This document shows, piece by piece, positions 1 to 64,000 of a DNA stretch of 64,000 nucleotides. Below the pieces are notes generated by a model, which was not told the origin of the DNA, ran no database searches, and saw nothing but the letters and a program-made list of their open reading frames with translations. The position numbers and the translations under genes were made by a program. Location of the stretch: positions 192,001 through 256,000 of the forward strand of contig CAVPLM010000003.1 in NCBI GenBank assembly GCA_963706025.1, written 5' to 3'. Each line of letters begins with the position of its first letter. Position 1 is the stretch's first letter. The stretch is from an uncultured Actinomycetes bacterium (GTDB taxonomy: Bacteria; Actinomycetota; Thermoleophilia; RBG-16-64-13).

Positions 1-156
1 GACGTGCCTACCTACGCCCGGGAGGCGGTGCGCATCGCCTTCTATAACGGCCTCCTGAGCGGCAAGACGACCGCCGTCTTCGACCCCTACGGAAACGCCA
101 CCAGGGGACACGTGGCGAAGATGGTATACGAACTCCGGCAGGTGCTCGGGCTTTGA
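1..156 (+). CDS. C-terminal fragment of an S-layer homology (SLH) domain protein (5'-partial)
   Basis: Frame 1 reads DVPTYAREAVRIAFYNGLLSGKTTAVFDPYGNATRGHVAKMVY...*, matching the SLH pattern (GLLxG...F.P....TR). Confidence 0.75.
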   Translation, partial: DVPTYAREAVRIAFYNGLLSGKTTAVFDPYGNATRGHVAKMVYELRQVLGL

Positions 157-278
157 GTCGTCTGCGCGGCTGCACAGGAGCTGCAACGATCGTCGCGCCC
201 AACCAAGGTGAAGCACGCCGAGAGTTGCCGACGTGCCCTCTCCGCTTCGCCCAGACAGCGGATGTTTCTACTCAGACG

Positions 279-307
279 CTAAAGTCCGGGCCGCCCTATG
301 CCGACAT
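279..307 (+). promoter_or_regulatory. Possible sigma28 (FliA/WhiG/SigD-type) promoter
   Basis: CTAAA-N16-GCCGACAT upstream of the CAP-SLH gene; consensus is TAAA-N14-16-GCCGATAW. Confidence 0.4.
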
Positions 308-374
308 ATCTCGTACCACATTTGTCGGCAACAGCCGTGGCTTCTTTCGGCCACGATCGACAGGAGGAGCGGCG

Positions 375-1757
375 GTGGGAATCTCCGTCCTGGTTTCAAG
401 AGGAAGATCGGTCAGATTCACAGCTTGGCTTTTCATCGGCCTCTTGGCGCTCGCGCTCCTCGCCGGCGCTGTGCTGGCCTCGCCGGCCAAAGCGGCCGTA
501 AGCTACAGTGCCGAGGAGATCGCCTTCGTCCAGCTGCTGAACGATTATCGAGTGAGCAACGGCCTGCAACCCCTGCTGGTCTCGGACATGATCTCGGAGG
601 CCGGTGACCGGCACGATTCCGACATGGGCAAGTACCGGTTCTTCGATCACTACACCAAGGGGTCCGACTGGTTCGCCATCGGGGCTTCGCCCTGGGACCG
701 CATGGCGGCCAGCGGCTACAACTACAACACCTACAAGGGCGAGAACATAGCTGCCGGCTACGCTACCGCCGCGGCCGTGTTCCAGGGCTGGAAGAACTCG
801 CCCGGCCATAATGCCAATATGCTGGGAGCGAACTACAAGGTACTGGGCGTGTCACTGGTGTACGTGAGCGGTTCGCCCTACGGCTCCTACTGGACCACCG
901 ATTTCGGCGGCTATGTCGATCCCACGGCCCACAGCGTTGGCTCTCCACCGTCGTCGACCACGACCACGGTCGCCCCCACCACGACTACCACGGTAGCGCC
1001 GACCACCACCACTACGGCGGCGCCGACTACCACGACCACTAAGGCTCCCACCACAACGACGCAAGCGCCGACGACCACCACCACCAAGCGGTCGACCACG
1101 ACCACGACCAAAGTCCCCCCGACGACGACCACAACCGTCAATGTCCCGCCCCCGACTACGACCACGACCACCACGCCCCAGTCCACCACCACGACGACGG
1201 TCGCCACGCCCGTCTTCTCCGACGTCTACCCCAACACGCTCTACGCTGCTGAGATCAAGTTGTTGGCCAAGCGCGGGATCATAAGCGGCTACGGAGACGG
1301 GACCTTCAGGCCGAGCAAGCTGGTCACTCGCCAGCAGTTCGCGAAGATGATCGTCCTCACCCTCGGCTACGACGTCAGCCCGTTGTCGGCCTGCGGCTTC
1401 AAGGACGTGGATGATCGACTGGACCCCAACGACCCGCTGTATCCGGCCGGTTATGTGGCCGCGTGCGCGGCTGCCGGCATCACCGTGGGCAAGACGCCCG
1501 ATACCTTCGGGCCTTGGGACAACATCACCCGGGCCCAACTCATCACCATGGTGGCTAGGGCCGCCCGCCTGCCTGATCCGCCTGCCGGCTACGCGCCGCC
1601 CTTTGGAGAATTCTCCCCCGTCCACTATCCGTGGGCGATCAAGGCAGCTGCGGCGGGCGTACTGGATGGGCTTGCGGGCATGGGTCCCGGCTTCGACTTC
1701 TGGGTACCCGCCACCCGAGCCGAGGTATGCTTGCTGCTCGCCGGCCTGCTGGAATAG
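375..1757 (+). CDS. Secreted CAP (SCP/YkwD-like) domain protein with Thr/Pro-rich linker and SLH domains
   Basis: GTG at 375 after AGGAGG; signal peptide; CAP motifs (LNDYR, GENIAAG, WKNSPGHNANML); T-rich linker; SLH repeats (FSDV..GIISGYGDGTFRP..VTRQQFA). Confidence 0.9.
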   Translation: MGISVLVSRGRSVRFTAWLFIGLLALALLAGAVLASPAKAAVSYSAEEIAFVQLLNDYRVSNGLQPLLVSDMISEAGDRHDSDMGKYRFFDHYTKGSDWFAIGASPWDRMAASGYNYNTYKGENIAAGYATAAAVFQGWKNSPGHNANMLGANYKVLGVSLVYVSGSPYGSYWTTDFGGYVDPTAHSVGSPPSSTTTTVAPTTTTTVAPTTTTTAAPTTTTTKAPTTTTQAPTTTTTKRSTTTTTKVPPTTTTTVNVPPPTTTTTTTPQSTTTTTVATPVFSDVYPNTLYAAEIKLLAKRGIISGYGDGTFRPSKLVTRQQFAKMIVLTLGYDVSPLSACGFKDVDDRLDPNDPLYPAGYVAACAAAGITVGKTPDTFGPWDNITRAQLITMVARAARLPDPPAGYAPPFGEFSPVHYPWAIKAAAAGVLDGLAGMGPGFDFWVPATRAEVCLLLAGLLE

Positions 1758-1781
1758 CCGGCCTGCTGGAATAGCCGGCCT
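1740..1781 (+). repeat. Tandem 17-bp duplication (gccggcctgctggaata, ~2.4 copies) covering the CAP-SLH stop codon
   Basis: Directly visible in the sequence. Confidence 0.9.
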
Positions 1782-1894
1782 ACCCCCAGCCGGTTTCCCC
1801 CCCATGTCGGAGCCACGCGACCGCCTGGTCACGAGGCTCCGTGCCCGGTAGAGGGTCCAGGACGATCTGCTCGATTACGACGCGGACACTCCAG

Positions 1895-3340
1895 CTATTC
1901 TGAAACCGCCGCCTGGTCGATCTCGGTTCTGCCCAGCCAGAAGCACGCCAGCGGTGCGGGGACCTTGAGGGCTAACACCTGAGTCGAGGACGGTAACTCA
2001 ACTACACCGAAATCACTGACGTCCTTGGTTATGACGTAACCGCGCTGTACCTTGCGAGCCTCGCAGAACTCAACAAGCCCCTTGAGCGAGGCCGCTCCGG
2101 TATTCGCCGAGCGGTACTTCACTTCGAAGGGGACGAGGCGGCCGGCAACATCTGCAATGATGTCGACCTCGTGGCCCGACCGACCCCTCCAGTATGAAAA
2201 GCCGACGCTGTTCCGGTAGTAGCGCGTGTAGACGTGTTTGAAAAATGCAGTCTCCACGGCGCCACCGAGAGCAGTGTCGTCTTCGAGGAGGGCCCTCCCC
2301 TTGAGAAGGACGCTTGGTCCGATCGCTGGGTCCGCTAGATAGACTTTGGCTCTTCCGCGGAGCACCTCTTTCCCGTATCCGAAAGGCAGCAGCCGATAGA
2401 CAAGGTGGGTCGCCTCCAGCAAATCTATGAAGCTTGCGACAGTAGGTCGTTTCAGCTGCAGTTCTTTGCAGATTCCGGCAATATCGAGGATGCCCCCATT
2501 ATGAAGGCAGAGGTATAGGAAGACTTGCTCAAGCTCGATGACCCGCCTGACGCCAAAAAGGGCGGTCATGTCGCGCTTCAGCACTTTGTCGACGATATCC
2601 TCCCGCAATAGCCTCTGGCCGGTCACAATATTGTCGGCAAGCGCAACCTGAGGAAAGCCGCCACGAAGGAGGTACTCGTTGAACAGCGGCACGAGCGGTT
2701 TGGCATCCTGCGCGACCTTCACGAATTGCTTCGGAGACCATTCAAACAGCTTGGCGAGAGAGATGACCTCCGCTACTTGTGGTATCTCCGCCCTCCGAAT
2801 GTTCAGGTACTCGTAGAAGGAGAGAGTCGCCAAACGGATGGTGTGCCACCTGCCGACGCCCGACTCTTGTCCCTCGCGCGAAAGCGGGGTTGCAGACCCC
2901 GTCACGGCTATGCGGCGGCGCTTCTCGAAGTCCACCTGGTGCTTGAGCCACGTCTGCCAGTCCTTGACAACCTGGATCTCGTCAAGGAACAAGTACTGGG
3001 GACCTTCCGCCGGCGAATCGTGCTCCCGCCAAAGCCGCAGGACTGTCTCCAGCCCTACCAGCTTGAGCAGGGGATGATCGAACGTCGCATAGAGAATGTT
3101 CTGAGCAGGAACACCCTGGTTCAGTAGGTCCTCGATCGCCTGCAGAAAAAGGGTGGTTTTACCCACTTGCCGTGCTCCCGAAAGAAGAAGGGCCCGGCCC
3201 CCAGGCGGGTTCTTAGCCCAGGCCGCTATTTCTGCAAATGCGGCCCGTCTCCAGACAGGTAGTTCGAAGAAGCGGCTGCCCGCCCACCAAGGGTTGAACT
3301 GCCGAAGTACGGCGTAGAGCTCGGCATCTGTTGCAATCAT
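1895..3340 (-). CDS. AAA+ ATPase (AAA_14 / DUF4143 family) with C-terminal restriction-endonuclease-like fold
   Basis: Walker A GARQVGKTT, Walker B LFLDEIQ, TGS, YLLRGGFP, KVYLADP, and C-terminal HEVD..EVK; AT-rich upstream region. Confidence 0.88.
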   Translation of the reverse strand: MIATDAELYAVLRQFNPWWAGSRFFELPVWRRAAFAEIAAWAKNPPGGRALLLSGARQVGKTTLFLQAIEDLLNQGVPAQNILYATFDHPLLKLVGLETVLRLWREHDSPAEGPQYLFLDEIQVVKDWQTWLKHQVDFEKRRRIAVTGSATPLSREGQESGVGRWHTIRLATLSFYEYLNIRRAEIPQVAEVISLAKLFEWSPKQFVKVAQDAKPLVPLFNEYLLRGGFPQVALADNIVTGQRLLREDIVDKVLKRDMTALFGVRRVIELEQVFLYLCLHNGGILDIAGICKELQLKRPTVASFIDLLEATHLVYRLLPFGYGKEVLRGRAKVYLADPAIGPSVLLKGRALLEDDTALGGAVETAFFKHVYTRYYRNSVGFSYWRGRSGHEVDIIADVAGRLVPFEVKYRSANTGAASLKGLVEFCEARKVQRGYVITKDVSDFGVVELPSSTQVLALKVPAPLACFWLGRTEIDQAAVSE

Positions 3341-3474
3341 GGCTCAGATTCTACCACTGCAGTCTAATTAGTGAAAGTGTACTTTAACTATTGCGTGTAT
3401 TTAGTGCGTTTGGCTGGCTTTTGCGTGCTAAGCAGCTGCCTGAGCCGGCCGCGGCGACCGTGGCAAGTAACAGT

Positions 3475-3584
3475 CCGGGCCCGCCCTGAGAGCGGACTCG
3501 GACGTGCCTGAAAGGCTCTATTACGTAGACAAGCCGAACCGCGTCGGCCATTGTTGTATTTCTGCCCCTGACTGGTCCTGAAAG
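3475..3584 (-). repeat. Degenerate copy of the 3' end plus terminator of the 14148-15176 gene, fused to a conserved 34-bp arm (att-like scar)
   Basis: Hairpin ccgggcccgccctgagagcggactcgg resembles the 14072-14112 terminator; the minus strand encodes ..MADAVRLVY; arm 3551-3584 is 29/34 identical to 8261-8294. Confidence 0.75.
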
Positions 3585-3628
3585 CAGCAAGTCAGAAGGA
3601 CAAGGGCGAGGTAGCGAGTCGGGTGGGT

Positions 3629-3657
3629 TTGACCGATCCTGGCTTGGGGCATATAGA
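3629..3657 (+). promoter_or_regulatory. Housekeeping sigma-type promoter of groESL
   Basis: TTGACC-17bp-TATAGA immediately upstream of CIRCE. Confidence 0.75.
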
Positions 3658-3666
3658 GTGTACAAG

Positions 3667-3693
3667 TTGGCACTCAGAGGCAACGAGTGCCAA
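3667..3693 (+). promoter_or_regulatory. CIRCE operator (HrcA binding site)
   Basis: TTGGCACTC-N9-GAGTGCCAA versus consensus TTAGCACTC-N9-GAGTGCTAA, upstream of groES. Confidence 0.95.
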
Positions 3694-3772
3694 TCCCACC
3701 AGAGGCGTTTCATCGCGCGTTCGAGGCGAGAGCAATCCAGCACCCGAACGTGAGTACAGGAGGTTATTGCGC

Positions 3773-5762
<1,990 letters not shown>

Positions 5763-5806
5763 AGAACGTCAACTCCTATCAGGGCCCAAGAGGCCCACTA
5801 GGAGCA

Positions 5807-5880
5807 GGGGGGCCATCGCGGGCCAGCGGGTAACCATGTGGAGCCCGCCGTAGCCTGCGATGGCCCCCATTTTCTTGTAT
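5807..5880 (+). terminator. Probable intrinsic terminator after groEL
   Basis: gggggccatcgcgggc...gcctgcgatggccccc stem followed by attttcttgt. Confidence 0.6.
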
Positions 5881-5965
5881 TGAGCGGTGACGAACTCGTC
5901 ACCATGTAACTGACCGGGACGGACGGGAACGAACCGGATAGCAGGGTTCGTGACCCTCCGGTCGC

Positions 5966-7054
5966 TCAACTGCGGCCGGTCCGCTTGTGGTAGTCCTTTG
6001 CCGCCTTGTGGACGATCTTCGACTTGCGCTCATTCTCCGCACGGAGACGCGCATCCGTCTTTGCCGCGGCGAACTGCGCCTCGCCCATGAGTTTGTGATA
6101 GCTGGCCAAGCGCTCGGACGGCAGCGTTCCTGACTCGACAGCAGCCCGTACCGCGCAGCCCGGTTCGTCGTTGTGCGTGCAGTCGCGGAAACGGCAAGAT
6201 CGGGAGGCCTGGTCTATCTCCGGGAAGACCGAGGTGATGCCCTCCTCCGACCCGGTCAGGCCAAACGCCCGGAGCCCGGGAGTGTCGATGAGCAGGCCGC
6301 CGCCCGGCATCTGGATCAGCTCGCGAGCCACGGTCGTGTGCATGCCGCGCCCGTCGCTCACGCGGACTTCGCGCGTCGCTTGCCGCTGCTCGCCGAGGAG
6401 GGAGTTGATGAGCGTGGATTTCCCGGCGCCCGAAGGGCCGACCAGAACCGCGGTGCGATGATCCGAGATGTATTCCAGGATCGGCTGAATGCCGTTACCG
6501 GCGAGCGCGTTCATGACGAGCACTTCCGCCCCGAGCGCGACCGACTCCACGGCTGCACGGGCTGCATCTGGGTCGGCGGAGAGATCCGCCTTCGTGAGCA
6601 CCACCACGGGGACGGCCCCCGAGTCCCATGCCACAGAGAGCTCGCGCTCGATACGGCGAACGTTGGGCGGCTCGGCGATCGGGTGAACGACGAGCACAGT
6701 ATCGATATTGGCGGCCAACACCTGGACGTCGGAGGTCTTCCCGGGATCACCGCGCGTGATGGCGCTGGCGCGCTCAAGTACTGCCTCGATAAACGAGGTG
6801 TCGAGGCCGTCGGAGGCCAGCACCGCCACCCAGTCGCCGACAGCGGGCAGATCCGCCACACCGCTGGCGGACTTCAAGAGACGGGCGGACAGCGTCGCGC
6901 GGACGACCCCGTCTGATGTCGCTACCAGGAGACTGCCGCGGTCGCCGCGGATAACGCGGCCAGGCTTCAGACCATCCGCAGCGTGGGGTTCGAAGAGCGC
7001 CTGCCAGCGAGGGGAATAGCCGAGTGCTCGAAGTGGGGAAGTGTCAGGATTCAT
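5966..7054 (-). CDS. rsgA: Ribosome small subunit-dependent GTPase A
   Basis: PAVGDWV, AANID, TKAD, GPSGAGKST, DTPG, C-terminal CRFRDCTHNDEPGC Zn site. Confidence 0.95.
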   Translation of the reverse strand: MNPDTSPLRALGYSPRWQALFEPHAADGLKPGRVIRGDRGSLLVATSDGVVRATLSARLLKSASGVADLPAVGDWVAVLASDGLDTSFIEAVLERASAITRGDPGKTSDVQVLAANIDTVLVVHPIAEPPNVRRIERELSVAWDSGAVPVVVLTKADLSADPDAARAAVESVALGAEVLVMNALAGNGIQPILEYISDHRTAVLVGPSGAGKSTLINSLLGEQRQATREVRVSDGRGMHTTVARELIQMPGGGLLIDTPGLRAFGLTGSEEGITSVFPEIDQASRSCRFRDCTHNDEPGCAVRAAVESGTLPSERLASYHKLMGEAQFAAAKTDARLRAENERKSKIVHKAAKDYHKRTGRS

Positions 7055-7218
7055 CCGATGGAGTCAATTTGCCTCCTCTTAGATTCTGCATGAACTATAG
7101 CCGCTATTCCTCCGATGACGGGAACTCCCGCCGTGTCCGGACCCCCTGCACTACTCTGGCGTTTGAGCAGGCCCCCGCCGGGGTAGCTCGGCTTCACAGA
7201 ACGAAGAGGGGAGAGAAC

Positions 7219-7362
7219 ATGCTCTGGCTCATCCTGTTCATCATCATCGTGCTCGTCGTCTTCGGCTTGGGCTTCGTCTTCAAGGCCCTGTTCTGGGTGG
7301 CACTGGCGCTGTTCATCGTGTGGTTGATCTCTCTCGTCGTCTCGCTGTTCCGCCGCCGCTAG
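7219..7362 (+). CDS. Small hydrophobic membrane protein (47 aa)
   Basis: MLWLILFIIIVLVVFGLGFVFKALFWVALALFIVWLISLVVSLFRRR; purine-rich RBS. Confidence 0.75.
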   Translation: MLWLILFIIIVLVVFGLGFVFKALFWVALALFIVWLISLVVSLFRRR

Positions 7363-7414
7363 AGCGAGATAGACGGGAACACGGCCGAGAGCACGAAGGG
7401 AAGGTGAGACAGGC

Positions 7415-7525
7415 ATGCCGAGGATGGGTAACCGCCGGGGGAACGCGCTGTGGTGGGCGCTGGCGGCGCTGGTCGTGGTGGTGATCGTGGTGGTAGTGGT
7501 CCTCTTCCTGGAAGGCATACTCTAG
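7415..7525 (+). CDS. Small single-TM protein (36 aa, below the ORF-track cutoff)
   Basis: MPRMGNRRGNALWWALAALVVVVIVVVVVLFLEGIL*; RBS-like gggaaggtg upstream; sits between two co-oriented genes. Confidence 0.55.
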   Translation: MPRMGNRRGNALWWALAALVVVVIVVVVVLFLEGIL

Positions 7526-7545
7526 TCGCGGGAGGCACGATTAGC

Positions 7546-8070
7546 ATGTTGAAGGCAAGCGAACTCATCCATCGTCTGCTGATAACCCGCGACGCGGGGG
7601 AGCAGGTAGGGAAAGTCGAGGACCTGGTCGTCGACCAAACGGGCAGCCGAGTCTTGGGAGTACTGGTCGACGAGAAAGGCTGGTTCAGCGGCGCCCACGT
7701 CGTACGCTGGCCGGCAGTGCTTAGCGTAGGCGCAGACACCCTCGTCATCGATTCCAAGACCAGCGTAGTGAAGGCTTCAGAGGTCCCGGAGATGAAAGAC
7801 GTGTTCGATCGCGGCAACGTGCTCGCCGGAGTCCGCGTACGCACCACCGACGGGCAGGATCTGGGCAAGTTCGAGGCCTTCTACTTCGACGAGAAGAGCG
7901 GAAGGATCTTGGGTTATGAGCTTTCCGGCGGTACCGGCCGGAAACGACGTTCCCGCTCCTTCCTACCTACGCCCACCAGTTTCGAGGCGGGCAAGGACGT
8001 GGCCTTCGTGTCGCCCGAGGCGGCCGACACCTTGCAGGACTTGGAAGAGGCACTCAAACAGAGCTGGTGA
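7546..8070 (+). CDS. Tandem PRC-barrel domain protein (YrrD-like)
   Basis: MLKASELI..GEQVGKVEDLVVD and VRTTDGQDLGKFEAFYFDEKSGRILGYELS; GGAGG RBS. Confidence 0.85.
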   Translation: MLKASELIHRLLITRDAGEQVGKVEDLVVDQTGSRVLGVLVDEKGWFSGAHVVRWPAVLSVGADTLVIDSKTSVVKASEVPEMKDVFDRGNVLAGVRVRTTDGQDLGKFEAFYFDEKSGRILGYELSGGTGRKRRSRSFLPTPTSFEAGKDVAFVSPEAADTLQDLEEALKQSW

Positions 8071-8143
8071 GCTTAGGCGGGTCAGGGCTGTTGGGAAGTG
8101 CCCTCGTCCGGCTCAGTGCGCGCTCCCAGCGAGACAAGGCCTC

Positions 8144-8294
8144 GCTTCAGGCCCTCGAGATGACACCGGGCCCGCCGCGAAGCGGGCCCGGTGTCATCTC
8201 AATCGGTGCTACAGAGCCAAAAACGCTACTGGGCTTTCACAAACATGACAGAATCGGTCATTGTGGTATTTCTACCCCTGGCTGGTCGTGTAAG
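8144..8294 (-). repeat. Copy of the 3' end plus terminator of the 14148-15176 gene, fused to the conserved 34-bp arm (att-like scar)
   Basis: 8151-8191 is identical to 14072-14112 (41 bp); minus strand encodes MTDSVMFVKAQ* versus VADAVKFVPAQ*; arm shared with 3551-3584. Confidence 0.85.
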
Positions 8295-8307
8295 ACCCTA
8301 CATAGAA

Positions 8308-8362
8308 CTCGAAAACCGTTGTGCCGCGCAAGCGGTACCGGGGGTTCGAATCCCCCTCTCTC
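8308..8362 (+). pseudogene. 3' half of tRNA-Ser(CGA) (att-like remnant)
   Basis: Starts at the anticodon loop CTCGAAA; long variable arm gtgccgc-gcaa-gcggtac; T arm ggggg-TTCGAAT-ccccc; partial acceptor strand; no 5' half and no CCA. Confidence 0.85.
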
Positions 8363-8416
8363 AACCTGGTCCGGCAAGGAATTCATTGGGCTCCGCCGCA
8401 ACCCGGGGCGCACGGG

Positions 8417-11074
8417 TTAGGCTTCAGCAGGCGGCGGGGTTTCAAGCGCCCGTTCTCTGCGGCCTCTCATCGCCTTTAGGCCTTCGAACCAGGCCACGCT
8501 CAAGAGTCCGGCCGTCAGGCAGATCAGCAAGTCCACCGAGTGGAGCACACCGAAGCGGAACAACTCTCGTAGGGCAGGCACATACAGCACAAGTCCCAGA
8601 AAGGCCAGGGCTCCGCCGACCACCCACCACAGCGCGGAGTTGGGGGAGCGAAGCGTCGCGAGGATTCCCCGGCTCCAGGACCGGTTGGTCAGAATCAGGG
8701 CCAGGTTTGCGACGATCAGCGTGGCAAACGTCAGGGCCCGGGCCTGCTCGGCACTCTGTCCCCGAGCCAGAGAGATCCCGTATATCACGAGCAGGATGGC
8801 CAATACCACCAGGCCCTGGAGGACACTGATTCCGAGAACCTTGCGGCCGAACAGGGGCTCCTTCGCCGGTCGCGGTGGGCGGTTCATGATGCCCTTTTCT
8901 TCCGGTTCGGCCTCGAACACCACTGAACACGCGGGGTCGATGATCAGCTCCAGGAAGAGCACGTGCACGGGAGAGAAGACCAATGGCCACCGGAGCACGA
9001 GCGGGATGAGTGTCAAACCGATGATCGGTGTGTGGACGGCGAAGATGTAGGCTACCGCCTTCTTGAGATTGTCGAAGATCCGCCGACCCAGCCTGACGGC
9101 TGCGACGATGGACGAGAAGTCGTCGTCGAGAAGCACGAGTGACGAGGCCTCCCGCGCGACGTCCGTGCCCCGTTGGCCCATGGCCACCCCTATGTTGGCG
9201 GCTTTCAGCGCGGGGGCGTCGTTGACGCCGTCGCCGGTCATGGCCACGAGTTCACCTCGAGCCTTGAGTGCACGGACCAGCCTCAGCTTCTGCTCGGGTA
9301 CCATCCGAGCGAAGATGTTGCAGTCCCCGATGCGTTCCTGGAGTTCCGACTCCTTCAAAGCCTCCAACTCTGGTCCGGTGATAACCACCTCCGGGGCATC
9401 AAGACCGATCTGACGGGCGATCGCCCGTGCGGTCCCCGGGTAGTCTCCGGTGATCATGATCACTCGGATGCCGGCGGTCCGGCACTCTTTGAGCGATTTT
9501 GCAACGGAGGGGCGGGGAGGGTCCGATAGTCCCACCAGCCCCAGAAAGGTGAAGTCGAAATCGTGCTGTGCCCCGGGCCACTCGTCCCCCCGGAAGACAG
9601 CCCGTGCTACTCCAAGCACTCTGAGGCCGTCCTCAGCCATGGTCTCGATGGCGCGAGAGAGGTCCCGGTGCTGGGAAGCGTCCAGATGGCAGAGGTCGGC
9701 GATAGCTTCCGGTGCGCCCTTCGCCGCGATGACGTAAGCATCGCCTCTGGGCGAGCGCCAAACGTGTGACATAGCCAGAAGCTCACGCGAGAGCGGGTAT
9801 TCGTGAACAAGCTGCCAGTCGCCATGCAGGTGCTCGGAGCCGGCGAAGTATCTTGCGCCCAGCTCCTTGAAGGCCTTCTCCATGGGATCGAAAGGATCGA
9901 GCTCGCTGGCGAGGATCCCGTATTCCACGAGTTCGTGGAACTTCTCAAGGTAGGGAGCGTCCAGCGTGATGCCCTCAGATCGCCCGTCGCTGCCGGAGAC
10001 CTCACCGGCGGCCTCTTCTGGAGCGGCGGCCCCTTCTCCCGGGACTGCGAAGAACCGGCCGCCGGCGAAAAGGCGGGCGATGGTCATGCAATTCAGCGTC
10101 AAGGTGCCCGTCTTGTCGACGCAGAGGACGGTCGCCGAGCCGAGGGATTCCACGGCCGGGATCCTGCGGGTGAGGACGCTCTTCTGGCTGATGCGCCACG
10201 CGCCCAGGGCCAGAAAGACCGTGAGCACCACCGGGATCTCCTCAGGCAGCGTCGCCATGGCCAGCGTCACTCCGGCCAGAAGCCCTTCCGTCCAGCGACC
10301 GCGGGTCAGGCCATAGATGAGCACGACCAGGAGGCAGACGAAGAGCCCTATGAGCGCCATGTTCCGCACCAGCCGCCCGCTGTGCCGTTGGAGGTCGGTC
10401 GGCTCACGATCGGTAGATTCGAGCGCCTGCCCGATCCTACCCATCTCCGTGCGCGGCCCGGTGGCGATCACTTCCGCGATTCCCTGACCCTGTACTATCA
10501 GCGTCCCGGCAAAGATGTTGGGAAGGTCGTCGCCCCCCGGCCGGGCAAGGGGGGCCGACGCACTCAAGGGGTCGACGGAAGCCAGCTTTCGGACCGGTAC
10601 CGACTCGCCCGTGAGTAGCGACTCATCGGCCTGCAGGTTGTCACATGAGAGAACGAATGCGTCGGCGGGCACGCGATCGCCCTCGGCGACGAGGACGATA
10701 TCTCCCCGGACTACTTCTCTGCCAGGGATCCTGAGTTGCTCCCCGCCCCGGATCACCCGCGCCCGCGGGCTGGACAGATCGCGCAGGGCTTCCAGGGCCC
10801 GCTCGGTCTTGCGCTCCTGATACATGGTGATGCCCATCACCACGAAGACGAAGCCCAAAAGCATGGAGGCTTCCTGTATATCGCCCAGGGTCGCGTAGAG
10901 TGCCCCGGAGAACACCAGAAGCAGAAACATCGGCTCTCTGATCACGCCTAGCGCTATGGCCGCGAGCCCGCGCTTCTTGGCGGACGGCAGCTCGTTGAAC
11001 CCCTCAGAGCGGAGCCTCTCGCCCGCCTCCGCGGGCGAGAGGCCGCTTGGATCATCTGCGGGATCGGACCTCAT
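8417..11074 (-). CDS. Cation-translocating P-type ATPase (type II, Ca2+/Mg2+-like)
   Basis: TGES, PEE, DKTGT, KGAPE, MITGD, TGDGVNDAPALK. Confidence 0.95.
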   Translation of the reverse strand: MRSDPADDPSGLSPAEAGERLRSEGFNELPSAKKRGLAAIALGVIREPMFLLLVFSGALYATLGDIQEASMLLGFVFVVMGITMYQERKTERALEALRDLSSPRARVIRGGEQLRIPGREVVRGDIVLVAEGDRVPADAFVLSCDNLQADESLLTGESVPVRKLASVDPLSASAPLARPGGDDLPNIFAGTLIVQGQGIAEVIATGPRTEMGRIGQALESTDREPTDLQRHSGRLVRNMALIGLFVCLLVVLIYGLTRGRWTEGLLAGVTLAMATLPEEIPVVLTVFLALGAWRISQKSVLTRRIPAVESLGSATVLCVDKTGTLTLNCMTIARLFAGGRFFAVPGEGAAAPEEAAGEVSGSDGRSEGITLDAPYLEKFHELVEYGILASELDPFDPMEKAFKELGARYFAGSEHLHGDWQLVHEYPLSRELLAMSHVWRSPRGDAYVIAAKGAPEAIADLCHLDASQHRDLSRAIETMAEDGLRVLGVARAVFRGDEWPGAQHDFDFTFLGLVGLSDPPRPSVAKSLKECRTAGIRVIMITGDYPGTARAIARQIGLDAPEVVITGPELEALKESELQERIGDCNIFARMVPEQKLRLVRALKARGELVAMTGDGVNDAPALKAANIGVAMGQRGTDVAREASSLVLLDDDFSSIVAAVRLGRRIFDNLKKAVAYIFAVHTPIIGLTLIPLVLRWPLVFSPVHVLFLELIIDPACSVVFEAEPEEKGIMNRPPRPAKEPLFGRKVLGISVLQGLVVLAILLVIYGISLARGQSAEQARALTFATLIVANLALILTNRSWSRGILATLRSPNSALWWVVGGALAFLGLVLYVPALRELFRFGVLHSVDLLICLTAGLLSVAWFEGLKAMRGRRERALETPPPAEA

Positions 11075-11400
11075 TCTTGACCGAAGCCGCCGAGGAGATC
11101 TTGGAGAAGCGAGGTCCGCCGCTGCTTGCCAACCGGTTTCTGGTCATAGCCATGATCGTCGCGATGCTTGTTGTCACGGTCGTGATCGTCATGATCACGA
11201 TCGTCTCGCCTCTCCGGCTCATGGCGGGCGGTGCCTGTCTGGCTGACGGGGGCGGCCGGCGCTCCTTTGGCCTCCATTTCGATGAGTTTGTCGATCTCGC
11301 CACGATCGAGCCAGATACCCTTGCACGACGGGCAGATGTCGATCATCAGGCCCGAGCGCTCGATCTCCTTCAGTCTTTCTCCGCAGACCGGGCAATCCAT
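11071..11400 (-). CDS. zf-TFIIB zinc-ribbon protein with His/Asp-rich tail
   Basis: MDCPVC...IDICPSCKGIWLDRGEIDKLI; GGAAGG RBS. Confidence 0.88.
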   Translation of the reverse strand: MDCPVCGERLKEIERSGLMIDICPSCKGIWLDRGEIDKLIEMEAKGAPAAPVSQTGTARHEPERRDDRDHDDHDRDNKHRDDHGYDQKPVGKQRRTSLLQDLLGGFGQE

Positions 11401-11556
11401 AGATCCTTCCTTTCTGTTGCGTTCACACACGTCGCGTATCGCAGATGCCGGCGGTGCCGCCAGGCCTTCAGGGCCAGGGGCGCGACGGAGATCCCCACGA
11501 TGTCGGATAGCAGGCCGGCAGGATCGAGAAGATAGTCCAGGGGACCGATATCCATG

Positions 11557-11901
11557 CTACCTAGCCTCGGTCTCGTCGAACCCAGGCCGAGGCTGTTCGT
11601 GTCCGCGTCTGTCGGGCTCCGAGCAGATCACCCCACCTACTCCGAAGCGGTTTCGCATCCTGCGCTTCGCGTAGTTGATCATGTGCCCACCATGGAGAAT
11701 GGTGTGCAGGGCGGTGAGCACGACCATGCTCCAACCCATCAGTCCGTGTAGATCGTCGCCCAAACCGAAGAACTCGGCCTCGTCACTGCCCAATGCGGTG
11801 AGGATGGAGAGAACCACGGCAAGCAGCAGGAGCAGGCTCACGACGAAACTCGCGTCCTGACGGATCGTTCTGGCCGTTCTTGGTGATCTTCTCTCGCGCA
11901 T
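11557..11901 (-). CDS. Small membrane protein, DUF4405/cytochrome b-like
   Basis: Two TM helices with LH..MG....LH..LH His pattern; GGAGGAG RBS. Confidence 0.6.
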   Translation of the reverse strand: MRERRSPRTARTIRQDASFVVSLLLLLAVVLSILTALGSDEAEFFGLGDDLHGLMGWSMVVLTALHTILHGGHMINYAKRRMRNRFGVGGVICSEPDRRGHEQPRPGFDETEAR

Positions 11902-11972
11902 CAGGTCTCCTCCGGCACTGCCGTCCTGCATGGGGCCGCTCCGACGGGATCGAAGAGGCCTTCTTCACAGTG

Positions 11973-12006
11973 ATTATGCCGACAGGCACCTTAAGAGCGG
12001 ATTAAG
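11973..12006 (-). promoter_or_regulatory. OmpR-family operator (TTAAG-N6-TTAAG) plus -10 (CATAAT)
   Basis: 11-bp-phased direct repeat at 11991 and 12002 upstream of the 11901 gene, beside an OmpR-type RR/HK pair. Confidence 0.6.
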
Positions 12007-12013
12007 GCGAGAT

Positions 12014-13204
12014 TCAGCCACCGAACGCCACGCTGAACGTGCTGCCCTTTCCCACCTTACTTTCCACATGGACGGTCCAACCATGGGCCTCGACGATGCG
12101 GGCCACTATTGCCAGGCCCAGACCAGACCCTTCCTCGCCGCGGGCGGATTCCGCCCGGTAGAAACGATCGAACACGTAAGGAAGCGCCTCCGGTGAGATC
12201 CCCACCCCGGTGTCACTCACGGAGAGACCATCGGACGAGAGACGGAGTACGATCTTCCCTCCCGGGGGCGTGAACTTCAGAGCGTTCGTCAAGAGATTGT
12301 CGATGAGTTGCCTCACTAGTCCCTCGTCGCAGTCTACGATCAATCCCTCGGCAAGCGTGCTGGTGAGCTCGATCCCAGCTTCGCCGGCCGCCGGCTGATG
12401 CTGTTCCACCTCACTCGCCACGAGAGCCGACATGTCCGTCGGCGTCGGCGAAAGAGCCAGCTCGTCTAGTTCAGCCAATTGTAGAAGGCGCTCGATAAGA
12501 CGCGAGCCCTGCTTCAGTTCGTTCTTGGCTACCTGGATCTCGCGCTCGTGGTCTCCGCTCTTCAGCGCAAGGTCGAGCGAGGAGCCGACCGTGGCCAGGG
12601 GAGTGCGCAGTTCGTGGCTCGCATCATGGGTGAACTGACGGAGGCGGACAAACATCGCTTCCGCCGGAGCCAGGCTTCGTTTGGCGAAGAGCAGCCCGAA
12701 AACGAAGGTGAGCGACGTCACCACGATGGCCACGATGCCGAACAGCATCGCCTCACCGGGCAATTCATGGACGTCTATGCGTTCCGGCCGCGCTACCTGC
12801 AGATAAGTCGCCGCTTCCCCTGCGCCGCCCAGAGGGACCTCGTATACACGGTAATAGCTCCCCGACCCTTTCACAGTAAGGAACCGGGCCGTCGTCCCTG
12901 CTTGCATCGGGACCGACAAGCGCCCAAATAGGTCGCTCGCGAAGATCACCTCCCCTTGGCCCGAGAACACGCGGACGGCGGCGTCATGGAGGGTTGCGGC
13001 GGCCTCTGGGATGGCGGCGGCGTCCTCAGACGCCTCTGCGAGCTTGGTCTCAAACTGGACTGCGTCGGTCCGTAGCTGATCGTTTGTCGACCGGTGCGTG
13101 CCGAAGTACTGTACGCCTATGAACGCGCCCCCCACCAGCAGCATCAGAGCGAACACCAGCCCGGTGAACTGGAGGGCGATCCTGTAGCGGAGGCGGCGGA
13201 ACAT
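12014..13204 (-). CDS. Sensor histidine kinase
   Basis: Two TM segments, H-box DASHELRTPL, NLLTNALKF, DTGVG, GLGL. Confidence 0.93.
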   Translation of the reverse strand: MFRRLRYRIALQFTGLVFALMLLVGGAFIGVQYFGTHRSTNDQLRTDAVQFETKLAEASEDAAAIPEAAATLHDAAVRVFSGQGEVIFASDLFGRLSVPMQAGTTARFLTVKGSGSYYRVYEVPLGGAGEAATYLQVARPERIDVHELPGEAMLFGIVAIVVTSLTFVFGLLFAKRSLAPAEAMFVRLRQFTHDASHELRTPLATVGSSLDLALKSGDHEREIQVAKNELKQGSRLIERLLQLAELDELALSPTPTDMSALVASEVEQHQPAAGEAGIELTSTLAEGLIVDCDEGLVRQLIDNLLTNALKFTPPGGKIVLRLSSDGLSVSDTGVGISPEALPYVFDRFYRAESARGEEGSGLGLAIVARIVEAHGWTVHVESKVGKGSTFSVAFGG

Positions 13205-13209
13205 GGCCT

Positions 13210-13869
13210 CTAGGCGGGGACGAAGTAGCCCTTGCCGGGAACGGTACGAATAACGTCCTTGCCCAGCTTGCGACGTAGGTAGGCCACGTGTACATCGACC
13301 GTCTCCAGGGGGATCGACGCGCTGTGCTCTCCCCATACATGCGCGACTATGGTCGCCCTGTCTTGAGCCACACCCGCATGTCGCATGAGGTATTCCAGGA
13401 GTCCATACTCCTTGGGGGCCAGGTGCACGGCCTCACCGTCCTTGCGCACTTCGTGAGTATTGGTGTCGAGGGTGACCTGTCCCGCCTGAAGGAACGGATT
13501 GGATGCCGTACCCCGGCGCCTGAGGAGTGTGCGGACCCGGGCTGCCAATTCCTCCATATCAAAGGGCTTTACCTGGTAATCGTCGGCGCCGGCATCGAGC
13601 CCCTGGACGACGTCCCGCTTGGCGCCGCTCGCCGTAAGGATGAGTACCGGAGAGGCGTTCCCCGCGGTGCGGAGGCGGCGGCACACTTCCAGACCGTGTA
13701 GACCGGGCAGGTCGAGATCGAGGATGATACAGTCATGCTCCTGACGCAGCGCCCGGCGCAGCCCCTCGGCCCCATCGAAGCACACCGAGGCGGCATAGTG
13801 TTCCAGCTCGAGGTATCGCCGGATGTTGTTGGCCAGAGTCCGGTTGTCTTCGATTATGAGGATCTCCAT
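13210..13869 (-). CDS. OmpR-family response regulator
   Basis: IIED, ILDLDLP, GADDY.VKPF, VDVHVAYLRRKL, TVPGKGY. Confidence 0.95.
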   Translation of the reverse strand: MEILIIEDNRTLANNIRRYLELEHYAASVCFDGAEGLRRALRQEHDCIILDLDLPGLHGLEVCRRLRTAGNASPVLILTASGAKRDVVQGLDAGADDYQVKPFDMEELAARVRTLLRRRGTASNPFLQAGQVTLDTNTHEVRKDGEAVHLAPKEYGLLEYLMRHAGVAQDRATIVAHVWGEHSASIPLETVDVHVAYLRRKLGKDVIRTVPGKGYFVPA

Positions 13870-14071
13870 CTGGCCTCCCGATCTTTGCCCCAGGTCCGCT
13901 CAGAAGGCCAAGATACCCGAATCTCGCCCGCCGGTCAGCATCGAGCGTTATGTTACGCTCAAGTATAGTCATATGGGCACCTTCGACGACCCCTCAGTAC
14001 CCCGCGCGTCTGCGTCTTCGCTTGCCCTTAGGCGCCCGTCGCAGTCCGGCACGGAGCGTCTGCGGCTTCAC

Positions 14072-14122
14072 GCCCTCGAGATGACACCGGGCCCGCCGCG
14101 AAGCGGGCCCGGCATCGACTCA
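14072..14122 (-). terminator. Hairpin terminator of the NlpC/P60-golvesin gene
   Basis: ccgggcccgc-cgcgaa-gcgggcccgg just after the stop codon. Confidence 0.7.
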
Positions 14123-14147
14123 ATTCGCGCTGCGAAGCCGAGAAACG

Positions 14148-15176
14148 CTACTGCGCAGGCACGAACTTCACGGCATCGGCCACCACGTAGCCGTTGGCTC
14201 CGGTGGCAAAGATGCTGATGCTTCCCGTTCCGGTGCTGTAGCCGGCGCCGAAGTTGTAGCGGCCCAGCGAGTACCAGGTCCCTCCGTTCAGTCGCTGGTT
14301 GATGTAGCGATCGTATTGGCCGGCGGGAGTGTTGACGTGTACCAACGCTACCGAAGCCCGGTTGGAGCCGCTTGTCCAGCGTAAGTAGATGGTGTACGAG
14401 CCGGACGAAGGGAATCGGGGCGTCCAGCGGGCCCAACTGGTGCTGGTGGTGGCAGCCTGCACCTGGTAGTCGTCACCGTAGTACCCGGAGACGCTGGTGC
14501 TGCGTGTCCAGTTGCCGCTCAGGTCCTCCCCACCGGTGCTCTTGGCGGTCGGATTGTCAAGAATGATCCCGGATGTCACCACGGAGTCCCGCCGGCGGGG
14601 TTCGTACTCGCTGCCCAGGTAGCGGCTCACCCTGCGCACGGTCAGGCCGCTGCCGGGAGCCTCGTAGATGATGGGCGAGTTCCAGGTGTCGCCACCGGCA
14701 TAGATGACCACGTGTCCGGAGACGCCGTTGTTCTTGACTAGTACGTCGCCCTCGCGCAGGAGCGAGCGGTCGCTCAGTGCGGACCAGGGTCCCAGGCAGT
14801 TGAAGAAATCGTAGCTGGTGTAGCGGGGGTAGATAGAAGTGTTCTCTCCATCCTCCTCCTGGTAGAGGAGTGTCCGAGGCACTTCCCAACACTTAAGGGT
14901 ATATCCGGAACAGTCGGGTCCGGGGCCGCCGCCCAGGTTGGGAGTCCAGCTCTCCCGGCCCCAACTGTAAAGGGCGCCGATGCCCGACTCCGCCCGGGCG
15001 ATGATCTCAGCCCGAGTCACGCTGGGGATGCCGGCGCGCGCGTCCGATGGCGCAGGACCGAAAAGCAGGCCGACAGCGGCCAGCGCCAGCATGAGGCCGC
15101 CGGCCAGGGCCGCGTGGCGGGAGCCAGTGGAGGTTGGGATGCGGTAACCGGCGCGAGTGTTCGGTCGACGTGTCAT
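14148..15176 (-). CDS. Secreted NlpC/P60-like cell-wall hydrolase with C-terminal golvesin/xanthan-lyase-type carbohydrate-binding domain
   Basis: Signal peptide; YSWG..DCSG and GD..GHV catalytic motifs; C-terminal IILDN..GNW..GYYGDDY..INQRLNGGTWYSLG.Y.F..ADAVKFV. Confidence 0.8.
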   Translation of the reverse strand: MTRRPNTRAGYRIPTSTGSRHAALAGGLMLALAAVGLLFGPAPSDARAGIPSVTRAEIIARAESGIGALYSWGRESWTPNLGGGPGPDCSGYTLKCWEVPRTLLYQEEDGENTSIYPRYTSYDFFNCLGPWSALSDRSLLREGDVLVKNNGVSGHVVIYAGGDTWNSPIIYEAPGSGLTVRRVSRYLGSEYEPRRRDSVVTSGIILDNPTAKSTGGEDLSGNWTRSTSVSGYYGDDYQVQAATTSTSWARWTPRFPSSGSYTIYLRWTSGSNRASVALVHVNTPAGQYDRYINQRLNGGTWYSLGRYNFGAGYSTGTGSISIFATGANGYVVADAVKFVPAQ

Positions 15177-16582
15177 GGCTGCCTCGCTTCGGCTTCGGCG
15201 AAGGAATGAACCAGGATGCTGTAGCCGCCTTCGCTTCCCCAGGGCTGGAAGACGCGGCCGTCCGGGGCCACCACGTAGGGCTGACCCAGGTAGACGAACG
15301 GTGAATCGGTGAGCCAGAGAGTGTCGGGAGTCGCTCCGGTGGATCCGGCGCCGGCCCCGGCGCTCGCACCGTCGGCCGGCCCGACTCTGCTCCGCCCACC
15401 GCTTATGACCGGGCCCTCACCCTCGGTCGAGGCCAACCGGGTGAGCACGAGTGACGCCTTGCGGTTACCCGATACCTCGGGCTTGAGCAGACGCGCGCCG
15501 ACGATCACTCCGCCGTTTCCGTCGCCATCCACCGACACCAAGTGCTCGACTTTGCGACCACCGGCCAGGACAGGGCTCGAATCGCCTGTCTGTGCCGCCT
15601 TCAAGGTGGTGGTGTCGAGGTCGAAGAACTTGACCCGGGCATTCCGGCCCGGCTTGAAGGTGACCTGAGCCACACGGCCAAGGCTCCGGTCCATCGGCCG
15701 CCCGGCGACAATGCGGGCAGTCGCCCGGCCCGGTTCGGGCTGCCGGGCCGCCGAGGCGACACCGCCTTGGACGTAGACCCCAGCGTGGGCCAGCAAGAGT
15801 ACCGTCTCGTGCGAGACTTCCAGACACGGACCCTGGTCGGTCGCGAATAGACCGGTCACCACGTCGTTCAACTCCGGGAGAGGCACGGCGCCAAGGTGTG
15901 TCCCCCGCCAGTCGAAGGTGACAAGGCTCCGGTCGGAGTCGCAGTCGAGCACGTACAGCCGATCGTCGTCCACCGCCAAAAACCGTGGAGCTGCAAGCGG
16001 GATGGGCGCCGAGCCGGCCGGCTCTCCGGTCGGGCCTAGGAACAGCAGCCTGCCGTTGACCGAATCGAGCACCGCGATACGTCCGTCGGGCGCTACGGCC
16101 AGTGCCTCCGGACCTCGGGCCAGACCTTCACCTGGTTCCAGGAGGCCGACCTCACCGGGATTGCTTCCCCAGGGCAAGGTGACCAGCAGATCGCCGCTCG
16201 CTGGGAGGCCGGTCACAGAGTCGGTGGCCATGATTTCATCGGCCGCTGTGGTGAGCTGCGCGTCGACTGCTGAAGGTTCGGACGGCGACATGATCGCCGC
16301 CTCCTGGGCGGCGACATTCACCGAGGGCTGTCCTGCCCCCAGGACAAACCCGGGCGTCGCGAGCGCGTACGCCGCGAGCGCGCACAGGCCTGCGCCTGCT
16401 GCCCACGCTATCAGCGTTGCCGGGCGCGGGCTCCTGCACAGGCCTATCCACCGTTCCCGTCGCAGACGAGGCGATGGTGCTCCCGGCACGCGGTCGCCGG
16501 GAGTGGCGCCGCCACTGGGAGGGGCGCCGCCCCTCGGACGGGCGCCGCCACCAGGACGGCGCTTCAGGGTTATTCGGACCAT
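15173..16582 (-). CDS. Membrane-anchored hypothetical protein, probable beta-propeller (NHL-like)
   Basis: One TM segment; LPWGS..GP.ALAVAPDGRIAVLDSVNGR repeats; overlaps the start of the downstream gene; GGAGGAG RBS. Confidence 0.6.
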   Translation of the reverse strand: MVRITLKRRPGGGARPRGGAPPSGGATPGDRVPGAPSPRLRRERWIGLCRSPRPATLIAWAAGAGLCALAAYALATPGFVLGAGQPSVNVAAQEAAIMSPSEPSAVDAQLTTAADEIMATDSVTGLPASGDLLVTLPWGSNPGEVGLLEPGEGLARGPEALAVAPDGRIAVLDSVNGRLLFLGPTGEPAGSAPIPLAAPRFLAVDDDRLYVLDCDSDRSLVTFDWRGTHLGAVPLPELNDVVTGLFATDQGPCLEVSHETVLLLAHAGVYVQGGVASAARQPEPGRATARIVAGRPMDRSLGRVAQVTFKPGRNARVKFFDLDTTTLKAAQTGDSSPVLAGGRKVEHLVSVDGDGNGGVIVGARLLKPEVSGNRKASLVLTRLASTEGEGPVISGGRSRVGPADGASAGAGAGSTGATPDTLWLTDSPFVYLGQPYVVAPDGRVFQPWGSEGGYSILVHSFAEAEARQP

Positions 16583-16787
16583 GGTCTCCTCCTTTGCTTC
16601 GAGTGACATCGTGGTCCGAGGCTAAGTAGGGCCGCCAACGAGGGGCCATGAGACCAAGGGTCGGTGTTGGCGCGAGACGGTCGAACCCGCCGGTGCGGTA
16701 CACTGGGTCGCGGCGCGGTCACGTGCCGGCGGGCCGAGGTCGCCGGCGAAAGAGGTCCGTGCCTCGACAGATCCGCAGGGGGTCACC

Positions 16788-17564
16788 TTGATCGTTTTGT
16801 TCTTCGCCGACGTCGTGGGAAAGCCGGGCCGCGAGCTGCTCGCGGCGAGGATCGCCGACGTGCGCGCGCGCTTCCGGGCCGACGCGGTGATCGCGAACGG
16901 CGAGAACGCCACCGACGGCAAAGGCATCAGACCGGCTCATGCGGAAGATCTTCTCGGCGCGGGGGTGGACGTCATCACCACCGGCAACCATGTCTACAGG
17001 CAGCGGGAAGCCTATCGGTACCTCGACGAGCAACCGCGCATAGTCCGGCCCTTCAACTTCCTCGACTCGAATCCCGGCCGGGGCGTGACTGTGGTCGACA
17101 CGCCCGGCGGGCGGCTGGGCGTGGTCAACCTGAGCGGCGATCTCTACCTGTATCCGGCCCGCTCGCCGTTCGAGGTAGTGGACCAGGCTTTGGAAGAGCT
17201 ACACGGGGTGCGCAACGTCGTGGTCGATCTCCATGCCGAGGCGACCAGCGAGAAAGTGGCCATGGGCTGGTATCTGGACGGCCGCGTGAGCGCTGTGATC
17301 GGTACCCACACCCACGTCCGTACCGCCGATGCTCGAGTCCTGCCCGGGGGCACCGCCTATATCACCGACGCGGGGATGTGTGGTCCCCGGGATTCTGTTA
17401 TCGGCGTCAAGAAGGAACTCGTCCTCGAACGGTTCCTGACTCAGTTGCCGGTGCGTTTTGAAGTGGCCGACGGCGACGTGTGGCTGGAGGGCGTGGTCGT
17501 CGAGATCGGTGAAGATGGCCGCGCGCTCCGCATCGAGCCCTTCGAGGTCGGGGCCGACAGCTAG
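16788..17564 (+). CDS. ymdB: TIGR00282/YmdB-family metallophosphoesterase
   Basis: DVVGKPGR, NGEN, TTGNH, DLHAEATSEK, GTHTHV. Confidence 0.92.
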   Translation: MIVLFFADVVGKPGRELLAARIADVRARFRADAVIANGENATDGKGIRPAHAEDLLGAGVDVITTGNHVYRQREAYRYLDEQPRIVRPFNFLDSNPGRGVTVVDTPGGRLGVVNLSGDLYLYPARSPFEVVDQALEELHGVRNVVVDLHAEATSEKVAMGWYLDGRVSAVIGTHTHVRTADARVLPGGTAYITDAGMCGPRDSVIGVKKELVLERFLTQLPVRFEVADGDVWLEGVVVEIGEDGRALRIEPFEVGADS

Positions 17565-17628
17565 GCGGCCGACCCTCGCCGCCGGACCGTCGTCGTCGGC
17601 CCTCTTCGGCGTCGTTTGCGCGACCCGC

Positions 17629-18270
17629 CTAGTATGCGATGCAGAAACGCTGCCGGATGTGGCGCGGCTCCTCGAGCTCGTCGATCATGGCCACGGCGTA
17701 GTCCTCCACCGAAATGCGGCACTGGCCTTCGGCGTCCATCATCACCTGGTCGCCGCCCAACCGGAACTCCCCGGTGCGTTCCCCCGGAGCCAGCATCATG
17801 GCTGGGCTGAGGAAGGTCCAGTCGAGTTCCGGCTCCTCCCGCAGCAGGTAGAGGAACTCACGCGTGCCCAGCGCGCCGGCCTTCCACTCCTCTGGGAACC
17901 CCGGCTGGTCGATCACCTGCTGCCCGGGGGCGAGCTCCAGGCTGCCGGCTCCTCCCACCACCAGCAGGCGACCGATGCGCGCCTTCTTCGTGGCCGCGAT
18001 GATCGCCTTGGCTCCCGCGACCATGGCCTCGTATTTGTCGGCGGTATCCGCGTCGGGATTGTACGCGGCGATGACGGCGTCATGGCCCGCCAAGAGACGC
18101 GCCAACGCCTCTGCGCTCAGCGCGTCACCCTTGTTGGCCGTAAGGCCTATGTGCGCCGGTAGCCGCTCAGGCCGCCGCACGATGGCGGTGACCTCGTGGT
18201 TGCGACTCAGCGCCTCGTCTAAGATGCGCGAGCCTACGAAACCCGTGGCTCCTATCAAGGCGATCTTCAT
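17629..18270 (-). CDS. NAD(P)H-binding oxidoreductase (YwnB/BVR-B-like)
   Basis: MKIALIGATGFVG, VVGGAGSL, WTFLSP, ISVEDYAVAMIDELE. Confidence 0.9.
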   Translation of the reverse strand: MKIALIGATGFVGSRILDEALSRNHEVTAIVRRPERLPAHIGLTANKGDALSAEALARLLAGHDAVIAAYNPDADTADKYEAMVAGAKAIIAATKKARIGRLLVVGGAGSLELAPGQQVIDQPGFPEEWKAGALGTREFLYLLREEPELDWTFLSPAMMLAPGERTGEFRLGGDQVMMDAEGQCRISVEDYAVAMIDELEEPRHIRQRFCIAY

Positions 18271-18297
18271 CAGCCCTCCCTCCTTTTCACCGGTCTC

Positions 18298-19729
18298 TCA
18301 GATTCGGCCGCTCAGGTCCTGGAACACCAAGCCCGTCGGCAATTTGGGGTAGAAATACGTGGCCTTCTGGGGCATGCGCTCTCCACCGAGGGCGACCTCC
18401 CGGATCTGGTCTAATCCGGTGGGGTTGAGGAAGAACCCTGCCTGGAACTCGCCTGCTTCCAGACGGGCGAAGGCGTCGTCGGGATCCTTGAAGAAGGTCA
18501 CGTGCGCCTCCACGGTCCCCTCTCCGCCCGGGGTCGTGTTGCCGCCCGTGGCTGTGCGGCCGCCCGTAGCCGAGTGGCCGGGGGCGATGCCGAGCGTCTT
18601 CCCCAGGATCAGCGTGGACAGCACGGTGACGTCCAGAAGCTGGTAGGCGGTGCTGTGATCTGGGGCCGCCGCCCGCGCGGCCCCCGGGTCGGCGAGCCGG
18701 AGGCCGTAGGCGCCATCCAACGTGCGTCCCCACAGGCCGAACGCGCCTCGGGGATGGTCCCGGAGATAGGCTGCGATGGCCGCCTGAGCCGTCGGCAGCG
18801 CCGACGGCGCCACCGCCCGCCAGTGGTTCTACTGAGAACACGCCGGCAAGCGACTGAGGCAGGGCCGTCACTGCCTCCGGATCGAGGCCGGAGATCAGCC
18901 GATGGGTACCGTATATGGCCAATCCCGGGTCGGACATGTTGCCGAAATACGCGAGGACGTAGTCGGAGGCATGCAGCCCTTGCCCAAGACCGGGCGGAGC
19001 AGCAGCGGTCTGGGCGCCCGGCGCGCTGTCGGTATCGGGCGCGCGGAGTGTCTTGTAGCGGAGGGCAGTCTCGTAGCGATGATGGCCGTCGGCGATGAAG
19101 AAACGCGTTGCCCCTAGATTCTTGCGTATGGCCTCCAGCAGGCCGGGGTCTGAAGTGGGCCACAGCTTCGTGACCGTGCCTTCCTCATCAGTCACCGTCG
19201 CGACCGGGGCCTGCGTACCCATGGCGCTCTTCCACGCCGCGGTGATCTCATCGCCGGGCAGATCGTAAAGAAGGAAGACGGGGCTGAGGCCCATCGCGGT
19301 CGCGGTCAGCAATCTGTAGCGGTCCTCCTTGGGTCCCGAGAATGTCTGTTCGTGTGGGAAGACCACTCCCTCGTCCAACCCGAAGAGCCGCATGAGGGCC
19401 AAGAAGCCGTGTCGGATCCTGAGGCGGCCGTCGGGGCCCGTGAAGCTCTCTTCCACGAAGGTGACGGAGGGTTCCGCATCCCGGACCAGGATGCCGCTCT
19501 CTTTCCAGCGCGCCAGCTGGTCGGCGGCACGAGTGTACTGGTTGTCGCACTCACTATCGCTGGGCATGGTCATGCCCAGGTCCACTCGGACGACGTTGTG
19601 CCGGCTGCGGTCGTAGAGGCGGGACCGGAGTTCCGGACCGATGACATCGTACGGCGGCGCCACCACCTGGGACAACTCGCCGGCTGAGGGAGCATAGCGC
19701 CACGCGCGAAACGGGATCACGGTCTCCAA
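18298..19729 (-). CDS. DUF1015 family protein (frameshift near 18815)
   Basis: PFRAWRY, APPYDVI, PHEQT, IADGHHRYETA; C-terminal MPQKATYFYPKLPTGLV is in another frame. Confidence 0.88.
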
Positions 19730-19945
19730 GCATGCCTCCACAGGTCCGGGGATAGGTGATATGCGGCCCCCGAATGATATCACCGGCCATGGAGTGTACC
19801 GTAGAGGGGCCTCAGGTCGACCCACCCGTTGCCTGCAGGCGTGCAAATCGTTACATTGGGAATAGACAAAAGTACATTCGGTTCAGTGCCGGAAACGGGC
19901 GATCGTCAGGTCTCTCGCCCGGCCTACGAGGGAGAAGGTGCGCTG

Positions 19946-20359
19946 ATGGGTCTGATGGACAAATTGGCCGAGGGTGCTGAACGGGCTGCCAAGGAAGCGG
20001 AAAAGGCATTCGACAAGGGCAAGACCAAGGTCGGTGAGCTACAGGTCGAGATGCAGATGGACGGATTGGCCAAGAAGCTTGGCTACTTGGTTTTCGATTT
20101 CTACCGAGGGCGCCAAGTGGACCAGGCGCTGCGGCAGAAGATCCTTGACGATCTGTCCCGTCTTGAGGATCAACTACTCCGAGCTCGGGCCGAGGCTGCG
20201 GCCAAGGCCCAGCCCGAGGCGGCCGCCGGCGCCGCGGCTGCCGATCCGACCTCGAACCCGGTGGACGTCGAAGCCGACGGCCCGGCTGCCGCGACCGCTG
20301 AAGCGGCCTCGGTGGACGATCCGTCCCCGGTCGCCGGCGACTCGCCACCGATCTCGTGA
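19946..20359 (+). CDS. Hypothetical protein (coiled-coil, Ala-rich tail)
   Basis: MGLMDKLAEGAERAAKEAEKAFDKGK; RBS and coding-like composition. Confidence 0.7.
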   Translation: MGLMDKLAEGAERAAKEAEKAFDKGKTKVGELQVEMQMDGLAKKLGYLVFDFYRGRQVDQALRQKILDDLSRLEDQLLRARAEAAAKAQPEAAAGAAAADPTSNPVDVEADGPAAATAEAASVDDPSPVAGDSPPIS

Positions 20360-20371
20360 AGGGATGATTCT

Positions 20372-20941
20372 ATGACCGATGAGATCCACGAACTCAGCGA
20401 GGTGGAGCTGGCCAGATTGATGGCCGGCGACCCGCGCGTCCTTTCCCGCTTGGCGGCGGGCGAGCGCATTCGCGCGAAGACTCCCTTCCGATACCCGGGG
20501 CGGCGAGGACCCGTGGTGGTGTATCTGACCCCTGAACCTGGGGACGCGCCGCCCGCGGCGAGCACCGCCGGGCAGCCGGACGCCGCGGTGGGGGGAGGCT
20601 CGGTCTCCGCCCCCGGCGTCACCGCCGCTTCGCGGCCGGTGCGTATCTCCGACGGGGGAGACCTCATCAAGAGCCTCGACGAGCAGGGCATGGACCTCTC
20701 GGTCGACATGATTCTGAGCAAAACCGTCTTTCACGCCGCCAAGCAGATGGAAGGCGGGACCGTCGCCAACGGTCAGATCTGTTTGGATTCCACCGTCGGC
20801 AGGGTGGCCGTTGATCTCTGGCGGTTCCTGCAGTTGGTGGCCGAGATCATCGGTCTGCGCCATTCCAAGTACAAGGATGCCCTGCTGCGGCTCTCCCGGC
20901 GCCAAGACGCACCCGATCTGCTCCACTGGGACGGCCAGTAG
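20372..20941 (+). CDS. Hypothetical protein (weak DUF1828-like pattern)
   Basis: TPF.YP..GPVVVYL and VRISDGG motifs; co-oriented with the upstream gene. Confidence 0.6.
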   Translation: MTDEIHELSEVELARLMAGDPRVLSRLAAGERIRAKTPFRYPGRRGPVVVYLTPEPGDAPPAASTAGQPDAAVGGGSVSAPGVTAASRPVRISDGGDLIKSLDEQGMDLSVDMILSKTVFHAAKQMEGGTVANGQICLDSTVGRVAVDLWRFLQLVAEIIGLRHSKYKDALLRLSRRQDAPDLLHWDGQ

Positions 20942-21015
20942 CTCGACGACCCGGGACTAGCCCGACAGCGGACACGGGACACCGCGGCTCGCGCGATCCT
21001 CCGCGAACCGGGGGA

Positions 21016-21411
21016 TCAGGCCACGGTCGTATAGGTCTCGAAGACCGGCGGGTGGTCGAGGTGACGCTTGACCGTGCACTGCTCGGCCGCCCGGACGATG
21101 GCATCGCGGTATTTCTCCGGAAAACCCGCGGGAAGTCGGATCTCGATGGAGATCTTGCTGATCAGTCCCGCCTCGCGGTCGCTCTCAGTGCGCAGAGTTA
21201 TCCCGGCCCCTTCGGTCGACAGGCCGCGTTGCTGCATGAACGTGAGCACGAAGATGCCTGCGCACGTACCGATGGAGGTCAAGAAAAGATCGAAAGGGGC
21301 GGGCGCGGTCCCCTCGCCGCCTGCATGCTCCGACTGGTCGGTCTCGATCACGAAGCCCTTGTAACGGGCGTGAACCTTCTTGTTGCCGGGGAAGTAGACC
21401 TCCATGTCCAT
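21016..21411 (-). CDS. OsmC-family protein
   Basis: TDQ..GGEGTAPAPFDLFLTSIGTCAG..CTVKRHL. Confidence 0.9.
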   Translation of the reverse strand: MDMEVYFPGNKKVHARYKGFVIETDQSEHAGGEGTAPAPFDLFLTSIGTCAGIFVLTFMQQRGLSTEGAGITLRTESDREAGLISKISIEIRLPAGFPEKYRDAIVRAAEQCTVKRHLDHPPVFETYTTVA

Positions 21412-21524
21412 CAGGATCTCCTTGGGGAGAGTTTGGCACCCGACAGCATAGCGTACGAAGTGGCAGGGTAGACCCCGTCGGAGGTGATCCGCGATGAAAG
21501 GCGGTCAGGGAGTATCAGTGGCGA

Positions 21525-21851
21525 TCAGAAGCTGGCGGGTTCAATACGCTCGGAACGGGCGCGCCTTATCAGGTCGAGATCCCCGCGGCTCGGACCTATC
21601 AGGTCCGGTTCCGGGAGTGTCTCCAATTCGGCAAGCGCCTCCAGCACGCAGGCGAATCCCTCTTCGACGGCCAGGGAAACATAGATCACCTCGGGGCGAT
21701 CGAGGACGGCCATCTGCTCGAAGCCGCAATCCGGACACCAAAGACGGAGTCTCCAGCGGGACTCGTCTTCCCGTTCCCAGTCTGCGGCCTGGACAAGAGG
21801 TGAGGCACACGATCGGCAGAAGATCCGAGGAATGGGATTGCGGGACGTCAT
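21525..21851 (-). CDS. Hypothetical Zn-ribbon protein
   Basis: CRSC..LVQ..W....W.LRLWCPDC and C-terminal IEPASF; recalls a family seen in Thermoleophilia (from memory). Confidence 0.65.
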   Translation of the reverse strand: MTSRNPIPRIFCRSCASPLVQAADWEREDESRWRLRLWCPDCGFEQMAVLDRPEVIYVSLAVEEGFACVLEALAELETLPEPDLIGPSRGDLDLIRRARSERIEPASF

Positions 21852-22030
21852 GCTGTCAGGACCGTCACTCACGGTGCCTCTGTCTCTCTGCGCCGGCAGG
21901 CCGGCCGCGGTCAATTGCCAGTAGGTGGCCTGGACTGCGCCACAAGACAAGTATCGGCCGGGGGGGCGGCGGGGTTTAGCGAAGAGCAGCAGATGGGCCG
22001 TTCCCGCAGTCTCCCCGGCACGAGCAGGCC

Positions 22031-22816
22031 CTACTCAGCTTCCGTTCCAGACTCCCCCTCATGTGAGGACGACGGTCTCGCCTGCCAGAACGTGGCCAAG
22101 GACACCAGTCGAGCGACGATGGTGATGAGAAAGATCTGCCCGAAGATCGCCTGAAACAGCCCAAGCAGTTTTGCCGGGTACGTTACCGGGACAAAGTCAC
22201 CGAGGCCTACGGTGGTCATGTTGACGAAGCTGTAGTAGTAGAGGTCACCGACAGCCATGGAGTGCCCAGGGGAGGCGGACGGCGCGATGACCGCCTCCCC
22301 GTGAGCCACTGACAGCACCAGGTAGAGAATGGCGAAATCGATGCCGACCAGAAGATAGGCGGACAGTGCCGCCGCTATGGTCTCCCCTGTCACCCGCCGA
22401 GCTGAGGCAATGCGACGAATGATGAGCGGAAAGGCCGCGATGAGCAGCATTACGAAGACAAGACCAGCCAGCGAAGTGACAACTACGCCGAGTACCGAAT
22501 TGCCCAGCCAAACAAGAATCACCGAGCCTGCCACTCCGCCGACGAACGCGATCCAGCCCAGGATCACCCAGACCCGTGAAGCACGTGATGCACGAACGGC
22601 AAGCAAGAGAGACGCCGCTGCCAAGGCCTGGCCGACCCTCCATCCCCACTCATACTCCGCCGCTCCGACGGTGAACACGAGACTGACGAGCAGCAGAACG
22701 AAGAGTGCGTAGTACGAGTCGGCCCCAGACAGCCGGCGTCGGTGACTCACGGCCACCTCAGCCTCCGACTGCCGCTCGGACGTCTCTTCGATGTCGTGCC
22801 TCTTTCTCAGGAGCAA
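22031..22816 (-). CDS. Potassium channel family (Ion_trans_2) protein
   Basis: Multiple TM segments; YYSFVNMTTVGLGDFVP pore signature. Confidence 0.88.
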   Translation of the reverse strand: MLLRKRHDIEETSERQSEAEVAVSHRRRLSGADSYYALFVLLLVSLVFTVGAAEYEWGWRVGQALAAASLLLAVRASRASRVWVILGWIAFVGGVAGSVILVWLGNSVLGVVVTSLAGLVFVMLLIAAFPLIIRRIASARRVTGETIAAALSAYLLVGIDFAILYLVLSVAHGEAVIAPSASPGHSMAVGDLYYYSFVNMTTVGLGDFVPVTYPAKLLGLFQAIFGQIFLITIVARLVSLATFWQARPSSSHEGESGTEAE

Positions 22817-23179
22817 TACCTCCTCCTAGCACCCACGCACGAATTATCATGGAAGCGAGCGCTTGGTCCCGTATCCCGTTTTCGACGTCGGAGCTTCGTT
22901 TCCCCCCGCCGCGCGAGTGGGTGCGACCATGGTCGGGATGGTGTCGAGAGAATTGGCGCATGTGCCATTCGTTCGGCTAAGATGGGCTCGTCATACCCGG
23001 CCGGCCAACTTGCAGACCGGGCTCGACAGGACACGAGTGAGGGCGCGCAAGAAGGCGCACCGCGGAGGGTTCATGGGGCTGAACCGGGCAAGACGAGCCG
23101 GCCTTCATATCGCGTCCATGCTCTGGGGCGGCCTGTTCAGTCCACAGGTGTGGTGATCGTGACCCAGAAGGAGCCCGTG

Positions 23180-25483
23180 GTGGGTGAGACGACACAGAAC
23201 GGACGAAAGCGTCGTCGCTTTCCCCTTGCCAGCATCGTCGTGGCAGTCATCTTGTTCCTACAGGTGGCCTTCTACTTCCTGGTCGGGATAGCCGATCTGT
23301 TCTCCGTGGGAGTGCTTGGCAGCAAGCCCGCAGCTGACTTCATCGTGGAGGGCGCGCTCAGCCCCGAGGGGAGCCTACTGGTTGCTGGCGGGTTTGCTCT
23401 GGTTTTTGGAGCCTTGGGCCTAGCTGTCATGGTCGGTCTCTTCTTTGGGCGGAGATGGGCTTGGGCGTCCGCCATGACCTGGGCCACTCTGTCCCTCGCG
23501 CTTGGTCTCGTATACTACTTCCGAGGGGACCCCAGATACTGGAGCATGCTTGGGGCCGTGGTATTCGTACTGGCTCTCAACCAGGCTTCCGTACAGCGGG
23601 CATTCACCAAACAGAGCGCGCGGGTGACTCCCGCGACGGGCTCCCAGCAGAGTGACATGGTCTCGGCGCCGACGGAAGCTTCGAACCTGGAGCTGCTGCG
23701 CACCTTCGAACCCGTGCTGCGCTTCACTAAGGGAGAGCGCTTCTTTCCAACCGACGTTGAGAGATACGTGTCTCGATCGAGCCTCTGGGTGCGTCATCCC
23801 GACGGCAAGGAGGAGGTGCTGGCGAGGAGAGGTGAGCTCGACATGGAAGGGCTTGCCCGGCACCGAGAGCATGTCTTCGGTACCGTGGAGTATCTTCGCT
23901 TCAACGATACCCTGAGCGTGGCTGAAGGCGCCCGGGCGCTCTCCGAGGTGCGCCGACTACGCAAACAGGATGACGCAGTCTTTCGTCCGGGAGTGGGCCG
24001 GCTTGCCCGGGTTGGGTTTGCCCCTCGAGTAGTCGATGCCTTGTTCTCTCTTTCGCTACTTCTGAGGGGAAAGGTACATCCGGTGACGGCAGCTGCCGCC
24101 GAACTCGAATACCACCGAATGTTGCTCCAAGACCAGAGGCACCCATACTACGGCCGGGTTGCCCGCCGAGGAGGCTGGACCATACTCCAGTACTGGTTCT
24201 TCTACTGCTACAACAGCTGGCGGTCAGGGTACGAGGGGGCGAACGATCACGAGTCCGACTGGGAGAACATCCTCATCTACCTGTATGAAGAAGACGGCCG
24301 TCTTCATCCTGAGTGGGTCGGTTATGCATCGCACGATTTCCATGGCGACGATCTGCGCCGGCGCTGGGACGACCGCGGGCAGCTCGAATTGGTGGAAGGA
24401 CACCCGGTGGTATGGGCGGGAGCCGGATCTCACGCCTCGTATTTTCAGCAAGGCGAGTACCAGGCAAAGGTAGCGCTTCCCGTGCCCAACTGGATACGGG
24501 CGGTGTCCAGAGGACTGACCTTCTTTTGGACTCGCATTCTTGGGCAGGCCGGCAGAACGTCGGACCCGCTGCGCATCCCCTTTGTGGACTACGCACGAGG
24601 CGACGGAACGAGCATCGGTCCAGGCCAAGAGCACGGATGGGAGCCGGTCGTCATCGACGAGTCCACTCCCTGGGTCAGTCGCTATCGCGGCCTGTGGGGC
24701 CTCTTCGCGAACGACCCCACCTCGGGCGAGAACGCTCCTGCCGGGCCGATGTACGAGCGTAGCGGTGAGCCTCGGCGCTCTTGGTACGACCCCCTGGGGT
24801 TTGTCGGGCTGGATAAGGAGCCGACCCCGCCGGCTGCCAAAGACTTGCTTGCGCAAGAAAGCGCCCGGATCGAGCAACGTCAGCTTGACGTGGACCGGCT
24901 TATCGGACAGAGGCTCTCTGAGTTGCACGTCATCAGCGCCGAGATGCTGGCGATGGAAGGCAACCCGAATCTCCGCACCCGCTACCTCAAGTCGGCCGAT
25001 GAAACAGTCTCCGTGAGAGACGATCTCCGTCGTCTGCAGCAGGAGCTCACCGAGAATGAAGCGGTGCTCGGGGCTGTCAGGGAGAAGATGGCCACACTGG
25101 AAGAAGGCCGGAGATCCGACCCTCGGGCTCACATCAAACAGCTTGCGCAGCCTGTGCCTCAGGCTGACTTACGGCTCAATCGAGCGGCTGAGGCGTGGGG
25201 TGCGGTAAGCCTGAGCCTTATCCTGCTCGGCATCGTGGCTTTGCTGGTTCTTGCTCGCGATCATCTCTGGATCGGGCTCGTAGTCATGATCGGGGCCGTG
25301 CTGCTTCTGGAGGCGATCCTTCGGGGCCACTATGTTCGTACGCTCGGAGGCATCGCTGCGATACTTGCCGTGATCTCAGCCATACTCCTCATCGTCCACT
25401 TGTGGCTGTGGGTCATCGCGATAATCCTGGCCGCACTAGCATTGTTTCTGATGGTGCAGAAACTCCGGGAGCTGTGGAGCTAG
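23180..25483 (+). CDS. Large membrane protein with central Vps62/NPP1-like soluble domain and coiled coil
   Basis: N- and C-terminal TM bundles; FEPVLRF..GERFFP, LQYWFFY..N, HESDWE, GSHASY; start placed after AAGGAG. Confidence 0.7.
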   Translation: MGETTQNGRKRRRFPLASIVVAVILFLQVAFYFLVGIADLFSVGVLGSKPAADFIVEGALSPEGSLLVAGGFALVFGALGLAVMVGLFFGRRWAWASAMTWATLSLALGLVYYFRGDPRYWSMLGAVVFVLALNQASVQRAFTKQSARVTPATGSQQSDMVSAPTEASNLELLRTFEPVLRFTKGERFFPTDVERYVSRSSLWVRHPDGKEEVLARRGELDMEGLARHREHVFGTVEYLRFNDTLSVAEGARALSEVRRLRKQDDAVFRPGVGRLARVGFAPRVVDALFSLSLLLRGKVHPVTAAAAELEYHRMLLQDQRHPYYGRVARRGGWTILQYWFFYCYNSWRSGYEGANDHESDWENILIYLYEEDGRLHPEWVGYASHDFHGDDLRRRWDDRGQLELVEGHPVVWAGAGSHASYFQQGEYQAKVALPVPNWIRAVSRGLTFFWTRILGQAGRTSDPLRIPFVDYARGDGTSIGPGQEHGWEPVVIDESTPWVSRYRGLWGLFANDPTSGENAPAGPMYERSGEPRRSWYDPLGFVGLDKEPTPPAAKDLLAQESARIEQRQLDVDRLIGQRLSELHVISAEMLAMEGNPNLRTRYLKSADETVSVRDDLRRLQQELTENEAVLGAVREKMATLEEGRRSDPRAHIKQLAQPVPQADLRLNRAAEAWGAVSLSLILLGIVALLVLARDHLWIGLVVMIGAVLLLEAILRGHYVRTLGGIAAILAVISAILLIVHLWLWVIAIILAALALFLMVQKLRELWS

Positions 25484-25611
25484 TCCGACCTTCCCCGAAG
25501 TCGGCCGGGAGGCCACGGATACCCGGGGACGTATGAGGTTTGGAAAAAACTGGTTCCGGAAATTTATACCGCCAGGCGTATCCGCCAACCACGAAATGAG
25601 GAGGGAACACA

Positions 25612-26014
25612 ATGAAAAGGCCGATAGGAGTATGGATCATAGGCATCCTCGCGCTTATTGTCGCGATCCTTCGCATCTTGGGCGCGGTTCACGGCCCTGG
25701 GTGTCGGCGGGCTGGCGATGACCGGCACACTGGGCGAGGAGGCGGGGAGTCTCGGGGCAGAGGCCCTGGGGGTCGGGATAGCGTCGCTGATTAGTAGGGT
25801 CATCCTTGTCCTGATCTTTGCCCTGGCCTTCCTGGGACTGCAGCCCTGGGCCTGGGCGGCCCTGATGATCATTCAGTTGCTCACCATAGTGGTGGTAGTC
25901 GTGCAGTTCATCTTCGACGGCTTTCACTGGTCTTCGCTTACTACCATCATCATCCCGGTGATCATAGTCTTCTACCTCACCAGACCGAGAATCAGGCAGG
26001 CGTTCGGAGACTAG
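25612..26014 (+). CDS. Small 4-TM membrane protein (frameshift near 25680)
   Basis: MKRPIGVWII... continues in another frame to ..WAW..FYLTRPRIRQAF. Confidence 0.65.
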
Positions 26015-26084
26015 CCGGTACAGCCGGGACCCGCGGATGCAGGATCTGACCCAAAGACCAGACTCAGAACCAGGAGGCCAAGTA

Positions 26085-26411
26085 GTGATAGTAACCACCA
26101 CATCGAGCATCGAGGGAATGAGGATCACGGAATACAAGGGAGTCGTCAGCGGTAACGCTATTCACGGCATCAATATCGGGAAAGACTTCAAGGCTATCGG
26201 ACGGAACATTGTCGGGGGACGCTCGCAGGCGTACGAGGACGAGCTCGGCAAAGCTCAGTCCGAAGCGATGGCTGAGATGGAAAGCGCCGCCGCCGATCTG
26301 GGAGCGAGCGCGGTCGTTGCCGTGAGGCTGGACGTCGAAGGCCTCGGAGCCCAGAACAACATGCTCCTGGTCAGCGTTACCGGGACTGCGGTGGTCGCGC
26401 AGCCTCTCTAG
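26085..26411 (+). CDS. YbjQ/UPF0145 family protein
   Basis: VIVTTTSSIEG..Y.GVVSG..RNIVGGRSQAYE..MLLVSVTGTAV. Confidence 0.92.
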   Translation: MIVTTTSSIEGMRITEYKGVVSGNAIHGINIGKDFKAIGRNIVGGRSQAYEDELGKAQSEAMAEMESAAADLGASAVVAVRLDVEGLGAQNNMLLVSVTGTAVVAQPL

Positions 26412-26470
26412 GACCCGTGCCCGGGATATCGGCTCGCCCGGACACTAGACCGGCCGGGCAGAGAACGAGC

Positions 26471-26496
26471 GAGGGCCGTCCTTCGGGGCGGCCCTC
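26471..26496. terminator. Hairpin between convergent ybjQ-like gene and aqpZ
   Basis: gagggccgtcc-ttcg-gggcggccctc. Confidence 0.6.
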
Positions 26497-26500
26497 TCAA

Positions 26501-26538
26501 TGCCGCGCAAGCGGTACCGGGGGCTCGGACCCCCCCTC
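26501..26538 (+). pseudogene. Second, more degenerate tRNA-Ser 3' remnant
   Basis: tgccgcgcaagcggtaccggggg is identical to the 8308 copy; T-loop is mutated (ctcggac). Confidence 0.75.
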
Positions 26539-26572
26539 AAAGCGGCTCGATCCCGAATCGCCAGACGGGGCT

Positions 26573-27283
26573 TCAGGCAGGCTCCGGTTCGGCCTTGGGC
26601 TTCCCGATCAGATAGTGGTAGAGCAATCCTCCGACGGCGCCACCGATGATGGGCGCCACGATGAACAACCAGAGCTGGGAGAGAGCCCAGCTGCCCTGGA
26701 ATATGGCCGGCCCGATGCTTCGGGCCGGGTTGACCGAGGTACCGGTCACCGGAATACAAATCAAGTGGATGAGGGCCAGGGTCAGACCGATGGCGAGCGG
26801 GGCGAAACCCTTGGGTGCGCGCTCGTCGGTGGTCCCCATGATGACGAAGATGAAGATCAGGGTGAGCACGAACTCGGCCACAAAGCCCGCGGCCAGGCTG
26901 TATCCCCCGGGGGAATGCTCGCCATAGCCGTTGGAGGCGAAGCGGTCGGCAGCGGAGAAACCATCCACTCCGCTGGCGATGACGAAGAGCACCGCGGCGG
27001 CCACGATGGCCCCGATCACCTGAGCAACCATATACGGGCCGACATCTCTACCCGGGAAGCGCCTTCCTAGCCACAGCCCGAACGTCACCGCCGGGTTGAA
27101 ATGGCCTCCCGAGATGTGACCCACGGCATAGGCCATGGTGACCACGGAGAGGCCGAACGCCAGTGCTATCCCCAGAAAGCCGATACCAAAGTCCGGGAAG
27201 GTTCCGGCCAGAACGGCGCTCCCACAACCTCCCAGAACGATCCAGAACGTGCCGAAGAACTCGGCTATCAAGCGCCTTCCCAT
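26573..27283 (-). CDS. aqpZ: Aquaporin Z
   Basis: [43 protein letters not shown]. Confidence 0.96.
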
Positions 27284-27600
27284 ACCCACCTCCGCTCCAA
27301 GGATTACCCGCTGGCGGCGACGGACTTGGACCGGGTCTAGCCCGCGGTCCCGACTCCGCCTCCCAACCAGTCACAGTGTAGTGGATGCGCCTCGCATTAT
27401 GGAATCCTTTGCTTGCGCGACTCTGGCCCACACTGTAGAGTCCGCCGTGTGAACGGTAGGGGTGTTCCGGAAACGACCGTCAGAGAGAATCCCATGTCCA
27501 CTTCCGAGATGGCTGCCGGCGAGCTGCCCGGCTGCGACTCACGTATCGGCCTGGCGCCAAATCCGAGGCTGGAGACCGCTGCCGAGCCCGGGGGCTCGTC

Positions 27601-28701
27601 GTGAGAACCATCTCCACGGAGATCGCGTCACCGGCACCTGCCAAGCGCTTGATCGTCGTGCGTAGCATCCACGCCGGCCGCGACCTCGAGATGTTCCTGG
27701 TCACGGCGATCGCGACGATCCTCATCGTTCGCGCCGCCCTGGCGGCCACCGGCTGGCCACAGCTCGGCGGCGGCAAGATCCACGTCGCCCACCTCCTGTG
27801 GGGCGGGCTCGGTATGCTCGTCGCGCTCATCTTGTTCATGGTCTTGCAGGGGCGGCTTTGGAAACAGGTGGCGACGCTGCTCGCCGGCATCGGCTTCGGG
27901 CTGTTCATCGACGAGCTCGGCAAGTTCATCACGTCCGACAACGACTACTTCTTTCAGCCGGCCGTCGCCATCATCTACCTGCTGTTCGTGATGCTGTTCC
28001 TCGTCGGGACGGCGATTGTCCGCTGGGTCCGCATCTCGCCACACGCGGCGCTTGTGAACGCGTTCAGCCTGGCCCAGGAGGCCGTCATCCGCGACCTGGG
28101 CGAGGCGGAGCGCACCCAGGCCCTTACGTTGCTGGCGCAATGCGACCAGACCGAGCCCCTAGTGCAGGACTTGACACAGATGTTCAGCGCCATGCGCTCG
28201 CCGGCGAAGACGCCACCGCGCTTCTATATGCGCCTCAAGACGCGGCTCCGGACCTTCTACCAGTCACTGCTCGGGAAGCGCTGGCTCAAGGCACTCGTTG
28301 TGGGCTGGTTCGTGCTCGTCGCTCTCGGCAACCTGCTCCTTGCCATTCTCGTCGTCGTTGTCGCCGCGGCGGGGGAGTCGGGCTCACTGACTCTAGACTT
28401 CTGGAGGTACGGACAGCTGGTCTCTTCCGCCATCGGCGGCGTCCTAGTGGTTGTCGGCCTGATCCGCTGGCGCAGCTCGCGTCTGGCTGCGTACCGCTGG
28501 TTCGAGCGCGCGCTGCTGTTTACCATCTTCGTCACCCAGTTCTTCACTTTCTATAACAACCAATTCACGGCCGTCTTTGGGTTGGTCATCGCGCTCCTCA
28601 CCTATGTGACGATCAGGCTCATGATCCGCGAGGAGGAAGCTCGCGAGGAGTCGCGGTCGCCACACGAATCTGAGGGGTCTGCCCCAAGCCGGCTAGACTG
28701 A
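27601..28701 (+). CDS. Conserved hypothetical multi-TM protein
   Basis: HVAHLLWGG, GIGFGLFIDELGKF, DYFFQP; about 9 TM segments. Confidence 0.8.
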   Translation: MRTISTEIASPAPAKRLIVVRSIHAGRDLEMFLVTAIATILIVRAALAATGWPQLGGGKIHVAHLLWGGLGMLVALILFMVLQGRLWKQVATLLAGIGFGLFIDELGKFITSDNDYFFQPAVAIIYLLFVMLFLVGTAIVRWVRISPHAALVNAFSLAQEAVIRDLGEAERTQALTLLAQCDQTEPLVQDLTQMFSAMRSPAKTPPRFYMRLKTRLRTFYQSLLGKRWLKALVVGWFVLVALGNLLLAILVVVVAAAGESGSLTLDFWRYGQLVSSAIGGVLVVVGLIRWRSSRLAAYRWFERALLFTIFVTQFFTFYNNQFTAVFGLVIALLTYVTIRLMIREEEAREESRSPHESEGSAPSRLD

Positions 28702-28949
28702 GGCTATCGCGCGGGCTGGCGGCCGGCCTGCTACGGCGGATAGTCATCGACAGCGCTGGACCCCCCAGGCGAAGCCGATATCGGGGTTGTCGGCCGCGAC
28801 GAGGAAGGGATCAGAAACGCGGCGCTCAGCGGCAGACGGGGCGGCAACCTCCCCGGCCGGCCGAGTCCAGCTATCTCCGCGGCGCCATCTTTCCACCTCA
28901 TTGTCCTGCAATCGCCAATCAAACGGTTGCTCGATTCGGCGAGAGCGAG

Positions 28950-29108
28950 GTTCCACCTTTGGTTGTATTCGCTTCCGAGCCCCACTCCGTTACCCTGCAG
29001 TACCCGGTCGGCGGGGGAACGGAGGGTGAACGGGGGGTCCAAGGTGAGCACTTTCATCCTGGCAGTGGACCGCCCGGCTGAAGAGGCGGACTTCGCACTT
29101 CTGCGACA
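28950..29108 (+). pseudogene. ssb 5' remnant 1 (promoter plus codons ~18-41) ending in arm gcacttctgcgaca
   Basis: gttccacctttggttgtattc...taccctgc matches 31329-31377; encodes VNGGSKVSTFILAVDRPAEEADF. Confidence 0.85.
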
Positions 29109-29262
29109 TCCGCCTCAGCTCGCACCTCTTTATCAGACCTGCTGAGATCCTCGATCTCCTCTCAGGTAACGAACTCTCCGCGCGGCACCGACCGACTGCT
29201 CCGTATCCGCTGTCTGGCGAGGCGGTCGTGGCGGGTGCTCGTGAGTGCGGGCCCGGTCGCTC

Positions 29263-30567
29263 CTAAAGGTCCTGCCGCGCACGTGGCGGGACCAGCTTCG
29301 TGCGTGAAGGCTCGCGCACGAGAAGGAGGATCAGGATCGCGCTGAGCACCAGCAGAAGAGCGGCGGTGACGAAAGCCCTGCTGGCGCCAAAGCGGTCGTA
29401 GATCCACCCTCCCAAAAGCGGACCGATCACTCCGCCCAATGCAGCCGCTGCGGTGTAGTATCCCAGCGCTGAACCCTGGTGGGCACGGTCTGCAAGGTCG
29501 GTCACCAGTGCCTCCTCGGCGGGTATCGCGGCGGCGAAGGCCGCAGCCTCGAGCACCCACAGAACGGCCAGCGGCCAGAGCGACCGCACGAATACGACCG
29601 CAACGGTAGCCAGCGCGGCCACCACCAGCGCGGCCACGATCGGTGGGCGCCGTCCGACGCGGTCGCTGATGCCGCCCAGTCGCGAGGGGAGCACCGACCC
29701 GGCGACGGCTGCCGGCAGGAAGGCGAGGGCAAGGGCGAGCATGCTGGTCGAGACGTTGTCGAACAGGTACGGCATCAGGATCGGGCCCAGGAGCGCGGTG
29801 GCGACCGCCGTCAACACCACGATACCCATCAGGAGCCTCAACTGGCCGGGGAGGCGCCACGCTCCACCCCCGGGGGCCCTTTGATCCTCGGCAGCTCCAG
29901 GTGTCTTCTCGACGCGGCTCCCGCCTTGAAAGAGAGTCTCGGGGATCTTCCGCCATACGATCGCGGCAGCGACCAAGGTAGCGACTGCGTACCCGAGGAA
30001 GAGCAGGCGCCAGCCGCCGACGAGCGTCAGCCATCTTCCGGTTTCGTCGCCTTCGAGCAAACCGAGAAGAGCGAAGCCCACGAGAGACCCTACGAGGGTG
30101 CCGCGAAAGGCCATTTCTTCGATGCGCCCGTATTCCCTTCCGCGACAGTCGACAGGCGCTAGGTCCGACACGATGGCCAGAGCCGCAAGCCACGTAAGAC
30201 CCGATCCCACGCCCTGCGCGACCTGGGCGAGATACAGACCGCCCACCCCTGATGCGAGGCCAAAGGCAACGTTCGATAGGGCATAGGCCAGCAGGCCGGC
30301 GATCAGGAAAGGCCGCCGGCCGAGACGGTCGAGCCCGCGCCCGATGAGGGGCTGGGAGATGACCACGATCGCCGCGTAGGCGGAGAACAGCCCACCGATC
30401 GCGAGAGGGCCGGCTCCCATCCCGCGTGCGATGAGGGGCACGCCGAACAACAGCATGCCGAAAGGAAAGGACGTGAGGAACACGCTGAGCCGCAGACGCC
30501 GGAGGTGCCGGTCGTTAGCAGAGGTTCTCGCGTCGTCCGATGCGAGGGGTGCGCCCGAGTCAACCAC
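29263..30567 (-). CDS. MFS transporter
   Basis: 12 TM segments; G..LDRLGRRP and GGISDRVGRRP MFS motifs. Confidence 0.92.
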   Translation of the reverse strand: MVDSGAPLASDDARTSANDRHLRRLRLSVFLTSFPFGMLLFGVPLIARGMGAGPLAIGGLFSAYAAIVVISQPLIGRGLDRLGRRPFLIAGLLAYALSNVAFGLASGVGGLYLAQVAQGVGSGLTWLAALAIVSDLAPVDCRGREYGRIEEMAFRGTLVGSLVGFALLGLLEGDETGRWLTLVGGWRLLFLGYAVATLVAAAIVWRKIPETLFQGGSRVEKTPGAAEDQRAPGGGAWRLPGQLRLLMGIVVLTAVATALLGPILMPYLFDNVSTSMLALALAFLPAAVAGSVLPSRLGGISDRVGRRPPIVAALVVAALATVAVVFVRSLWPLAVLWVLEAAAFAAAIPAEEALVTDLADRAHQGSALGYYTAAAALGGVIGPLLGGWIYDRFGASRAFVTAALLLVLSAILILLLVREPSRTKLVPPRARQDL

Positions 30568-30680
30568 TGCAGGCTCCTATTCGTGTCGAATCTGTCCCGT
30601 ACTCTCTCACACTCGACTGGCCAGAGATAGCATGCAGGGAAGCGCAACCTGTGCCTCGGGAAATGGGGCTCCATTCGGGA

Positions 30681-30784
30681 TTCCACCTCGAGGTCGAGGG
30701 GGTGAACGGCGGCTCGAAGGTGTCGAGCTTCATCCTGGCGGCAGATCGCAACGCCGAAGAGGCGAACTCCGCACTTCTGCGACA
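30681..30784 (+). pseudogene. ssb 5' remnant 2 ending in the same arm gcacttctgcgaca
   Basis: Encodes EVEGVNGGSKVSSFILAADRNAEEANS; short promoter trace ttccacct. Confidence 0.85.
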
Positions 30785-30828
30785 CTGTGTCTGCTCCGGC
30801 ACGTGCCTGTCAGTCTGTGCTTGAAGCT

Positions 30829-30963
30829 TTGATCAGCGACGCAGTGAAGTCCGCATTGGCCGAAGATGCCGAGGATCTCCAAGCGTTCGAAGAGCGTGCT
30901 TCAGAGCCCGACCTTCTGTTCGAGACCGTGGTGAAGGCTCTGAAGGCGGATGGGAAGATTTAG
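30829..30963 (+). pseudogene. 5'-truncated CopG/RHH-type antitoxin
   Basis: ISDAVKSALAEDAEDLQAFEERASEPDLLFETVVKALKADGKI* overlaps the toxin start; no N-terminal DNA-binding domain. Confidence 0.7.
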
Positions 30964-31210
30964 GGTCTTCATCAAGCCCTCCGCCGTCCATGAGATCGAG
31001 GGGATCGCTGAAATGAAGCAGCGACAACGGATCGTCGCAAGTATCGGTGCCTTGAGTGACGATCGCCGCCCTCCGGGCAGCGAGAGGCTGACCGGCCGGG
31101 AGCAATACCGTGTGCGGCAAGGTGCCTATCGGATTGTCTACGCGATCGAGGACGACCGCCTCGCGGTGTACCTGGTCAAGGTGGGTCATTGAAGCAGCGT
31201 CTACCGGTAG
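30950..31210 (+). pseudogene. RelE/ParE-family toxin with premature stop
   Basis: YRVRQGAYRIVYAIED..VKVGH-TGA-SSVYR-TAG; family terminus is typically VGHRxxVYR. Confidence 0.8.
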
Positions 31211-31479
31211 GTTCCATCGGCGAGTCGGATTGCGCCCGACTAGCGGAGGATCAGAGCAACGACGTCGAAGTCGTCCGCCGGCACCTTGAGGTCTTGAGGC
31301 TGGAACCAGTAAGTCCACTCTTTCGGTAGTTCCATCTTTGGTTGTATTCACCCAGGGCGCGCCTCCCGCTACCCTGCTATCCCGGGCCGCCGCTGAAAGC
31401 TGAGGAAAGGCCGCGCGGCGGATAGGACACCATCCAATCCCGGAGGGACGAAACCAGTACTGAGAGGGAGGAAGGAACC

Positions 31480-31767
31480 ATGAACAGCGTGCACCTGATC
31501 GGCCGTCTGGCCACCGACGTGGACGTGAAGGAGGTGAACGGCGGGTCCAAGGTGAGCAGCTTCATTCTGGCGGTGGATAGGAATGCGGAGGAGGCGGACT
31601 TCTTCCGGATCAAGGCTTGGAACTCGCAGGCCGAAGCCGCGGGAGACCACTTGGGCAAGGGCCGGCGGATAGCCGTCGAAGGCTCCCTTCGTCAAGACGT
31701 CTACGAGAAAGACGGGGAGGAGCGGAAGGCCGTATCGGTGGTCGCCAAGAGGTTGGAGTATCTCTAG
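31480..31767 (+). CDS. ssb: Short single-stranded DNA-binding protein (OB fold only, no acidic tail)
   Basis: MNSVHLIGRL..FILAVDR..ADFFRIKAW..LGKGRRIAVEGSL. Confidence 0.9.
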   Translation: MNSVHLIGRLATDVDVKEVNGGSKVSSFILAVDRNAEEADFFRIKAWNSQAEAAGDHLGKGRRIAVEGSLRQDVYEKDGEERKAVSVVAKRLEYL

Positions 31768-31775
31768 GCGGAAAA

Positions 31776-31810
31776 GGGGCGCCGGCGGCGGATTCCGCCG
31801 CGGGCGCCCT
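31776..31810 (+). terminator. GC hairpin after ssb
   Basis: gggcgcc-ggcggcgga...ccgccg-cgggcgccc; no U tract. Confidence 0.45.
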
Positions 31811-31932
31811 GAACACAGTCCTCGCGGGGTGCATCGTTCCAGCGGAGAGAAAGGAATGAGCGACGCTGGTAATCTGGGGTCGGAGAAGACGCCGTCTACA
31901 CCGGTGCGACGTTCGAGCGCTGCAGCAGAAGC

Positions 31933-34764
31933 ATGGGGGTGATGTCATTGTCGGGCGCAACAGAGCAGCGGGCCCGGATACTGGCGGCCAAGCTCAATCT
32001 CCCGCACCAGGGTTTTGTGCTCAGTCGGCCGCGACTGCAGGTCCTGGTTCGACCGGTGCTGGCCGGAGGTGTCATCTATCTCGTTGCGGGACCGGGCTAC
32101 GGAAAGACCGCCTTCATAGTCGATCTGCTTTCGTCCACTAACAGTCATCCGGTCTACTACTCCCTCGACGAGGGCGATCGGGATCCTGTCCGCTTCCTTT
32201 CGTACTTGATGACAGGTTTGGGCATGGGGGTTCCCGAAGCTCGCTCAGCGGTGTCGCTGGGTTGGTCAGAGCGGGGGGAAGGCAACGAGCTGGTGCTCGA
32301 CATGACCGCCCGGTTGTTGGATTTCATGTCGACTCGTGGGGGAGAGTCGACCCTGGTGGCCCTCGATGACCTGCATCTCGTCGACACTTCGGCTCAGGTC
32401 GTCAGTGTGCTGGAACTCATCACCCGAGGTCTACCTCCTGGCTGGACGATGCTTCTCTCGTCGCGTCGACGGGTGCCCTTTGCGCTCGATAGCGTGAATC
32501 TCGGGGGCCGATTGGTACAGCTCCAAAGTCGTGAACTGCGTCTCACACCACGCGAGGTGACGGCCTGGGCCCGGCAAAACTGGGCGGTTCAGTTGCAGCC
32601 GTCCGATGCCCGGGCCCTGTGGCGTCTGACCGAGGGCTGGCCGGCGGCGCTCGTGTTGCTCGGGCAGCACCTGCTCTCCCGAGGGGGTGATGTCAGCCGG
32701 AAGGATATCGTGGGGATCGTTACCCGAGGGCGCGATCTGAGCGCCTACCTGGAGCGGCACATCCTTTCGGGGCTTGATCCCGCTTCTGCTCAGATCATGC
32801 TTAGTGCCGCGCTTCTTCCGCGGGTGATCTTTCCTCGGGACGAGGCATTCCTGCCCGGCTCCTCCGGACAGGCCGAGGCTGCCCTCGAAGAATTCGTATC
32901 CCGGGGCTTTCTGGTGATGCGCGTAGGCCGCCACAGCTACAGCGTTCATCCCCTCGTGCGTGGCTTCGCCGAACGCCAGGCCTGGCAGAGCAACGAGGGG
33001 ATCGATCTGGTGCGTCGAGCGGCAGAACATCTTGACCGGGTGGGCGAATACCACCAGGCGGCCTCCCTTTATCTGAGGGCCGGTCACGTTCAGGACGCCG
33101 CCCGCCCCCTACGGTCGCTCGCGTTGTCGTCGCTGAACGCTGCGGTCAACTTCGCCCGCGATGACTGGCTCGATCTGATACCCCCGACCGACAACGCAGG
33201 GGATGGGCTCGATCCGTGGCTGCTCGTGGCAAAGGCCCGGATCCTCCAACAGCAGGCTGAATACGCGGGCGCGGCGGCGCTCTACGAGCGGGCTGCTCGT
33301 CTTCTCTCGGCTTCCGGCGACAAGGAGGGACTACTGCCGGTTCTCCTGGGCTCCGCCTTCTGCCTCTACAACCAGGGCCGCTGGGAGGACAGCCTCGCGG
33401 TCATGACACGCTGCCGGTCCCTGGCCAGCTCTCATCGGGAGAAGGTGGAGGTGCTTGTGGCAGAAGGGAATGTGCTCGTGAGCCTCTGTCGGTGGGACGA
33501 GGCGGTGGAGAATTGGGAACGGGCGCTCGTTCTGGCCCCCACCGCCGACCGCCGTCCTCTCACCCAGCGCATCCATTTTCACAGGGCGCGGCTGTTCTAT
33601 TCGCTGGGCCACTACCATTTGGCCACGCAGTGGCTGGAGAAAGCCATGGGTGGCGGAGAGGGACCGCGGGGTCCTTCATATGCTATGGCCCTCAACGGTG
33701 CCACCATCCTCGCTTACCTGACCGGAGACTACGCACTCGCCGGTCGCTACGCCTGTGAGTGCATGGAGCTCGTTCGCACCCGCGGTTATGTATGGGTGCA
33801 GATGTCGGGCCTTCTCAATCAGGCCGCCGTTGCCATGGGTGCCTGGGATTACCGATCGGCGCTCACGAAGATCCGTGAAGCTCAGACCCTGGCGGCTGCG
33901 ACGGGTGACGCTGAGGCGTGCTTCTGGGCGGAGGATATGCTCGGGGATCTCTGTCGGCGTAACAAGAACGCGCTGCGGGCTCTGGAGCATCATCAGGTCG
34001 CTCTTGAGGTCGTGGAGAGGAGTCGATTGGCTGCGTTCGAACAGGTGCGGGCGCTGACGGCGGTGGGCATGGACCTGGCGGTACTCGGCCGGGACAAAGA
34101 CGCTCGGGTCTCGCTGGAAGAGACCGTGAGTCTGAGTCGCCGCTGGGGCCTCATGAGCTCGCTCTGCCCGGGTCTCTTCTATCTCGGTTGGTTGTATGCT
34201 CGTGAGGGACGCGAGCACGAAGCCGCCCGTTCGCTCCTGGAGGCTACGCGCGTGGCAGGCGAGCACGGACATGTCCACTTCTTCAGCCAGGAAGCGCGAG
34301 TGGCCGTACCGATCCTTGCTCTCTGCGACCGATTCGACTCCGGACCATTTGTTCGTGAAAGCATCGTCCCTCGGCTTCCGGAGCGCCTCCAGACCTATTT
34401 CCACCGCTTGGCTGGGGGGAAGGTATACCCCACCGACGTCCCTCTCGGGCCGCCGCGGGGGGCATTGACCGGACAGCCGGGCATTCCCGCGCTGAGCCCC
34501 ACCGACCGACTGGGTCCTGTCGCACTTGCAGGTATTGAGACCCTCACGGATCGGGAACGCGAGATCCTCAAGATGATCGCGCTGGGAATGCCGAACAAGG
34601 TGATCGGGAGCAAGCTGTTCATCACGGAGAAGACCGTGAAGACGCACGCAAACCATGTCTATCGCAAGCTCGGCGTGGCGAGCCGAGTACAGGCTACTCT
34701 CGTGTTCCAGAGCTACCAGCGTGCTCGCAGAGCCGGCGGGGCCGGGGGTCGCTCTCGTCGCTAA
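31933..34764 (+). CDS. MalT/LAL-like LuxR regulator (ATPase, TPR, HTH)
   Basis: AKL..P, GPGYGKT, LDDLH, TEGWPAAL, TPR repeats, LTDREREIL..TVKTH..KLGV. Confidence 0.92.
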   Translation: MGVMSLSGATEQRARILAAKLNLPHQGFVLSRPRLQVLVRPVLAGGVIYLVAGPGYGKTAFIVDLLSSTNSHPVYYSLDEGDRDPVRFLSYLMTGLGMGVPEARSAVSLGWSERGEGNELVLDMTARLLDFMSTRGGESTLVALDDLHLVDTSAQVVSVLELITRGLPPGWTMLLSSRRRVPFALDSVNLGGRLVQLQSRELRLTPREVTAWARQNWAVQLQPSDARALWRLTEGWPAALVLLGQHLLSRGGDVSRKDIVGIVTRGRDLSAYLERHILSGLDPASAQIMLSAALLPRVIFPRDEAFLPGSSGQAEAALEEFVSRGFLVMRVGRHSYSVHPLVRGFAERQAWQSNEGIDLVRRAAEHLDRVGEYHQAASLYLRAGHVQDAARPLRSLALSSLNAAVNFARDDWLDLIPPTDNAGDGLDPWLLVAKARILQQQAEYAGAAALYERAARLLSASGDKEGLLPVLLGSAFCLYNQGRWEDSLAVMTRCRSLASSHREKVEVLVAEGNVLVSLCRWDEAVENWERALVLAPTADRRPLTQRIHFHRARLFYSLGHYHLATQWLEKAMGGGEGPRGPSYAMALNGATILAYLTGDYALAGRYACECMELVRTRGYVWVQMSGLLNQAAVAMGAWDYRSALTKIREAQTLAAATGDAEACFWAEDMLGDLCRRNKNALRALEHHQVALEVVERSRLAAFEQVRALTAVGMDLAVLGRDKDARVSLEETVSLSRRWGLMSSLCPGLFYLGWLYAREGREHEAARSLLEATRVAGEHGHVHFFSQEARVAVPILALCDRFDSGPFVRESIVPRLPERLQTYFHRLAGGKVYPTDVPLGPPRGALTGQPGIPALSPTDRLGPVALAGIETLTDREREILKMIALGMPNKVIGSKLFITEKTVKTHANHVYRKLGVASRVQATLVFQSYQRARRAGGAGGRSRR

Positions 34765-34871
34765 GCATGGTTCCGGGGGCGAAGGAGCCGCCCCCCCGGG
34801 CCGGCCGGGGCAGGCCGGGGTCCCCGGGGCAGGCGGCTCAAGCGAGATAGGGGTCTTGGCTAGGGTCCTGT

Positions 34872-35834
34872 CTACTTCTCGAGTTGGAGCGGTATCTCGA
34901 TCACGTCGATCGGGGAGCCGTCCTTGGGTGACTCGGCGAACACGATGAGCGAACCTGGGCCGGGCTCGTCGATCTCGAAGGGGAGGGCCAAGGCGAAGGT
35001 ACCTCGGGTGCCGGTGCCTGATGTGGCCGTCACCAACCCCTCCTGGATGACGAGGCCGTCGGAGTCCACGATCCTCGCGCGGAACACCCCCTCGAAGACA
35101 TTGGCCGTGCCGTTGATGAGCATGGGGCTGCTCACTGTTTGGCCCAAGGTGGGCGACTCCACCAGGATGGCCGGAGACAGGTCTTCGTAATCGGCTCGGC
35201 TCATCGGATGATCCAGGATCAGGCCCTCTCCACCGAGCACGTCGATCGGCTCACCATCGAGCTTGAAATTGACCCCTTCGACGGTCGGAAACTGGGTCAG
35301 AGTGAAGACCACCTCGGCCAGTCGCATCATCATCGAGAGAGAGCCGCCACCCGAGGCATACTCCTTCGAGAGGTCAACGGTGGCGACCCCGTTGTCGATG
35401 GAGAGACCCAGGAAGGTGGTACCGGCGGGGATGTTGGTGACCATGCCCGCCTCTTCTTCAACATCGGTGGGACCTTCCAGGAGGGCTTTCATGGCGGCGG
35501 CGCCCACCTGCTGGGTCTTGGGGATGACACGGGCGGCCGCACTCATCATCTCGTCGCGCGAATAGTAGGCGTTGACGATCATCGTGTCCTCGGCGGCCGT
35601 CGTGCTGGTGGTGGACCCAGTAGGAGCAGTAGTGGAGGTTGTCGTGGTAGTGGATTCTTCCGGGGGCACGGTCACCGTGGTCTGAGGACCCTCGGTGGTA
35701 CTCACAGTGCCTCCGTCGCCGACCTCGCCACCATACCCACATGCGCCAACAGCCACGGTCGCGCCCGTGAGTACGAGGACCAATATGCCGAATACCAAGA
35801 CGAAGGGCACCATACGGCGCCGGGAGCTTCCCAT
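34872..35834 (-). CDS. GerMN-domain lipoprotein with C-terminal Gmad2 Ig-like domain
   Basis: Lipobox VAVGAC; ALLEGPT, VDLS, VVFTLTQFPTV; ILVESP..GTANVFEG. Confidence 0.88.
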   Translation of the reverse strand: MGSSRRRMVPFVLVFGILVLVLTGATVAVGACGYGGEVGDGGTVSTTEGPQTTVTVPPEESTTTTTSTTAPTGSTTSTTAAEDTMIVNAYYSRDEMMSAAARVIPKTQQVGAAAMKALLEGPTDVEEEAGMVTNIPAGTTFLGLSIDNGVATVDLSKEYASGGGSLSMMMRLAEVVFTLTQFPTVEGVNFKLDGEPIDVLGGEGLILDHPMSRADYEDLSPAILVESPTLGQTVSSPMLINGTANVFEGVFRARIVDSDGLVIQEGLVTATSGTGTRGTFALALPFEIDEPGPGSLIVFAESPKDGSPIDVIEIPLQLEK

Positions 35835-35978
35835 TGTTCTGCCTCCATGGGGCCGTTTGGATTCACCATTGAGCAAAGGTCTCATCGCCTCTCCCTCCGT
35901 TCGACCCGCACCCTCTGCAGGCCCATTCCCGTACAAGTCCATATTTGACCCGTGACTTCACGGACCTGCCGCGATCAG

Positions 35979-35995
35979 GTAACGATCGTGTTACA
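35979..35995. promoter_or_regulatory. MtrA/GlnR-like box GTAAC-N6-GTTAC
   Basis: gtaacgatcgtgttaca upstream of the GerMN gene; near-identical to 45364-45380. Confidence 0.6.
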
Positions 35996-36072
35996 CAACA
36001 GCCGGTCATCGGCCGTGCCATTGGTCCGGCCGATAAGTGTGGCAGGAGTCGCGGAGGAAGGTGCGGTCGATC

Positions 36073-37575
36073 CTAGACAGGCAGAGTGAGCGCGAAGCAG
36101 GCTCCGCCACCGGGAACGTTGGCGACGGTCAACTCGCCCCCTAGGAGGCGAGCGTTCTCGCGCGCGATGGCCAAGCCGAGCCCGCTCCCGCGACTGGCCG
36201 AGCGGCTGGGGTCGGCCTTGTAGAATCGATCGAACACGTGGGGCAAGTGCTCCTCGGGTATCCCTGGGCCGCTGTCGGTTACGGTGACCCGGATGACGTC
36301 CCCCGCGGGAGGGGTCTGGGTGTCCTCGGTCCCGGGTACGAAACTCGTCTCGATGACGACGGGTTCCGCACCGTGGAGCAGAGCATTCTCCACGAGGTTC
36401 ACGACGATGCGTTCCAGCCGTCGCTTGTCGGTACTGATGACATGGGCGGAGCCATCGCCGCGTGGGGAGCCCACTGTGCCTGCGACGCCCGGGGTGCCGG
36501 GGGAGCTGGCATCGTCGAGGAGGCGCACAAATTCCGACCACCCATGGGCACCTACCAGCTGGGCGAGAAAGACCTGTATGTCCACCGGTTCAATGATGGT
36601 CTCGGCCGCCTGCGCCTCCAGCCGGCTTATCTCGAGCAGGTCGTCCACCAGTTGGCGAAGGCGGGAGATGTCCGCGCTCACCAATAGGGCGAGCTGCGCG
36701 ATCTCCGGGGGGCAGCCGTCCGGGTTCATCTCCAGCCGGGCCTTGAGCAAAGAAGCTTCGCCCACCAGCGCCGATACGGGCGTACGCAGCTCGTGAGTCA
36801 CGTCGGCCACGAAGCGGCGTTCTCGCGCTTGTCCGGCCTCCAGATCCAGCATCTTGGCCTGCAGGTTCTCGGCCATGCGATTGAAAGAGACCCCCAGAAC
36901 CCCGAACTCGTCGGTGCCCGCCGGCAATCGGATATCGAGATCGCCCTTGGACATCCGTACCGCTGCCTTACTGGCGTCTCGCACCGGTCCCAGGAGGCGG
37001 CGGGCCAGCGATAATCCGGCGATGGCTCCTAGGACCGCGAGCGCCAGCCCTCCGATGATGAGTATGTTGCGCAGTCGTGCCAGCTCCGCCAGCCGAGCTC
37101 CTTGGGGGTAGAAGAAATAGAACGCGAGGTCCGGTGATCGCACCTGCCCGCCGGCAGCAACGGTCGGCTCGCCGGCCATCGTGATCATCTGATAGCCGAT
37201 CCGACCCTCGGCCACCTTGGCGGCAAGCTCGGGCGTGATCAAGCCTGCGTCCACTTGCGGCCCGGAGACGAAGATCTCGTCGCCGGCCTCGATCAAGGTG
37301 GCGAAATCGCCACGGATCTTGAATGCGTCCAGAAGCCGGTTGTAGTCGGCAGCCTCAGGTGTCGCCGGGAGCATCGAATCGGCCAGGAACAGGTTGAAAC
37401 GCGACTGAGCCTTGGCCTTCTCGAGAGCCTCGTCGTCCTGAGCCGTCTTGGTGATGAAGTACGCTGATAGAGCGAGCGCCAGAGCGGTGATAACTACCGC
37501 GGCCGTGAAGATGAAGGCCACCCGACGCCGAAGGGAGTGTCGCGCTCCGGAGGGTCTGCGGTCGCGCTTTGCCAT
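36073..37575 (-). CDS. HAMP sensor histidine kinase (MtrB-like)
   Basis: Two TM segments, HAMP, RFVADVTHELRTP, NLVENA, GSGLGLAI. Confidence 0.93.
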   Translation of the reverse strand: MAKRDRRPSGARHSLRRRVAFIFTAAVVITALALALSAYFITKTAQDDEALEKAKAQSRFNLFLADSMLPATPEAADYNRLLDAFKIRGDFATLIEAGDEIFVSGPQVDAGLITPELAAKVAEGRIGYQMITMAGEPTVAAGGQVRSPDLAFYFFYPQGARLAELARLRNILIIGGLALAVLGAIAGLSLARRLLGPVRDASKAAVRMSKGDLDIRLPAGTDEFGVLGVSFNRMAENLQAKMLDLEAGQARERRFVADVTHELRTPVSALVGEASLLKARLEMNPDGCPPEIAQLALLVSADISRLRQLVDDLLEISRLEAQAAETIIEPVDIQVFLAQLVGAHGWSEFVRLLDDASSPGTPGVAGTVGSPRGDGSAHVISTDKRRLERIVVNLVENALLHGAEPVVIETSFVPGTEDTQTPPAGDVIRVTVTDSGPGIPEEHLPHVFDRFYKADPSRSASRGSGLGLAIARENARLLGGELTVANVPGGGACFALTLPV

Positions 37576-38402
37576 CAGGAGATCCCCGGACGATCCGCGC
37601 GATAGCCGACCCCGCGCACCGTGAGTATCAGGAGTGGGCGAGCCGGGTCTTCCTCGATCTTCGTGCGTAGGCGCTGCACGTGCACGTCCACCAGGCGGCT
37701 GTCACCGAGATAGGTGTAGCCCCACACCAGTTCCAAGAGTTGGTCACGCGTGAGCACCTGCCCGGCGTGGCGCGCCAGTTCGTACAGGAGGCGGAACTCG
37801 GTGACCGTGAGGGGGACCTCTTCGCCACCCCGGAGCACGCGGTAGGCACCGGGATCGACGTTAAGAGATCCGAGTGTGATGGGCGGGGCAACAGTCACGG
37901 GGGAAGACCCACCGACAGGTCGCGCTCCGGCCGGCACCGCTCCTGCGGCGGATTCCTGCTGGGCGGCCGCCACCTCGGTGCCGGCTGCCCCAGGGGTGCC
38001 GGTCGCTACATCCGTCCCGGCCGGGGTTGGGGCCTTTGTCGACGCCCGACGCATCACCGAGCGAACCCGGGCATTCAGTTCAGGGAACTCAAACGGTTTG
38101 GTCACGTAGTCGTCGGCGCCCGATTCCAGCCCTACCACCACGTCCACGGTGGACGACCGGGCTGTGAGCATGATGATGGGGACGAGCGAGGTCTTGCGCA
38201 GCTCGCGGCAGACGGCAAAGCCGTCCAGGCCGGGCAGCATGATGTCGAGCAGCACCAGATCGGGCTGATGTTCGGCGAACGCCACTAAGGCAGACGGCCC
38301 GTCCTCCGCCGTCACCACGCGGTACCCTTCGCCCTCGAGTCCCAAGCTGATGACCTCGCGTAGCGAGGGGTCGTCCTCGACCACAAGCAGGAGTTCCTCC
38401 AC
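37575..38402 (-). CDS. OmpR-family response regulator (MtrA-like) with Ala/Pro-rich linker insertion
   Basis: VVEDD, LLDIMLPG, GADDYVTKPF, VWGY..GDSRLVDVHVQRLR.KIE.DP. Confidence 0.93.
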   Translation of the reverse strand: MEELLLVVEDDPSLREVISLGLEGEGYRVVTAEDGPSALVAFAEHQPDLVLLDIMLPGLDGFAVCRELRKTSLVPIIMLTARSSTVDVVVGLESGADDYVTKPFEFPELNARVRSVMRRASTKAPTPAGTDVATGTPGAAGTEVAAAQQESAAGAVPAGARPVGGSSPVTVAPPITLGSLNVDPGAYRVLRGGEEVPLTVTEFRLLYELARHAGQVLTRDQLLELVWGYTYLGDSRLVDVHVQRLRTKIEEDPARPLLILTVRGVGYRADRPGIS

Positions 38403-38553
38403 GCTCGGATTATCCCCGCCCACCGCCAACGAGTCCAGCCCCGGGCTTGAAAAGACGCAGAGCCTTCGCTTCTGCGAGAGCGCTCAGGGCGTACAGACTC
38501 CCGGCTCGGAGGCCGTTTTGCGACCAAAACGGAACCTTCGGAAGAACTTGCAA

Positions 38554-38601
38554 TAACTATATATTGGGTGCTAGGATGCAGGAACACCCTACATCTTGTG
38601 T
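38554..38601 (+). promoter_or_regulatory. Tandem NrdR boxes overlapping the promoter
   Basis: taaCtAtATaTtGggt (38554) and accCtAcATcTtGtgt (38586), 32 bp apart; TTGCAA-18-TAGGAT overlaps box 1. Confidence 0.9.
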
Positions 38602-38693
38602 ATAGTTCACTCGGACGGCCGATGGGGCACCGGGTGCGCGTACGCCAGCAGGGGTCGGCATGATCGATGGGACCAAGAAGAGAGCGGGGGGTT

Positions 38694-39155
38694 GTGAACT
38701 GCCCATATTGCGGTCTTCCCGACAGCAAAGTGGTCGATTCACGCGAGACGGAGAGCAAAGAGGCCATTCGCCGACGGAGGGAATGCGTCAACTGCGGCCA
38801 GCGTTTCACTACTTATGAGAAGGTCGAAGAGATTCCCATCACGGTGGTCAAGCGCGACGGAACCACGCAGCTCTTTCATGCGGACAAGCTCCTGCGTGGC
38901 CTCATGCGGGCCTGCGCTAAGCGGAACGTGCCTATGGAGAGCTTGGAGGTGATCGTCTCCGACATCGAACGAGAACTCCGGGAGGAGTCGGCGTACGAGG
39001 TGACGTCCGAGCGGGTCGGTAAGATGGCGCTTGAGCGCCTGCAAGGGGTGGACCTGGTGGCCTACATCCGCTTTGCCTCGGTGTACCGGCAGTTCGACAG
39101 CATCGAGGGATTCAAACGGGAACTGGAACAACTTGCGAAAGAGGGGATCAGATGA
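38694..39155 (+). CDS. nrdR: Transcriptional repressor NrdR
   Basis: [29 protein letters not shown] cone, [13 protein letters not shown]. Confidence 0.97.
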
Positions 39156-42100
39156 CCGTCGCCGAGCTGCGTGCCGCTTCGGCCGAGTTGGAGAAAAGAC
39201 TCTCCCCCAGTGCCAATAAAGTCCTGCAGAAGCGGTACCTGAAGCGTACCGAGACCGGTGAACCTCTGGAGACCGCGGCCGATATGTTCGCCCGGGTGGC
39301 GGAGAACATCGCCCAGGCCGACCTCATCTACCATCCCGAAACGTCTCTCGACGCCACCATCTCCGAGTTCTTCGAGGTGATGGCGCGGCTGGAATTCCTG
39401 CCCAACACGCCCACTCTGATGAATGCCGGGCGCGAGCTCCAGCAGCTATCCGCCTGCTTCGTCCTCCCGGTCGAGGACAGCATGGACTCCATCTTCAGCG
39501 CCATCCGCGACGCGGCACTGGTGCACCAGTCAGGTGGGGGTACGGGTTTCAGCTTCAGCCGGCTCCGGCCCAAGAACGACCTGGTCCGCTCCACCATGGG
39601 TGTGGCCAGCGGGCCGGTGTCGTTCATGCGCGTCTTCGATATGGCCACCGAGACCATCAAACAGGGGGGTACGCGCCGGGGCGCCAATATGGGCATCTTG
39701 CGGGTCGACCATCCCGACATCGTGGAGTTCATCCGGGCCAAAGAAGACGAGCATATCCTCAACAACTTCAACATCTCCGTAGGGGTCACCGAAGAATTCA
39801 TGGGGGCGGTTCTTACCGGTGACGACTATGCGCTGCGCAACCCTCGGGATCTCACCGAAGTGGGACGGCTGAACGCCCGCGAGATCTTCGACCTCATCGT
39901 GGATCTGGCCTGGAAGAACGGCGAGCCGGGCATCGTCTTCCTCGACCGGCTCAATCGTGACAATCCCACGCCCCAACTGGGCCAGATCGAATCCACAAAC
40001 CCATGCATCACCGGGGACACCCTGGTGTATACCGGCCGGGGACTGGTGCGGGCGATGGACCTCTTCCTGGAAGGCGAGCCCGATCCAGGTAGCGGTCGAT
40101 GGCCGCATGGCGGCGGCCGCTGTGTCCGGGGGCTGCACTCGGACCGGCCGAGGCGACAGCGTGACGGGCGGATCCTTGGTCGATTCGTCGCCTGTGTTCT
40201 ACAGCGGTCACAAGCAGGTCGTCCGGGTCACCACGAAGGAAGGCTATGAACTGCGGGTCACCCCCGATCACCGGATCATGACCGAGCGGGGCTGGGTGCC
40301 CGCGGGCGAGCTCGCGCCGGGCGATGAGGTGCACGTACTCAACCGCAAAGGTGGGTTCGGCAGCGAGGGCTCGGCAGAGCTGGGTCGAGTCCTGGGTTGG
40401 TTGGTGGGCGACGGCACGGTCAAATCAGACCGGGCAGTGCTCTCCTTCTGGGGAGAAGAGCGAGAGTTGGCGCCCGCCTTCCGTCGGGCGGTGGAAGCGG
40501 TGGTCAGACCGGCGGCCAATAACCGTGTGTACAGGGCCGGGGTGGTGGCCGTGGTCGAGCGGAACGAGACCCGGGTCCAGTCGGCGCGGTTGCGCGAGAT
40601 CGCCGAGGAGTACGGCCTGGTCGACGAGAAGCTGATGGTGCCCGAGCCGGTCCTGCGAGGCTCTGAAGACATGCAGCGCGGGTTCCTGCAGGCGCTGTTC
40701 ACGGCGGACGGGACGGTGCTCAACCAGGAGCCGGCACGCCGCGATGTGCGACTCACCTCGGTCAGCCTGGATCTGCTCCAGGATGTGCAGCGCATGCTGC
40801 TCAACTTCGGCATCTTCTGCCGGATCTACCAAGATCGCAAACGCGGTAAGGCGACGGCCTTGCTACCGGACGGCAAGGGTGGTCACAAGGAGTATCCGGT
40901 CCGGCCGTATCACGATCTGTGTGTGGGGAGTGAGAGTCTTTTTCGCTTCGCCAATGAGATCGGCCTGCTTAGCCGAGAGAAGTCCGCGGCACTACGCCGG
41001 GCGATAGAAGGTTACTCACGCGGGCCCAATCGGGAGAAGTTCGTAGCTCGCGTAGCAGCGGTCATCCCCGAAGGCGTCGAACCGGTCTTTGACTTGACGG
41101 AGCCATTGACCCATTCATTCATTGGAAATGGTATTGTCATATCGAACTGTGGAGAGCAACCTCTTCTGCCCTACGAGAGCTGCAATCTGGGCTCCATCAA
41201 CCTCGCCATCATGGTCAAAGATGGTGCCGTGGATTGGGATCGTCTGCGCCGGGTGACCCGCACGGGCGTCCACTTCCTCGACAACGTCATCGACATGAAC
41301 CGCTATCCCCTTCCCGAGATCGACAGGATGACCAAGGGAAACCGCAAGGTCGGCCTCGGGGTCATGGGTTGGGCCGACATGCTGGTGGAGCTGGGCATCG
41401 CCTACGATTCCGACGAAGCCATCAGGCTCGGGCACGAGCTGATGGGCTTCGTCCACGAGGAAGCCATTGAAGCCTCCGAGGACCTGGCCCGCGACCGGGG
41501 GGTGTTCCCCAACTGGGAGAGCAGCACGTGGAAGGCCAGCGAGAGGAAGGTACGAAACGCTACGCTCACGACCATCGCTCCCACCGGCACCATTTCCATC
41601 ATCGCCGGTTGCTCCAGCGGAGTGGAGCCCATATTCGCCCTGGCCTTCATCCGCAACGTGATGGACAACACCGAACTGCCGGAGGCCCATCCGGCGCTCG
41701 AGCAGGCGCTCAAGGAGCGCGGCCTGTACTCGGACGACCTCATGAAGAGCATCGCGACGATCGGTGGGCTGCACGACATGGAAGTGCCCGCGGATCTCAA
41801 GAAGGTCTTCGTCACCGCCCACGATGTGTCCCCGGAATGGCATATAAACATGCAGGCCGCTTTCCAGGACCACGTCGACAACGCCGTATCGAAGACGGTC
41901 AACTTCCCCAACCAAGCCCGGCCCGAAGACGTGGAGCGCGTCTACCTGCTCGCCTACGAACTGGGGGTCAAGGGCGTCACGATCTATCGCGACGGCTCCC
42001 GGCAGGAACAGGTGCTCAACATCGGCCAGGTCAAGCGCAAGGGAGCCGAGGCCGGGGAGGCCGTTCAGATGGAGCTCGGTCCGCAGGGTACCGCCGTCAT

Positions 42101-42578
42101 GCCGGTGCGGCCCAGTCGCTCTCCCGTGCTGCGCGGCGAGACCCGGGAGAAGGTCACGGGCTGCGGCAGTCTCTACGTCACCGTCAACGAAGACGACTTC
42201 GGTCCCAGGGAAATCTTCGCCAACATGGGGAAAGCCGGCGGTTGCGCTTCGGCGTCCACCGAAGCTATTGGACGACTCATCTCCCTGGCCTTCCGTTACG
42301 GGGTGCCACCCGACAAGATCGTGAAACAGCTCAAAGGTATCCGCTGTCACGTGCCTCTGGGATTCGGTCCCAATCAGATCCTTTCCTGCCCCGACGCTAT
42401 CGGCAAAGCGCTGGCCGACAAGTATCATCTCGCCAGCGGCAATGGCGGCAAGACCGTGGGCCAACTGGAGATCCCCATCTCGTTGGCGCAAGGCGCATGC
42501 CCGGACTGCGGCGGAGCGGTCGAGCACGAGGGCGGTTGCGTGGTATGCCGTTCATGCGGCTATTCCAAGTGCGCGTGA
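39152..42578 (+). CDS. nrdJ: Class II (B12-dependent) ribonucleotide reductase, intein-containing, one frameshift near 40080
   Basis: [29 protein letters not shown]|[30 protein letters not shown]-like domain, C-terminal Zn ribbon. Confidence 0.95.
40004..41147 (+). mobile_element. Intein with LAGLIDADG homing endonuclease, inserted at the active-site NP/C
   Basis: N-terminal CITGDTLV, block [13 protein letters not shown] and [11 protein letters not shown]-terminal [17 protein letters not shown]|C. Confidence 0.93.
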
Positions 42579-42685
42579 AACGAGTTCTAGGGTGCGTCGC
42601 GCGCGAAGCGCGCCACCCGGGTGCGTCTGGCGCCGGGCGCTGCCCGCCGCGCTCGGCGAGAGTTAAGGGTGGAGTGACCATCTTC

Positions 42686-42964
42686 ATGGATGTCGAGCTG
42701 GTGTCGATCGTGGACGGTGAGCCACCCGATGCTTACACCGTCACCTTTGACGTGATCTACTCCGGCGAGACCTGGTGTAGGTCGATCATTGGTGTCGACG
42801 CGCGGTCGCCGCCGGGCTGGAGCGCGAGGAATACGAGATCGTACGGGCTGCGCGCGACGCCCTGCTGGAAATACTGGCTACGGAAGCGGAACCGGTCTCC
42901 TTTCAGTTGCGGCTCGCCGCCTGCGGCACGACGGTTCTCGCGCGGGCTACGCCGGGTGGCGTAG
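42686..42964 (+). CDS. Small hypothetical protein (frameshift near 42805; end uncertain)
   Basis: GGAG RBS; MDVELVSIVDG..; continues as EYEIVRAARDALLEILA in another frame. Confidence 0.45.
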   Translation: MDVELVSIVDGEPPDAYTVTFDVIYSGETWCRSIIGVDARSPPGWSARNTRSYGLRATPCWKYWLRKRNRSPFSCGSPPAARRFSRGLRRVA

Positions 42965-45265
42965 TCTCCCACGATCCACTCGTCGGTCCAGGCAGGGCGC
43001 GATGGGGCCTGACCGGAATCGAGGAGCGCCACCCACTCCTCGTCGGTTAGCCGTTTGTCCAGCGGGACGGTGAACTCGTAGTAGGCGTAGGCGGCCCCGG
43101 CAAGCAGCTGCATCTGCCGTCGAGCTCGAAGGCCGCGTACAGGGCCAGCGGGATACCCGGTCGCCTCCTCCAGCGCCTGGTTGGAGTTGTAGCTGGTGTG
43201 CACGTCGGCCACCAGCGGGCTTTTCTCTGCGGTGGGTGAGAGGGTGCGCCCGTCTTCTTCGTCGTCGAACTGCTCCAGGGTCTCCAGGTAGTGCCCGTAC
43301 TCGGCGATCGTCGTCTCTTCGTCCAGGGTGAGCTCCGCGCCGGCCAGTTCCTTCTCGGCGATCGACGCCAGCGTACTCAGCCAATCCGATCATCATCTCC
43401 AGCTTGTTCGCGGATTCGGAGTCGATCAGGCCGTATCTCATGAGGCCCTCGCGCAAGGTGGTGGCCAACTCCGCGATCTTGGCGTAGAAGGCCGGGTATG
43501 GCTCCACGTAGCCCGCAGCCTCCGGCTCCTCGCCTCCCCCACCTTCCGCCGTCACCGACTGCTTGGCGTAGAGGATGGTGTCGTGGCGTAACTCGGTCCA
43601 GCTACCCAGGGCGGTGTTCAGGCTCTTGCGCGCCCACACCCGAGACTTCATGAAATCGGGCGCGCCCTCGGCTGGGAAGGCCATCACGTGCTGCAAGGAT
43701 TCAAGCCAACCGGTGTAGAGATTGACCGGCCACAGATCGGGGCTGCGCTCGGTGAACTCCTCGTTGACCTTCTTGATCTGGCTCTCCCAGTTCTTGTACC
43801 GATCCTGCTCGAAGTCTTCTTTCGCCAGCTGGTAGGCCTGGTCGGAGCCGAGCACCGTCATGATGTCGAGGCCCATGGGCAGGTCGCGCTTGCCTCAGGC
43901 GGCTGCTCTTCGCCCACGTACGCCCACACCAGTTGCTGGAAGGCGTAGGAATCGGGGATGTAGCGCTGGCCCATGACCCGGAAGCTCCGCTCGTTCTCCT
44001 CCCGGTTCAGGGTGTCGCCGGCTAGCGCGGACCGCGCTCGTCAGGATCTTGGGGGCGGGGAGCTTGTTGAGCTCTTCCCGCACCGTCGCGATCTTGCCTG
44101 CGTCGGCCAGGGCGTCGGGGGCCGGCTGGGCGGTGCCGAACACCTGCTTGATCACCGTCTGCATGTCGTCCACGGTCAGGTCGTCGGCCCGGCCGACCAG
44201 GAAGCTGGTGGGCTCGTACACGGCCGTCCAGGCCTCCTTGGCCGGTCCCGCCAGCGACGACGGGATGAGGATCGCCCGGCGGGTGAGGCTCGCGGCCAGC
44301 TCCTCGGGGACGTCGGGGTCGCGCGGGTTGATGAAGAAGCCGGTGTGGCCGTACCACATCATGGCCTTGAAGTAGCGCTTGAGCTCCTCGCTGCGGGTGT
44401 AGTGGCCGCGGGGCTTGTACTGGCTGTAGTCCTCGGTGTAGCCGAGGATGGGCGATTTCTCCGTGCCGCCGGCCCCCTCGATCAGGGCGAGCTCGGCGTC
44501 GGCCAGGTCGCGAGCGCGCGTCCGGGCCGCCGTCCCGGTACGATCGGTCCCTTGAGCAAGCGAGTCTGCGCCACGGCGAAGTAGGCCATGTTGAGTCGGG
44601 CCTCTTCTTGATGGCCGGGTCGGTGGCGGCGTTCCACTGGTCGAAGGCGGCGGCATACAGCGCCTCGGTCATGACGATGGCCTGCTCGATAGAGCGCGGC
44701 CTCTTCCATGCGCTGGAGCAGGGTGTCGAAGAGGCCGTGGTAGGCGTTGAGCACGGAGTCGGTGGTGACCAGCAGCGGCAGGCCCTCGTAGCGGGCCTCC
44801 TCGTAGACCTGCCAGAACTTCCAGGGACCCTCGCTCGGGCGGCGTGGCTACCGCCACGAAGCTCTGTCGGGCGAGCACCTGTTTCTGCGCCGCGGACAGG
44901 CCGGCTTCATCGAGATTGACGATGGCGTCCAGATCGACCGGCTGAGACATCGAGGTAGTCCGGTTCTTCGTAGGGGCCGGTCAACGAGGCCTGGGCCACT
45001 CCTTCGGACGCGTTGTTCGCGGCGGGGCTCGAAGTGCTGGTGGACGTGCTGCTACTGGTAACGCCGGCGGCAGCGCCGCCGGACGGGTCGGTCGGCGATG
45101 TCGTGCCGGTCTCTCCATCGCTGCAGCCGAGGACGGCGAGACTCAGGGTGAGGATGGCGAAGATGGCAATGAGTCCCGTGACACCGGAAACCCGTGACCA
45201 AGATCGACGCATCGAGTTAGAAGGTGCCGCCTAGGCGATGCCGGGTGAGTATCTGCGCGCTCCAT
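42947..45265 (-). CDS. DUF3160-domain lipoprotein, broken by several indels (ends approximate)
   Basis: Lipobox LAVLGC; DYSQYKPRGHYT..YFKAMMWYG, GLDIM.VLGS, TALGSWTELRHDTILYAKQ, GYVEP, YYEF..RLTDEEW across frames. Confidence 0.85.
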
Positions 45266-45341
45266 GGTCGTCCCCTCCGCTGCTCTCAGGTTGCCACTTG
45301 ATTGCTCGATAGATGCCCACCTACTATGTTCGCGGGCGAAT

Positions 45342-45380
45342 GTCACATCGCGGCGACAGACCTGTAACGATCTGGTTACA
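45342..45380. promoter_or_regulatory. Four 11-bp-phased GYNAC repeats (OmpR/MtrA-type array)
   Basis: gtcac (45342), gcgac (45353), gtaac (45364), gttac (45375), upstream of the DUF3160 gene. Confidence 0.65.
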
Positions 45381-45452
45381 GAGGGGCCGGTACGGGCCGA
45401 TCCCCCCTGTTCGCTCGTCAGACGGAACCGCGACGCGGGGTCCGCGCTACCG

Positions 45453-46091
45453 TCACGGTTGGGTAGCCGGTTCGAGGGCCGTGAAACCGAAACCGTTCCA
45501 GCGATAGGTCGTGGTCTGAACGCCGCCTCTGCCGAGGTGGATTCCTCGGTGAGCACGATCAGGTCCCCGGCACCGGCGAGGCCGCCGAGTCGCCGGCGAC
45601 CGGTAGCGCCCGCGTCGTCGCCGCGGGCGCGCTCTCCGTCAGTGACGAGCTGCAGCGAGAGCGGCCGGGGTGTGAGAGCACTCGGTGACCAGTCGCTCCC
45701 GGTACTCGCCCCCCATGTAGGCGAAAAGCCCGAGGTGGCGGCCGTCTGGGCCATCGAGAAGAGTCACCACCTCGAGCAGGCCGTTGCGGTCGGTGTCGCC
45801 CAGAGAGCCTTCGACTACCCGCCACTTCTCCCGGCTGCGGTAGACGGTCGCGCCATCGGTGATGACAAGCCGGCCGGAGTTCCCCTCTATGAGGATCTGT
45901 TCGGCGACGCCGTCTCCGTCGAGGTCGGCGGAAAAGGTGAGCGTCGTGCGTAAGCCGGTCTCCCGAGCGGCCGAGAGGGGCTCGGTCTGCGAGCACCCCG
46001 CTGCGAGCCAGGCCGTGTCGCCAGAGAACGGCCGAGAGTCAGGAGCAGCGCTGCTAGGAGCTGCGGCTCTCCGGTGGCGGCGCAAGGGCAT
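45453..46091 (-). CDS. Hypothetical lipoprotein with FG-GAP/VCBS-like Ca-binding motifs (frameshifted; start uncertain)
   Basis: LAAGC, ADLDGDGVAE, GDTDRNGLLEVV, C-terminal YRWNGFGF. Confidence 0.55.
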
Positions 46092-46138
46092 GTGGCGCCC
46101 AGCGGCGAGGCGCTCGCCGGCGCGCGGGCGCGCCGTCG

Positions 46139-46512
46139 CTACTTGGCGGCCTGTCGGGCGCGGTAGTCGTCGATGGCGGCTTGCAGCCCATCGGCGGCCA
46201 GGTTGCTGCAGTGCATCTTGGCCGGGGGAAGCCCCCCAACGCTTCGGCCACCGCCTTGTTGGTGATCTCCATCGCCTCGTCGAGTTTCTTGCCCTTGGCC
46301 ATCTCCGTCACCATGCTGGACGTGGCTACCGCGGCTCCGCACCCCAGGGTCTGGAACTTGATGTCTTCGAGCGTGTCGTCCTCGACCTTGATGGTGATGC
46401 GCATCATGTCGCCGCACTGCGGGTTGCCCACTTCGCCCACGCCGTCGGCATCCTCGATGACTCCCATGTTGCGAGGGTTGCGGAAATGCTCCATGACGAG
46501 TTCCGAGTACAT
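46139..46512 (-). CDS. nifU: Fe-S cluster scaffold NifU/IscU (frameshift near 46235)
   Basis: MYSELVMEHFRNPRNMG, GNPQCGD, GCGAA, LPPAKMHCSNLA. Confidence 0.92.
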
Positions 46513-46513
46513 G

Positions 46514-47700
<1,187 letters not shown>

Positions 47701-47719
47701 GGAGCCCCCGTCGGGTCGC

Positions 47720-47983
47720 TCATTCGCGAACGTGGTTCCCGGACTCACTAGGTCCGCGCGCGCCCTCCCCGGCTTCGGTAAGGCATACGGCCCAGTCGGG
47801 GCACATGTCCGAGCATAGACCGCAGGAGGTGCAGGCCTCAGGATCTGCGAGATAGGGCGTGCCGTCCCCTTCGACCCCGATGGCATCCACGGGGCAGAAA
47901 TGGCTACAGATGCCGCAGCGCTTGCAACGCGTCAGCGAGAAGATCGGCACCTGCTTCTTGGTCTTGTCCTTGGTGGTAGCCAC
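47720..47983 (-). CDS. 2x[4Fe-4S] ferredoxin-like protein
   Basis: CKRCGICSHFCP and CTSCGLCSDMCP. Confidence 0.88.
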   Translation of the reverse strand: MATTKDKTKKQVPIFSLTRCKRCGICSHFCPVDAIGVEGDGTPYLADPEACTSCGLCSDMCPDWAVCLTEAGEGARGPSESGNHVRE

Positions 47984-48085
47984 GGCGCTATTGTATATCA
48001 GCGGCCTGGCTTGTGAGGCTCCAAGCGGCGACGCGTGCGAGCGATCGAGTTCGACCATCACGGAACGGCCGGTGGTAGCCGGGTC

Positions 48086-49152
48086 TTAGGTGCGCTCCCG
48101 GAGCCAAGCCGAGGTCTCGAAGCTGAGGCGGAAGCAGCGTTCGGCCACCTCCAAGGGCAGCGCGCCGGTCCCGCAGGCCGGGGAGACGAACGAGAGGGCG
48201 AGCACCTCGTCTACCGAAATCGCTCCCGTCTTCTCCAGAGCCGCCGCGCCGGCGAGCACCTGGCGCGCGGTCTCTTCCGCCTTCAGGGCCAAAGCCCGGT
48301 CGTCGTTGGGGACCACACCCCAAGCCAGCAGGCCGCCTTCGGCGGCGAAGGCGGCGAAGGCCTCACGCTGAGTGACCACTGAGTCCAGGAAATCGGCGGC
48401 GTCGAAGGACAGCAGGTCGAACGGCAGGTTCACCACCGACTCCCAATCGGCGCCACCACAGACGTGGATGCCGGTCAGACAATCCAAAGGAGCCAGACAC
48501 TCCTCCAAGAGGGGATAGCAGAGCTCCGGAGGCACGTTGACGAAGGCCGAGCCCATCTGAGCCATGTAAGGCTCGTCGAATACGATCAGCGGCACAGACG
48601 CGGGTGCCCATGCGAGCAGCAGGTCCTGCTGCCAACGGGCCTTGTTGGCCAGGAGCGTGGTGGCGAGTTCGCGCTGTGTGTCGTCGTACAGCAGGCTTCG
48701 CTTGTCCTCGCGGAGGACGGTAAGTCCGAAGGAAACCGGACCCGTCACCTGGCCCTTGACGAAGGCAGGGAGAGCGCCGACCTCAGTGAGCGAGCGCAGA
48801 GCAGACACGAACGCAGTGATGCCCGCGGCGCGATCCGAGGAGATCGCGAAGAGGCTGGGATCATCCTGTTCCAATCGATCCAGGAAATCCGCCACCTCGT
48901 CGGCCGGGGGCTCGTCGGTCACGTGGAAACGCTGCGCTCGGCATCGACGATGGCGCCCGGCAAACCCTCGCCGAACTGCACGTACATGTTCTCGAGGAAG
49001 GAGCGGCGCGGGAGTTGCGGCCAGGCCGGGATCTCCGGCGTCCAGCGCAGGATGAAGTCCATGGCCTGCCGGGCGTCTTCATAGGGAACGGACCCGATGG
49101 CCAGGGCGCGCAGCGCGGCCGGTCGACCGGGCGGGAACCGCGCCGAAACCAC
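48086..49152 (-). CDS. Core (short, MetE C-terminal-like) methionine synthase, MesB-like (frameshift near 48925)
   Basis: IGSVP, PAWPQLP, KGQVTGP, DEP, Zn ligands HVC..D..PACG; about 355 aa with no folate-binding N domain. Confidence 0.8.
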
Positions 49153-49206
49153 CGGCCGCGGAGGCGGCGCGTGCCGCCGCGACCCTATCGAGTCCTCTGA
49201 TCCTGG

Positions 49207-51492
49207 TCACGCTTCCTGTCCTCTCAAGGACGTGAGTCGCGGCACACCGTACCATGTGAACAAGGTCCTTACCCACCCGTGACGCTTTCGCAAGCGGGTC
49301 GTCACTTCCTGGCGCAGTATCTCGGCCCGGTCGAGATCGGCCTGAGTAGCCTGGTAGCCCCCGAACAGTACGGCGTCGGTACGTGCGATCAGGACGGGAT
49401 CCGGATCGATGCCCAAGCGAAGGTCGAGCGCGGAGAGCGTCTCCTCGAGAGTCTGTGAAGGGGCTACGGCGATACCGTAGTCGGCCATCTCGCTCCGGAG
49501 TAGTGCCAGCGATGCCTGCAGACGCTGCTCCGGAGGGCCACGACGGAGGCGTCTTCTCCGCCACAGACTGCGCCCGACCGGCCAAGCGATCACCAGCACG
49601 GCCAGCCCTGCCAGCCACGGTACCCAGGCGGCCCCGGCCAGCCATCCTCGTCCTTCGTTCCCGGCGCTCGCGCCGCCGGTCGGCTCGTCTTCGGGGGAGT
49701 TCGGTCTGCGGGGCTCGGTGGTCACGGTCCCCGGCTCGGTGCTGCCGGTGTCGACGAAGGGGTTGATGAAGCCCGGGCTGGTCGAGGAAGCTCCCGGAGT
49801 GGGGATAGTATGCTCCAGCCCGGGGGTGGGGTCGAAGGCCACCCAGCCGATCTGGGGGAAGTAGACCTCCACCCAGGCATGGGCATTGTTGGTGCTCACG
49901 GTATAGGTGTCCGGGCTCGACTCATCCAGTTCACCGCTCGTGAAGCCCACCGCCACCCGAGCCGGGATGCCGTTGTAGCGAAGCAGCAGGGCCATGGCCC
50001 CGGCAAAATGCTGGCAGTAGCCGGAGCGGGTGTCGAACAGAAAAGCCGAGTAGGGGGAGGAGTAGTCGCTGGAAGGTGGGGTGAGCGAGTACTCGAAGAA
50101 GTTGCGCAGATAGCGCTCGATGCGCAGGGTGACCTCGTAGGGGTCGGTGGCCTCGCCGATGATCTCCCGGTTGAAGGCGTAGAGGTCCACCCACTCCCCA
50201 CCCCCGGGGAAGCTGTCCGGCACGGTGCTTCGCCAGCTGGCTTCCTGGTCGGGGCCCTCGATCCGGGAGGCGGGGAGGAAGGGCAGGCCCAGGTAGCGAT
50301 CCAGAGCCTGGGGATAGTCGCTTCCCTTGCCGACCACGTCCGTGGGCTTAAGATCGGGGATGACGGCGGTGACTCGGTAGGCGAGCGTGGGCCCCAGGGC
50401 TTTGTTCGAATGGAGGGCGCGCACGTCGTTGGTACGCAGAGCGAGATCCTGGTCGATCCTGAACGACCGGGGGTCGCCTCCCACGAAGAGGTAGTTGGTG
50501 TAGACCGACTGCACCTGGAAGGACTGGGAGACGGTCAGCCCCGGAGGTGTGGGCGCCACCTCCGGTACGGAGTAGACGTAGGAGTCCCCGCTCCGCGTAG
50601 GCTCCAGGCGCTCAAGGAAGGCCTGGACCGCAGTCCAGGCGTTGCCGGTGAAGGTTTCGAGCGCGTTGGCCCGCCAGTAGGAAGGCGAGGGCGAGGTGAC
50701 CTTCATGATCATCACATCGTTGGCCGGGTCCAGAAGCCGGGGGTAGTTCTGCAGCCAGTTGAACTGGTACACGGAGGGGCCCCGACCGAAGGGGTCCCAG
50801 GTGCGCCAATCCTGCCAGGGGGTGGCCACGGCGGATGGTGCCGCGCCCAGGAGGAGCAGCGCGAGTAGCGCTGCCACCACTCCCACCGCTCCTCCGGCCA
50901 GGGTGTCTCGAAGCGCCCACTCTTCGCGCTTGAGGCCTCGGGCGAGAACCAGCAAGCAGGCTGCCAGGATGAGGAAGAGGAGGGCCGACCAGAGCACTCT
51001 GGGGGCGCCGTCGACCGTGAGACTGAAGCCGAGAAGCACCAACGTCAAGACGATCCCCGGGACGGGTCTGCGCAGGCTGAGGGACAAGAAAGCGGCCGCC
51101 CCGACGAGCCAGTAGACGCAGAACGCCAGCAGGAGCTGCAACTCGGGGACGTCGGTGGACGTCAGGGGGAAGACCTGGCTCAAGTATGCGTCTGTACCCA
51201 GCCGAAGCTGTTCCGTGTAGAAGTGATACTGCCCACCGACACCCTCGACCAGCGCCGGGATCGGGATGATGGTGCGCAAGAGAAGGTAGGCTCCGACGGG
51301 CAGCAACACTAGACTGAGGGGCCAGAGCTTACGGTGGACGAGGCCGGGTGCACCGCAGAGCGCGGCGACGATGACGGTCCGCACAAGGATGGTGGCCATG
51401 GATGGTTCCACCACCCGATCGAGCGCCAGCGCCCCCACCACCGCTAGGCCGCTGAAACACAAGAGATAGAGAATCTTTGGCAAGATCTTCAT
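49207..51492 (-). CDS. Transglutaminase-like membrane protein (TgpA-like)
   Basis: N-terminal TM segments; GYCQHFA, GIPARVAVGF, HAWVEVYF, FDPTP. Confidence 0.93.
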   Translation of the reverse strand: MKILPKILYLLCFSGLAVVGALALDRVVEPSMATILVRTVIVAALCGAPGLVHRKLWPLSLVLLPVGAYLLLRTIIPIPALVEGVGGQYHFYTEQLRLGTDAYLSQVFPLTSTDVPELQLLLAFCVYWLVGAAAFLSLSLRRPVPGIVLTLVLLGFSLTVDGAPRVLWSALLFLILAACLLVLARGLKREEWALRDTLAGGAVGVVAALLALLLLGAAPSAVATPWQDWRTWDPFGRGPSVYQFNWLQNYPRLLDPANDVMIMKVTSPSPSYWRANALETFTGNAWTAVQAFLERLEPTRSGDSYVYSVPEVAPTPPGLTVSQSFQVQSVYTNYLFVGGDPRSFRIDQDLALRTNDVRALHSNKALGPTLAYRVTAVIPDLKPTDVVGKGSDYPQALDRYLGLPFLPASRIEGPDQEASWRSTVPDSFPGGGEWVDLYAFNREIIGEATDPYEVTLRIERYLRNFFEYSLTPPSSDYSSPYSAFLFDTRSGYCQHFAGAMALLLRYNGIPARVAVGFTSGELDESSPDTYTVSTNNAHAWVEVYFPQIGWVAFDPTPGLEHTIPTPGASSTSPGFINPFVDTGSTEPGTVTTEPRRPNSPEDEPTGGASAGNEGRGWLAGAAWVPWLAGLAVLVIAWPVGRSLWRRRRLRRGPPEQRLQASLALLRSEMADYGIAVAPSQTLEETLSALDLRLGIDPDPVLIARTDAVLFGGYQATQADLDRAEILRQEVTTRLRKRHGWVRTLFTWYGVPRLTSLRGQEA

Positions 51493-51513
51493 GACACGGT
51501 CATCTTGCCGTTC

Positions 51514-52917
51514 TCATTGGGCGCTCACCCGCTTCCGTCCGGTGCCCCAGAGGGACAGAGCCCGGATCAAGTCGTCGCCGTGACTGAGGGTCAGACAGGG
51601 GACACCGGCGGAGGAAAGCGAAAGCAACAAGCTCCGGGCCTCCGGGGAAAGCCCAACTTGCGCCGTTGGGGCGACCCCGGCACGCGGGTCGGGCTGGGTC
51701 GGGCTGGGGGGCGTGGTGCCGTCAGGGGCGGCGCCGGCCGGGTCGCGCGGGGGCAGGAAGGGTAGGAGGGAGGAGGAACCGGCTCCTGCCCCGTCCTTCA
51801 CCCCTGCGAACGACGCTCCCACCACGTAAAGGAACGTCAAACGCATGCCCTTTTCCCGCAAGCCGGCGAAGGTGCGCACCAACTGGTGATCGAGCGACAG
51901 GCTCACAACGGCGACGCTTTGCGAACGCAGCAGATGCGGACCGTCGAAGCGCAGGTGGCGCAGAGCGTTGGCCAGGGGAGCCGAAGCGTTCGGTCGGGCT
52001 TCAGCGAGGACTTCCAGCAGGGTGCGGCGCCCTCCCCCGTCGGCCGTCAGCCGCGTCTGCCGCCAGGTGTGCTCGTGACGCAGGAGACTGACTCCGCGGC
52101 CGGCGCGCAGAGCGAAATCGGCGATACTGCCCGTGGCGCGCACCGCCAGCTCGAAGTTGCTGTAGGGCGGCTCGCCCAGCACCTGCTGGGCCGTGCCGTC
52201 GAGCAGCAGGGTGATGTCGGCACCGGCGGGCTCCTCCATCTCGCGCAGCATCAAGACGCCGGTCTTGGCGGTGCTTTTCCAATCGATGTGACTGAGAGGC
52301 TCGCCGGGCTGATGTGGCCGGATCCCTTTGAATTCGGAGGCCCCCGGCGCAGGAAGGCCGTGCTGGCCTCCCCAGTCGTGCTTGAGGCCTATTTCCGGAT
52401 AGAGCGCGCAGGACTCGAGCAACGCGATCCGCGGATAGACGGTCACCGGCAGAGAAGCACTGACCCTGTGAACGGTGCTCGCGATACCGAGAGGGTCTTC
52501 GGCGACGACCTGTGCCGCAGGGAGCGTGTGGACTCCGCGATTCACCCGGCCGATGTGGGTCCTGATGGTCTTCTCCCCGCGGGGGGCCAGGCTCTCGACT
52601 TCCAGTTCGAGATCGCCCGCGCTGAGTCCCACCAGTTGGTTCCGTAGCGTGAGATGCGGCCCGGGAAGGTAGGACGCATTCTCGACACGGAGACTGAGCT
52701 CAGGCTCGTCACCGGCCACGGGACGCTCCGGGGTCACGGTTCGGGTCACGCGGATCCGGCGACCCGTGGCTGCCACCAGGAGCCAGGAGATGATCACGGC
52801 CCCCAGGAAGGCGAACGCGAAGAGGTACAACTCCCAGGTGCCGACCACCCGCCCGGCCAAATAGGTCCCGGCGGCGAGGCCCAAGAGGGCGAAGCCGCGG
52901 CCGGTGGGGCGAGGCAT
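51514..52917 (-). CDS. DUF58 domain protein
   Basis: RG..DPLG..VYPR, EF..IR..PG..IDWKSTAK..LMLRE. Confidence 0.92.
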   Translation of the reverse strand: MPRPTGRGFALLGLAAGTYLAGRVVGTWELYLFAFAFLGAVIISWLLVAATGRRIRVTRTVTPERPVAGDEPELSLRVENASYLPGPHLTLRNQLVGLSAGDLELEVESLAPRGEKTIRTHIGRVNRGVHTLPAAQVVAEDPLGIASTVHRVSASLPVTVYPRIALLESCALYPEIGLKHDWGGQHGLPAPGASEFKGIRPHQPGEPLSHIDWKSTAKTGVLMLREMEEPAGADITLLLDGTAQQVLGEPPYSNFELAVRATGSIADFALRAGRGVSLLRHEHTWRQTRLTADGGGRRTLLEVLAEARPNASAPLANALRHLRFDGPHLLRSQSVAVVSLSLDHQLVRTFAGLREKGMRLTFLYVVGASFAGVKDGAGAGSSSLLPFLPPRDPAGAAPDGTTPPSPTQPDPRAGVAPTAQVGLSPEARSLLLSLSSAGVPCLTLSHGDDLIRALSLWGTGRKRVSAQ

Positions 52918-52920
52918 GAT

Positions 52921-54024
52921 CTAGCCGCCGCCTTGGGGGACCGGCACCGTCTCGAGTAGTTTGGCCACCACGTTCTCGGCGCTCACGTCGCGCACTTTGG
53001 CGTCTGGGGACAGCATTATGCGGTGCGCGAGACAGCGCACTGCCAGGTCCTTGATGTCCTTGGGAACCACGAAGTCGCGGCCTCGCAACAACGCGAGCGC
53101 TTTGGCGGCTCTCATGAGGGCGATGCCGGCCCGTGGACTCGCGCCCAGATACACTTCTCGCTGCTGGCGGGTCGCGGTCATGATATCTACCACGTAGCGA
53201 CGCAGGGACGGAGCGACTCGGACCCGGGTCACGGCTTGGGTCATGGCAAGCACCTCGGAACCGTCCACGACCGGACCCAACTCGGCCAGCGGATTGCGCG
53301 AGGTCTGCTCGTGGATGATGGCTTCTTCCGCTTCCGCGGAGGGATAGCCCAAGCTAACGCGCATCATAAAGCGGTCGAGTTGGGCCTCGGGCAGGGGATA
53401 GGTGCCTTCGTACTCTATGGGATTCTGAGTGGCGATCACCATGAATGGCGGATGTATGGCGTGGGTGATGTTGTCGACGGTTGCCTGCCGTTCTTCCATG
53501 CACTCCAGCAGGCTCGACTGGGTCTTGGGCGAGGCCCGGTTTATCTCGTCGGCCAGCACGATGTTGGCGAAGATGGGACCGGGTCGGAACTCAAACTCCC
53601 CGCGTCTCTGGTCGAAGACGCTGACCCCGGTGACATCGCTGGGGAGGAGATCGGGGGTGAACTGGATGCGGGCGAAGCGGCAGTCGATGGAACGCGCCAG
53701 GGATTTGGCGAGCAGCGTCTTGCCGACTCCGGGAAAGTCCTCGACGATAACATGGCCTCCCGCCAGAAGGGCGACCACACATGCCCGGATGACCTCTTCC
53801 TTGCCCAAGATGACCGAGGCGATAGCACCCGCGATGCGGGCGGCTCGCCGGGCGACCTCCTGCATCTCGTCGTCCTGTAGGACGGCCATGCCTGGCGCGC
53901 CCGAGGTGGAGGAGGGGCTGGCGGTGACCATCGGGCCGGACGGCTCGGCGGTGATGGTCTGAGTGACATCGGTAGCATCGGCGGTCGCAAACGGGTCGAC
54001 GGGGCCTAGGATCCTATCGGGCAT
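52921..54024 (-). CDS. MoxR-family AAA ATPase
   Basis: PGVGKT, RIQFTPDLLPSD, DEINRA, ATQNPIEYEGTYPLPEAQLDRF. Confidence 0.96.
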   Translation of the reverse strand: MPDRILGPVDPFATADATDVTQTITAEPSGPMVTASPSSTSGAPGMAVLQDDEMQEVARRAARIAGAIASVILGKEEVIRACVVALLAGGHVIVEDFPGVGKTLLAKSLARSIDCRFARIQFTPDLLPSDVTGVSVFDQRRGEFEFRPGPIFANIVLADEINRASPKTQSSLLECMEERQATVDNITHAIHPPFMVIATQNPIEYEGTYPLPEAQLDRFMMRVSLGYPSAEAEEAIIHEQTSRNPLAELGPVVDGSEVLAMTQAVTRVRVAPSLRRYVVDIMTATRQQREVYLGASPRAGIALMRAAKALALLRGRDFVVPKDIKDLAVRCLAHRIMLSPDAKVRDVSAENVVAKLLETVPVPQGGG

Positions 54025-54235
54025 GATGCCCCTCCCATTCTGTGAACCGGTAGTCGGCGGGATTACCTGCAATCTCGAGACCTGCGTCGAGGGCCGCGTC
54101 CGCCTCGGCCTCCGCGGCGGCACTACTGCTGCTACGACGTACGAGACCGGCTTCCGAGGTTCCGGCGACTCGTTGAGCCGCGATCGTCTCGGGAAGCCTG
54201 GGACGCAAAGTGGAGGCCTTGTCGAGATAGATCAT
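54014..54235 (-). CDS. Small hypothetical protein with cysteine-desulfurase-like N terminus
   Basis: MIYLDKASTLRP..; GGAG RBS; overlaps the moxR start. Confidence 0.4.
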   Translation of the reverse strand: MIYLDKASTLRPRLPETIAAQRVAGTSEAGLVRRSSSSAAAEAEADAALDAGLEIAGNPADYRFTEWEGHHAR

Positions 54236-54310
54236 GAATCGCTCCGCGCGGTGGTATCCCGTTGCATTTTACCCTGCTCACGGGCGTATGACACCCTGGG
54301 GGTGACTCGC

Positions 54311-54850
54311 CTACTCCGGACTGGCCGTAGCAGCGTCCACAAGGGCCCTGAGGTCGCCGTCGACCCGCCAGGCTTTGTCACCGCGGGCGATGAATCCCCG
54401 ATCCAAGTCGGCCACAAAAGTCAAGATCTCGCGGGTGGGTAGCACGAAGGTGATGGTGGCAGGGGCCGGCGAGCCGGCGCCGCCTGTGCCCCCGGCGCCC
54501 GTCATCGTCGCGGCGGTCTCGGCGTCCACTTCCTCCGCGTCGCGGATGGCCTCAGAAAGCACTTGTGCAGCCGCAAGTCCCGTGCTGATCCCATAGCTGG
54601 TGAGTTCGCCGTCCTCGTTCGGGATGAGGATGCTGACGAACGAGGCTTCTTCGACCACATCGAGATCGATGTCGGCGGGGAGTTCGACGAAGTCGTACGG
54701 CGAAGTAACGCCGGTGGTAGAGGTGGCGGCGATGGCCGCGGCGCGCCGGGCTTCGTCGCGCTCCCGATCGAGCAAGATCGCCACGACTGTGATCGCGACG
54801 ATGAGGCCTATGACCAGTACCGCGATGATTATGATCCACTTACGCGACAC
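54311..54850 (-). CDS. Hypothetical membrane-anchored protein
   Basis: N-terminal TM helix; AGGAG RBS. Confidence 0.7.
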   Translation of the reverse strand: MSRKWIIIIAVLVIGLIVAITVVAILLDRERDEARRAAAIAATSTTGVTSPYDFVELPADIDLDVVEEASFVSILIPNEDGELTSYGISTGLAAAQVLSEAIRDAEEVDAETAATMTGAGGTGGAGSPAPATITFVLPTREILTFVADLDRGFIARGDKAWRVDGDLRALVDAATASPE

Positions 54851-54858
54851 GAGGCTCC

Positions 54859-54887
54859 TTGAAGTTTGCCCTGCATACCACTAGACT
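54859..54887 (+). promoter_or_regulatory. Promoter of the ileS leader
   Basis: TTGAAG-17bp-TAGACT. Confidence 0.7.
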
Positions 54888-54899
54888 ACGCCAGCGCAA

Positions 54900-55614
54900 A
54901 GGCGATGACGGGAACGAGTAGACGCCGCTCTTCTCGCGAGCGAGCCGGGGACGGTGTGAGCCCGGTGGGAATCGGCGTGCGAATATCATCCCCGAGCCGC
55001 CAGCCGAACGGTCGAGCCGACCGGCCCCGCTAGGTTACCTTAGCGGGGGAGATGGCGCCAGACGGAGCGCCCGCAGGGCCGCAGCGCGGCTGTGCCCTCT
55101 GGGCCGCGGTGTCCGCGCCAGCCGCACGTTACCGGTTGCAGCAGGCTCGCGCTCAGTAGACCTGGCCGGGTCCTTCCCGTCACAGAAGGGGGGCGTGAAA
55201 GCCGCCGGCGGGTGCTGCGATGGTCGCGGAGCCGCGCCGGGTGGGCGACCCGTACCGGACCGGGCGCGAAGCACGACATTCCGCGCGCGGGCCGCGGTGG
55301 GTCGGCCCTCACAGGCGTAGCGTCCGCTGAGTGGGGCCGCGCCGGGCGATGCTGCACCCAGGGGCAGCGACCGGCAGCAGCGCAGGTAGCGCCTTAGGGC
55401 GGGGCGGCGTGCGGCCAAGTAGGGTGGTACCGCGGGTAACGTCCCGTCCCTACGCGCTCTGGTTCCGCGACGAAGAGTCGGCGGGCGGATGAGGGGCCAT
55501 CGTCGGAGATCCTCCGGCGGTCGCCGTCAGATCTCCCGGCAGTCGCGGAGACCGATAGGCGCCCCGGCGAGGATCGCCGGCAGGCGCAGCGCGGGGCGGG
55601 GCGTATTTGTTTGT
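54900..55614 (+). ncRNA. T-box riboswitch (Ile specifier), greatly expanded
   Basis: Stem I with AGTA, AG bulge and GGTGTGA loop; specifier ATC at 54985; T-box AAGTAGGGTGGTACCGCG at 55417; antiterminator closes at 55453; 55439-55450 can pair with 55593-55604, followed by atttgtttgt. Confidence 0.9.
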
Positions 55615-55770
55615 GGAGCGCACTCCACGTTGAGGGCTCCGCGGCAGGAGCGGCGATGGCCGCGACGGCGGCGGGCGCGGGTTACCGAAGGCGGGGCGCC
55701 GCCGCAGGCGCCCGCGGCGCGCAGATGACGCGCCCGCGGGGCCCTAGGACGGCAGCGACTGGGAGGGTTC

Positions 55771-58700
55771 ATGGCAGGCCAGTATCGACCGGTGGACACA
55801 GGACAAAGCTTCCCCGCCCTGGAGGAGCGGATCCTGGCCTGGTGGAAAGAACGCCGCATTTTTGAGAAGAGCCTCGAGCTGCGCGCCGGCAATCCCGAAT
55901 GGGTGTTCTACGAAGGTCCCCCCACGGCCAACGGCAAACCCGGGGTCCATCACGTGCTCGCGCGGGTGTTCAAGGACATCTATCCGCGCTACAAGACTAT
56001 GCGCGGCTACTTCGTCGGCCGCAAGGGTGGTTGGGACTGCCACGGCCTGCCCGTGGAACTGGAGATCGAGAAACAGCTCGGCTTCGATCACAAGGAGCAG
56101 ATCGAGGCCTACGGCGTGGCCGAGTTCAACCGGCTGTGCAAGGAGTCGGTGACCAGCTACGTGGACGAGTGGAACCGCTTGACCGAGCGGATAGGCATGT
56201 GGCTCGATCTGGACGACCCGTACATGACCATGACCAACGAGTACATCGAGTCGGTGTGGTGGATCCTGTCGGAATTCGGCAGACAGGGACTTCTGTACGA
56301 GGGGTACAAGGTAGTGCCGTATTGCCCGCGCTGTGGGACGGCGCTATCGTCGCACGAAGTGGCGTCCGGGTATCAGATGGTCACCGACCCGTCGGTCTAC
56401 GTGCGCTTCCCGTTGTACCCGGCGGGGGGTGGGCCGTCGACCGGCGGCGCGAACGGCGCCCCGGCCTTAGACGATAGCCCGGCCGGTGAGGACGAACCCC
56501 TGGTCCCCGACGGTCTGCCTATCAGCCTCCTGGTCTGGACCACCACGCCCTGGACCCTCATCTCCAACGTGGCGGCGGCTGTGGGCGCCGACATCGAGTA
56601 CGCCCGGGCTCGGCTGGGCGACGAATACCTCATCTTGGCGGCCGATCTGGTGGGCGCCGTCCTGGGGCCCGACGCGGTCATCGAGGAGACCTTTCTGGGC
56701 TCGGCCCTGGTAGGCCGCCACTACCGGGCTTCGTATGACTTCGTCACTCCCGAAAAGCCGGCCTGGCGCGTCATCGCCGGCGATTTCGTGGCTACAGACG
56801 AAGGAACCGGCATCGTCCACATCGCCCCTGCGTTCGGGGCCGACGATATGGCGGTGGGTCAGGCAAACGACCTGCCCGTGATCAAGCCGGTAGACGAGGA
56901 GGCCCGTTTCACCGCCGAGATCACCCCCTGGGCGGGCGTGTTCGTCAAAGACGCCGACGCCGGTATCATGGACGACCTCGATTTCCGCGGCCTGCTCTTT
57001 GCCCGCCAGCCCTACGAGCACAACTATCCTCACTGCTGGCGCTGCGACACGCCCCTCATCTACTACGCCATGACCTCCTGGTACGTGCGCACCACCGCCC
57101 GCAAGGAGGCGGTGTTGGCCGCCAACGAGGAGATCACCTGGTATCCAGACCACCTCAAGCACGGCCGCTTCGGCAAATGGCTGGAGAACAACGTCGACTG
57201 GTCGCTTTCCCGGGACCGCTATTGGGGGACGCCTCTGCCCGTATGGCGGTGCGCCAACGGGCACGACACGGTGGTCGGCTTCCGGACCGAACTGAGCGAT
57301 TTGGCCGGCCGCGACCTCTCCGATCTGGAGCTCCACCGGCCCTACGTGGACGAGGTCACTTTCGCCTGCCCCGAGTGCGGGGCCGAAGCCCGCCGGATCG
57401 AAGCCGTCATCGACGCCTGGTTCGACTCGGGCTCCATGCCGGTGGCGCAGTGGCACTATCCCTTCGCCAATCACGAGTTGTTCACCAAGCGCTTCCCGGC
57501 CGACTTCATCTGCGAGGCCATCGACCAGACCCGGGGCTGGTTCTACAGTCTCCTCGCCATCAGCGCCCTTCTCAGCGGCCACACCTGCTACCGCAACGTA
57601 CTCTGCCTCGGCCATATCATGGATAACCAAGGCCGCAAGATGTCCAAGCGCCTGGGCAACGTGGTCGACCCCTGGACCATCCTCGACAAGCAGGGTGCGG
57701 ACGCCCTGCGCTGGTACCTGTTCACGGTCAGTTCCCCTTGGTTCGCCCGCCGTTTCGGGCCGGAGAACGTGGACGAGGTGGTCCGCAAGTTCATCCTCAC
57801 TCTCTGGAACACGTACTCTTTCTACACGCTGTACGCGAACATCGATGGCTTCGATCCGGCCGAGCACCACGTGCCCGCGGCCGAGCGTGGCCTCATGGAC
57901 CGCTGGATATTGGGCAATCTCCACCTCCTCGTCCGCAAGGTGACCGCCGAGCTCGACAGCTACGATGCCTTCGCGGCCGGCCGTGCCATCGCCGAGTTCG
58001 TGGACGAGCTCTCCAACTGGTACGTGCGCCGGAGCCGGCGGCGCTTCTGGAAGAGCGAAGCCGACCAAGACAAGATCGCCGCCTACCTCACTCTTAACGA
58101 ATGCCTGACGACCCTCGCCGAGCTACTCGCGCCTTTTACGCCGTTTCTCGCCGAGGAGCTCTATCAGAATCTGGTGGTCGACCGTTCCCCGCAGGCGCCG
58201 GAGTCGGTGCACTTAGTTGACTGGCCGGTCGCCGACGAAGCCCTGATCGACGAGGACCTGTCCTTCCGTATGGCGGTAGCGCGACAGGTGGTCAACCTTG
58301 GTCGCGCCGCCCGCAACGCCGCCCAGATCAAGACCCGGCAGCCCATCGAGGTGGCCGTGGTTGCCTGCCGCGAGAAGGAACGCGCAGCGCTGGAGAGTCT
58401 GGCTGCCGTGGTGGCCGATGAGCTCAACGTGAAGGCCATTGAATACGTGGAATCGGCGAGCGAACTGGTCAGCTACGTGGTCAAGCCCAACTATCGCACC
58501 CTGGGCCCGAAGTTCGGCAAGAACATGCCGGCCGTCGCGGCGGCCGTGGCTGCTCTTCCGCCGGATGAGACCGGCGACCGGGTGGCGGGTGGTCGCTCAG
58601 TGATGGTGAGGGTGGAGGGCCGAGAGCACGAGTTCGGCCCCGAGGACTTCGTGGTCGAGGCCAACGAGCGAGAGGGTTTCCAAGTGGAACGGGAGGGCGG

Positions 58701-59031
58701 TGTCGCCGTGGCCATCTCCACTCGGCTCTCGCCCGATCTCTTGCGCGAAGGCCTGGCCCGGGAACTGGTGCACCATATTCAGAACACCCGCAAGGCCGCC
58801 GACTTCCAGATCGACGACCGTATCCATCTCGGCGTCTACGGTCCCCCAGAGATCGCCGACATGCTGGCCGTGCACTCCGACTGGGTCAAGAAGGAGACCC
58901 TGGCGGTGAGCCTGGAGGTGGGTGATAGGGCGGCGACCGGCGAGGCCGACGCCGCCTCTGACGCCGGCTTCCACCGCGAAGAGCTGAAGGTCAACGGCCT
59001 GGCCGTGACGGTCGAGGTGGCGAAGGCTTGA
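55771..59031 (+). CDS. ileS: Isoleucine--tRNA ligase, type 2
   Basis: EGPPTANG.PGVHH, GWDCHGLP, WTTTPWTL, DQTRGWFY, KMSKRLGN; no C-terminal Zn finger. Confidence 0.98.
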   Translation: MAGQYRPVDTGQSFPALEERILAWWKERRIFEKSLELRAGNPEWVFYEGPPTANGKPGVHHVLARVFKDIYPRYKTMRGYFVGRKGGWDCHGLPVELEIEKQLGFDHKEQIEAYGVAEFNRLCKESVTSYVDEWNRLTERIGMWLDLDDPYMTMTNEYIESVWWILSEFGRQGLLYEGYKVVPYCPRCGTALSSHEVASGYQMVTDPSVYVRFPLYPAGGGPSTGGANGAPALDDSPAGEDEPLVPDGLPISLLVWTTTPWTLISNVAAAVGADIEYARARLGDEYLILAADLVGAVLGPDAVIEETFLGSALVGRHYRASYDFVTPEKPAWRVIAGDFVATDEGTGIVHIAPAFGADDMAVGQANDLPVIKPVDEEARFTAEITPWAGVFVKDADAGIMDDLDFRGLLFARQPYEHNYPHCWRCDTPLIYYAMTSWYVRTTARKEAVLAANEEITWYPDHLKHGRFGKWLENNVDWSLSRDRYWGTPLPVWRCANGHDTVVGFRTELSDLAGRDLSDLELHRPYVDEVTFACPECGAEARRIEAVIDAWFDSGSMPVAQWHYPFANHELFTKRFPADFICEAIDQTRGWFYSLLAISALLSGHTCYRNVLCLGHIMDNQGRKMSKRLGNVVDPWTILDKQGADALRWYLFTVSSPWFARRFGPENVDEVVRKFILTLWNTYSFYTLYANIDGFDPAEHHVPAAERGLMDRWILGNLHLLVRKVTAELDSYDAFAAGRAIAEFVDELSNWYVRRSRRRFWKSEADQDKIAAYLTLNECLTTLAELLAPFTPFLAEELYQNLVVDRSPQAPESVHLVDWPVADEALIDEDLSFRMAVARQVVNLGRAARNAAQIKTRQPIEVAVVACREKERAALESLAAVVADELNVKAIEYVESASELVSYVVKPNYRTLGPKFGKNMPAVAAAVAALPPDETGDRVAGGRSVMVRVEGREHEFGPEDFVVEANEREGFQVEREGGVAVAISTRLSPDLLREGLARELVHHIQNTRKAADFQIDDRIHLGVYGPPEIADMLAVHSDWVKKETLAVSLEVGDRAATGEADAASDAGFHREELKVNGLAVTVEVAKA

Positions 59032-59136
59032 CAGCCCTCGCCGAAGGGTGTCCGCCGGGTAGAGCGCAGCCGGCTGCAGTGGCGAGAAAGAACAGCGCAA
59101 GGAACAGCACAAGAACGATACCGGCGACCCTTCTGT

Positions 59137-59745
59137 TCACCTCGCCCCCTGCAGCACCTGTCGCCCTGCCTCCAACCTGGCGCGGTTCTCCTCGGACACC
59201 GCCGCCAGCCCCTGGTCGATCACGGCGAGCGCCTCGTCGTCTCGGCCCTGGCGCCACAGCAATTCGGCCAGATTGAGGTAGGGCGGCGCCAGGGCGGGAT
59301 CGTCGGCGATGGCCCTGCGATAGGCAGCCTCGGCGCCCATCTCGTCGCCCAGATCGCGTAGCGTGTTGCCTAGACGGTTGCGGAGCACCGCGTCCTCTTC
59401 GGCCGCAAGGAGCCGCTTGTAGATGGTGGCGGCATCATCCAGGCGGCCGAGGTTGTAGTAGGCGAGGGCCAACTTGCGTTGGATGTTGACGTCGTCAGGG
59501 TCGCCTTCCGCGATCTCCTGCAGCCTGGGCAGCAACGCTGCCCACTCCTCTTCCGAAGGCTGCAACCGCCCGGGAGCCGGCGCGACGGTAGGTCCGGAGC
59601 CCATCTCCTCCTCGGTGAGCTGATCGGTGGTGCCGGTGACGGCGGACACAAGCGGGCCCCGCAGCACTCCTTCGACGTCGGCGGGGTCGTCCGCCAGGCG
59701 ACCGATGAGCAGTGCAATGGCCGTTACCAGAATGGCCGCGACCAC
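59137..59745 (-). CDS. Membrane-anchored TPR protein (start uncertain)
   Basis: LALAYYNLGRLDDA..Y, LGNTLRDLG..AEAAYRRAI. Confidence 0.8.
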   Translation of the reverse strand: MVAAILVTAIALLIGRLADDPADVEGVLRGPLVSAVTGTTDQLTEEEMGSGPTVAPAPGRLQPSEEEWAALLPRLQEIAEGDPDDVNIQRKLALAYYNLGRLDDAATIYKRLLAAEEDAVLRNRLGNTLRDLGDEMGAEAAYRRAIADDPALAPPYLNLAELLWRQGRDDEALAVIDQGLAAVSEENRARLEAGRQVLQGAR

Positions 59746-59846
59746 GATGACCGGGATCGTTCGGCCCGAACGGCGCCGCGGCCGGGAAGCGTTATCCCTC
59801 GTGGATCTCGCGTCCCGCCGGTCCGCGCGAGCCCTCTCCCGCGTGG

Positions 59847-60482
59847 CTACGTCGTCGTGGTCGCCTCGGTCAGCTTCTGTTTGAAGGTCTCCAGCCGTTC
59901 TTTGTCTTCTCCTGTGGTGGCCGCTAGACCGCGATCCAGCACTGCCAGAGCCTCGGACATTTCCCCCTTGGCGGCGAGGACCGAGGCCAGATTCAGATAT
60001 GCGGTGACGAGGGTCGGGTCGGAGGAGATCGCCTTCTCGTATTCCGCTTTGGCCTCATCCACTTTGTTCCAGTCGCGCAGGACGTTGCCGTAATTGTTGT
60101 GAGTGAAGGCATCGTCCTTGAGTTGGAGCATCTTCTGGTAGGTAGCGGCTGCCTCTTCGTACCTACCTGTGTTGTATTGGGCGATGGCCAGCTCCTGAAG
60201 CGCGGTGAGGTCGTCGGGCGTGGCTTTCACGGCCTTTTCCAGATCGGACAGGGCTGCCTCGTACTCCTCCGCCGTCTTCCCGCCCACCACCAGTCGTTGA
60301 GGCTCTTCGGAACCGACGGAGACACTGGTGGCGCTACCTGCCAGGGTCGTGTTGGAGCTTTCTGCCGCCGTGGTCGTCGTCGTGTCGTCCGCGGACGAGC
60401 ACCCAGTTGCGAGCAAAGCCGTGGCGGCGAGCACCGCCAAGACCAGGATCGCGACTCTGCCCTTTCTCACTGCTTTGGTCAT
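59847..60482 (-). CDS. TPR lipoprotein
   Basis: Lipobox LATGC; TPR repeats similar to the neighbouring gene. Confidence 0.85.
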   Translation of the reverse strand: MTKAVRKGRVAILVLAVLAATALLATGCSSADDTTTTTAAESSNTTLAGSATSVSVGSEEPQRLVVGGKTAEEYEAALSDLEKAVKATPDDLTALQELAIAQYNTGRYEEAAATYQKMLQLKDDAFTHNNYGNVLRDWNKVDEAKAEYEKAISSDPTLVTAYLNLASVLAAKGEMSEALAVLDRGLAATTGEDKERLETFKQKLTEATTTT

Positions 60483-60504
60483 GTGTCTCTCTCCGTTCCG
60501 GGTT

Positions 60505-61392
60505 TCAACGCACAAGCACTTCAAGCCCATGCGGGTCGATCGTGACCGTGGCGGGTAGGCTGCCGGCCAGCTCACCATCGGTCTGGAACCACACCGTTTC
60601 CTCGCCTTCGAGAGGCGTCAGTTCTACCCGCGTCGCGCGCAACCAGATCACGTGGGGATTGCGCATATGCAGACCGCTGGGCACTCCCATCCAGAAGACG
60701 GCCAGACTCGACCGGGTAGTTCCGGTGAAAAGCATCAGGTCCAGTATGCCATCAGTGGGGTCCGCCGAAGGCGTGATACCGAAGCGGCCCGCGTAGTTGC
60801 GCGTGTTCCCGGCGACAAAGAAGGTAGTCCGATAGTCTTCCCCGTTTGCCCGCACCAGAAAGACCGGAGGGCGCGCGACGAAGCCGGCCTTCAGCCCGGT
60901 GCCCACGAAGGCCAGTTCCTTGAAGCGCCTCTTGGCGCGAAGATCGATGTTCCGAACCGTCAACGCGTCGATACCGGCGCCCATCATGAGCGTGAAACGG
61001 CGGTCGTTGACCCTTCCTAGGTCGAGGAAGACGGTATTGCCGCCTGCGATGATGTCGCAGGCTCCTTCTGTGTGGAACGGGATGCCCAGTTCAAGGGCAA
61101 GCACGTTCACCGTGCCGGCAGGCACGATCCCCAGCGTGGCCCTGCCGGCTGCGTCGCCGGCGCGGGCCAGGCCGTTTGCCACCTCGTTGATGGTGCCGTC
61201 TCCGCCGACGGCCACGATGATGTCGGCTTCGAGGGCGAACCGCTGGGCGATGATCTTGGCATCGTTGGGACCCTGTGTGGGATGGAGCTCCACCTGAAGC
61301 CCGCGTCCGGTCAAGACCCGCTCCACCTTCGAGGCGATGGCGTCGCCCCGTTCCTTCCCAGCCTGAGGATTGAAGATGACGATGGTCCTCAC
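60505..61392 (-). CDS. Diacylglycerol/lipid kinase family protein (YegS-like)
   Basis: IFNPQAG, GGDGTINEV, PAGTVN, QTDGE. Confidence 0.92.
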   Translation of the reverse strand: MRTIVIFNPQAGKERGDAIASKVERVLTGRGLQVELHPTQGPNDAKIIAQRFALEADIIVAVGGDGTINEVANGLARAGDAAGRATLGIVPAGTVNVLALELGIPFHTEGACDIIAGGNTVFLDLGRVNDRRFTLMMGAGIDALTVRNIDLRAKRRFKELAFVGTGLKAGFVARPPVFLVRANGEDYRTTFFVAGNTRNYAGRFGITPSADPTDGILDLMLFTGTTRSSLAVFWMGVPSGLHMRNPHVIWLRATRVELTPLEGEETVWFQTDGELAGSLPATVTIDPHGLEVLVR

Positions 61393-62259
61393 GAGCGCCG
61401 CTTGTCTAGGGGGGTGGGAGGGCGCCGGTCCGCGAAGGCGGCCGGCGCCCCGAAGGGGTTCGAACATACCTGCGCTCGCCGACCGTTCGGCTGACCCACG
61501 AGAGAGGCGAAGGCGGCATACCCGGCGGCTTGGGCGAGCGCGACCGCATGATCGAAGTCGCGGCCCACTTCTTGCGGCTCGTGCGCGTCGGAGCCGAAGG
61601 TGACGGCTACTCCCGCGTCGCACAACCGGCGGAGGATGTCGAGACTGGGATAGGCTTCACCCACCGGCCTGTGGAGGCCTGCCGTGTTGATCTCGACCAA
61701 GACGCCGGCCTTCGCCACCCGCTCCACCAGACGGTCGAGCTCGGTCCCCAGGGTCCGAGTGGGGCGATAGCCGAACTTCTTCACCAGGTCGAGGTGGCCC
61801 AAGATGGTGAAGAGGCCGCGATTCAGCGGCATCACCCACCACCTCGAAGTACTCGACCCACACGTCGTCGATCTCACGATCGGCGTACTCGTCCATCTGG
61901 CGGGGATCGTCGAACCCCCAGCCGCCCAGATGATGGACGGAGCCGATGACGTAGTCGAAAGGATGACTATCGAGGAGCGAACGGACCTCGAGGACCGTAT
62001 GCGGACGGTAGTCGGCCTCGACGCCGAGAAGCACGTAGTCGGGGAATCGGGCCTTGAGCGCCTGCACCTCGGTGACGTAATCGCCCAGCTCGCACGCGCT
62101 CATGGAGAGCTCGGGGTCGCGCTCCGGCAGCAGTGGGAGGTGATCGGCGATGCCGATGCCGATGAGACCCTTCGCGCGGGCCGCCTCTACATACTCGCCG
62201 GGATGCCCTGAGGCATGTCCGCAGCGGGCGGTGTGGGTGTGATAGTCGGGCAGGTGCAC
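61389..62259 (-). CDS. PHP-family histidinol-phosphatase (HisJ/HisK-like; frameshift near 61820)
   Basis: DYHTHT..CGHA, DYVIGSVH, GHLDLVKK, EINTAG, GSDAH. Confidence 0.88.
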
Positions 62260-62260
62260 G

Positions 62261-62806
62261 TCAGTCTCCTTTGAGGAGTTGGGAGTCCACACTAGGCCCA
62301 TGACCGTTCGTCACTCTCCGGGGCCCGGCGAGCGTCTCGCTGTCGAGCAGGATGGTGTAAGGGCCGTCGTTGACCAGCGACACGGTCATGTGTGCCCCGA
62401 ACCGGCCTGTGGCCGTCGACACTCCCAGTCGCTCCAGCGCAGAGCGGAACTCCTCCACCAAGGCCTCGGCCGGGCCGGGATCGGCGGCTTCGGTGAAAGA
62501 CGGCCGGCGGCCGCGGCGACAGTCCGCGTACAACGTGAACTGGCTGATCACCAGAGCCGCGCCCCCGGTATCGAGGAGGGAGAGATTCGACTTGCCCTCG
62601 GTGTCGGGGAAGATGCGCAGGTTGGCGACCTTGTCGGCCAGTGCCGCCGCTCTTGCACCGCCCATCGTGTCCTCTCCGCCATCACGCGTTCCCACGTCAC
62701 CCCTCCCCGCTCCCACGAAGATGAGCAGGCCCCCATCGATCTCGCCCACGACACTGCCTTCGACCCGTACCGAGGCATGGCTCACCCGCTGGACCACGGC
62801 CCTCAT
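62261..62806 (-). CDS. dtd: D-aminoacyl-tRNA deacylase
   Basis: [23 protein letters not shown]. Confidence 0.96.
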
Positions 62807-64000
62807 CAGACCGACAACTCCCTGCGCACCAAGGGCTCCTTGCGCACCAGGCTGGTCTCCCAGCGGCCATTGAGGAGCGGCCGCCTCATACGTACCCAGA
62901 CGAACTGATTCATGAGGGCCTCGTCACCTTCCACGAGCACTTCCTGGTAGTTGCCGGTCAGCCCTACGAGCCGGCCGTCTGCCGTCCGCTCCTTGAGGAC
63001 CAGAGCTCTTTGCTCGGTCCCGGCAAGCCTCCCGCGAAACAGCGCATTCTTACGCTCTCCTAACTCGCGCAGGCGCAAACTGCGCTCATGGATCGTCTCG
63101 GGACGGACCTTGGGCTCCATGAACGAAGCTCGGGTGCCCGGTCGGTCGCTGTAGCTGAAAACGTGCAGATAAGTGAGAGGCGAATGTTCGACGAACAGAA
63201 GGGTCTCCTCGAACTCCCTATCGGTCTCCCCCGGGAAGCCCACGATGACGTCGGCCCCGATCGCGGCGTCCGGGAAGCGGCGGACCAGCCTGGTGACCAC
63301 ATCCAGGTACTCGGCGGCGGTGTAAGGACGGCCCATGCGCCCGAGTACCGAATCGGACCCGCTCTGAAGAGGCAGGTGCAGGTGCCGAGCCACTCTGTTC
63401 CCCGCCTCTTCGATCACGTCCAGGAGGGCACCATCCAGCTCCATGGGCTCGATGGAGCTCAGGCGGTACCGGGACGCATCCCCATTCTCGACAAGGAGCG
63501 CCACCAGGTCGGCGAGAGAGCCGTCGCCGGTGTCGCTGCCCCAGCTGCCCAGATCGATGCCGGTCAGCACCACCTCCTGGTAGTCCCGTGCGGCCAACAG
63601 GCGCACCTGCTCCAGGACGCCGGCCTTGGGCATGCTGCGGGCCGGGCCTCGGGCCAAAGGGATGATGCAGTAGGCGCAGCGCGAATCGCAGCCGGTCTGG
63701 ATCTTGAGAAAGGCCCGGGTGTATCCGTAGAAATGGGTGAAGAACTCGCCTTCGAAGCCAGGGTGGTCGGAGTATGGCGACACGGAGACGCCGGCCGGGG
63801 CGACGGCGGTTTCGCTCACGGAAGCCGACGGCCCCGCGGCCGCGCGCCCGGTAGACCGCGAGGCCAGATGCTCGCCCAGGTGGTGCCCCAGGCGCAGCTT
63901 GTCGATGTTGCCCAACACCAGGTCGACCCCGGGGATCGCGGCCACCGCGTCCGGGTCCACCTGGGCGTAGCAGCCGGTGACCGCCACCACGCAACCTGGG
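62806..64000 (-). CDS. mtaB: tRNA methylthiotransferase MtaB (radical SAM; 5'-partial)
   Basis: [54 protein letters not shown]. Confidence 0.92.

Follow-up and report, generated by a model that had tools for sequence, protein, structure and literature searches.

What assembles blocks of membrane, stress and ion-homeostasis genes, punctuated by pieces of golvesin, tRNA-Ser and ssb genes, where no recombinase is encoded? The window, the whole 64,000-nt stretch analysed here, belongs to an uncultured Thermoleophilia-type actinobacterium from sediment (G000, a MAG with 92% completeness and 7.3% contamination). A sequence-only reading had described one continuous zone of about 30 kb with three repeat families (golvesin 3′ ends, tRNA-Ser 3′ fragments and ssb 5′ fragments). 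All three are present where it placed them; the zone, however, divides into two hot spots that are independent of each other, with syntenic backbone between. Three islets occupy the golvesin 3′ end (1767–14147), and three lie directly upstream of and within a short second ssb (21991–31330). Islets have the form P′ arm, cargo and target-end block, stacked head-to-tail; because a copy of the end of the target gene closes each islet, the target stays intact. Among the cargo are genes for transport, ion homeostasis and stress, together with a chaperonin copy and a toxin–antitoxin pair, and no phage-like genes were found among the unnamed ORFs of the window. The islets are probably decayed, recombinase-less derivatives of large serine recombinase (LSR) elements at two attB hot spots, movable now only by homologous recombination.

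Anatomy and variability can be observed directly by comparison with relatives. The approximately 7.8 kb from 14148 to 21990 (golvesin, NHL, YmdB, NAD-binding, DUF1015, orf20372, OsmC and orf21494) is conserved backbone, not cassettes: its synteny is kept in G001, G002, G003, G011, G016 and G013, and the order across relatives is SLH/CAP gene, golvesin to orf21494, then ssb–LuxR. Close relatives differ in the blocks adjacent to scars, and the edges of these blocks fall on scar positions, as the sequence-only reading had anticipated. G002, from the same genus, lacks both inserts, G001 lacks the ssb-site insert, and the independent genome G003 shares the ssb-site islets as well as I3, which occupies the same junction there. 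Whereas the backbone is 76–80% identical, islets common to G003 or G001 are 89–97% identical. Where cargo is shared, the matches stop at the ends of genes and not at scars.

On its left side, the golvesin hot spot is anchored in the backbone by a gene with SLH and CAP domains (153–1757, plus strand; Pfam), which in G002 lies 163 bp from golvesin. The live golvesin gene (14148–15176, minus strand; Golvesin_C, Pfam) ends in a block made of a hairpin terminator and the last ~36 nt of the CDS (14065–14183, minus strand). Its terminator in G000 is of an element type; the native type is present in G002 and in the far-left remnant of G003. Islet I1 (1846–3550) consists of an AAA_14/DUF4143 ATPase gene (1895–3340, minus strand) and a degenerate golvesin-end block (~3466–3550). 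Its left junction is an illegitimate break within the native spacer, and the islet no longer has an attL of its own. When composition was compared, as the sequence-only reading had suggested, I1 deviated (58.5% GC; 3% of random genome chunks reach its tetranucleotide distance) and the other islets were genome-like.

Islet I2 opens with a P′-type arm (3551–3580, plus strand; TTGTTGTATTTCTGCCCCTGACTGGTCCTG) directly 3′ of ...GTCGGCCA. Its cargo region (3581–8143) holds a second groES/groEL copy (about 3770–4066 and 4122–5762; Pfam), to which the core groESL on contig C5 is 79.6% identical, together with rsgA (5966–7054, minus strand; Pfam), an ORF (7051–7518), a PRC-barrel gene (7450–8070; Pfam) and what remains of the 3′ part of a DUF1003-like gene, ending at 8158 (Pfam). 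The right end (7190–8158, 969 nt) is 99% identical to C8:141853–140886 of the same genome and stops at a 15-nt microhomology. The golvesin-end block of I2 (8144–8260, minus strand) combines a hairpin terminator (8157–8200) with a sequence that mimics the final ~36 nt of the CDS and is 80.5% identical to the live block over 118 nt. Islet I3 follows with its own P′-type arm (8261–8290, plus strand; TTGTGGTATTTCTACCCCTGGCTGGTCGTG); in G003, an I3-type arm stands directly after the native golvesin end. The I3 operon (8403–13869, minus strand; Pfam) encodes a P-type cation ATPase, a Zn-ribbon protein, a cytochrome b561-like protein, a histidine kinase and a response regulator, and is 94–96% identical at the same site in G003 and 96–97% identical, over 8403–13867, at another site in G001. 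The arm is kept in all four junctions of the genus (two each in G000 and G003), always right after ...GTCGGCCA.

ARAGORN found no tRNA genes in the window. Behind the I3 arm lies a tRNA-Ser(CGA) 3′ fragment with a degenerate downstream arm (8308–8402, plus strand); the fragment itself (8308–8362) spans 55 nt from the anticodon loop to the 3′ end and is 98% identical to full genes on contigs C7 and C8. The right part of I3 (13870–14085) contains a degenerate tRNA fragment and arm (13870–13925), so that fragment and arm flank the ATPase operon on both sides, and the remnant of the C-terminal part of a 79-aa gene (13990–14085, minus strand), which in G001:C6 and G060:C70 is located downstream of a tyrosine integrase. 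Elsewhere in the genome, large tRNA-Ser(CGA) arrays consist of one full tRNA followed by many 3′ fragments, with a conserved arm at each. The fragments in the window are passengers from these arrays and not, as had been proposed, attachment sites in use; the related idea that cargo had moved between target sites holds, from a tRNA-Ser array into a golvesin-site islet. The fragment does adjoin the golvesin arm, at a distance of 17 nt after the 30-nt arm and not the 13 bp originally given. The genome-wide arrays resemble Prochlorococcus tycheposon islands, which are tRNA-anchored, integrase-less arrays, but the fragments in the window are not at a tRNA gene and are carried inside islets of another site.

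At the ssb hot spot, islet A (21991–28949) encodes a K+ channel (22031–22816; Pfam), an unnamed ORF of 913 aa (22742–25483), YbjQ (26037–26411; Pfam), an aquaporin (26573–27289; Pfam) and a second unnamed ORF (27601–28701), and includes a tRNA-Ser fragment (26501–26538). It is 90–97% identical to G003 and missing from G001 and G002. The junction attL r1 (28950–29112, plus strand) comprises the promoter motif TTCCACCTTTGGTTGTATTC, an ssb 5′ part that has an internal deletion and ends in ...GAGGCGGACTTC, and the P′ arm GCACTTCTGCGACA. Islet B (29113–30680) carries an MFS transporter (29263–30567, minus strand; Pfam) and is 89% identical to G003; it is followed by attL r2 (30681–30788, plus strand), an ssb 5′ block with the same P′ arm, in which the block has a deletion of ~190 nt relative to its G003 orthologue. 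The two ssb 5′ fragments (29024–29108 and 30700–30784), each directly followed by GCACTTCTGCGACA, are 79% and 69–81% identical to the real ssb. Islet C (30789–31330) holds a ParE toxin gene (30950–31192; Pfam) and a short upstream ORF, presumably the antitoxin; this module (30828–31236) has a second copy at C3:762935–763343 of the same genome (91.7%) and also occurs in G003 and G002. The intact promoter block and short ssb paralogue complete the locus (31331–31767, plus strand; CDS 31480–31767, 95 aa, without the C-terminal tail). Judged from the junctions, the ssb attB would lie at about 31570–31625, in the region of codons 37–41, with its centre near the GA of codons 37/38. The hot spot is general across family genomes: the promoter motif occurs in 37 of 61, with two or more close copies in 9 of those, and upstream ssb 5′ remnants lie within 10 kb at 7 of 43 loci with an intact ssb.

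The window contains no tyrosine or serine recombinase genes, in agreement with the sequence-only reading, and all 8 PF00589 matches of the genome lie outside it; in the whole genome there were 0 PF00239 matches, no LSR remnant by tblastn and no integron integrase (intI). Since G000 is a MAG, such a gene may be missing from the assembly. In the genus (G000–G003), neither site was seen to hold an element with a recombinase. In further relatives, adjacency to a recombinase is observed directly: LSRs of one clade adjoin junctions at 7 ssb loci and 1 golvesin locus. The golvesin link comes from one genome of another genus (G013), in which a complete 480-aa LSR (Resolvase, 6e-30; Recombinase, 1e-10; Zn_ribbon_recom, 2e-7) ends beside the golvesin 3′ end, with the same backbone around it and the same GTCGGC core, the far end of the element being off the contig. 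Nine family loci encode LSRs at least 37% identical to this protein; 5 adjoin ssb fragments, 1 golvesin and 3 nothing recognised, and an LSR lies beside an ssb junction on two further MAG contigs, L162 and L176. At the ssb site of G055, an LSR remnant aligns with the golvesin-site LSR at 37% identity across 246 aa, reaching the C-terminus (E = 3e-41). The recombinases of the two protein-gene sites are therefore related, a possibility that the sequence-only reading had raised from a core shared by the two arms; that core (9/13; 3556–3568 versus 29095–29107) exists as quoted, but sequence alone gives it no significance: for the four arm pairs, 87, 337, 1335 and 1727 of 2000 shuffles reached the best ungapped match.

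Junction sequences, likewise observed directly, agree across several genera. About 12 of the 13 listed junctions labelled as ssb attL read ssb 5′ part, ...GAGGCGGACTTC and GCrmTTCTGCkACA, and the remaining one reads on into ssb, like an unoccupied copy. Motif searches recovered the ssb arm in several genera, whereas outside the genus matches to the golvesin arm were about equal to reversed-pattern controls and none rose above background. In three attR junctions, TGTAkGCAGAAy, the reverse complement of the P′ motif, stands 13–15 nt before the shared GAGGCGGACTTC. The pattern identifies the ssb arm as the predicted P′ half of an imperfectly palindromic attP of ~52 bp, a palindrome that is a composite of attL and attR from different genomes; one natural copy was found (G039:C8:126413–126454), with no LSR within 1.5 kb. 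The ssb islets are bordered by B+P′ on the left and B on the right, and the P half-site and attR are missing. Under accepted LSR rules, attL partners only attR. With nothing but attL-type sites left, the islets could not be cut out as units by a recombinase acting in trans, which argues against the earlier proposal of a system run in trans.

We hypothesize that each hot spot is the chromosomal attB of one LSR clade, which at golvesin would be the last codons of the golvesin-C gene. Recombinase-carrying elements would have integrated at the golvesin and ssb attB and later lost the recombinase gene and the P-side junction. The closing block (promoter and ssb codons 1–41 at one site, terminator and last ~36 nt of golvesin at the other) would restore the whole target gene and regenerate attB for the next arrival. 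Given attL-type sites only and a genome without a serine recombinase, the islets would be fossils as far as site-specific recombination is concerned. They would now most likely spread and be lost by RecA recombination between the 117–290-nt blocks or through flanking backbone, and cargo may have been gained by illegitimate, microhomology-mediated joins, including that of a piece of tRNA-Ser island array. We infer this order of events, the RecA route and the healing step, in which a target-end block would have replaced recombinase and P. The genome-like composition of all islets but I1, and the lack of a recombinase-bearing element at these sites in the genus, weigh against the hypothesis as a whole. 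Two features count against healing: all blocks begin at one and the same promoter motif, a shared start that a random healing event would not predict, and the element-type terminator of the golvesin blocks better fits elements with their own gene end, as in the staphylococcal cassette chromosome (SCC).

Homologous recombination may, more tentatively, account for the whole accretion. After one founding event per site, circles of P′ arm, cargo and block, released by recombination between neighbouring blocks, would re-enter the block of any genome by a single crossover, so that accretion would not need a site-specific enzyme. The blocks are indeed direct repeats, one element-type terminator common to all golvesin blocks suggests common descent, and the layout of attL, cargo, attL, cargo and intact gene is the outcome of a Campbell-type insertion by homology. 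Two contig joints in other samples (X3, depth 5.6, 21988 to 28938; X5, side 22, 28972 to 31480) are weak hints of islet-free variants, although their sides are short and their source is contigs, not reads. Neighbouring blocks, however, are just ~70–85% identical and partly deleted, which makes them a poor RecA substrate; differences between the P′ arms fit separate integrations, and in relatives recombinase-bearing elements occupy the same sites. It is unlikely that the locus is an active integron-like platform, as the sequence-only reading had it, with islets excised and re-inserted singly as cassettes by a recombinase whose gene lies elsewhere or on a visiting element. That unrelated cargo and different genera share conserved P′ arms, that 17 of 61 family genomes have cognate LSRs and that the same cargo is found at different loci would all suit such a platform. 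Yet the ssb islets lack the P half and attR, G000 has no serine recombinase and G003 has only two Xer-like tyrosine recombinases and one 200-aa resolvase; there is no integron integrase, repeated attC-type sites were not noticed in searches that were not tailored to attC, the junctions are LSR attL sites, and shared cargo does not end at scars.

Classical tyrosine-integrase islands at all three targets, with integrase genes that have merely decayed, would explain the canonical tRNA-Ser fragments, from anticodon loop to 3′ end, and the small-gene remnant in I3, but that remnant belongs to the tRNA-Ser array piece. Among the matches listed (150 of 343) in 61 genomes, no tyrosine recombinase adjoins multi-copy ssb or golvesin junctions, Pfam found no tyrosine recombinase in the islands examined, and LSRs adjoin junctions at 8 loci; we consider this origin very improbable. 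Hardly any credence attaches to misjoining of contigs at repeats in a contaminated MAG, which the 7.3% contamination and the 969-nt stretch 99% identical to another contig might suggest: the repeats are short and diverged, G003 independently shows the junction with I3 and the ssb-site islets, and contigs from four runs of four studies match all parts described here at 90–99% identity.

Gene collecting of this type is already known, and the novelty lies in the target genes; among described systems, SCC/ΨSCC composite islands and Dehalococcoides ssrA islands come nearest. SCC targets the 3′ terminus of a conserved protein gene, leaves it intact and carries adaptive cargo. It shares with the window islets the involvement of LSRs, a position at the 3′ end of an intact conserved protein-coding gene, head-to-tail stacking, some members without a recombinase, and transport, metal or stress cargo. 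The islets differ in host phylum, in targets (golvesin 3′ end and ssb), in the length of the repeated target piece (117–290 nt versus ~15–20 nt) and, at ssb, in retaining attL-type sites only and in their unusual use of the 5′ coding part plus promoter of the gene. Cis-mobilizable elements (CIMEs), which accrete at the fda 3′ end in Streptococcus thermophilus, retain functional attL and attR of a tyrosine integrase. They are likewise integrase-less and in tandem after accretion at a protein-gene 3′ end, but at ssb the P half and attR are missing from the islets, and the recombinases concerned are of the serine family.

Protein-coding targets, offered by the sequence-only reading as the distinguishing feature, already have tandem recombinase-less members: SCC forms composite islands with ccr-less ΨSCC members at rlmH, as reported in bioRxiv 10.1101/336396. 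McMurdie et al. 2011 (PMC3146451) describe Dehalococcoides ssrA islands as tandem, bounded by direct repeats of the end of the target, with a CcrB-like serine recombinase adjoining attL as integrase, and discuss some islands without the integration module as cis-mobilizable or fixed. On that account, tandem arrangement, target-end repeats, a serine recombinase and module-less members are common to both systems, whereas the six-gene integration module retained by sixteen Dehalococcoides islands has no part in any window islet (PMC3146451). The Dehalococcoides target is the tmRNA gene with a 20-bp repeat (PMC3146451); the window has two protein-gene targets with related recombinases.

Three families of terminal scars are recovered in the window by repeat search, as the sequence-only reading had claimed. 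The source MAG (G000) comprises 3.66 Mb in 30 contigs with 64% G+C, 92% completeness and 7.3% contamination. Golvesin-end copies (8144–8223 and 14065–14144, 84% identity) lie on the 3′ side of a Golvesin_C gene on the minus strand (14148–15176, Pfam), with a degenerate third end at about 3466–3550. Three ssb-like copies (29024–29108, 30700–30784 and 31532–31616) accompany a gene for a 95-amino-acid SSB (31480–31767, Pfam), and a tRNA-like repeat occurs at 8322–8356 and 26501–26535 (91% identity). ARAGORN predicts no tRNA gene in the window, and Rfam gives no match there at the gathering score.

DNA comparison with three genomes of the same genus (G001–G003) and two further genomes divides the single 30-kb cassette zone that had been proposed into two hot spots, with syntenic backbone between them at 14148–21990. 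In G002, the SLH/CAP gene (window 1–1766, 78.7% identity) is followed 163 bp on by golvesin and its neighbours (14148–21467 at 77.3% and 21521–21990 at 83.0%) and then by the ssb region (31472–40006, 77.9%); given this continuity, 1767–14147 and 21991–31471 are inserts relative to G002. The ssb-side insert is also missing from G001, which has a different 4.4-kb insert encoding SLH/TIG proteins at its golvesin site. The backbone order is the same in G011, G016 and G013, and because 14148–21990 is syntenic across relatives, this quarter of the proposed zone is ordinary chromosome. The neighbourhood of rsgA was uninformative as a synteny anchor because rsgA is itself cargo. At 1739–1783, a 15-nt unit, GCCGGCCTGCTGGAATA, is tandemly duplicated over the stop codon of the SLH/CAP gene.

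The inserted DNA is more alike between genomes than the chromosome that carries it. G003 matches 8225–14183 at the same location with 94.5–95.9% identity and the ssb-side islets with 89–97%, and the backbone with only 76–78%. The operon running from ATPase to response regulator (match from 8403 to 13867) is found in G001 with 96–97% identity at an unrelated, scar-free locus. The composition and tetranucleotide check proposed for each islet sets only the first golvesin-site islet apart from the genome and does not mark the others. Such similarity between genomes, together with unremarkable composition, fits exchange within the clade. In contigs from four public runs, pieces often end near 21988, 29089, 30695/30704 and 31567–31591, and a few joints skip islets; these contig joints, with sides of 20–29 letters, were not counted as evidence.

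At the golvesin hot spot, three islets stand in tandem: I1 (about 1846–3550) carries an AAA_14/DUF4143 ATPase, I2 (3551–8260) a second groES/EL, rsgA and a PRC-barrel gene, and I3 (8261–14183) a P-type ATPase operon. A 30-nt arm, TTGTKGTATTTCTRCCCCTGRCTGGTCSTG, opens I2 and I3 immediately 3′ of GTCGGCCA; the left junction of I1 is gone, with a break in the native spacer. All three islets close with a hairpin terminator and a sequence mimicking the final ~36 nt of golvesin. The outermost remnant in G003 retains the native gene end and the native terminator, as in G002, and is joined at GTCGGCCA to the same arm as in I2 and I3. The element-type hairpin is present in every inner block and also in the one attached to the live gene. 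The live-gene block is thus of the element type, so the golvesin 3′ end and terminator in G000, G001 and G003 are not native, and the golvesin blocks appear to descend from one element-borne block. The site has an SCC-type layout, with insertion at a 3′ end, restoration of that end, tandem arrangement and recombinase-less members. Across 61 family genomes searched with three mismatches, the golvesin arm matched about as often as reversed-pattern controls, and matches that follow a golvesin end occurred in G000 and G003 only.

At the other hot spot, the live gene is a short, additional ssb paralogue (the canonical SSB lies at C3:803522), and we take this tail-less protein to resemble competence-type SsbB. 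It is mostly 95–100% identical among closer genera. About 130–150 nt upstream of the gene (window 31331–31480) lies a 20-nt motif, TTCCACCTTTGGTTGTATTC, which is present in 37 of the 61 family genomes and kept across genera while the neighbouring sequence varies; it may be a promoter or regulatory site. Every ssb-site islet begins with GCACTTCTGCGACA and ends in a block that runs from TTCCACCTTTGGTTGTATTC to ssb codon 41. The two 5′ remnants, at 28950–29112 and 30681–30788, both have internal deletions, and the G003 orthologue of the second is still complete. By Pfam, islet A holds a K+ channel, an unnamed 913-amino-acid ORF, YbjQ, an aquaporin and a further unnamed ORF, islet B an MFS transporter and islet C a ParE pair. 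The ssb junction and its arm recur across genera (G066, G055, G036, G063 and G002), at least two close copies of TTCCACCTTTGGTTGTATTC are found in 9 of 61, and upstream ssb remnants occur within 10 kb at 7 of 43 intact-ssb loci of the species collection (at least 80% identity).

The 913-amino-acid ORF (22742–25483) has no match in Pfam, NCBIfam or PHROGs; parts of it (23250–24057 and 24298–25524) are missing in G003, and a paralogous stretch with 69% identity lies at C5:864965–866773 of the same genome. NCBIfam and PHROGs return nothing for 12 unnamed ORFs of the window. In another family MAG, L123, a cargo-free ssb 5′ tandem (10001–10415) joins codons 1–45 to codons 2–95 in another frame.

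The statement that the zone lacks an integrase holds: no tyrosine recombinase (PF00589) is encoded in C3:192001–256000, and the recombinase inventory of G000 consists of eight PF00589 matches elsewhere, with no Resolvase domain genome-wide. A large serine recombinase (LSR; Resolvase, Recombinase and zinc-ribbon domains) beside an att site is accordingly absent from the window and from all of G000, remnants included. Nor does the window resemble an integron, as it contains no IntI-type PF00589 match, and no attC-like family was apparent in the general repeat search or with Rfam at the gathering score. On visual inspection, the junctions showed no dif/Xer-like similarity.

In relatives, Pfam likewise detected no integrase in the islands; at the ssb hot spot of G055 it picked up a recombinase zinc-ribbon domain in one ORF. 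A family-wide survey of Resolvase domains led to a full LSR of 480 amino acids with all three domains in G013, which ends beside the golvesin 3′ end in the same backbone context as in the window. Golvesin homology resumes there at GCGTCGGC, the core of the window's junctions, and the element carries a Type ISP restriction enzyme; short-word BLAST for its far end returned noise only. Over 246 residues, through the last one, the remnant in G055 shares 37% identity with this LSR (E = 3e-41). Nine loci in the family encode proteins at least 37% identical to the G013 LSR; five adjoin ssb fragments, with ssb broken at one and the same place, one adjoins golvesin and three adjoin nothing recognised. 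Two contigs of other MAGs, L162 and L176, likewise have an LSR beside the ssb junction, so that LSRs are found at these junctions in G013, G072, G052, G006, G008 (a pseudogene), G055 (the remnant), L162 and L176. In G072, the LSR gene is followed by a P half-site joined to the 3′ part of ssb and then by the LuxR-type neighbour, which identifies the true locus. As the LSR is absent here and present at the same junctions in relatives, the islets are derivatives, rather than members, of LSR elements.

Alignment of 13 junctions labelled attL and three attR junctions at ssb resolves the att sites. The ssb attB reads ...GCGGAG GA GGCGGACTTC TTCCGGATCAAGG; attL has the left side of attB followed by GGCGGACTTC GCrmTTCTGCkACA, and attR reads TGTAkGCAGAAy-N13-15 GAGGCGGACTTC TTCCGG... 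The P′ arm is present in about 12 of the 13 attL rows, and the remaining locus, L103, continues into ssb like an unoccupied copy. The P′ half-site, GGCGGACTTCGCAmTTCTGCkACA, mirrors P, TGTAkGCAGAAy-N13-15, and attL and attR are hybrids of the B and P halves. P and P′ have outer motifs that are reverse complements of each other, so attP is an imperfect palindrome of ~52 bp, for which the evidence comes from the ssb site; the golvesin site offers four attL junctions and one attR. By this symmetry, attP is probably centred close to the GA of ssb codons 37/38. Rightwards from the centre, P′ and B′ share 10–12 nt, which accounts for the visible break at codon 41. An exact-pattern search for intact attP in 61 genomes found one site, on contig C8 of G039, with no LSR nearby.

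By this alignment, the foreign arm of the sequence-only reading is the P′ half-site. The weak core that had been noted between the two arms (9/13) is not significant by shuffling, and we keep it as a hint only, because the recombinases of the two sites are related; its central TTCTGC is the outer motif of the ssb P′ half-site, and the golvesin arm has TTCTGC in a similar position, where it may play the corresponding part for the related enzyme. Isolated copies of the ssb-type P′ half-site also occur away from ssb in G000, at C14:149748–149773 and C11:107436–107449 (GAGGCAGACTTCGCACTTCTACGACA and a variant); one of them has a tRNA-Phe gene and a tRNA-like 3′ fragment ~700 bp away.

The ends of the islets bear directly on how they arose and whether they still move. 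Each ssb islet has B and P′ at its left and a B-type block at its right; the array finishes with an intact attB as its last junction. No P half-site or attR occurs at islet right ends in the window, so the islets lack the pair of intact attL and attR that characterizes a CIME. By their established behaviour, LSRs pair attP with attB, and attL with attR only when a directionality factor is present; with these ends, the ssb islets cannot be excised site-specifically. Three features bear on the presumed exchange of recombinase and P for a target-end block, one being the single ancestry of the golvesin blocks. Truncated ssb copies (codons 1–55 and a conserved tail) precede the live gene in G003 and at the MAG locus L111; the decoy-tail motif was not found in G000. 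The G055 remnant joins P to codons 38–55 and the same conserved tail, and so looks like integration into a decoy copy of ssb.

The attL-only ends, the decoy copies and the single ancestry of the golvesin blocks together rank the readings of origin and movement. The islets likely originated through integration by a serine recombinase, and RecA, recombining the blocks with one another or using the flanking homology, plausibly moves them today. An active cassette system served by recombinases in trans, as had been suggested, is unlikely; the observation behind that suggestion was right and its interpretation half right. More tentatively, and against what we consider the better odds, the two sites could be self-renewing landing pads, which across this uncultured Thermoleophilia family would make up a chromosomal platform for collecting genes without any need of a resident recombinase. 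Serine-recombinase integration would then be followed by repair of the target gene with a duplicate of the gene's end; at ssb, decoys consisting of codons 1–55 and the conserved tail would receive the insertion in place of the live gene. Loss of the recombinase side would follow, each visit leaving one recombinase-less cassette and a fresh attB, and RecA would shuffle the cassettes afterwards. Such an integrate-then-restore cycle, if true, would explain the open insertion sites kept by recombinase-poor genomes.

The window islets are a variant of known island building at new targets. SCC composite islands at rlmH include ccr-less ΨSCC members (10.1101/336396), and Dehalococcoides has tandem ssrA islands with a CcrB-like integrase, some without an integration module (PMC3146451); the layout of the window matches both. 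The islets here differ from both in host lineage, in using two targets, one of which is the promoter-proximal part of a coding sequence, in their long restoring blocks and attL-only state, and in demonstrable traffic from a tRNA-Ser array. In full-text literature searches covering main articles, neither a serine-integrase site at ssb nor genomic islands in Gaiellales turned up. The window thereby offers a worked example of how a poorly known, uncultured freshwater-sediment actinobacterial lineage collects and exchanges adaptive genes, among them transporters, ion pumps, a spare chaperonin and toxin–antitoxin genes. The junctions putatively define two new natural attB/attP pairs for one LSR clade, and one attB is unusual in lying within the 5′ part of a coding sequence, the gene nevertheless staying intact.

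Cargo also moves between island systems with different targets. The I3 operon is flanked on both sides by tRNA-Ser array material: on the left, a 55-nt tRNA-Ser(CGA) 3′ fragment and, in degenerate form, the arm that comes after such fragments elsewhere, and on the right, a second degenerate fragment and arm (13870–13925). Beyond the latter, 13990–14085 encodes the C-terminal half of a 79-amino-acid gene that in relatives lies directly downstream of a tyrosine integrase (G001:C6 and G060:C70) or beside a tRNA-Ser fragment and arm (G036 and G037). The fragments on both flanks and this remnant indicate that I3 holds a slice of a tRNA-Ser island array, which supports the suggestion that cargo had moved between sites. 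I2 took its right end (7190–8158) from the chromosome; this segment is 99% identical to C8:141853–140886 of the same genome. Identity ends at a 15-nt microhomology, GCTTCAsGCCCTCGA, which occurs both in a DUF1003-like gene of C8 and, at an I3-type end, in the remnant of the small gene. Chromosomal genes were thus captured illegitimately, through microhomology.

The pairing of a full tRNA gene with a displaced 3′ copy, as in islands at tRNA genes, is absent from the window, which has no tRNA gene, and is found on C8 and C7 of G000. That genome contains 37 matches to tRNA-Ser(CGA) 3′ fragments (nhmmer, E ≤ 1e-3) in genome-wide arrays (C8:41197–130408, C7:76–19353, C5:685595–691191, C10:28456–35797 and C18:7384–15101), most followed by a conserved arm of ~45 nt (CTTCAGAAAGCCAAGAATCG...). 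On C8, which encodes no tyrosine recombinase, at least nine fragments come after a single full tRNA gene over a span of 90 kb. The 79-amino-acid family (MAKTYKLTES...; L024:8015–8254, equivalent to G000:C5:682015–682251) is present in 47 of the 61 family genomes and has no database match, NCBIfam and PHROGs included. Its mobile copies, with 70–88% identity, lie just downstream of tyrosine integrases and beside a tRNA-Ser fragment and arm; the protein could be an excision or regulatory factor.

Downstream of the ssb region, an intein with a LAGLIDADG homing-endonuclease domain (40006–41147) interrupts a ribonucleotide reductase gene (ORF 39957–42578), and this 1.1-kb stretch is missing from G001, G002 and G016.

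Follow-up and report, generated by a model that had tools for sequence, protein, structure and literature searches.

A probable fossil accretion island at a serine recombinase attachment site within a tail-less ssb paralogue of Gaiellales

The window analysed here, a 64-kb stretch of DNA from the MAG G000 (92% complete, 7.3% contamination), contains an intact, short ssb paralogue preceded by a decayed genomic island in which two partial copies of the same gene are stacked. We interpret this arrangement, with a probability of roughly 0.6, as a fossil accretion island at the attachment (att) site of integrative elements that encode a large serine recombinase (LSR), the att site being located within an ssb gene whose product lacks a tail. 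The same mid-gene site in ssb has been hit repeatedly across at least 10 genera. The relatives used for comparison were uncultured Gaiellales MAGs, and the family set comprised 61 genomes. The features of the window are listed in Table 1.

Table 1. Features of the island and the ssb locus, in window coordinates.
Feature	Position	Strand	Description
Decayed genomic island with stacked cassettes, 9.3 kb	21982-31328	.	Bounded by the flank gene on its upstream side (21494-21979) and by the ssb upstream block
Older cargo block	22031-28701	.	Pfam matches for members
Ion-channel protein	22031-22816	-	Older cargo
913-aa ORF	22742-25483	+	Older cargo
YbjQ	26037-26411	+	Older cargo
Aquaporin	26573-27289	-	Older cargo
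366-aa membrane protein	27601-28701	+	Older cargo
Upstream block of copy 1 (putative promoter/operator)	28950-28998	+	First 21 nt match 31329-31349 at 20/21, followed by TACCCTGC
ssb remnant 1, codons 18-41, ending in EEADF	29023-29094	+	Leader and codons 1-17 lost through an internal deletion
Predicted attL 1	29080-29108	+	Core GAAGAGGCGGACTTC and element-side arm GCACTTCTGCGACA (29095-29108)
MFS transporter	29263-30567	-	Cargo between the two scars; PF07690, E 7.7e-47; 89% identity to G003
ssb remnant 2	30680-30770	+	First 8 nt of block (ATTCCACC, 30680-30687) joined to codons ~13-41 through a microhomology deletion; partial ssb copy 30687-30770
Predicted attL 2	30756-30784	+	Core variant GAAGAGGCGAACTCC and the same 14-mer arm (30771-30784); junction conserved in G003 and G002:C62
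Degraded toxin-antitoxin cargo	30828-31192	+	5'-truncated antitoxin to 30963; ParE-family toxin 30950-31192, PF05016, E 8.4e-7, premature stop
Upstream block (31329-31377) and leader of intact ssb	31329-31479	+	Block comparison
Intact short ssb paralogue	31480-31767	+	95 aa; PF00436, E 2e-22, profile positions 1-103 of 104
Predicted attB core in intact ssb	31588-31602	+	Codons 37-41, EEADF; B' arm from 31603

Results

The intact ssb gene and the island

An acidic C-terminal tail is a feature of canonical bacterial SSB. In the profile search, the short SSB had the PF00436 domain and ended at residue 95 without such a tail; a canonical SSB copy, with a 152-aa open frame, is located elsewhere in G000 (G000:C3:803522). 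The short protein is nearly invariant, with 100% identity across three genera and a mean column identity of 89% (18 sequences). A contig from run X3 continues after position 31602 with an element-type arm, indicating that a strain with one more insertion exists.

The insert exceeds the extent given in the earlier note and takes up the entire 9.3 kb between the flank gene and the upstream block. Four relatives (G001, G002:C9, G015 and G019) have an empty site, with 99-208 nt separating the end of the flank gene from the ssb ATG. The flank protein, which is poorly conserved, was found by tblastn 5' of only 5 of the 46 full-length or near-full-length copies, with mostly just 2.5 kb of upstream sequence fetched; the empty site was thus shown for these four genomes only. 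Parts of the island are 89-97% identical to G003, compared to 77-83% for the flanks. Judging from the empty sites in the four relatives and from its greater closeness to G003, the island is an insertion that has moved horizontally.

The older cargo makes up the upstream part of the island. Its counterpart in G003 has a further degenerate block and an arm-like remnant on its upstream side; in the window, this left-most scar has been deleted. The cargo further downstream had been described as an MFS transporter followed by a toxin-antitoxin pair. Both are present, but the second of them shows degradation in each gene. The antitoxin is truncated at its 5' end, with homology to a full copy (G000:C3, 762.7-763.3 kb) starting at 30828, and the toxin has a TGA where the G000:C3 copy has CGA, removing the last 6 residues. 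A contig from run X4 has 155 undeleted nucleotides at the toxin-antitoxin cargo. The stretches just after attL 1 and between the toxin-antitoxin pair and the block were unmatched in every fetched locus.

The two ssb remnants and the 14-mer arm

The presence of two partial ssb copies upstream of the intact gene was confirmed. According to the earlier note, both copies stop after codon 41 in GCGGACTTC. The breakpoint is indeed common to both, but copy 2 ends in GCGAACTCC (EEANS). Each remnant is directly followed by the same 14-mer, as had been claimed, and this sequence has exactly two occurrences in the window. When up to two mismatches are allowed, 0.53 matches are expected, and at least two were found in 8 of 100 shuffles. 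The possibility that the 14-mer is part of an intact ssb paralogue was not borne out, as no such gene appeared in tblastn searches; the ssb frame past the core in the scars reads ALLRH... and has no similarity to SSB.

Copy 1 was correctly said to retain the upstream block of the intact gene. It is not the only remnant to do so, however, since copy 2 also keeps the block's initial 8 nt. The G003 orthologue of copy 2 is complete, with a full block, a leader and codons 1-40. Thus, copy 2 was not promoter-less by origin. The G003 orthologue of remnant 1 retains codons 3-19 instead of those kept in the window, a complementary deletion. Among the fetched loci, the block (≤5 mismatches) was found 5' of 49 of the 66 ssb copies that bear a start codon. 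A promoter scan found no sigma-70 consensus site within 28800-31900, and "promoter" is therefore used only as a label for the block. An Rfam scan of 28700-31900 gave no match at E ≤ 1.

The three copies in the window are 69-79% identical over 85 nt. For codons 18-41 (just 24 codons), the three pairs of copies gave dN/dS ratios of 0.15, 0.18 and 0.25 at a dS of ≈0.84. These low ratios indicate that most of the divergence accrued in working genes, in agreement with the previous suggestion that the copies are once-functional alleles.

A large serine recombinase at the site in relatives

The earlier note had proposed looking for a recombinase beside the same site in related genomes, and an LSR was found there. 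In G006, an LSR element of ≈59 kb cuts the ssb gene cleanly. One end consists of the ssb 5' part, core and element arm, and the other of element arm, core and codons 36-95. Compared to the intact gene of G023, the two halves of the G006 gene overlap by 19 nt, and the protein halves overlap at SEEADF. The G006 LSR is located 691 nt from attL and has 476 aa, with Resolvase, Recombinase and Zn_ribbon_recom domains; the LSR proteins of G006 and G024 both match PF00239, PF07508 and PF13408. LSR homologues were present in 8 of the 61 family genomes, and in seven of these eight (G006, G057, G008, G024, G076, G059 and G018) the LSR gene lies 44-1722 nt from a core site. The junctions show codons 37-41 (core GARGAGGCGGACTTC) to be the predicted attachment core of LSR-bearing elements. 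The large LSR elements in G006, G076 and G024 do not carry an ssb 5' half, but simply split the gene.

The attP site was rebuilt from the left side of attR and the right side of attL in G006, G024 and G076, yielding an imperfect palindrome of ≈50 bp. The best dyads in these three sites have a common centre between core nucleotides 4 and 5, with 14, 16 and 19 of 24 positions paired, respectively. The other 10 rows in the dyad test had 10-15 pairs with scattered centres, so that the G006 dyad alone (14/24) falls within the background range. The TTCTGC arm motif of the window 14-mer sits in the right arm of attP, and the 14-mer matches the outer right arm of this predicted palindromic LSR site. 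Since the same core is cut by LSR elements and the arm matches, the two partial ssb copies are shown, at the level of sequence, to have the make-up of attL scars, comprised of the ssb 5' part, the core and the element-side arm.

In G000 itself there was no PF00239 match and no LSR homologue at E ≤ 1e-30. No recombinase was found in or near the window, its 22-38 kb interval included, and the tyrosine recombinases (PF00589) of G000 are all located outside the window. Among the PF00589 matches in G000, G003, G006, G019 and G011, none was at an array. The LSR contigs of G006, G076, G024, G057 and G018 had no match to phage capsid (PF05065) or FtsK/SpoIIIE (PF01580) profiles, and none of 17 pattern matches to the LSR in viral contigs was confirmed.

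Repetition across genomes and transfer of the cassettes

Fragments of the ssb 5' region occur in 18 of the 61 family genomes. In eight of these, the contig with the fragments also carries an intact gene, 0.1-8 kb downstream of them. The window has two scars and an intact site, and G003 has five upstream blocks in a row, with three arm-bearing junctions and one arm-like remnant. A second and a third junction type were noted, at codon 53 and at codon 45/46, respectively. The scars and the LSR elements in relatives uphold the previous view of ssb as a repeated integration target, with the breakpoint as a real recombination core and the 14-mer as the element-side arm.

The same TetR-ABC cassette is found at the ssb locus in three genera. 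Between G044 and G070, which belong to different genera, the cassette is 89.0% identical, the block and leader 94.5% and codons 1-41 90.2%, but codons 42-95 are 76.5% and the downstream flank only 49-60% identical. The difference between the two parts of the gene (12 mismatches in 123 nt for codons 1-41 vs. 38 in 162 nt for codons 42-95) is significant (Fisher p = 0.003). The identity of the cassette and 5' unit, far above that of codons 42-95 and the flanks, indicates that cassettes travel with the ssb 5' part. However, the identity between G044 and G070 falls ≈45-55 nt before the core, with 2/65 mismatches before CDS nucleotide 66 and 10/58 from there on. Furthermore, the TetR-ABC cassette shared by G044 and G070 also occurs in G003, where the block is followed immediately on its right by a different leader, a sign of homologous exchange within the 5' unit.

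The earlier note also proposed looking for incongruence between the phylogenies of the 5' and 3' parts of ssb, and the trees show it in part. The 3' halves of the window's genus formed one group (support 84), with 14 genus changes over 37 genes, whereas the 5' halves had 18 genus changes over 37 genes and those of the window's genus were scattered. In an AU test of the 5' unit, however, monophyly (congruence) of the window's genus was not rejected (p = 0.52); for genus g7, rejection was marginal (p = 0.035). The 5' halves are in general less diverged than the 3' halves (0.182 vs. 0.217, 903 pairs), and constraint may therefore explain part of the contrast between them.

Taken together, the eight genomes with fragments in front of an intact gene and the co-inheritance of cassette and 5' unit are in line with the proposal that inserts bring a new promoter and 5' half, while the large LSR elements, which have no 5' half, are at odds with it. 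Where a 5' unit is present, the inserts apparently supply a replacement upstream block (the predicted promoter) together with the 5' half. The further claim that each event was a site-specific swap at the core was not sustained, considering the drop in identity before the core, the swapped leader in G003 and the AU result.

Discussion

If the window is a fossil accretion island at the att site of LSR elements, its first scars would have been formed by an LSR acting on attP and attB. The island would then have grown stepwise, with each unit placed next to the gene and ending in its own 5' unit (block, leader and codons 1-41), so that the downstream gene stays whole while its front part is exchanged. 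The earlier front part would be left behind as a scar at each step. The recombinase-less cassettes (MFS; toxin-antitoxin) most likely entered by RecA-type homologous recombination, through loop-out followed by loop-in, for which the ≈270-nt 5' unit that flanks every cassette would provide the homology. The main alternative route of entry would be an LSR acting in trans, as in SCC. Canonical LSRs join just attP with attB, or attL with attR in the presence of a directionality factor. By this rule, a site with ssb on the left and the element on the right, which is an attL and not a canonical attP, should not enter attB, and the entry route of the small cassettes is consequently one that we infer. 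No circular or free form of a cassette was seen. The array later decayed through small microhomology deletions and a nonsense mutation, and G000 has no cognate recombinase left.

A purely site-specific process, as envisaged in the earlier note, is a conceivable, but doubtful, alternative. Here, the cassettes would be circles carrying an attP (block and 5' half, core and 14-mer), inserted by an integrase each time, which would be provided in trans for the small ones. This process would fit the identical breakpoint and arm in both scars and many relatives, as well as the sharp common left edge of all 5' units at the block, and the LSRs of SCCmec are described as departing from the usual directionality rule (PMC11795197). 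On the other hand, the only recombinases beside the sites are LSRs, in gene-splitting elements with non-ssb left arms, no tyrosine recombinase is near any array checked, and the combination of an LSR with a terminal ssb 5' unit was not found in any element. Neither the drop in co-transferred identity before the core nor the exchange of leaders behind the block is expected from such a process. Mobile cassettes could be dispensed with altogether if the ssb 5' region had undergone local tandem duplication or unequal crossing-over and the copies had then decayed independently, with unrelated DNA inserting between them. We consider this quite improbable. Although 270-nt direct repeats favour unequal crossing-over and the window copies have many microhomology deletions, the copies differ mostly by synonymous changes and hence diverged as working genes, and the same foreign 14-mer that follows both of them is an arm of LSR elements in relatives. 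In addition, parts of the island are nearer to G003 than the flanks are, and one cassette recurs at the ssb locus in three genera.

It is highly improbable that the array was created during assembly, by stitching ssb strain variants in series, even if G000 is a MAG with some contamination and the Logan contigs are fragmented around repeats. The copies are too different from each other to collapse or be mis-joined, and orthologous junctions are found in the independent genomes G003 and G002. Three junctions are also bridged by contigs of other public runs, one of which may be the window's own source: from the MFS gene to copy 2 (X4 record 17 and X3 record 12), from copy 2 and its arm to the toxin-antitoxin pair (X4 record 20, with 155 extra nt), and from the toxin-antitoxin pair through the block to the ssb start (X4 record 21 and X6 record 29). 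Local misassembly, raised as an objection in the earlier note, is thus contradicted. Least probable of all is that the partial copies serve as silent donors that vary the SSB N-terminus in a programmed manner, as in pilin systems. The stacked, promoter-proximal partial copies do lie in direct orientation upstream of a presumably expressed copy, but the SSB protein is nearly invariant, so that no variation is produced, the copies are decayed and the cargo between them is unrelated. A programmed variation system was dropped because of this invariance. A Xer/dif-type module was also dropped, as judged from the dif consensus only.

SXT/R391 and dusA elements insert within the 5' portion of conserved genes and keep them expressed by supplying a new promoter and N-terminal part, and tandem occupancy of their sites is known (bioRxiv 10.1101/2021.06.18.448947); prfC is the integration site of SXT (PMC4344509). 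By analogy, the ssb scars are best seen as a variation on this known 5'-restoring integration of SXT at prfC and of the dusA islands. Here, too, insertion is in the 5' part, the target gene is kept whole and a putative promoter block is apparently supplied. However, SXT and the dusA islands use tyrosine integrases, whereas an LSR is found at the ssb site and no tyrosine integrase at the arrays. Instead of a diverged N-terminus, the replaced part of SSB has almost the same protein sequence as the resident part. Moreover, the old ssb 5' parts pile up as serial scars, and many of the ssb-site cassettes are only 0.8-4 kb long and have no recombinase.

Serial elements at one site, with att copies between them and some members without a recombinase, are known from SCCmec composites and streptococcal CIME/ICE. 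SCC uses large serine recombinases; its target is the 3' end of rlmH, and its insertion involves no gene replacement. The arrays in the window and G003 are similar to this type of accretion in that several units, some of them without a recombinase, lie in series at one att site. They differ from SCC in that the site is in the middle of the gene and ≈270 nt of target 5' sequence are present at each junction. Gene-splitting LSR elements include skin in sigK, SPbeta in spsM and A118 in comK, where the genes are restored only by excision. The LSR elements in G006, G076 and G024 likewise interrupt a coding gene and are bounded by a short duplicated core, whereas the ssb gene of the window is intact although the scars persist. 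As in integrons, small, mostly single-function cassettes are arrayed at an anchored site beside a unit with a putative promoter. Unlike integrons, there is no intI, attI or attC, the cassette genes are in both orientations, and the repeat consists of a gene 5' segment and an LSR half-site. An integron was rejected because of the lack of intI and attC and because the junctions consist of the ssb 5' unit, core and arm. The literature searched on LSR or serine recombinase integration at ssb and on Gaiellales genomic islands, judged in part by titles and abstract openings, yielded no description of the ssb site.

A more speculative and rather unlikely idea is that the ≈270-nt ssb 5' unit is a portable docking module for recombinase-less cassettes that circulate among Gaiellales genera. 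TetR-ABC, toxin-antitoxin and MFS cassettes would then dock by homology or through an LSR in trans, regenerating the target, and would always settle beside the unit with the putative promoter. Such a module would be an integron-like platform on a gene 5' end rather than on attI/attC, and, if small cassettes do dock via a gene 5' segment, this would be a mode of exchange distinct from both integrons and tRNA-type 3' replacement. The RDF of phage TG1 is an SSB (PMC11795197). By analogy, the tail-less SSB might be a directionality cofactor of these LSRs, in which case the elements would be inserting into the gene that encodes their excision factor.

The comparison presented here provides a predicted natural attB/attP pair and a recombinase family for a barely studied, uncultured actinobacterial order, and both the LSR and its 50-bp sites lend themselves to direct testing. 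Why the elements should favour a 95-aa SSB paralogue whose protein sequence is the same across genera is a question that follows from these findings. The ssb locus would preserve successive insertions as a legible fossil record, in which the old gene fronts are stacked in order.

The short ssb gene and its partial copies

The intact gene encodes an SSB-family protein without the C-terminal tail, and a canonical SSB is encoded elsewhere in the genome (see the table). Direct reading of the region and its ORFs revealed two partial copies, both upstream of the intact gene. Over 85 nt including the arm, that is, the element-side sequence beyond the break, copy 2 is 79% and the intact gene 69% identical to copy 1. 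As claimed in the earlier note, codon 41 is the last in both copies, and the same 14-mer, GCACTTCTGCGACA, follows; it occurs at exactly two sites in the window, each directly after an ssb fragment. The copies had also been given a common end, GCGGACTTC, but copy 2 ends in GCGAACTCC. The block upstream of copy 1, described as a promoter, is indeed retained (20/21 nt matching; its promoter role is putative), and copy 2 keeps just the first 8 nt of it. Since the orthologue of copy 2 in G003, a relative from the same genus, has the full block, the leader and codons 1–40, copy 2 in the window reflects a microhomology deletion. The dN/dS ratio, another check proposed in the note, was 0.15–0.25 among the three copies (dS ≈ 0.84) over only 24 codons (18–41).

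The 95-residue protein is shared at 100% identity by three further genomes, which belong to two other genera (three genera in all), with the DNA flanking the gene just 63–80% identical. Some genomes (G007 and G024) have a second copy (86% identical) in another context.

Features of the ssb locus and related sites (unprefixed coordinates, window positions; G000, genome of the window; C, contig)
Feature	Position	Remarks
Intact short ssb	31480-31767	95 aa; PF00436, E 2e-22
Copy 1	29023-29094	upstream block 28950-28998
Copy 2	30687-30770	
Flank gene	21494-21979	
Island	21982-31328	
Canonical SSB	G000:C3:803522-803827	152-aa open frame
515-nt 3′ piece of MFS gene	G000:C3:752403-752917	89% identical to island copy
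Full toxin-antitoxin pair	G000:C3:762700-763343	92% identical to island copy
Direct repeat, ~118 nt	8144-8260, 14065-14182	80% identical; holds 44-nt G+C-rich hairpin
Imperfect tandem repeat	955-1201	mostly 24-nt spacing; ACC/ACG-rich (Thr/Pro-type low complexity)
Third block copy	G000:C18:13589-13760	with leader, ssb codons 1-7 only
Tyrosine-recombinase C-terminal fragment	G000:C18:15757-16278	
Core, then third junction type	G000:C18:21666	other strand
Isolated attP-like sites	G000:C14:149745, G000:C11:107464	
Cassette array L029 (G019:C19)	L029:5385-7565	1-3.5 kb units
Cassette array L031 (G011:C1)	L031:153-5278	1-3.5 kb units

An island upstream of ssb

Four relatives have empty sites, at which the homologue of the flank gene ends 208 (G001), 161 (G002:C9), 191 (G015) or ~99 nt (G019) before the ssb ATG. 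The corresponding distance in the window is 9504 nt, so the intervening DNA constitutes an island, larger than the insertion first described. A 15.3-kb island occupies the same place in G003. The island parts common to both are 89–97% identical, compared to 77–83% for the flanks, which points to horizontal spread. In G003 there are five consecutive upstream blocks; the first from the left is joined to an arm-like remnant, and this scar (a left-behind 5′ unit) is deleted in the window.

The cargo order given previously, an MFS transporter between the copies and a toxin-antitoxin pair after copy 2, was correct, but the pair is degraded: compared to the full second copy on the same contig, the antitoxin is truncated at its 5′ end and the ParE-family toxin has TGA in place of CGA. 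Older cargo includes an ion-channel protein, a 913-aa ORF, YbjQ, an aquaporin and a membrane protein. The second copies of island cargo lie 530 kb from the window.

Contigs from four public runs (three studies; the window itself may derive from one of the runs) were compared with 28800–31900 and span three of the junctions. One has the antitoxin part undeleted. In another, an element-type arm follows codon 41 of the gene that is intact in the window, so the site is still in use in the population.

Elsewhere in the window, the ~118-nt direct repeat was the sole repeat found in 3–15.5 kb and may be linked to the array that the note placed at 3.5–14 kb. The tandem repeat sits in overlapping long ORFs.

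A recombinase in relatives and its probable attachment site

A Pfam profile search found no recombinase in 22–38 kb of the window; PF00239 had zero matches in the genome, and all of its tyrosine recombinases lie outside the window. In G006, the short ssb is split by ~59 kb. At one end, codons 1–41 run into an element arm; codons 36–95, far downstream, are likewise preceded by an element arm, and the halves overlap by 19 nt when set against the intact G023 gene. A 476-aa large serine recombinase (LSR), with Resolvase, Recombinase and zinc-ribbon domains, is encoded 691 nt inside the insert. Homologues occur in eight of the 61 family genomes, none of them in the window's genus. The proposed search for a recombinase beside the junction in relatives was fruitful: in all of these eight except G013, the gene lies 44–1722 nt from a core site (codons 37–41). 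It adjoins attL (ssb 5′ part, core and arm) on the opposite strand in G006, G057 and G008, and an attR-type site on the same strand in G024, G076, G059 and G018.

When rebuilt, the attP sites of G006, G024 and G076 proved to be imperfect palindromes, all centred between core nucleotides 4 and 5, with 14, 16 and 19 of 24 positions paired, respectively. Unrelated rows scored 10–15 with scattered centres, so the argument rests on the coincident centres and the scores of 16 and 19. Aligned with these sites, the window 14-mer matches their outer right arm, so that both fragments are identified, at the level of sequence, as attL-type scars, and the breakpoint as the putative recombination core cut by an LSR family.

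Spread among relatives

Counting matches of at least 74% identity, a cut-off that excludes canonical SSB, full-length short ssb was found in 43 and 5′ fragments in 18 of the 61 genomes. Eight of these 18 (G000, G003, G044, G046, G058, G059, G070 and G075) have an intact gene downstream of the fragments on the same contig; G006 and G076 have the two gene halves only. Seven loci that carry the core-plus-arm junction come from uncultured Gaiellales, Actinomycetes or Actinomycetota MAGs. A second recurrent junction follows codon 53, with a ~95-nt linker before core and arm (G003, G070 and G067; similar in G075, G058 and G059). A third, 13 nt past the core, occurs in small arrays of ~1-kb cassettes (G019, G011, G002:C28 and G000:C18).

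In the L029 and L031 arrays, the core at the sites between cassettes is flanked by a conserved left arm (TTTGCAGCC...) on one side and by an element arm on the other. The G019 cassettes carry secreted or lipoprotein-like genes, and no recombinase was seen near either array. On C18, the third block copy and the core site are ~8 kb apart, with the tyrosine-recombinase fragment and AbiE-like ORFs (judged by eye) between them. The isolated attP-like sites combine a non-ssb left arm with the core and an element-type arm, away from any ssb.

Proposed exchange of the ssb 5′ part

Inserts had been proposed to carry a new 5′ half. The same TetR-ABC cassette adjoins intact ssb in G044, G070 and G003, from three genera (g7, g14 and g1). 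Between G044 and G070, identity is 89.0% for the cassette, 94.5% for block and leader and 90.2% for codons 1–41, versus 76.5% for codons 42–95 (g7 × g14 mean, 82.5%) and 49–60% for the downstream flank; mismatches number 12/123 in the 5′ and 38/162 in the 3′ part (p = 0.003). In G044, the scar next to the flank is most similar to a gene of its own genus (G041, 84%), and the 5′ unit of the intact gene pairs with G070 (92%). Cassettes and adjacent 5′ units are thus co-inherited across genera. However, G044/G070 mismatches climb already from nucleotide 66, and in G003 the leader that immediately follows the block beside this cassette is a different one.

The phylogenies of codons 1–41 and 42–95 differed in part, as the note had anticipated. 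Among 37 intact genes, the 3′ halves gave 14 genus changes, with the window's genus as one group (support 84), and the 5′ halves 18, with this genus scattered; when block and leader were included (49 copies), there were 25 changes versus a shuffled mean of 28.8, nearly no genus clustering. However, monophyly of the window's genus was compatible with the AU test (p = 0.52), and that of g7 was rejected only marginally (p = 0.035). The 5′ halves are less diverged overall than the 3′ halves. Of 903 (non-independent) pairs, 17 were much more alike in the 5′ than in the 3′ half at p < 0.01, and one showed the reverse.

Mechanism and known systems

The island would have grown by stepwise accretion, with exchange of the front part of ssb. 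Because a canonical LSR attP does not combine an ssb left arm with an element right arm, we prefer a homologous route for the small cassettes, which would enter by recombination through the ~270-nt unit (block, leader and codons 1–41) flanking each one. Such entry fits both the leader exchange and the early drop in identity. The main rival has an LSR bring them in, in trans, by departing from the usual directionality rule, as the SCCmec recombinases do according to one report (PMC11795197). A two-step route, in which LSR insertion of an element with ssb codons 1–53 near its arm is followed by short-repeat deletion, is possible and would account for the codon-53 units.

Tandem occupancy is known for dusA (bioRxiv 10.1101/2021.06.18.448947), and prfC is the integration site of SXT (PMC4344509). 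Compared to prfC/dusA-type elements, the ssb site differs in recombinase class, in that the replaced part is near-identical to the resident one, in the accumulation of old 5′ parts and in its small cassettes without a recombinase. Structurally, accretion islands such as SCC or CIME come closest. The note's observation is real, and the locus holds more than it described; it represents a variant form of a known kind of system.
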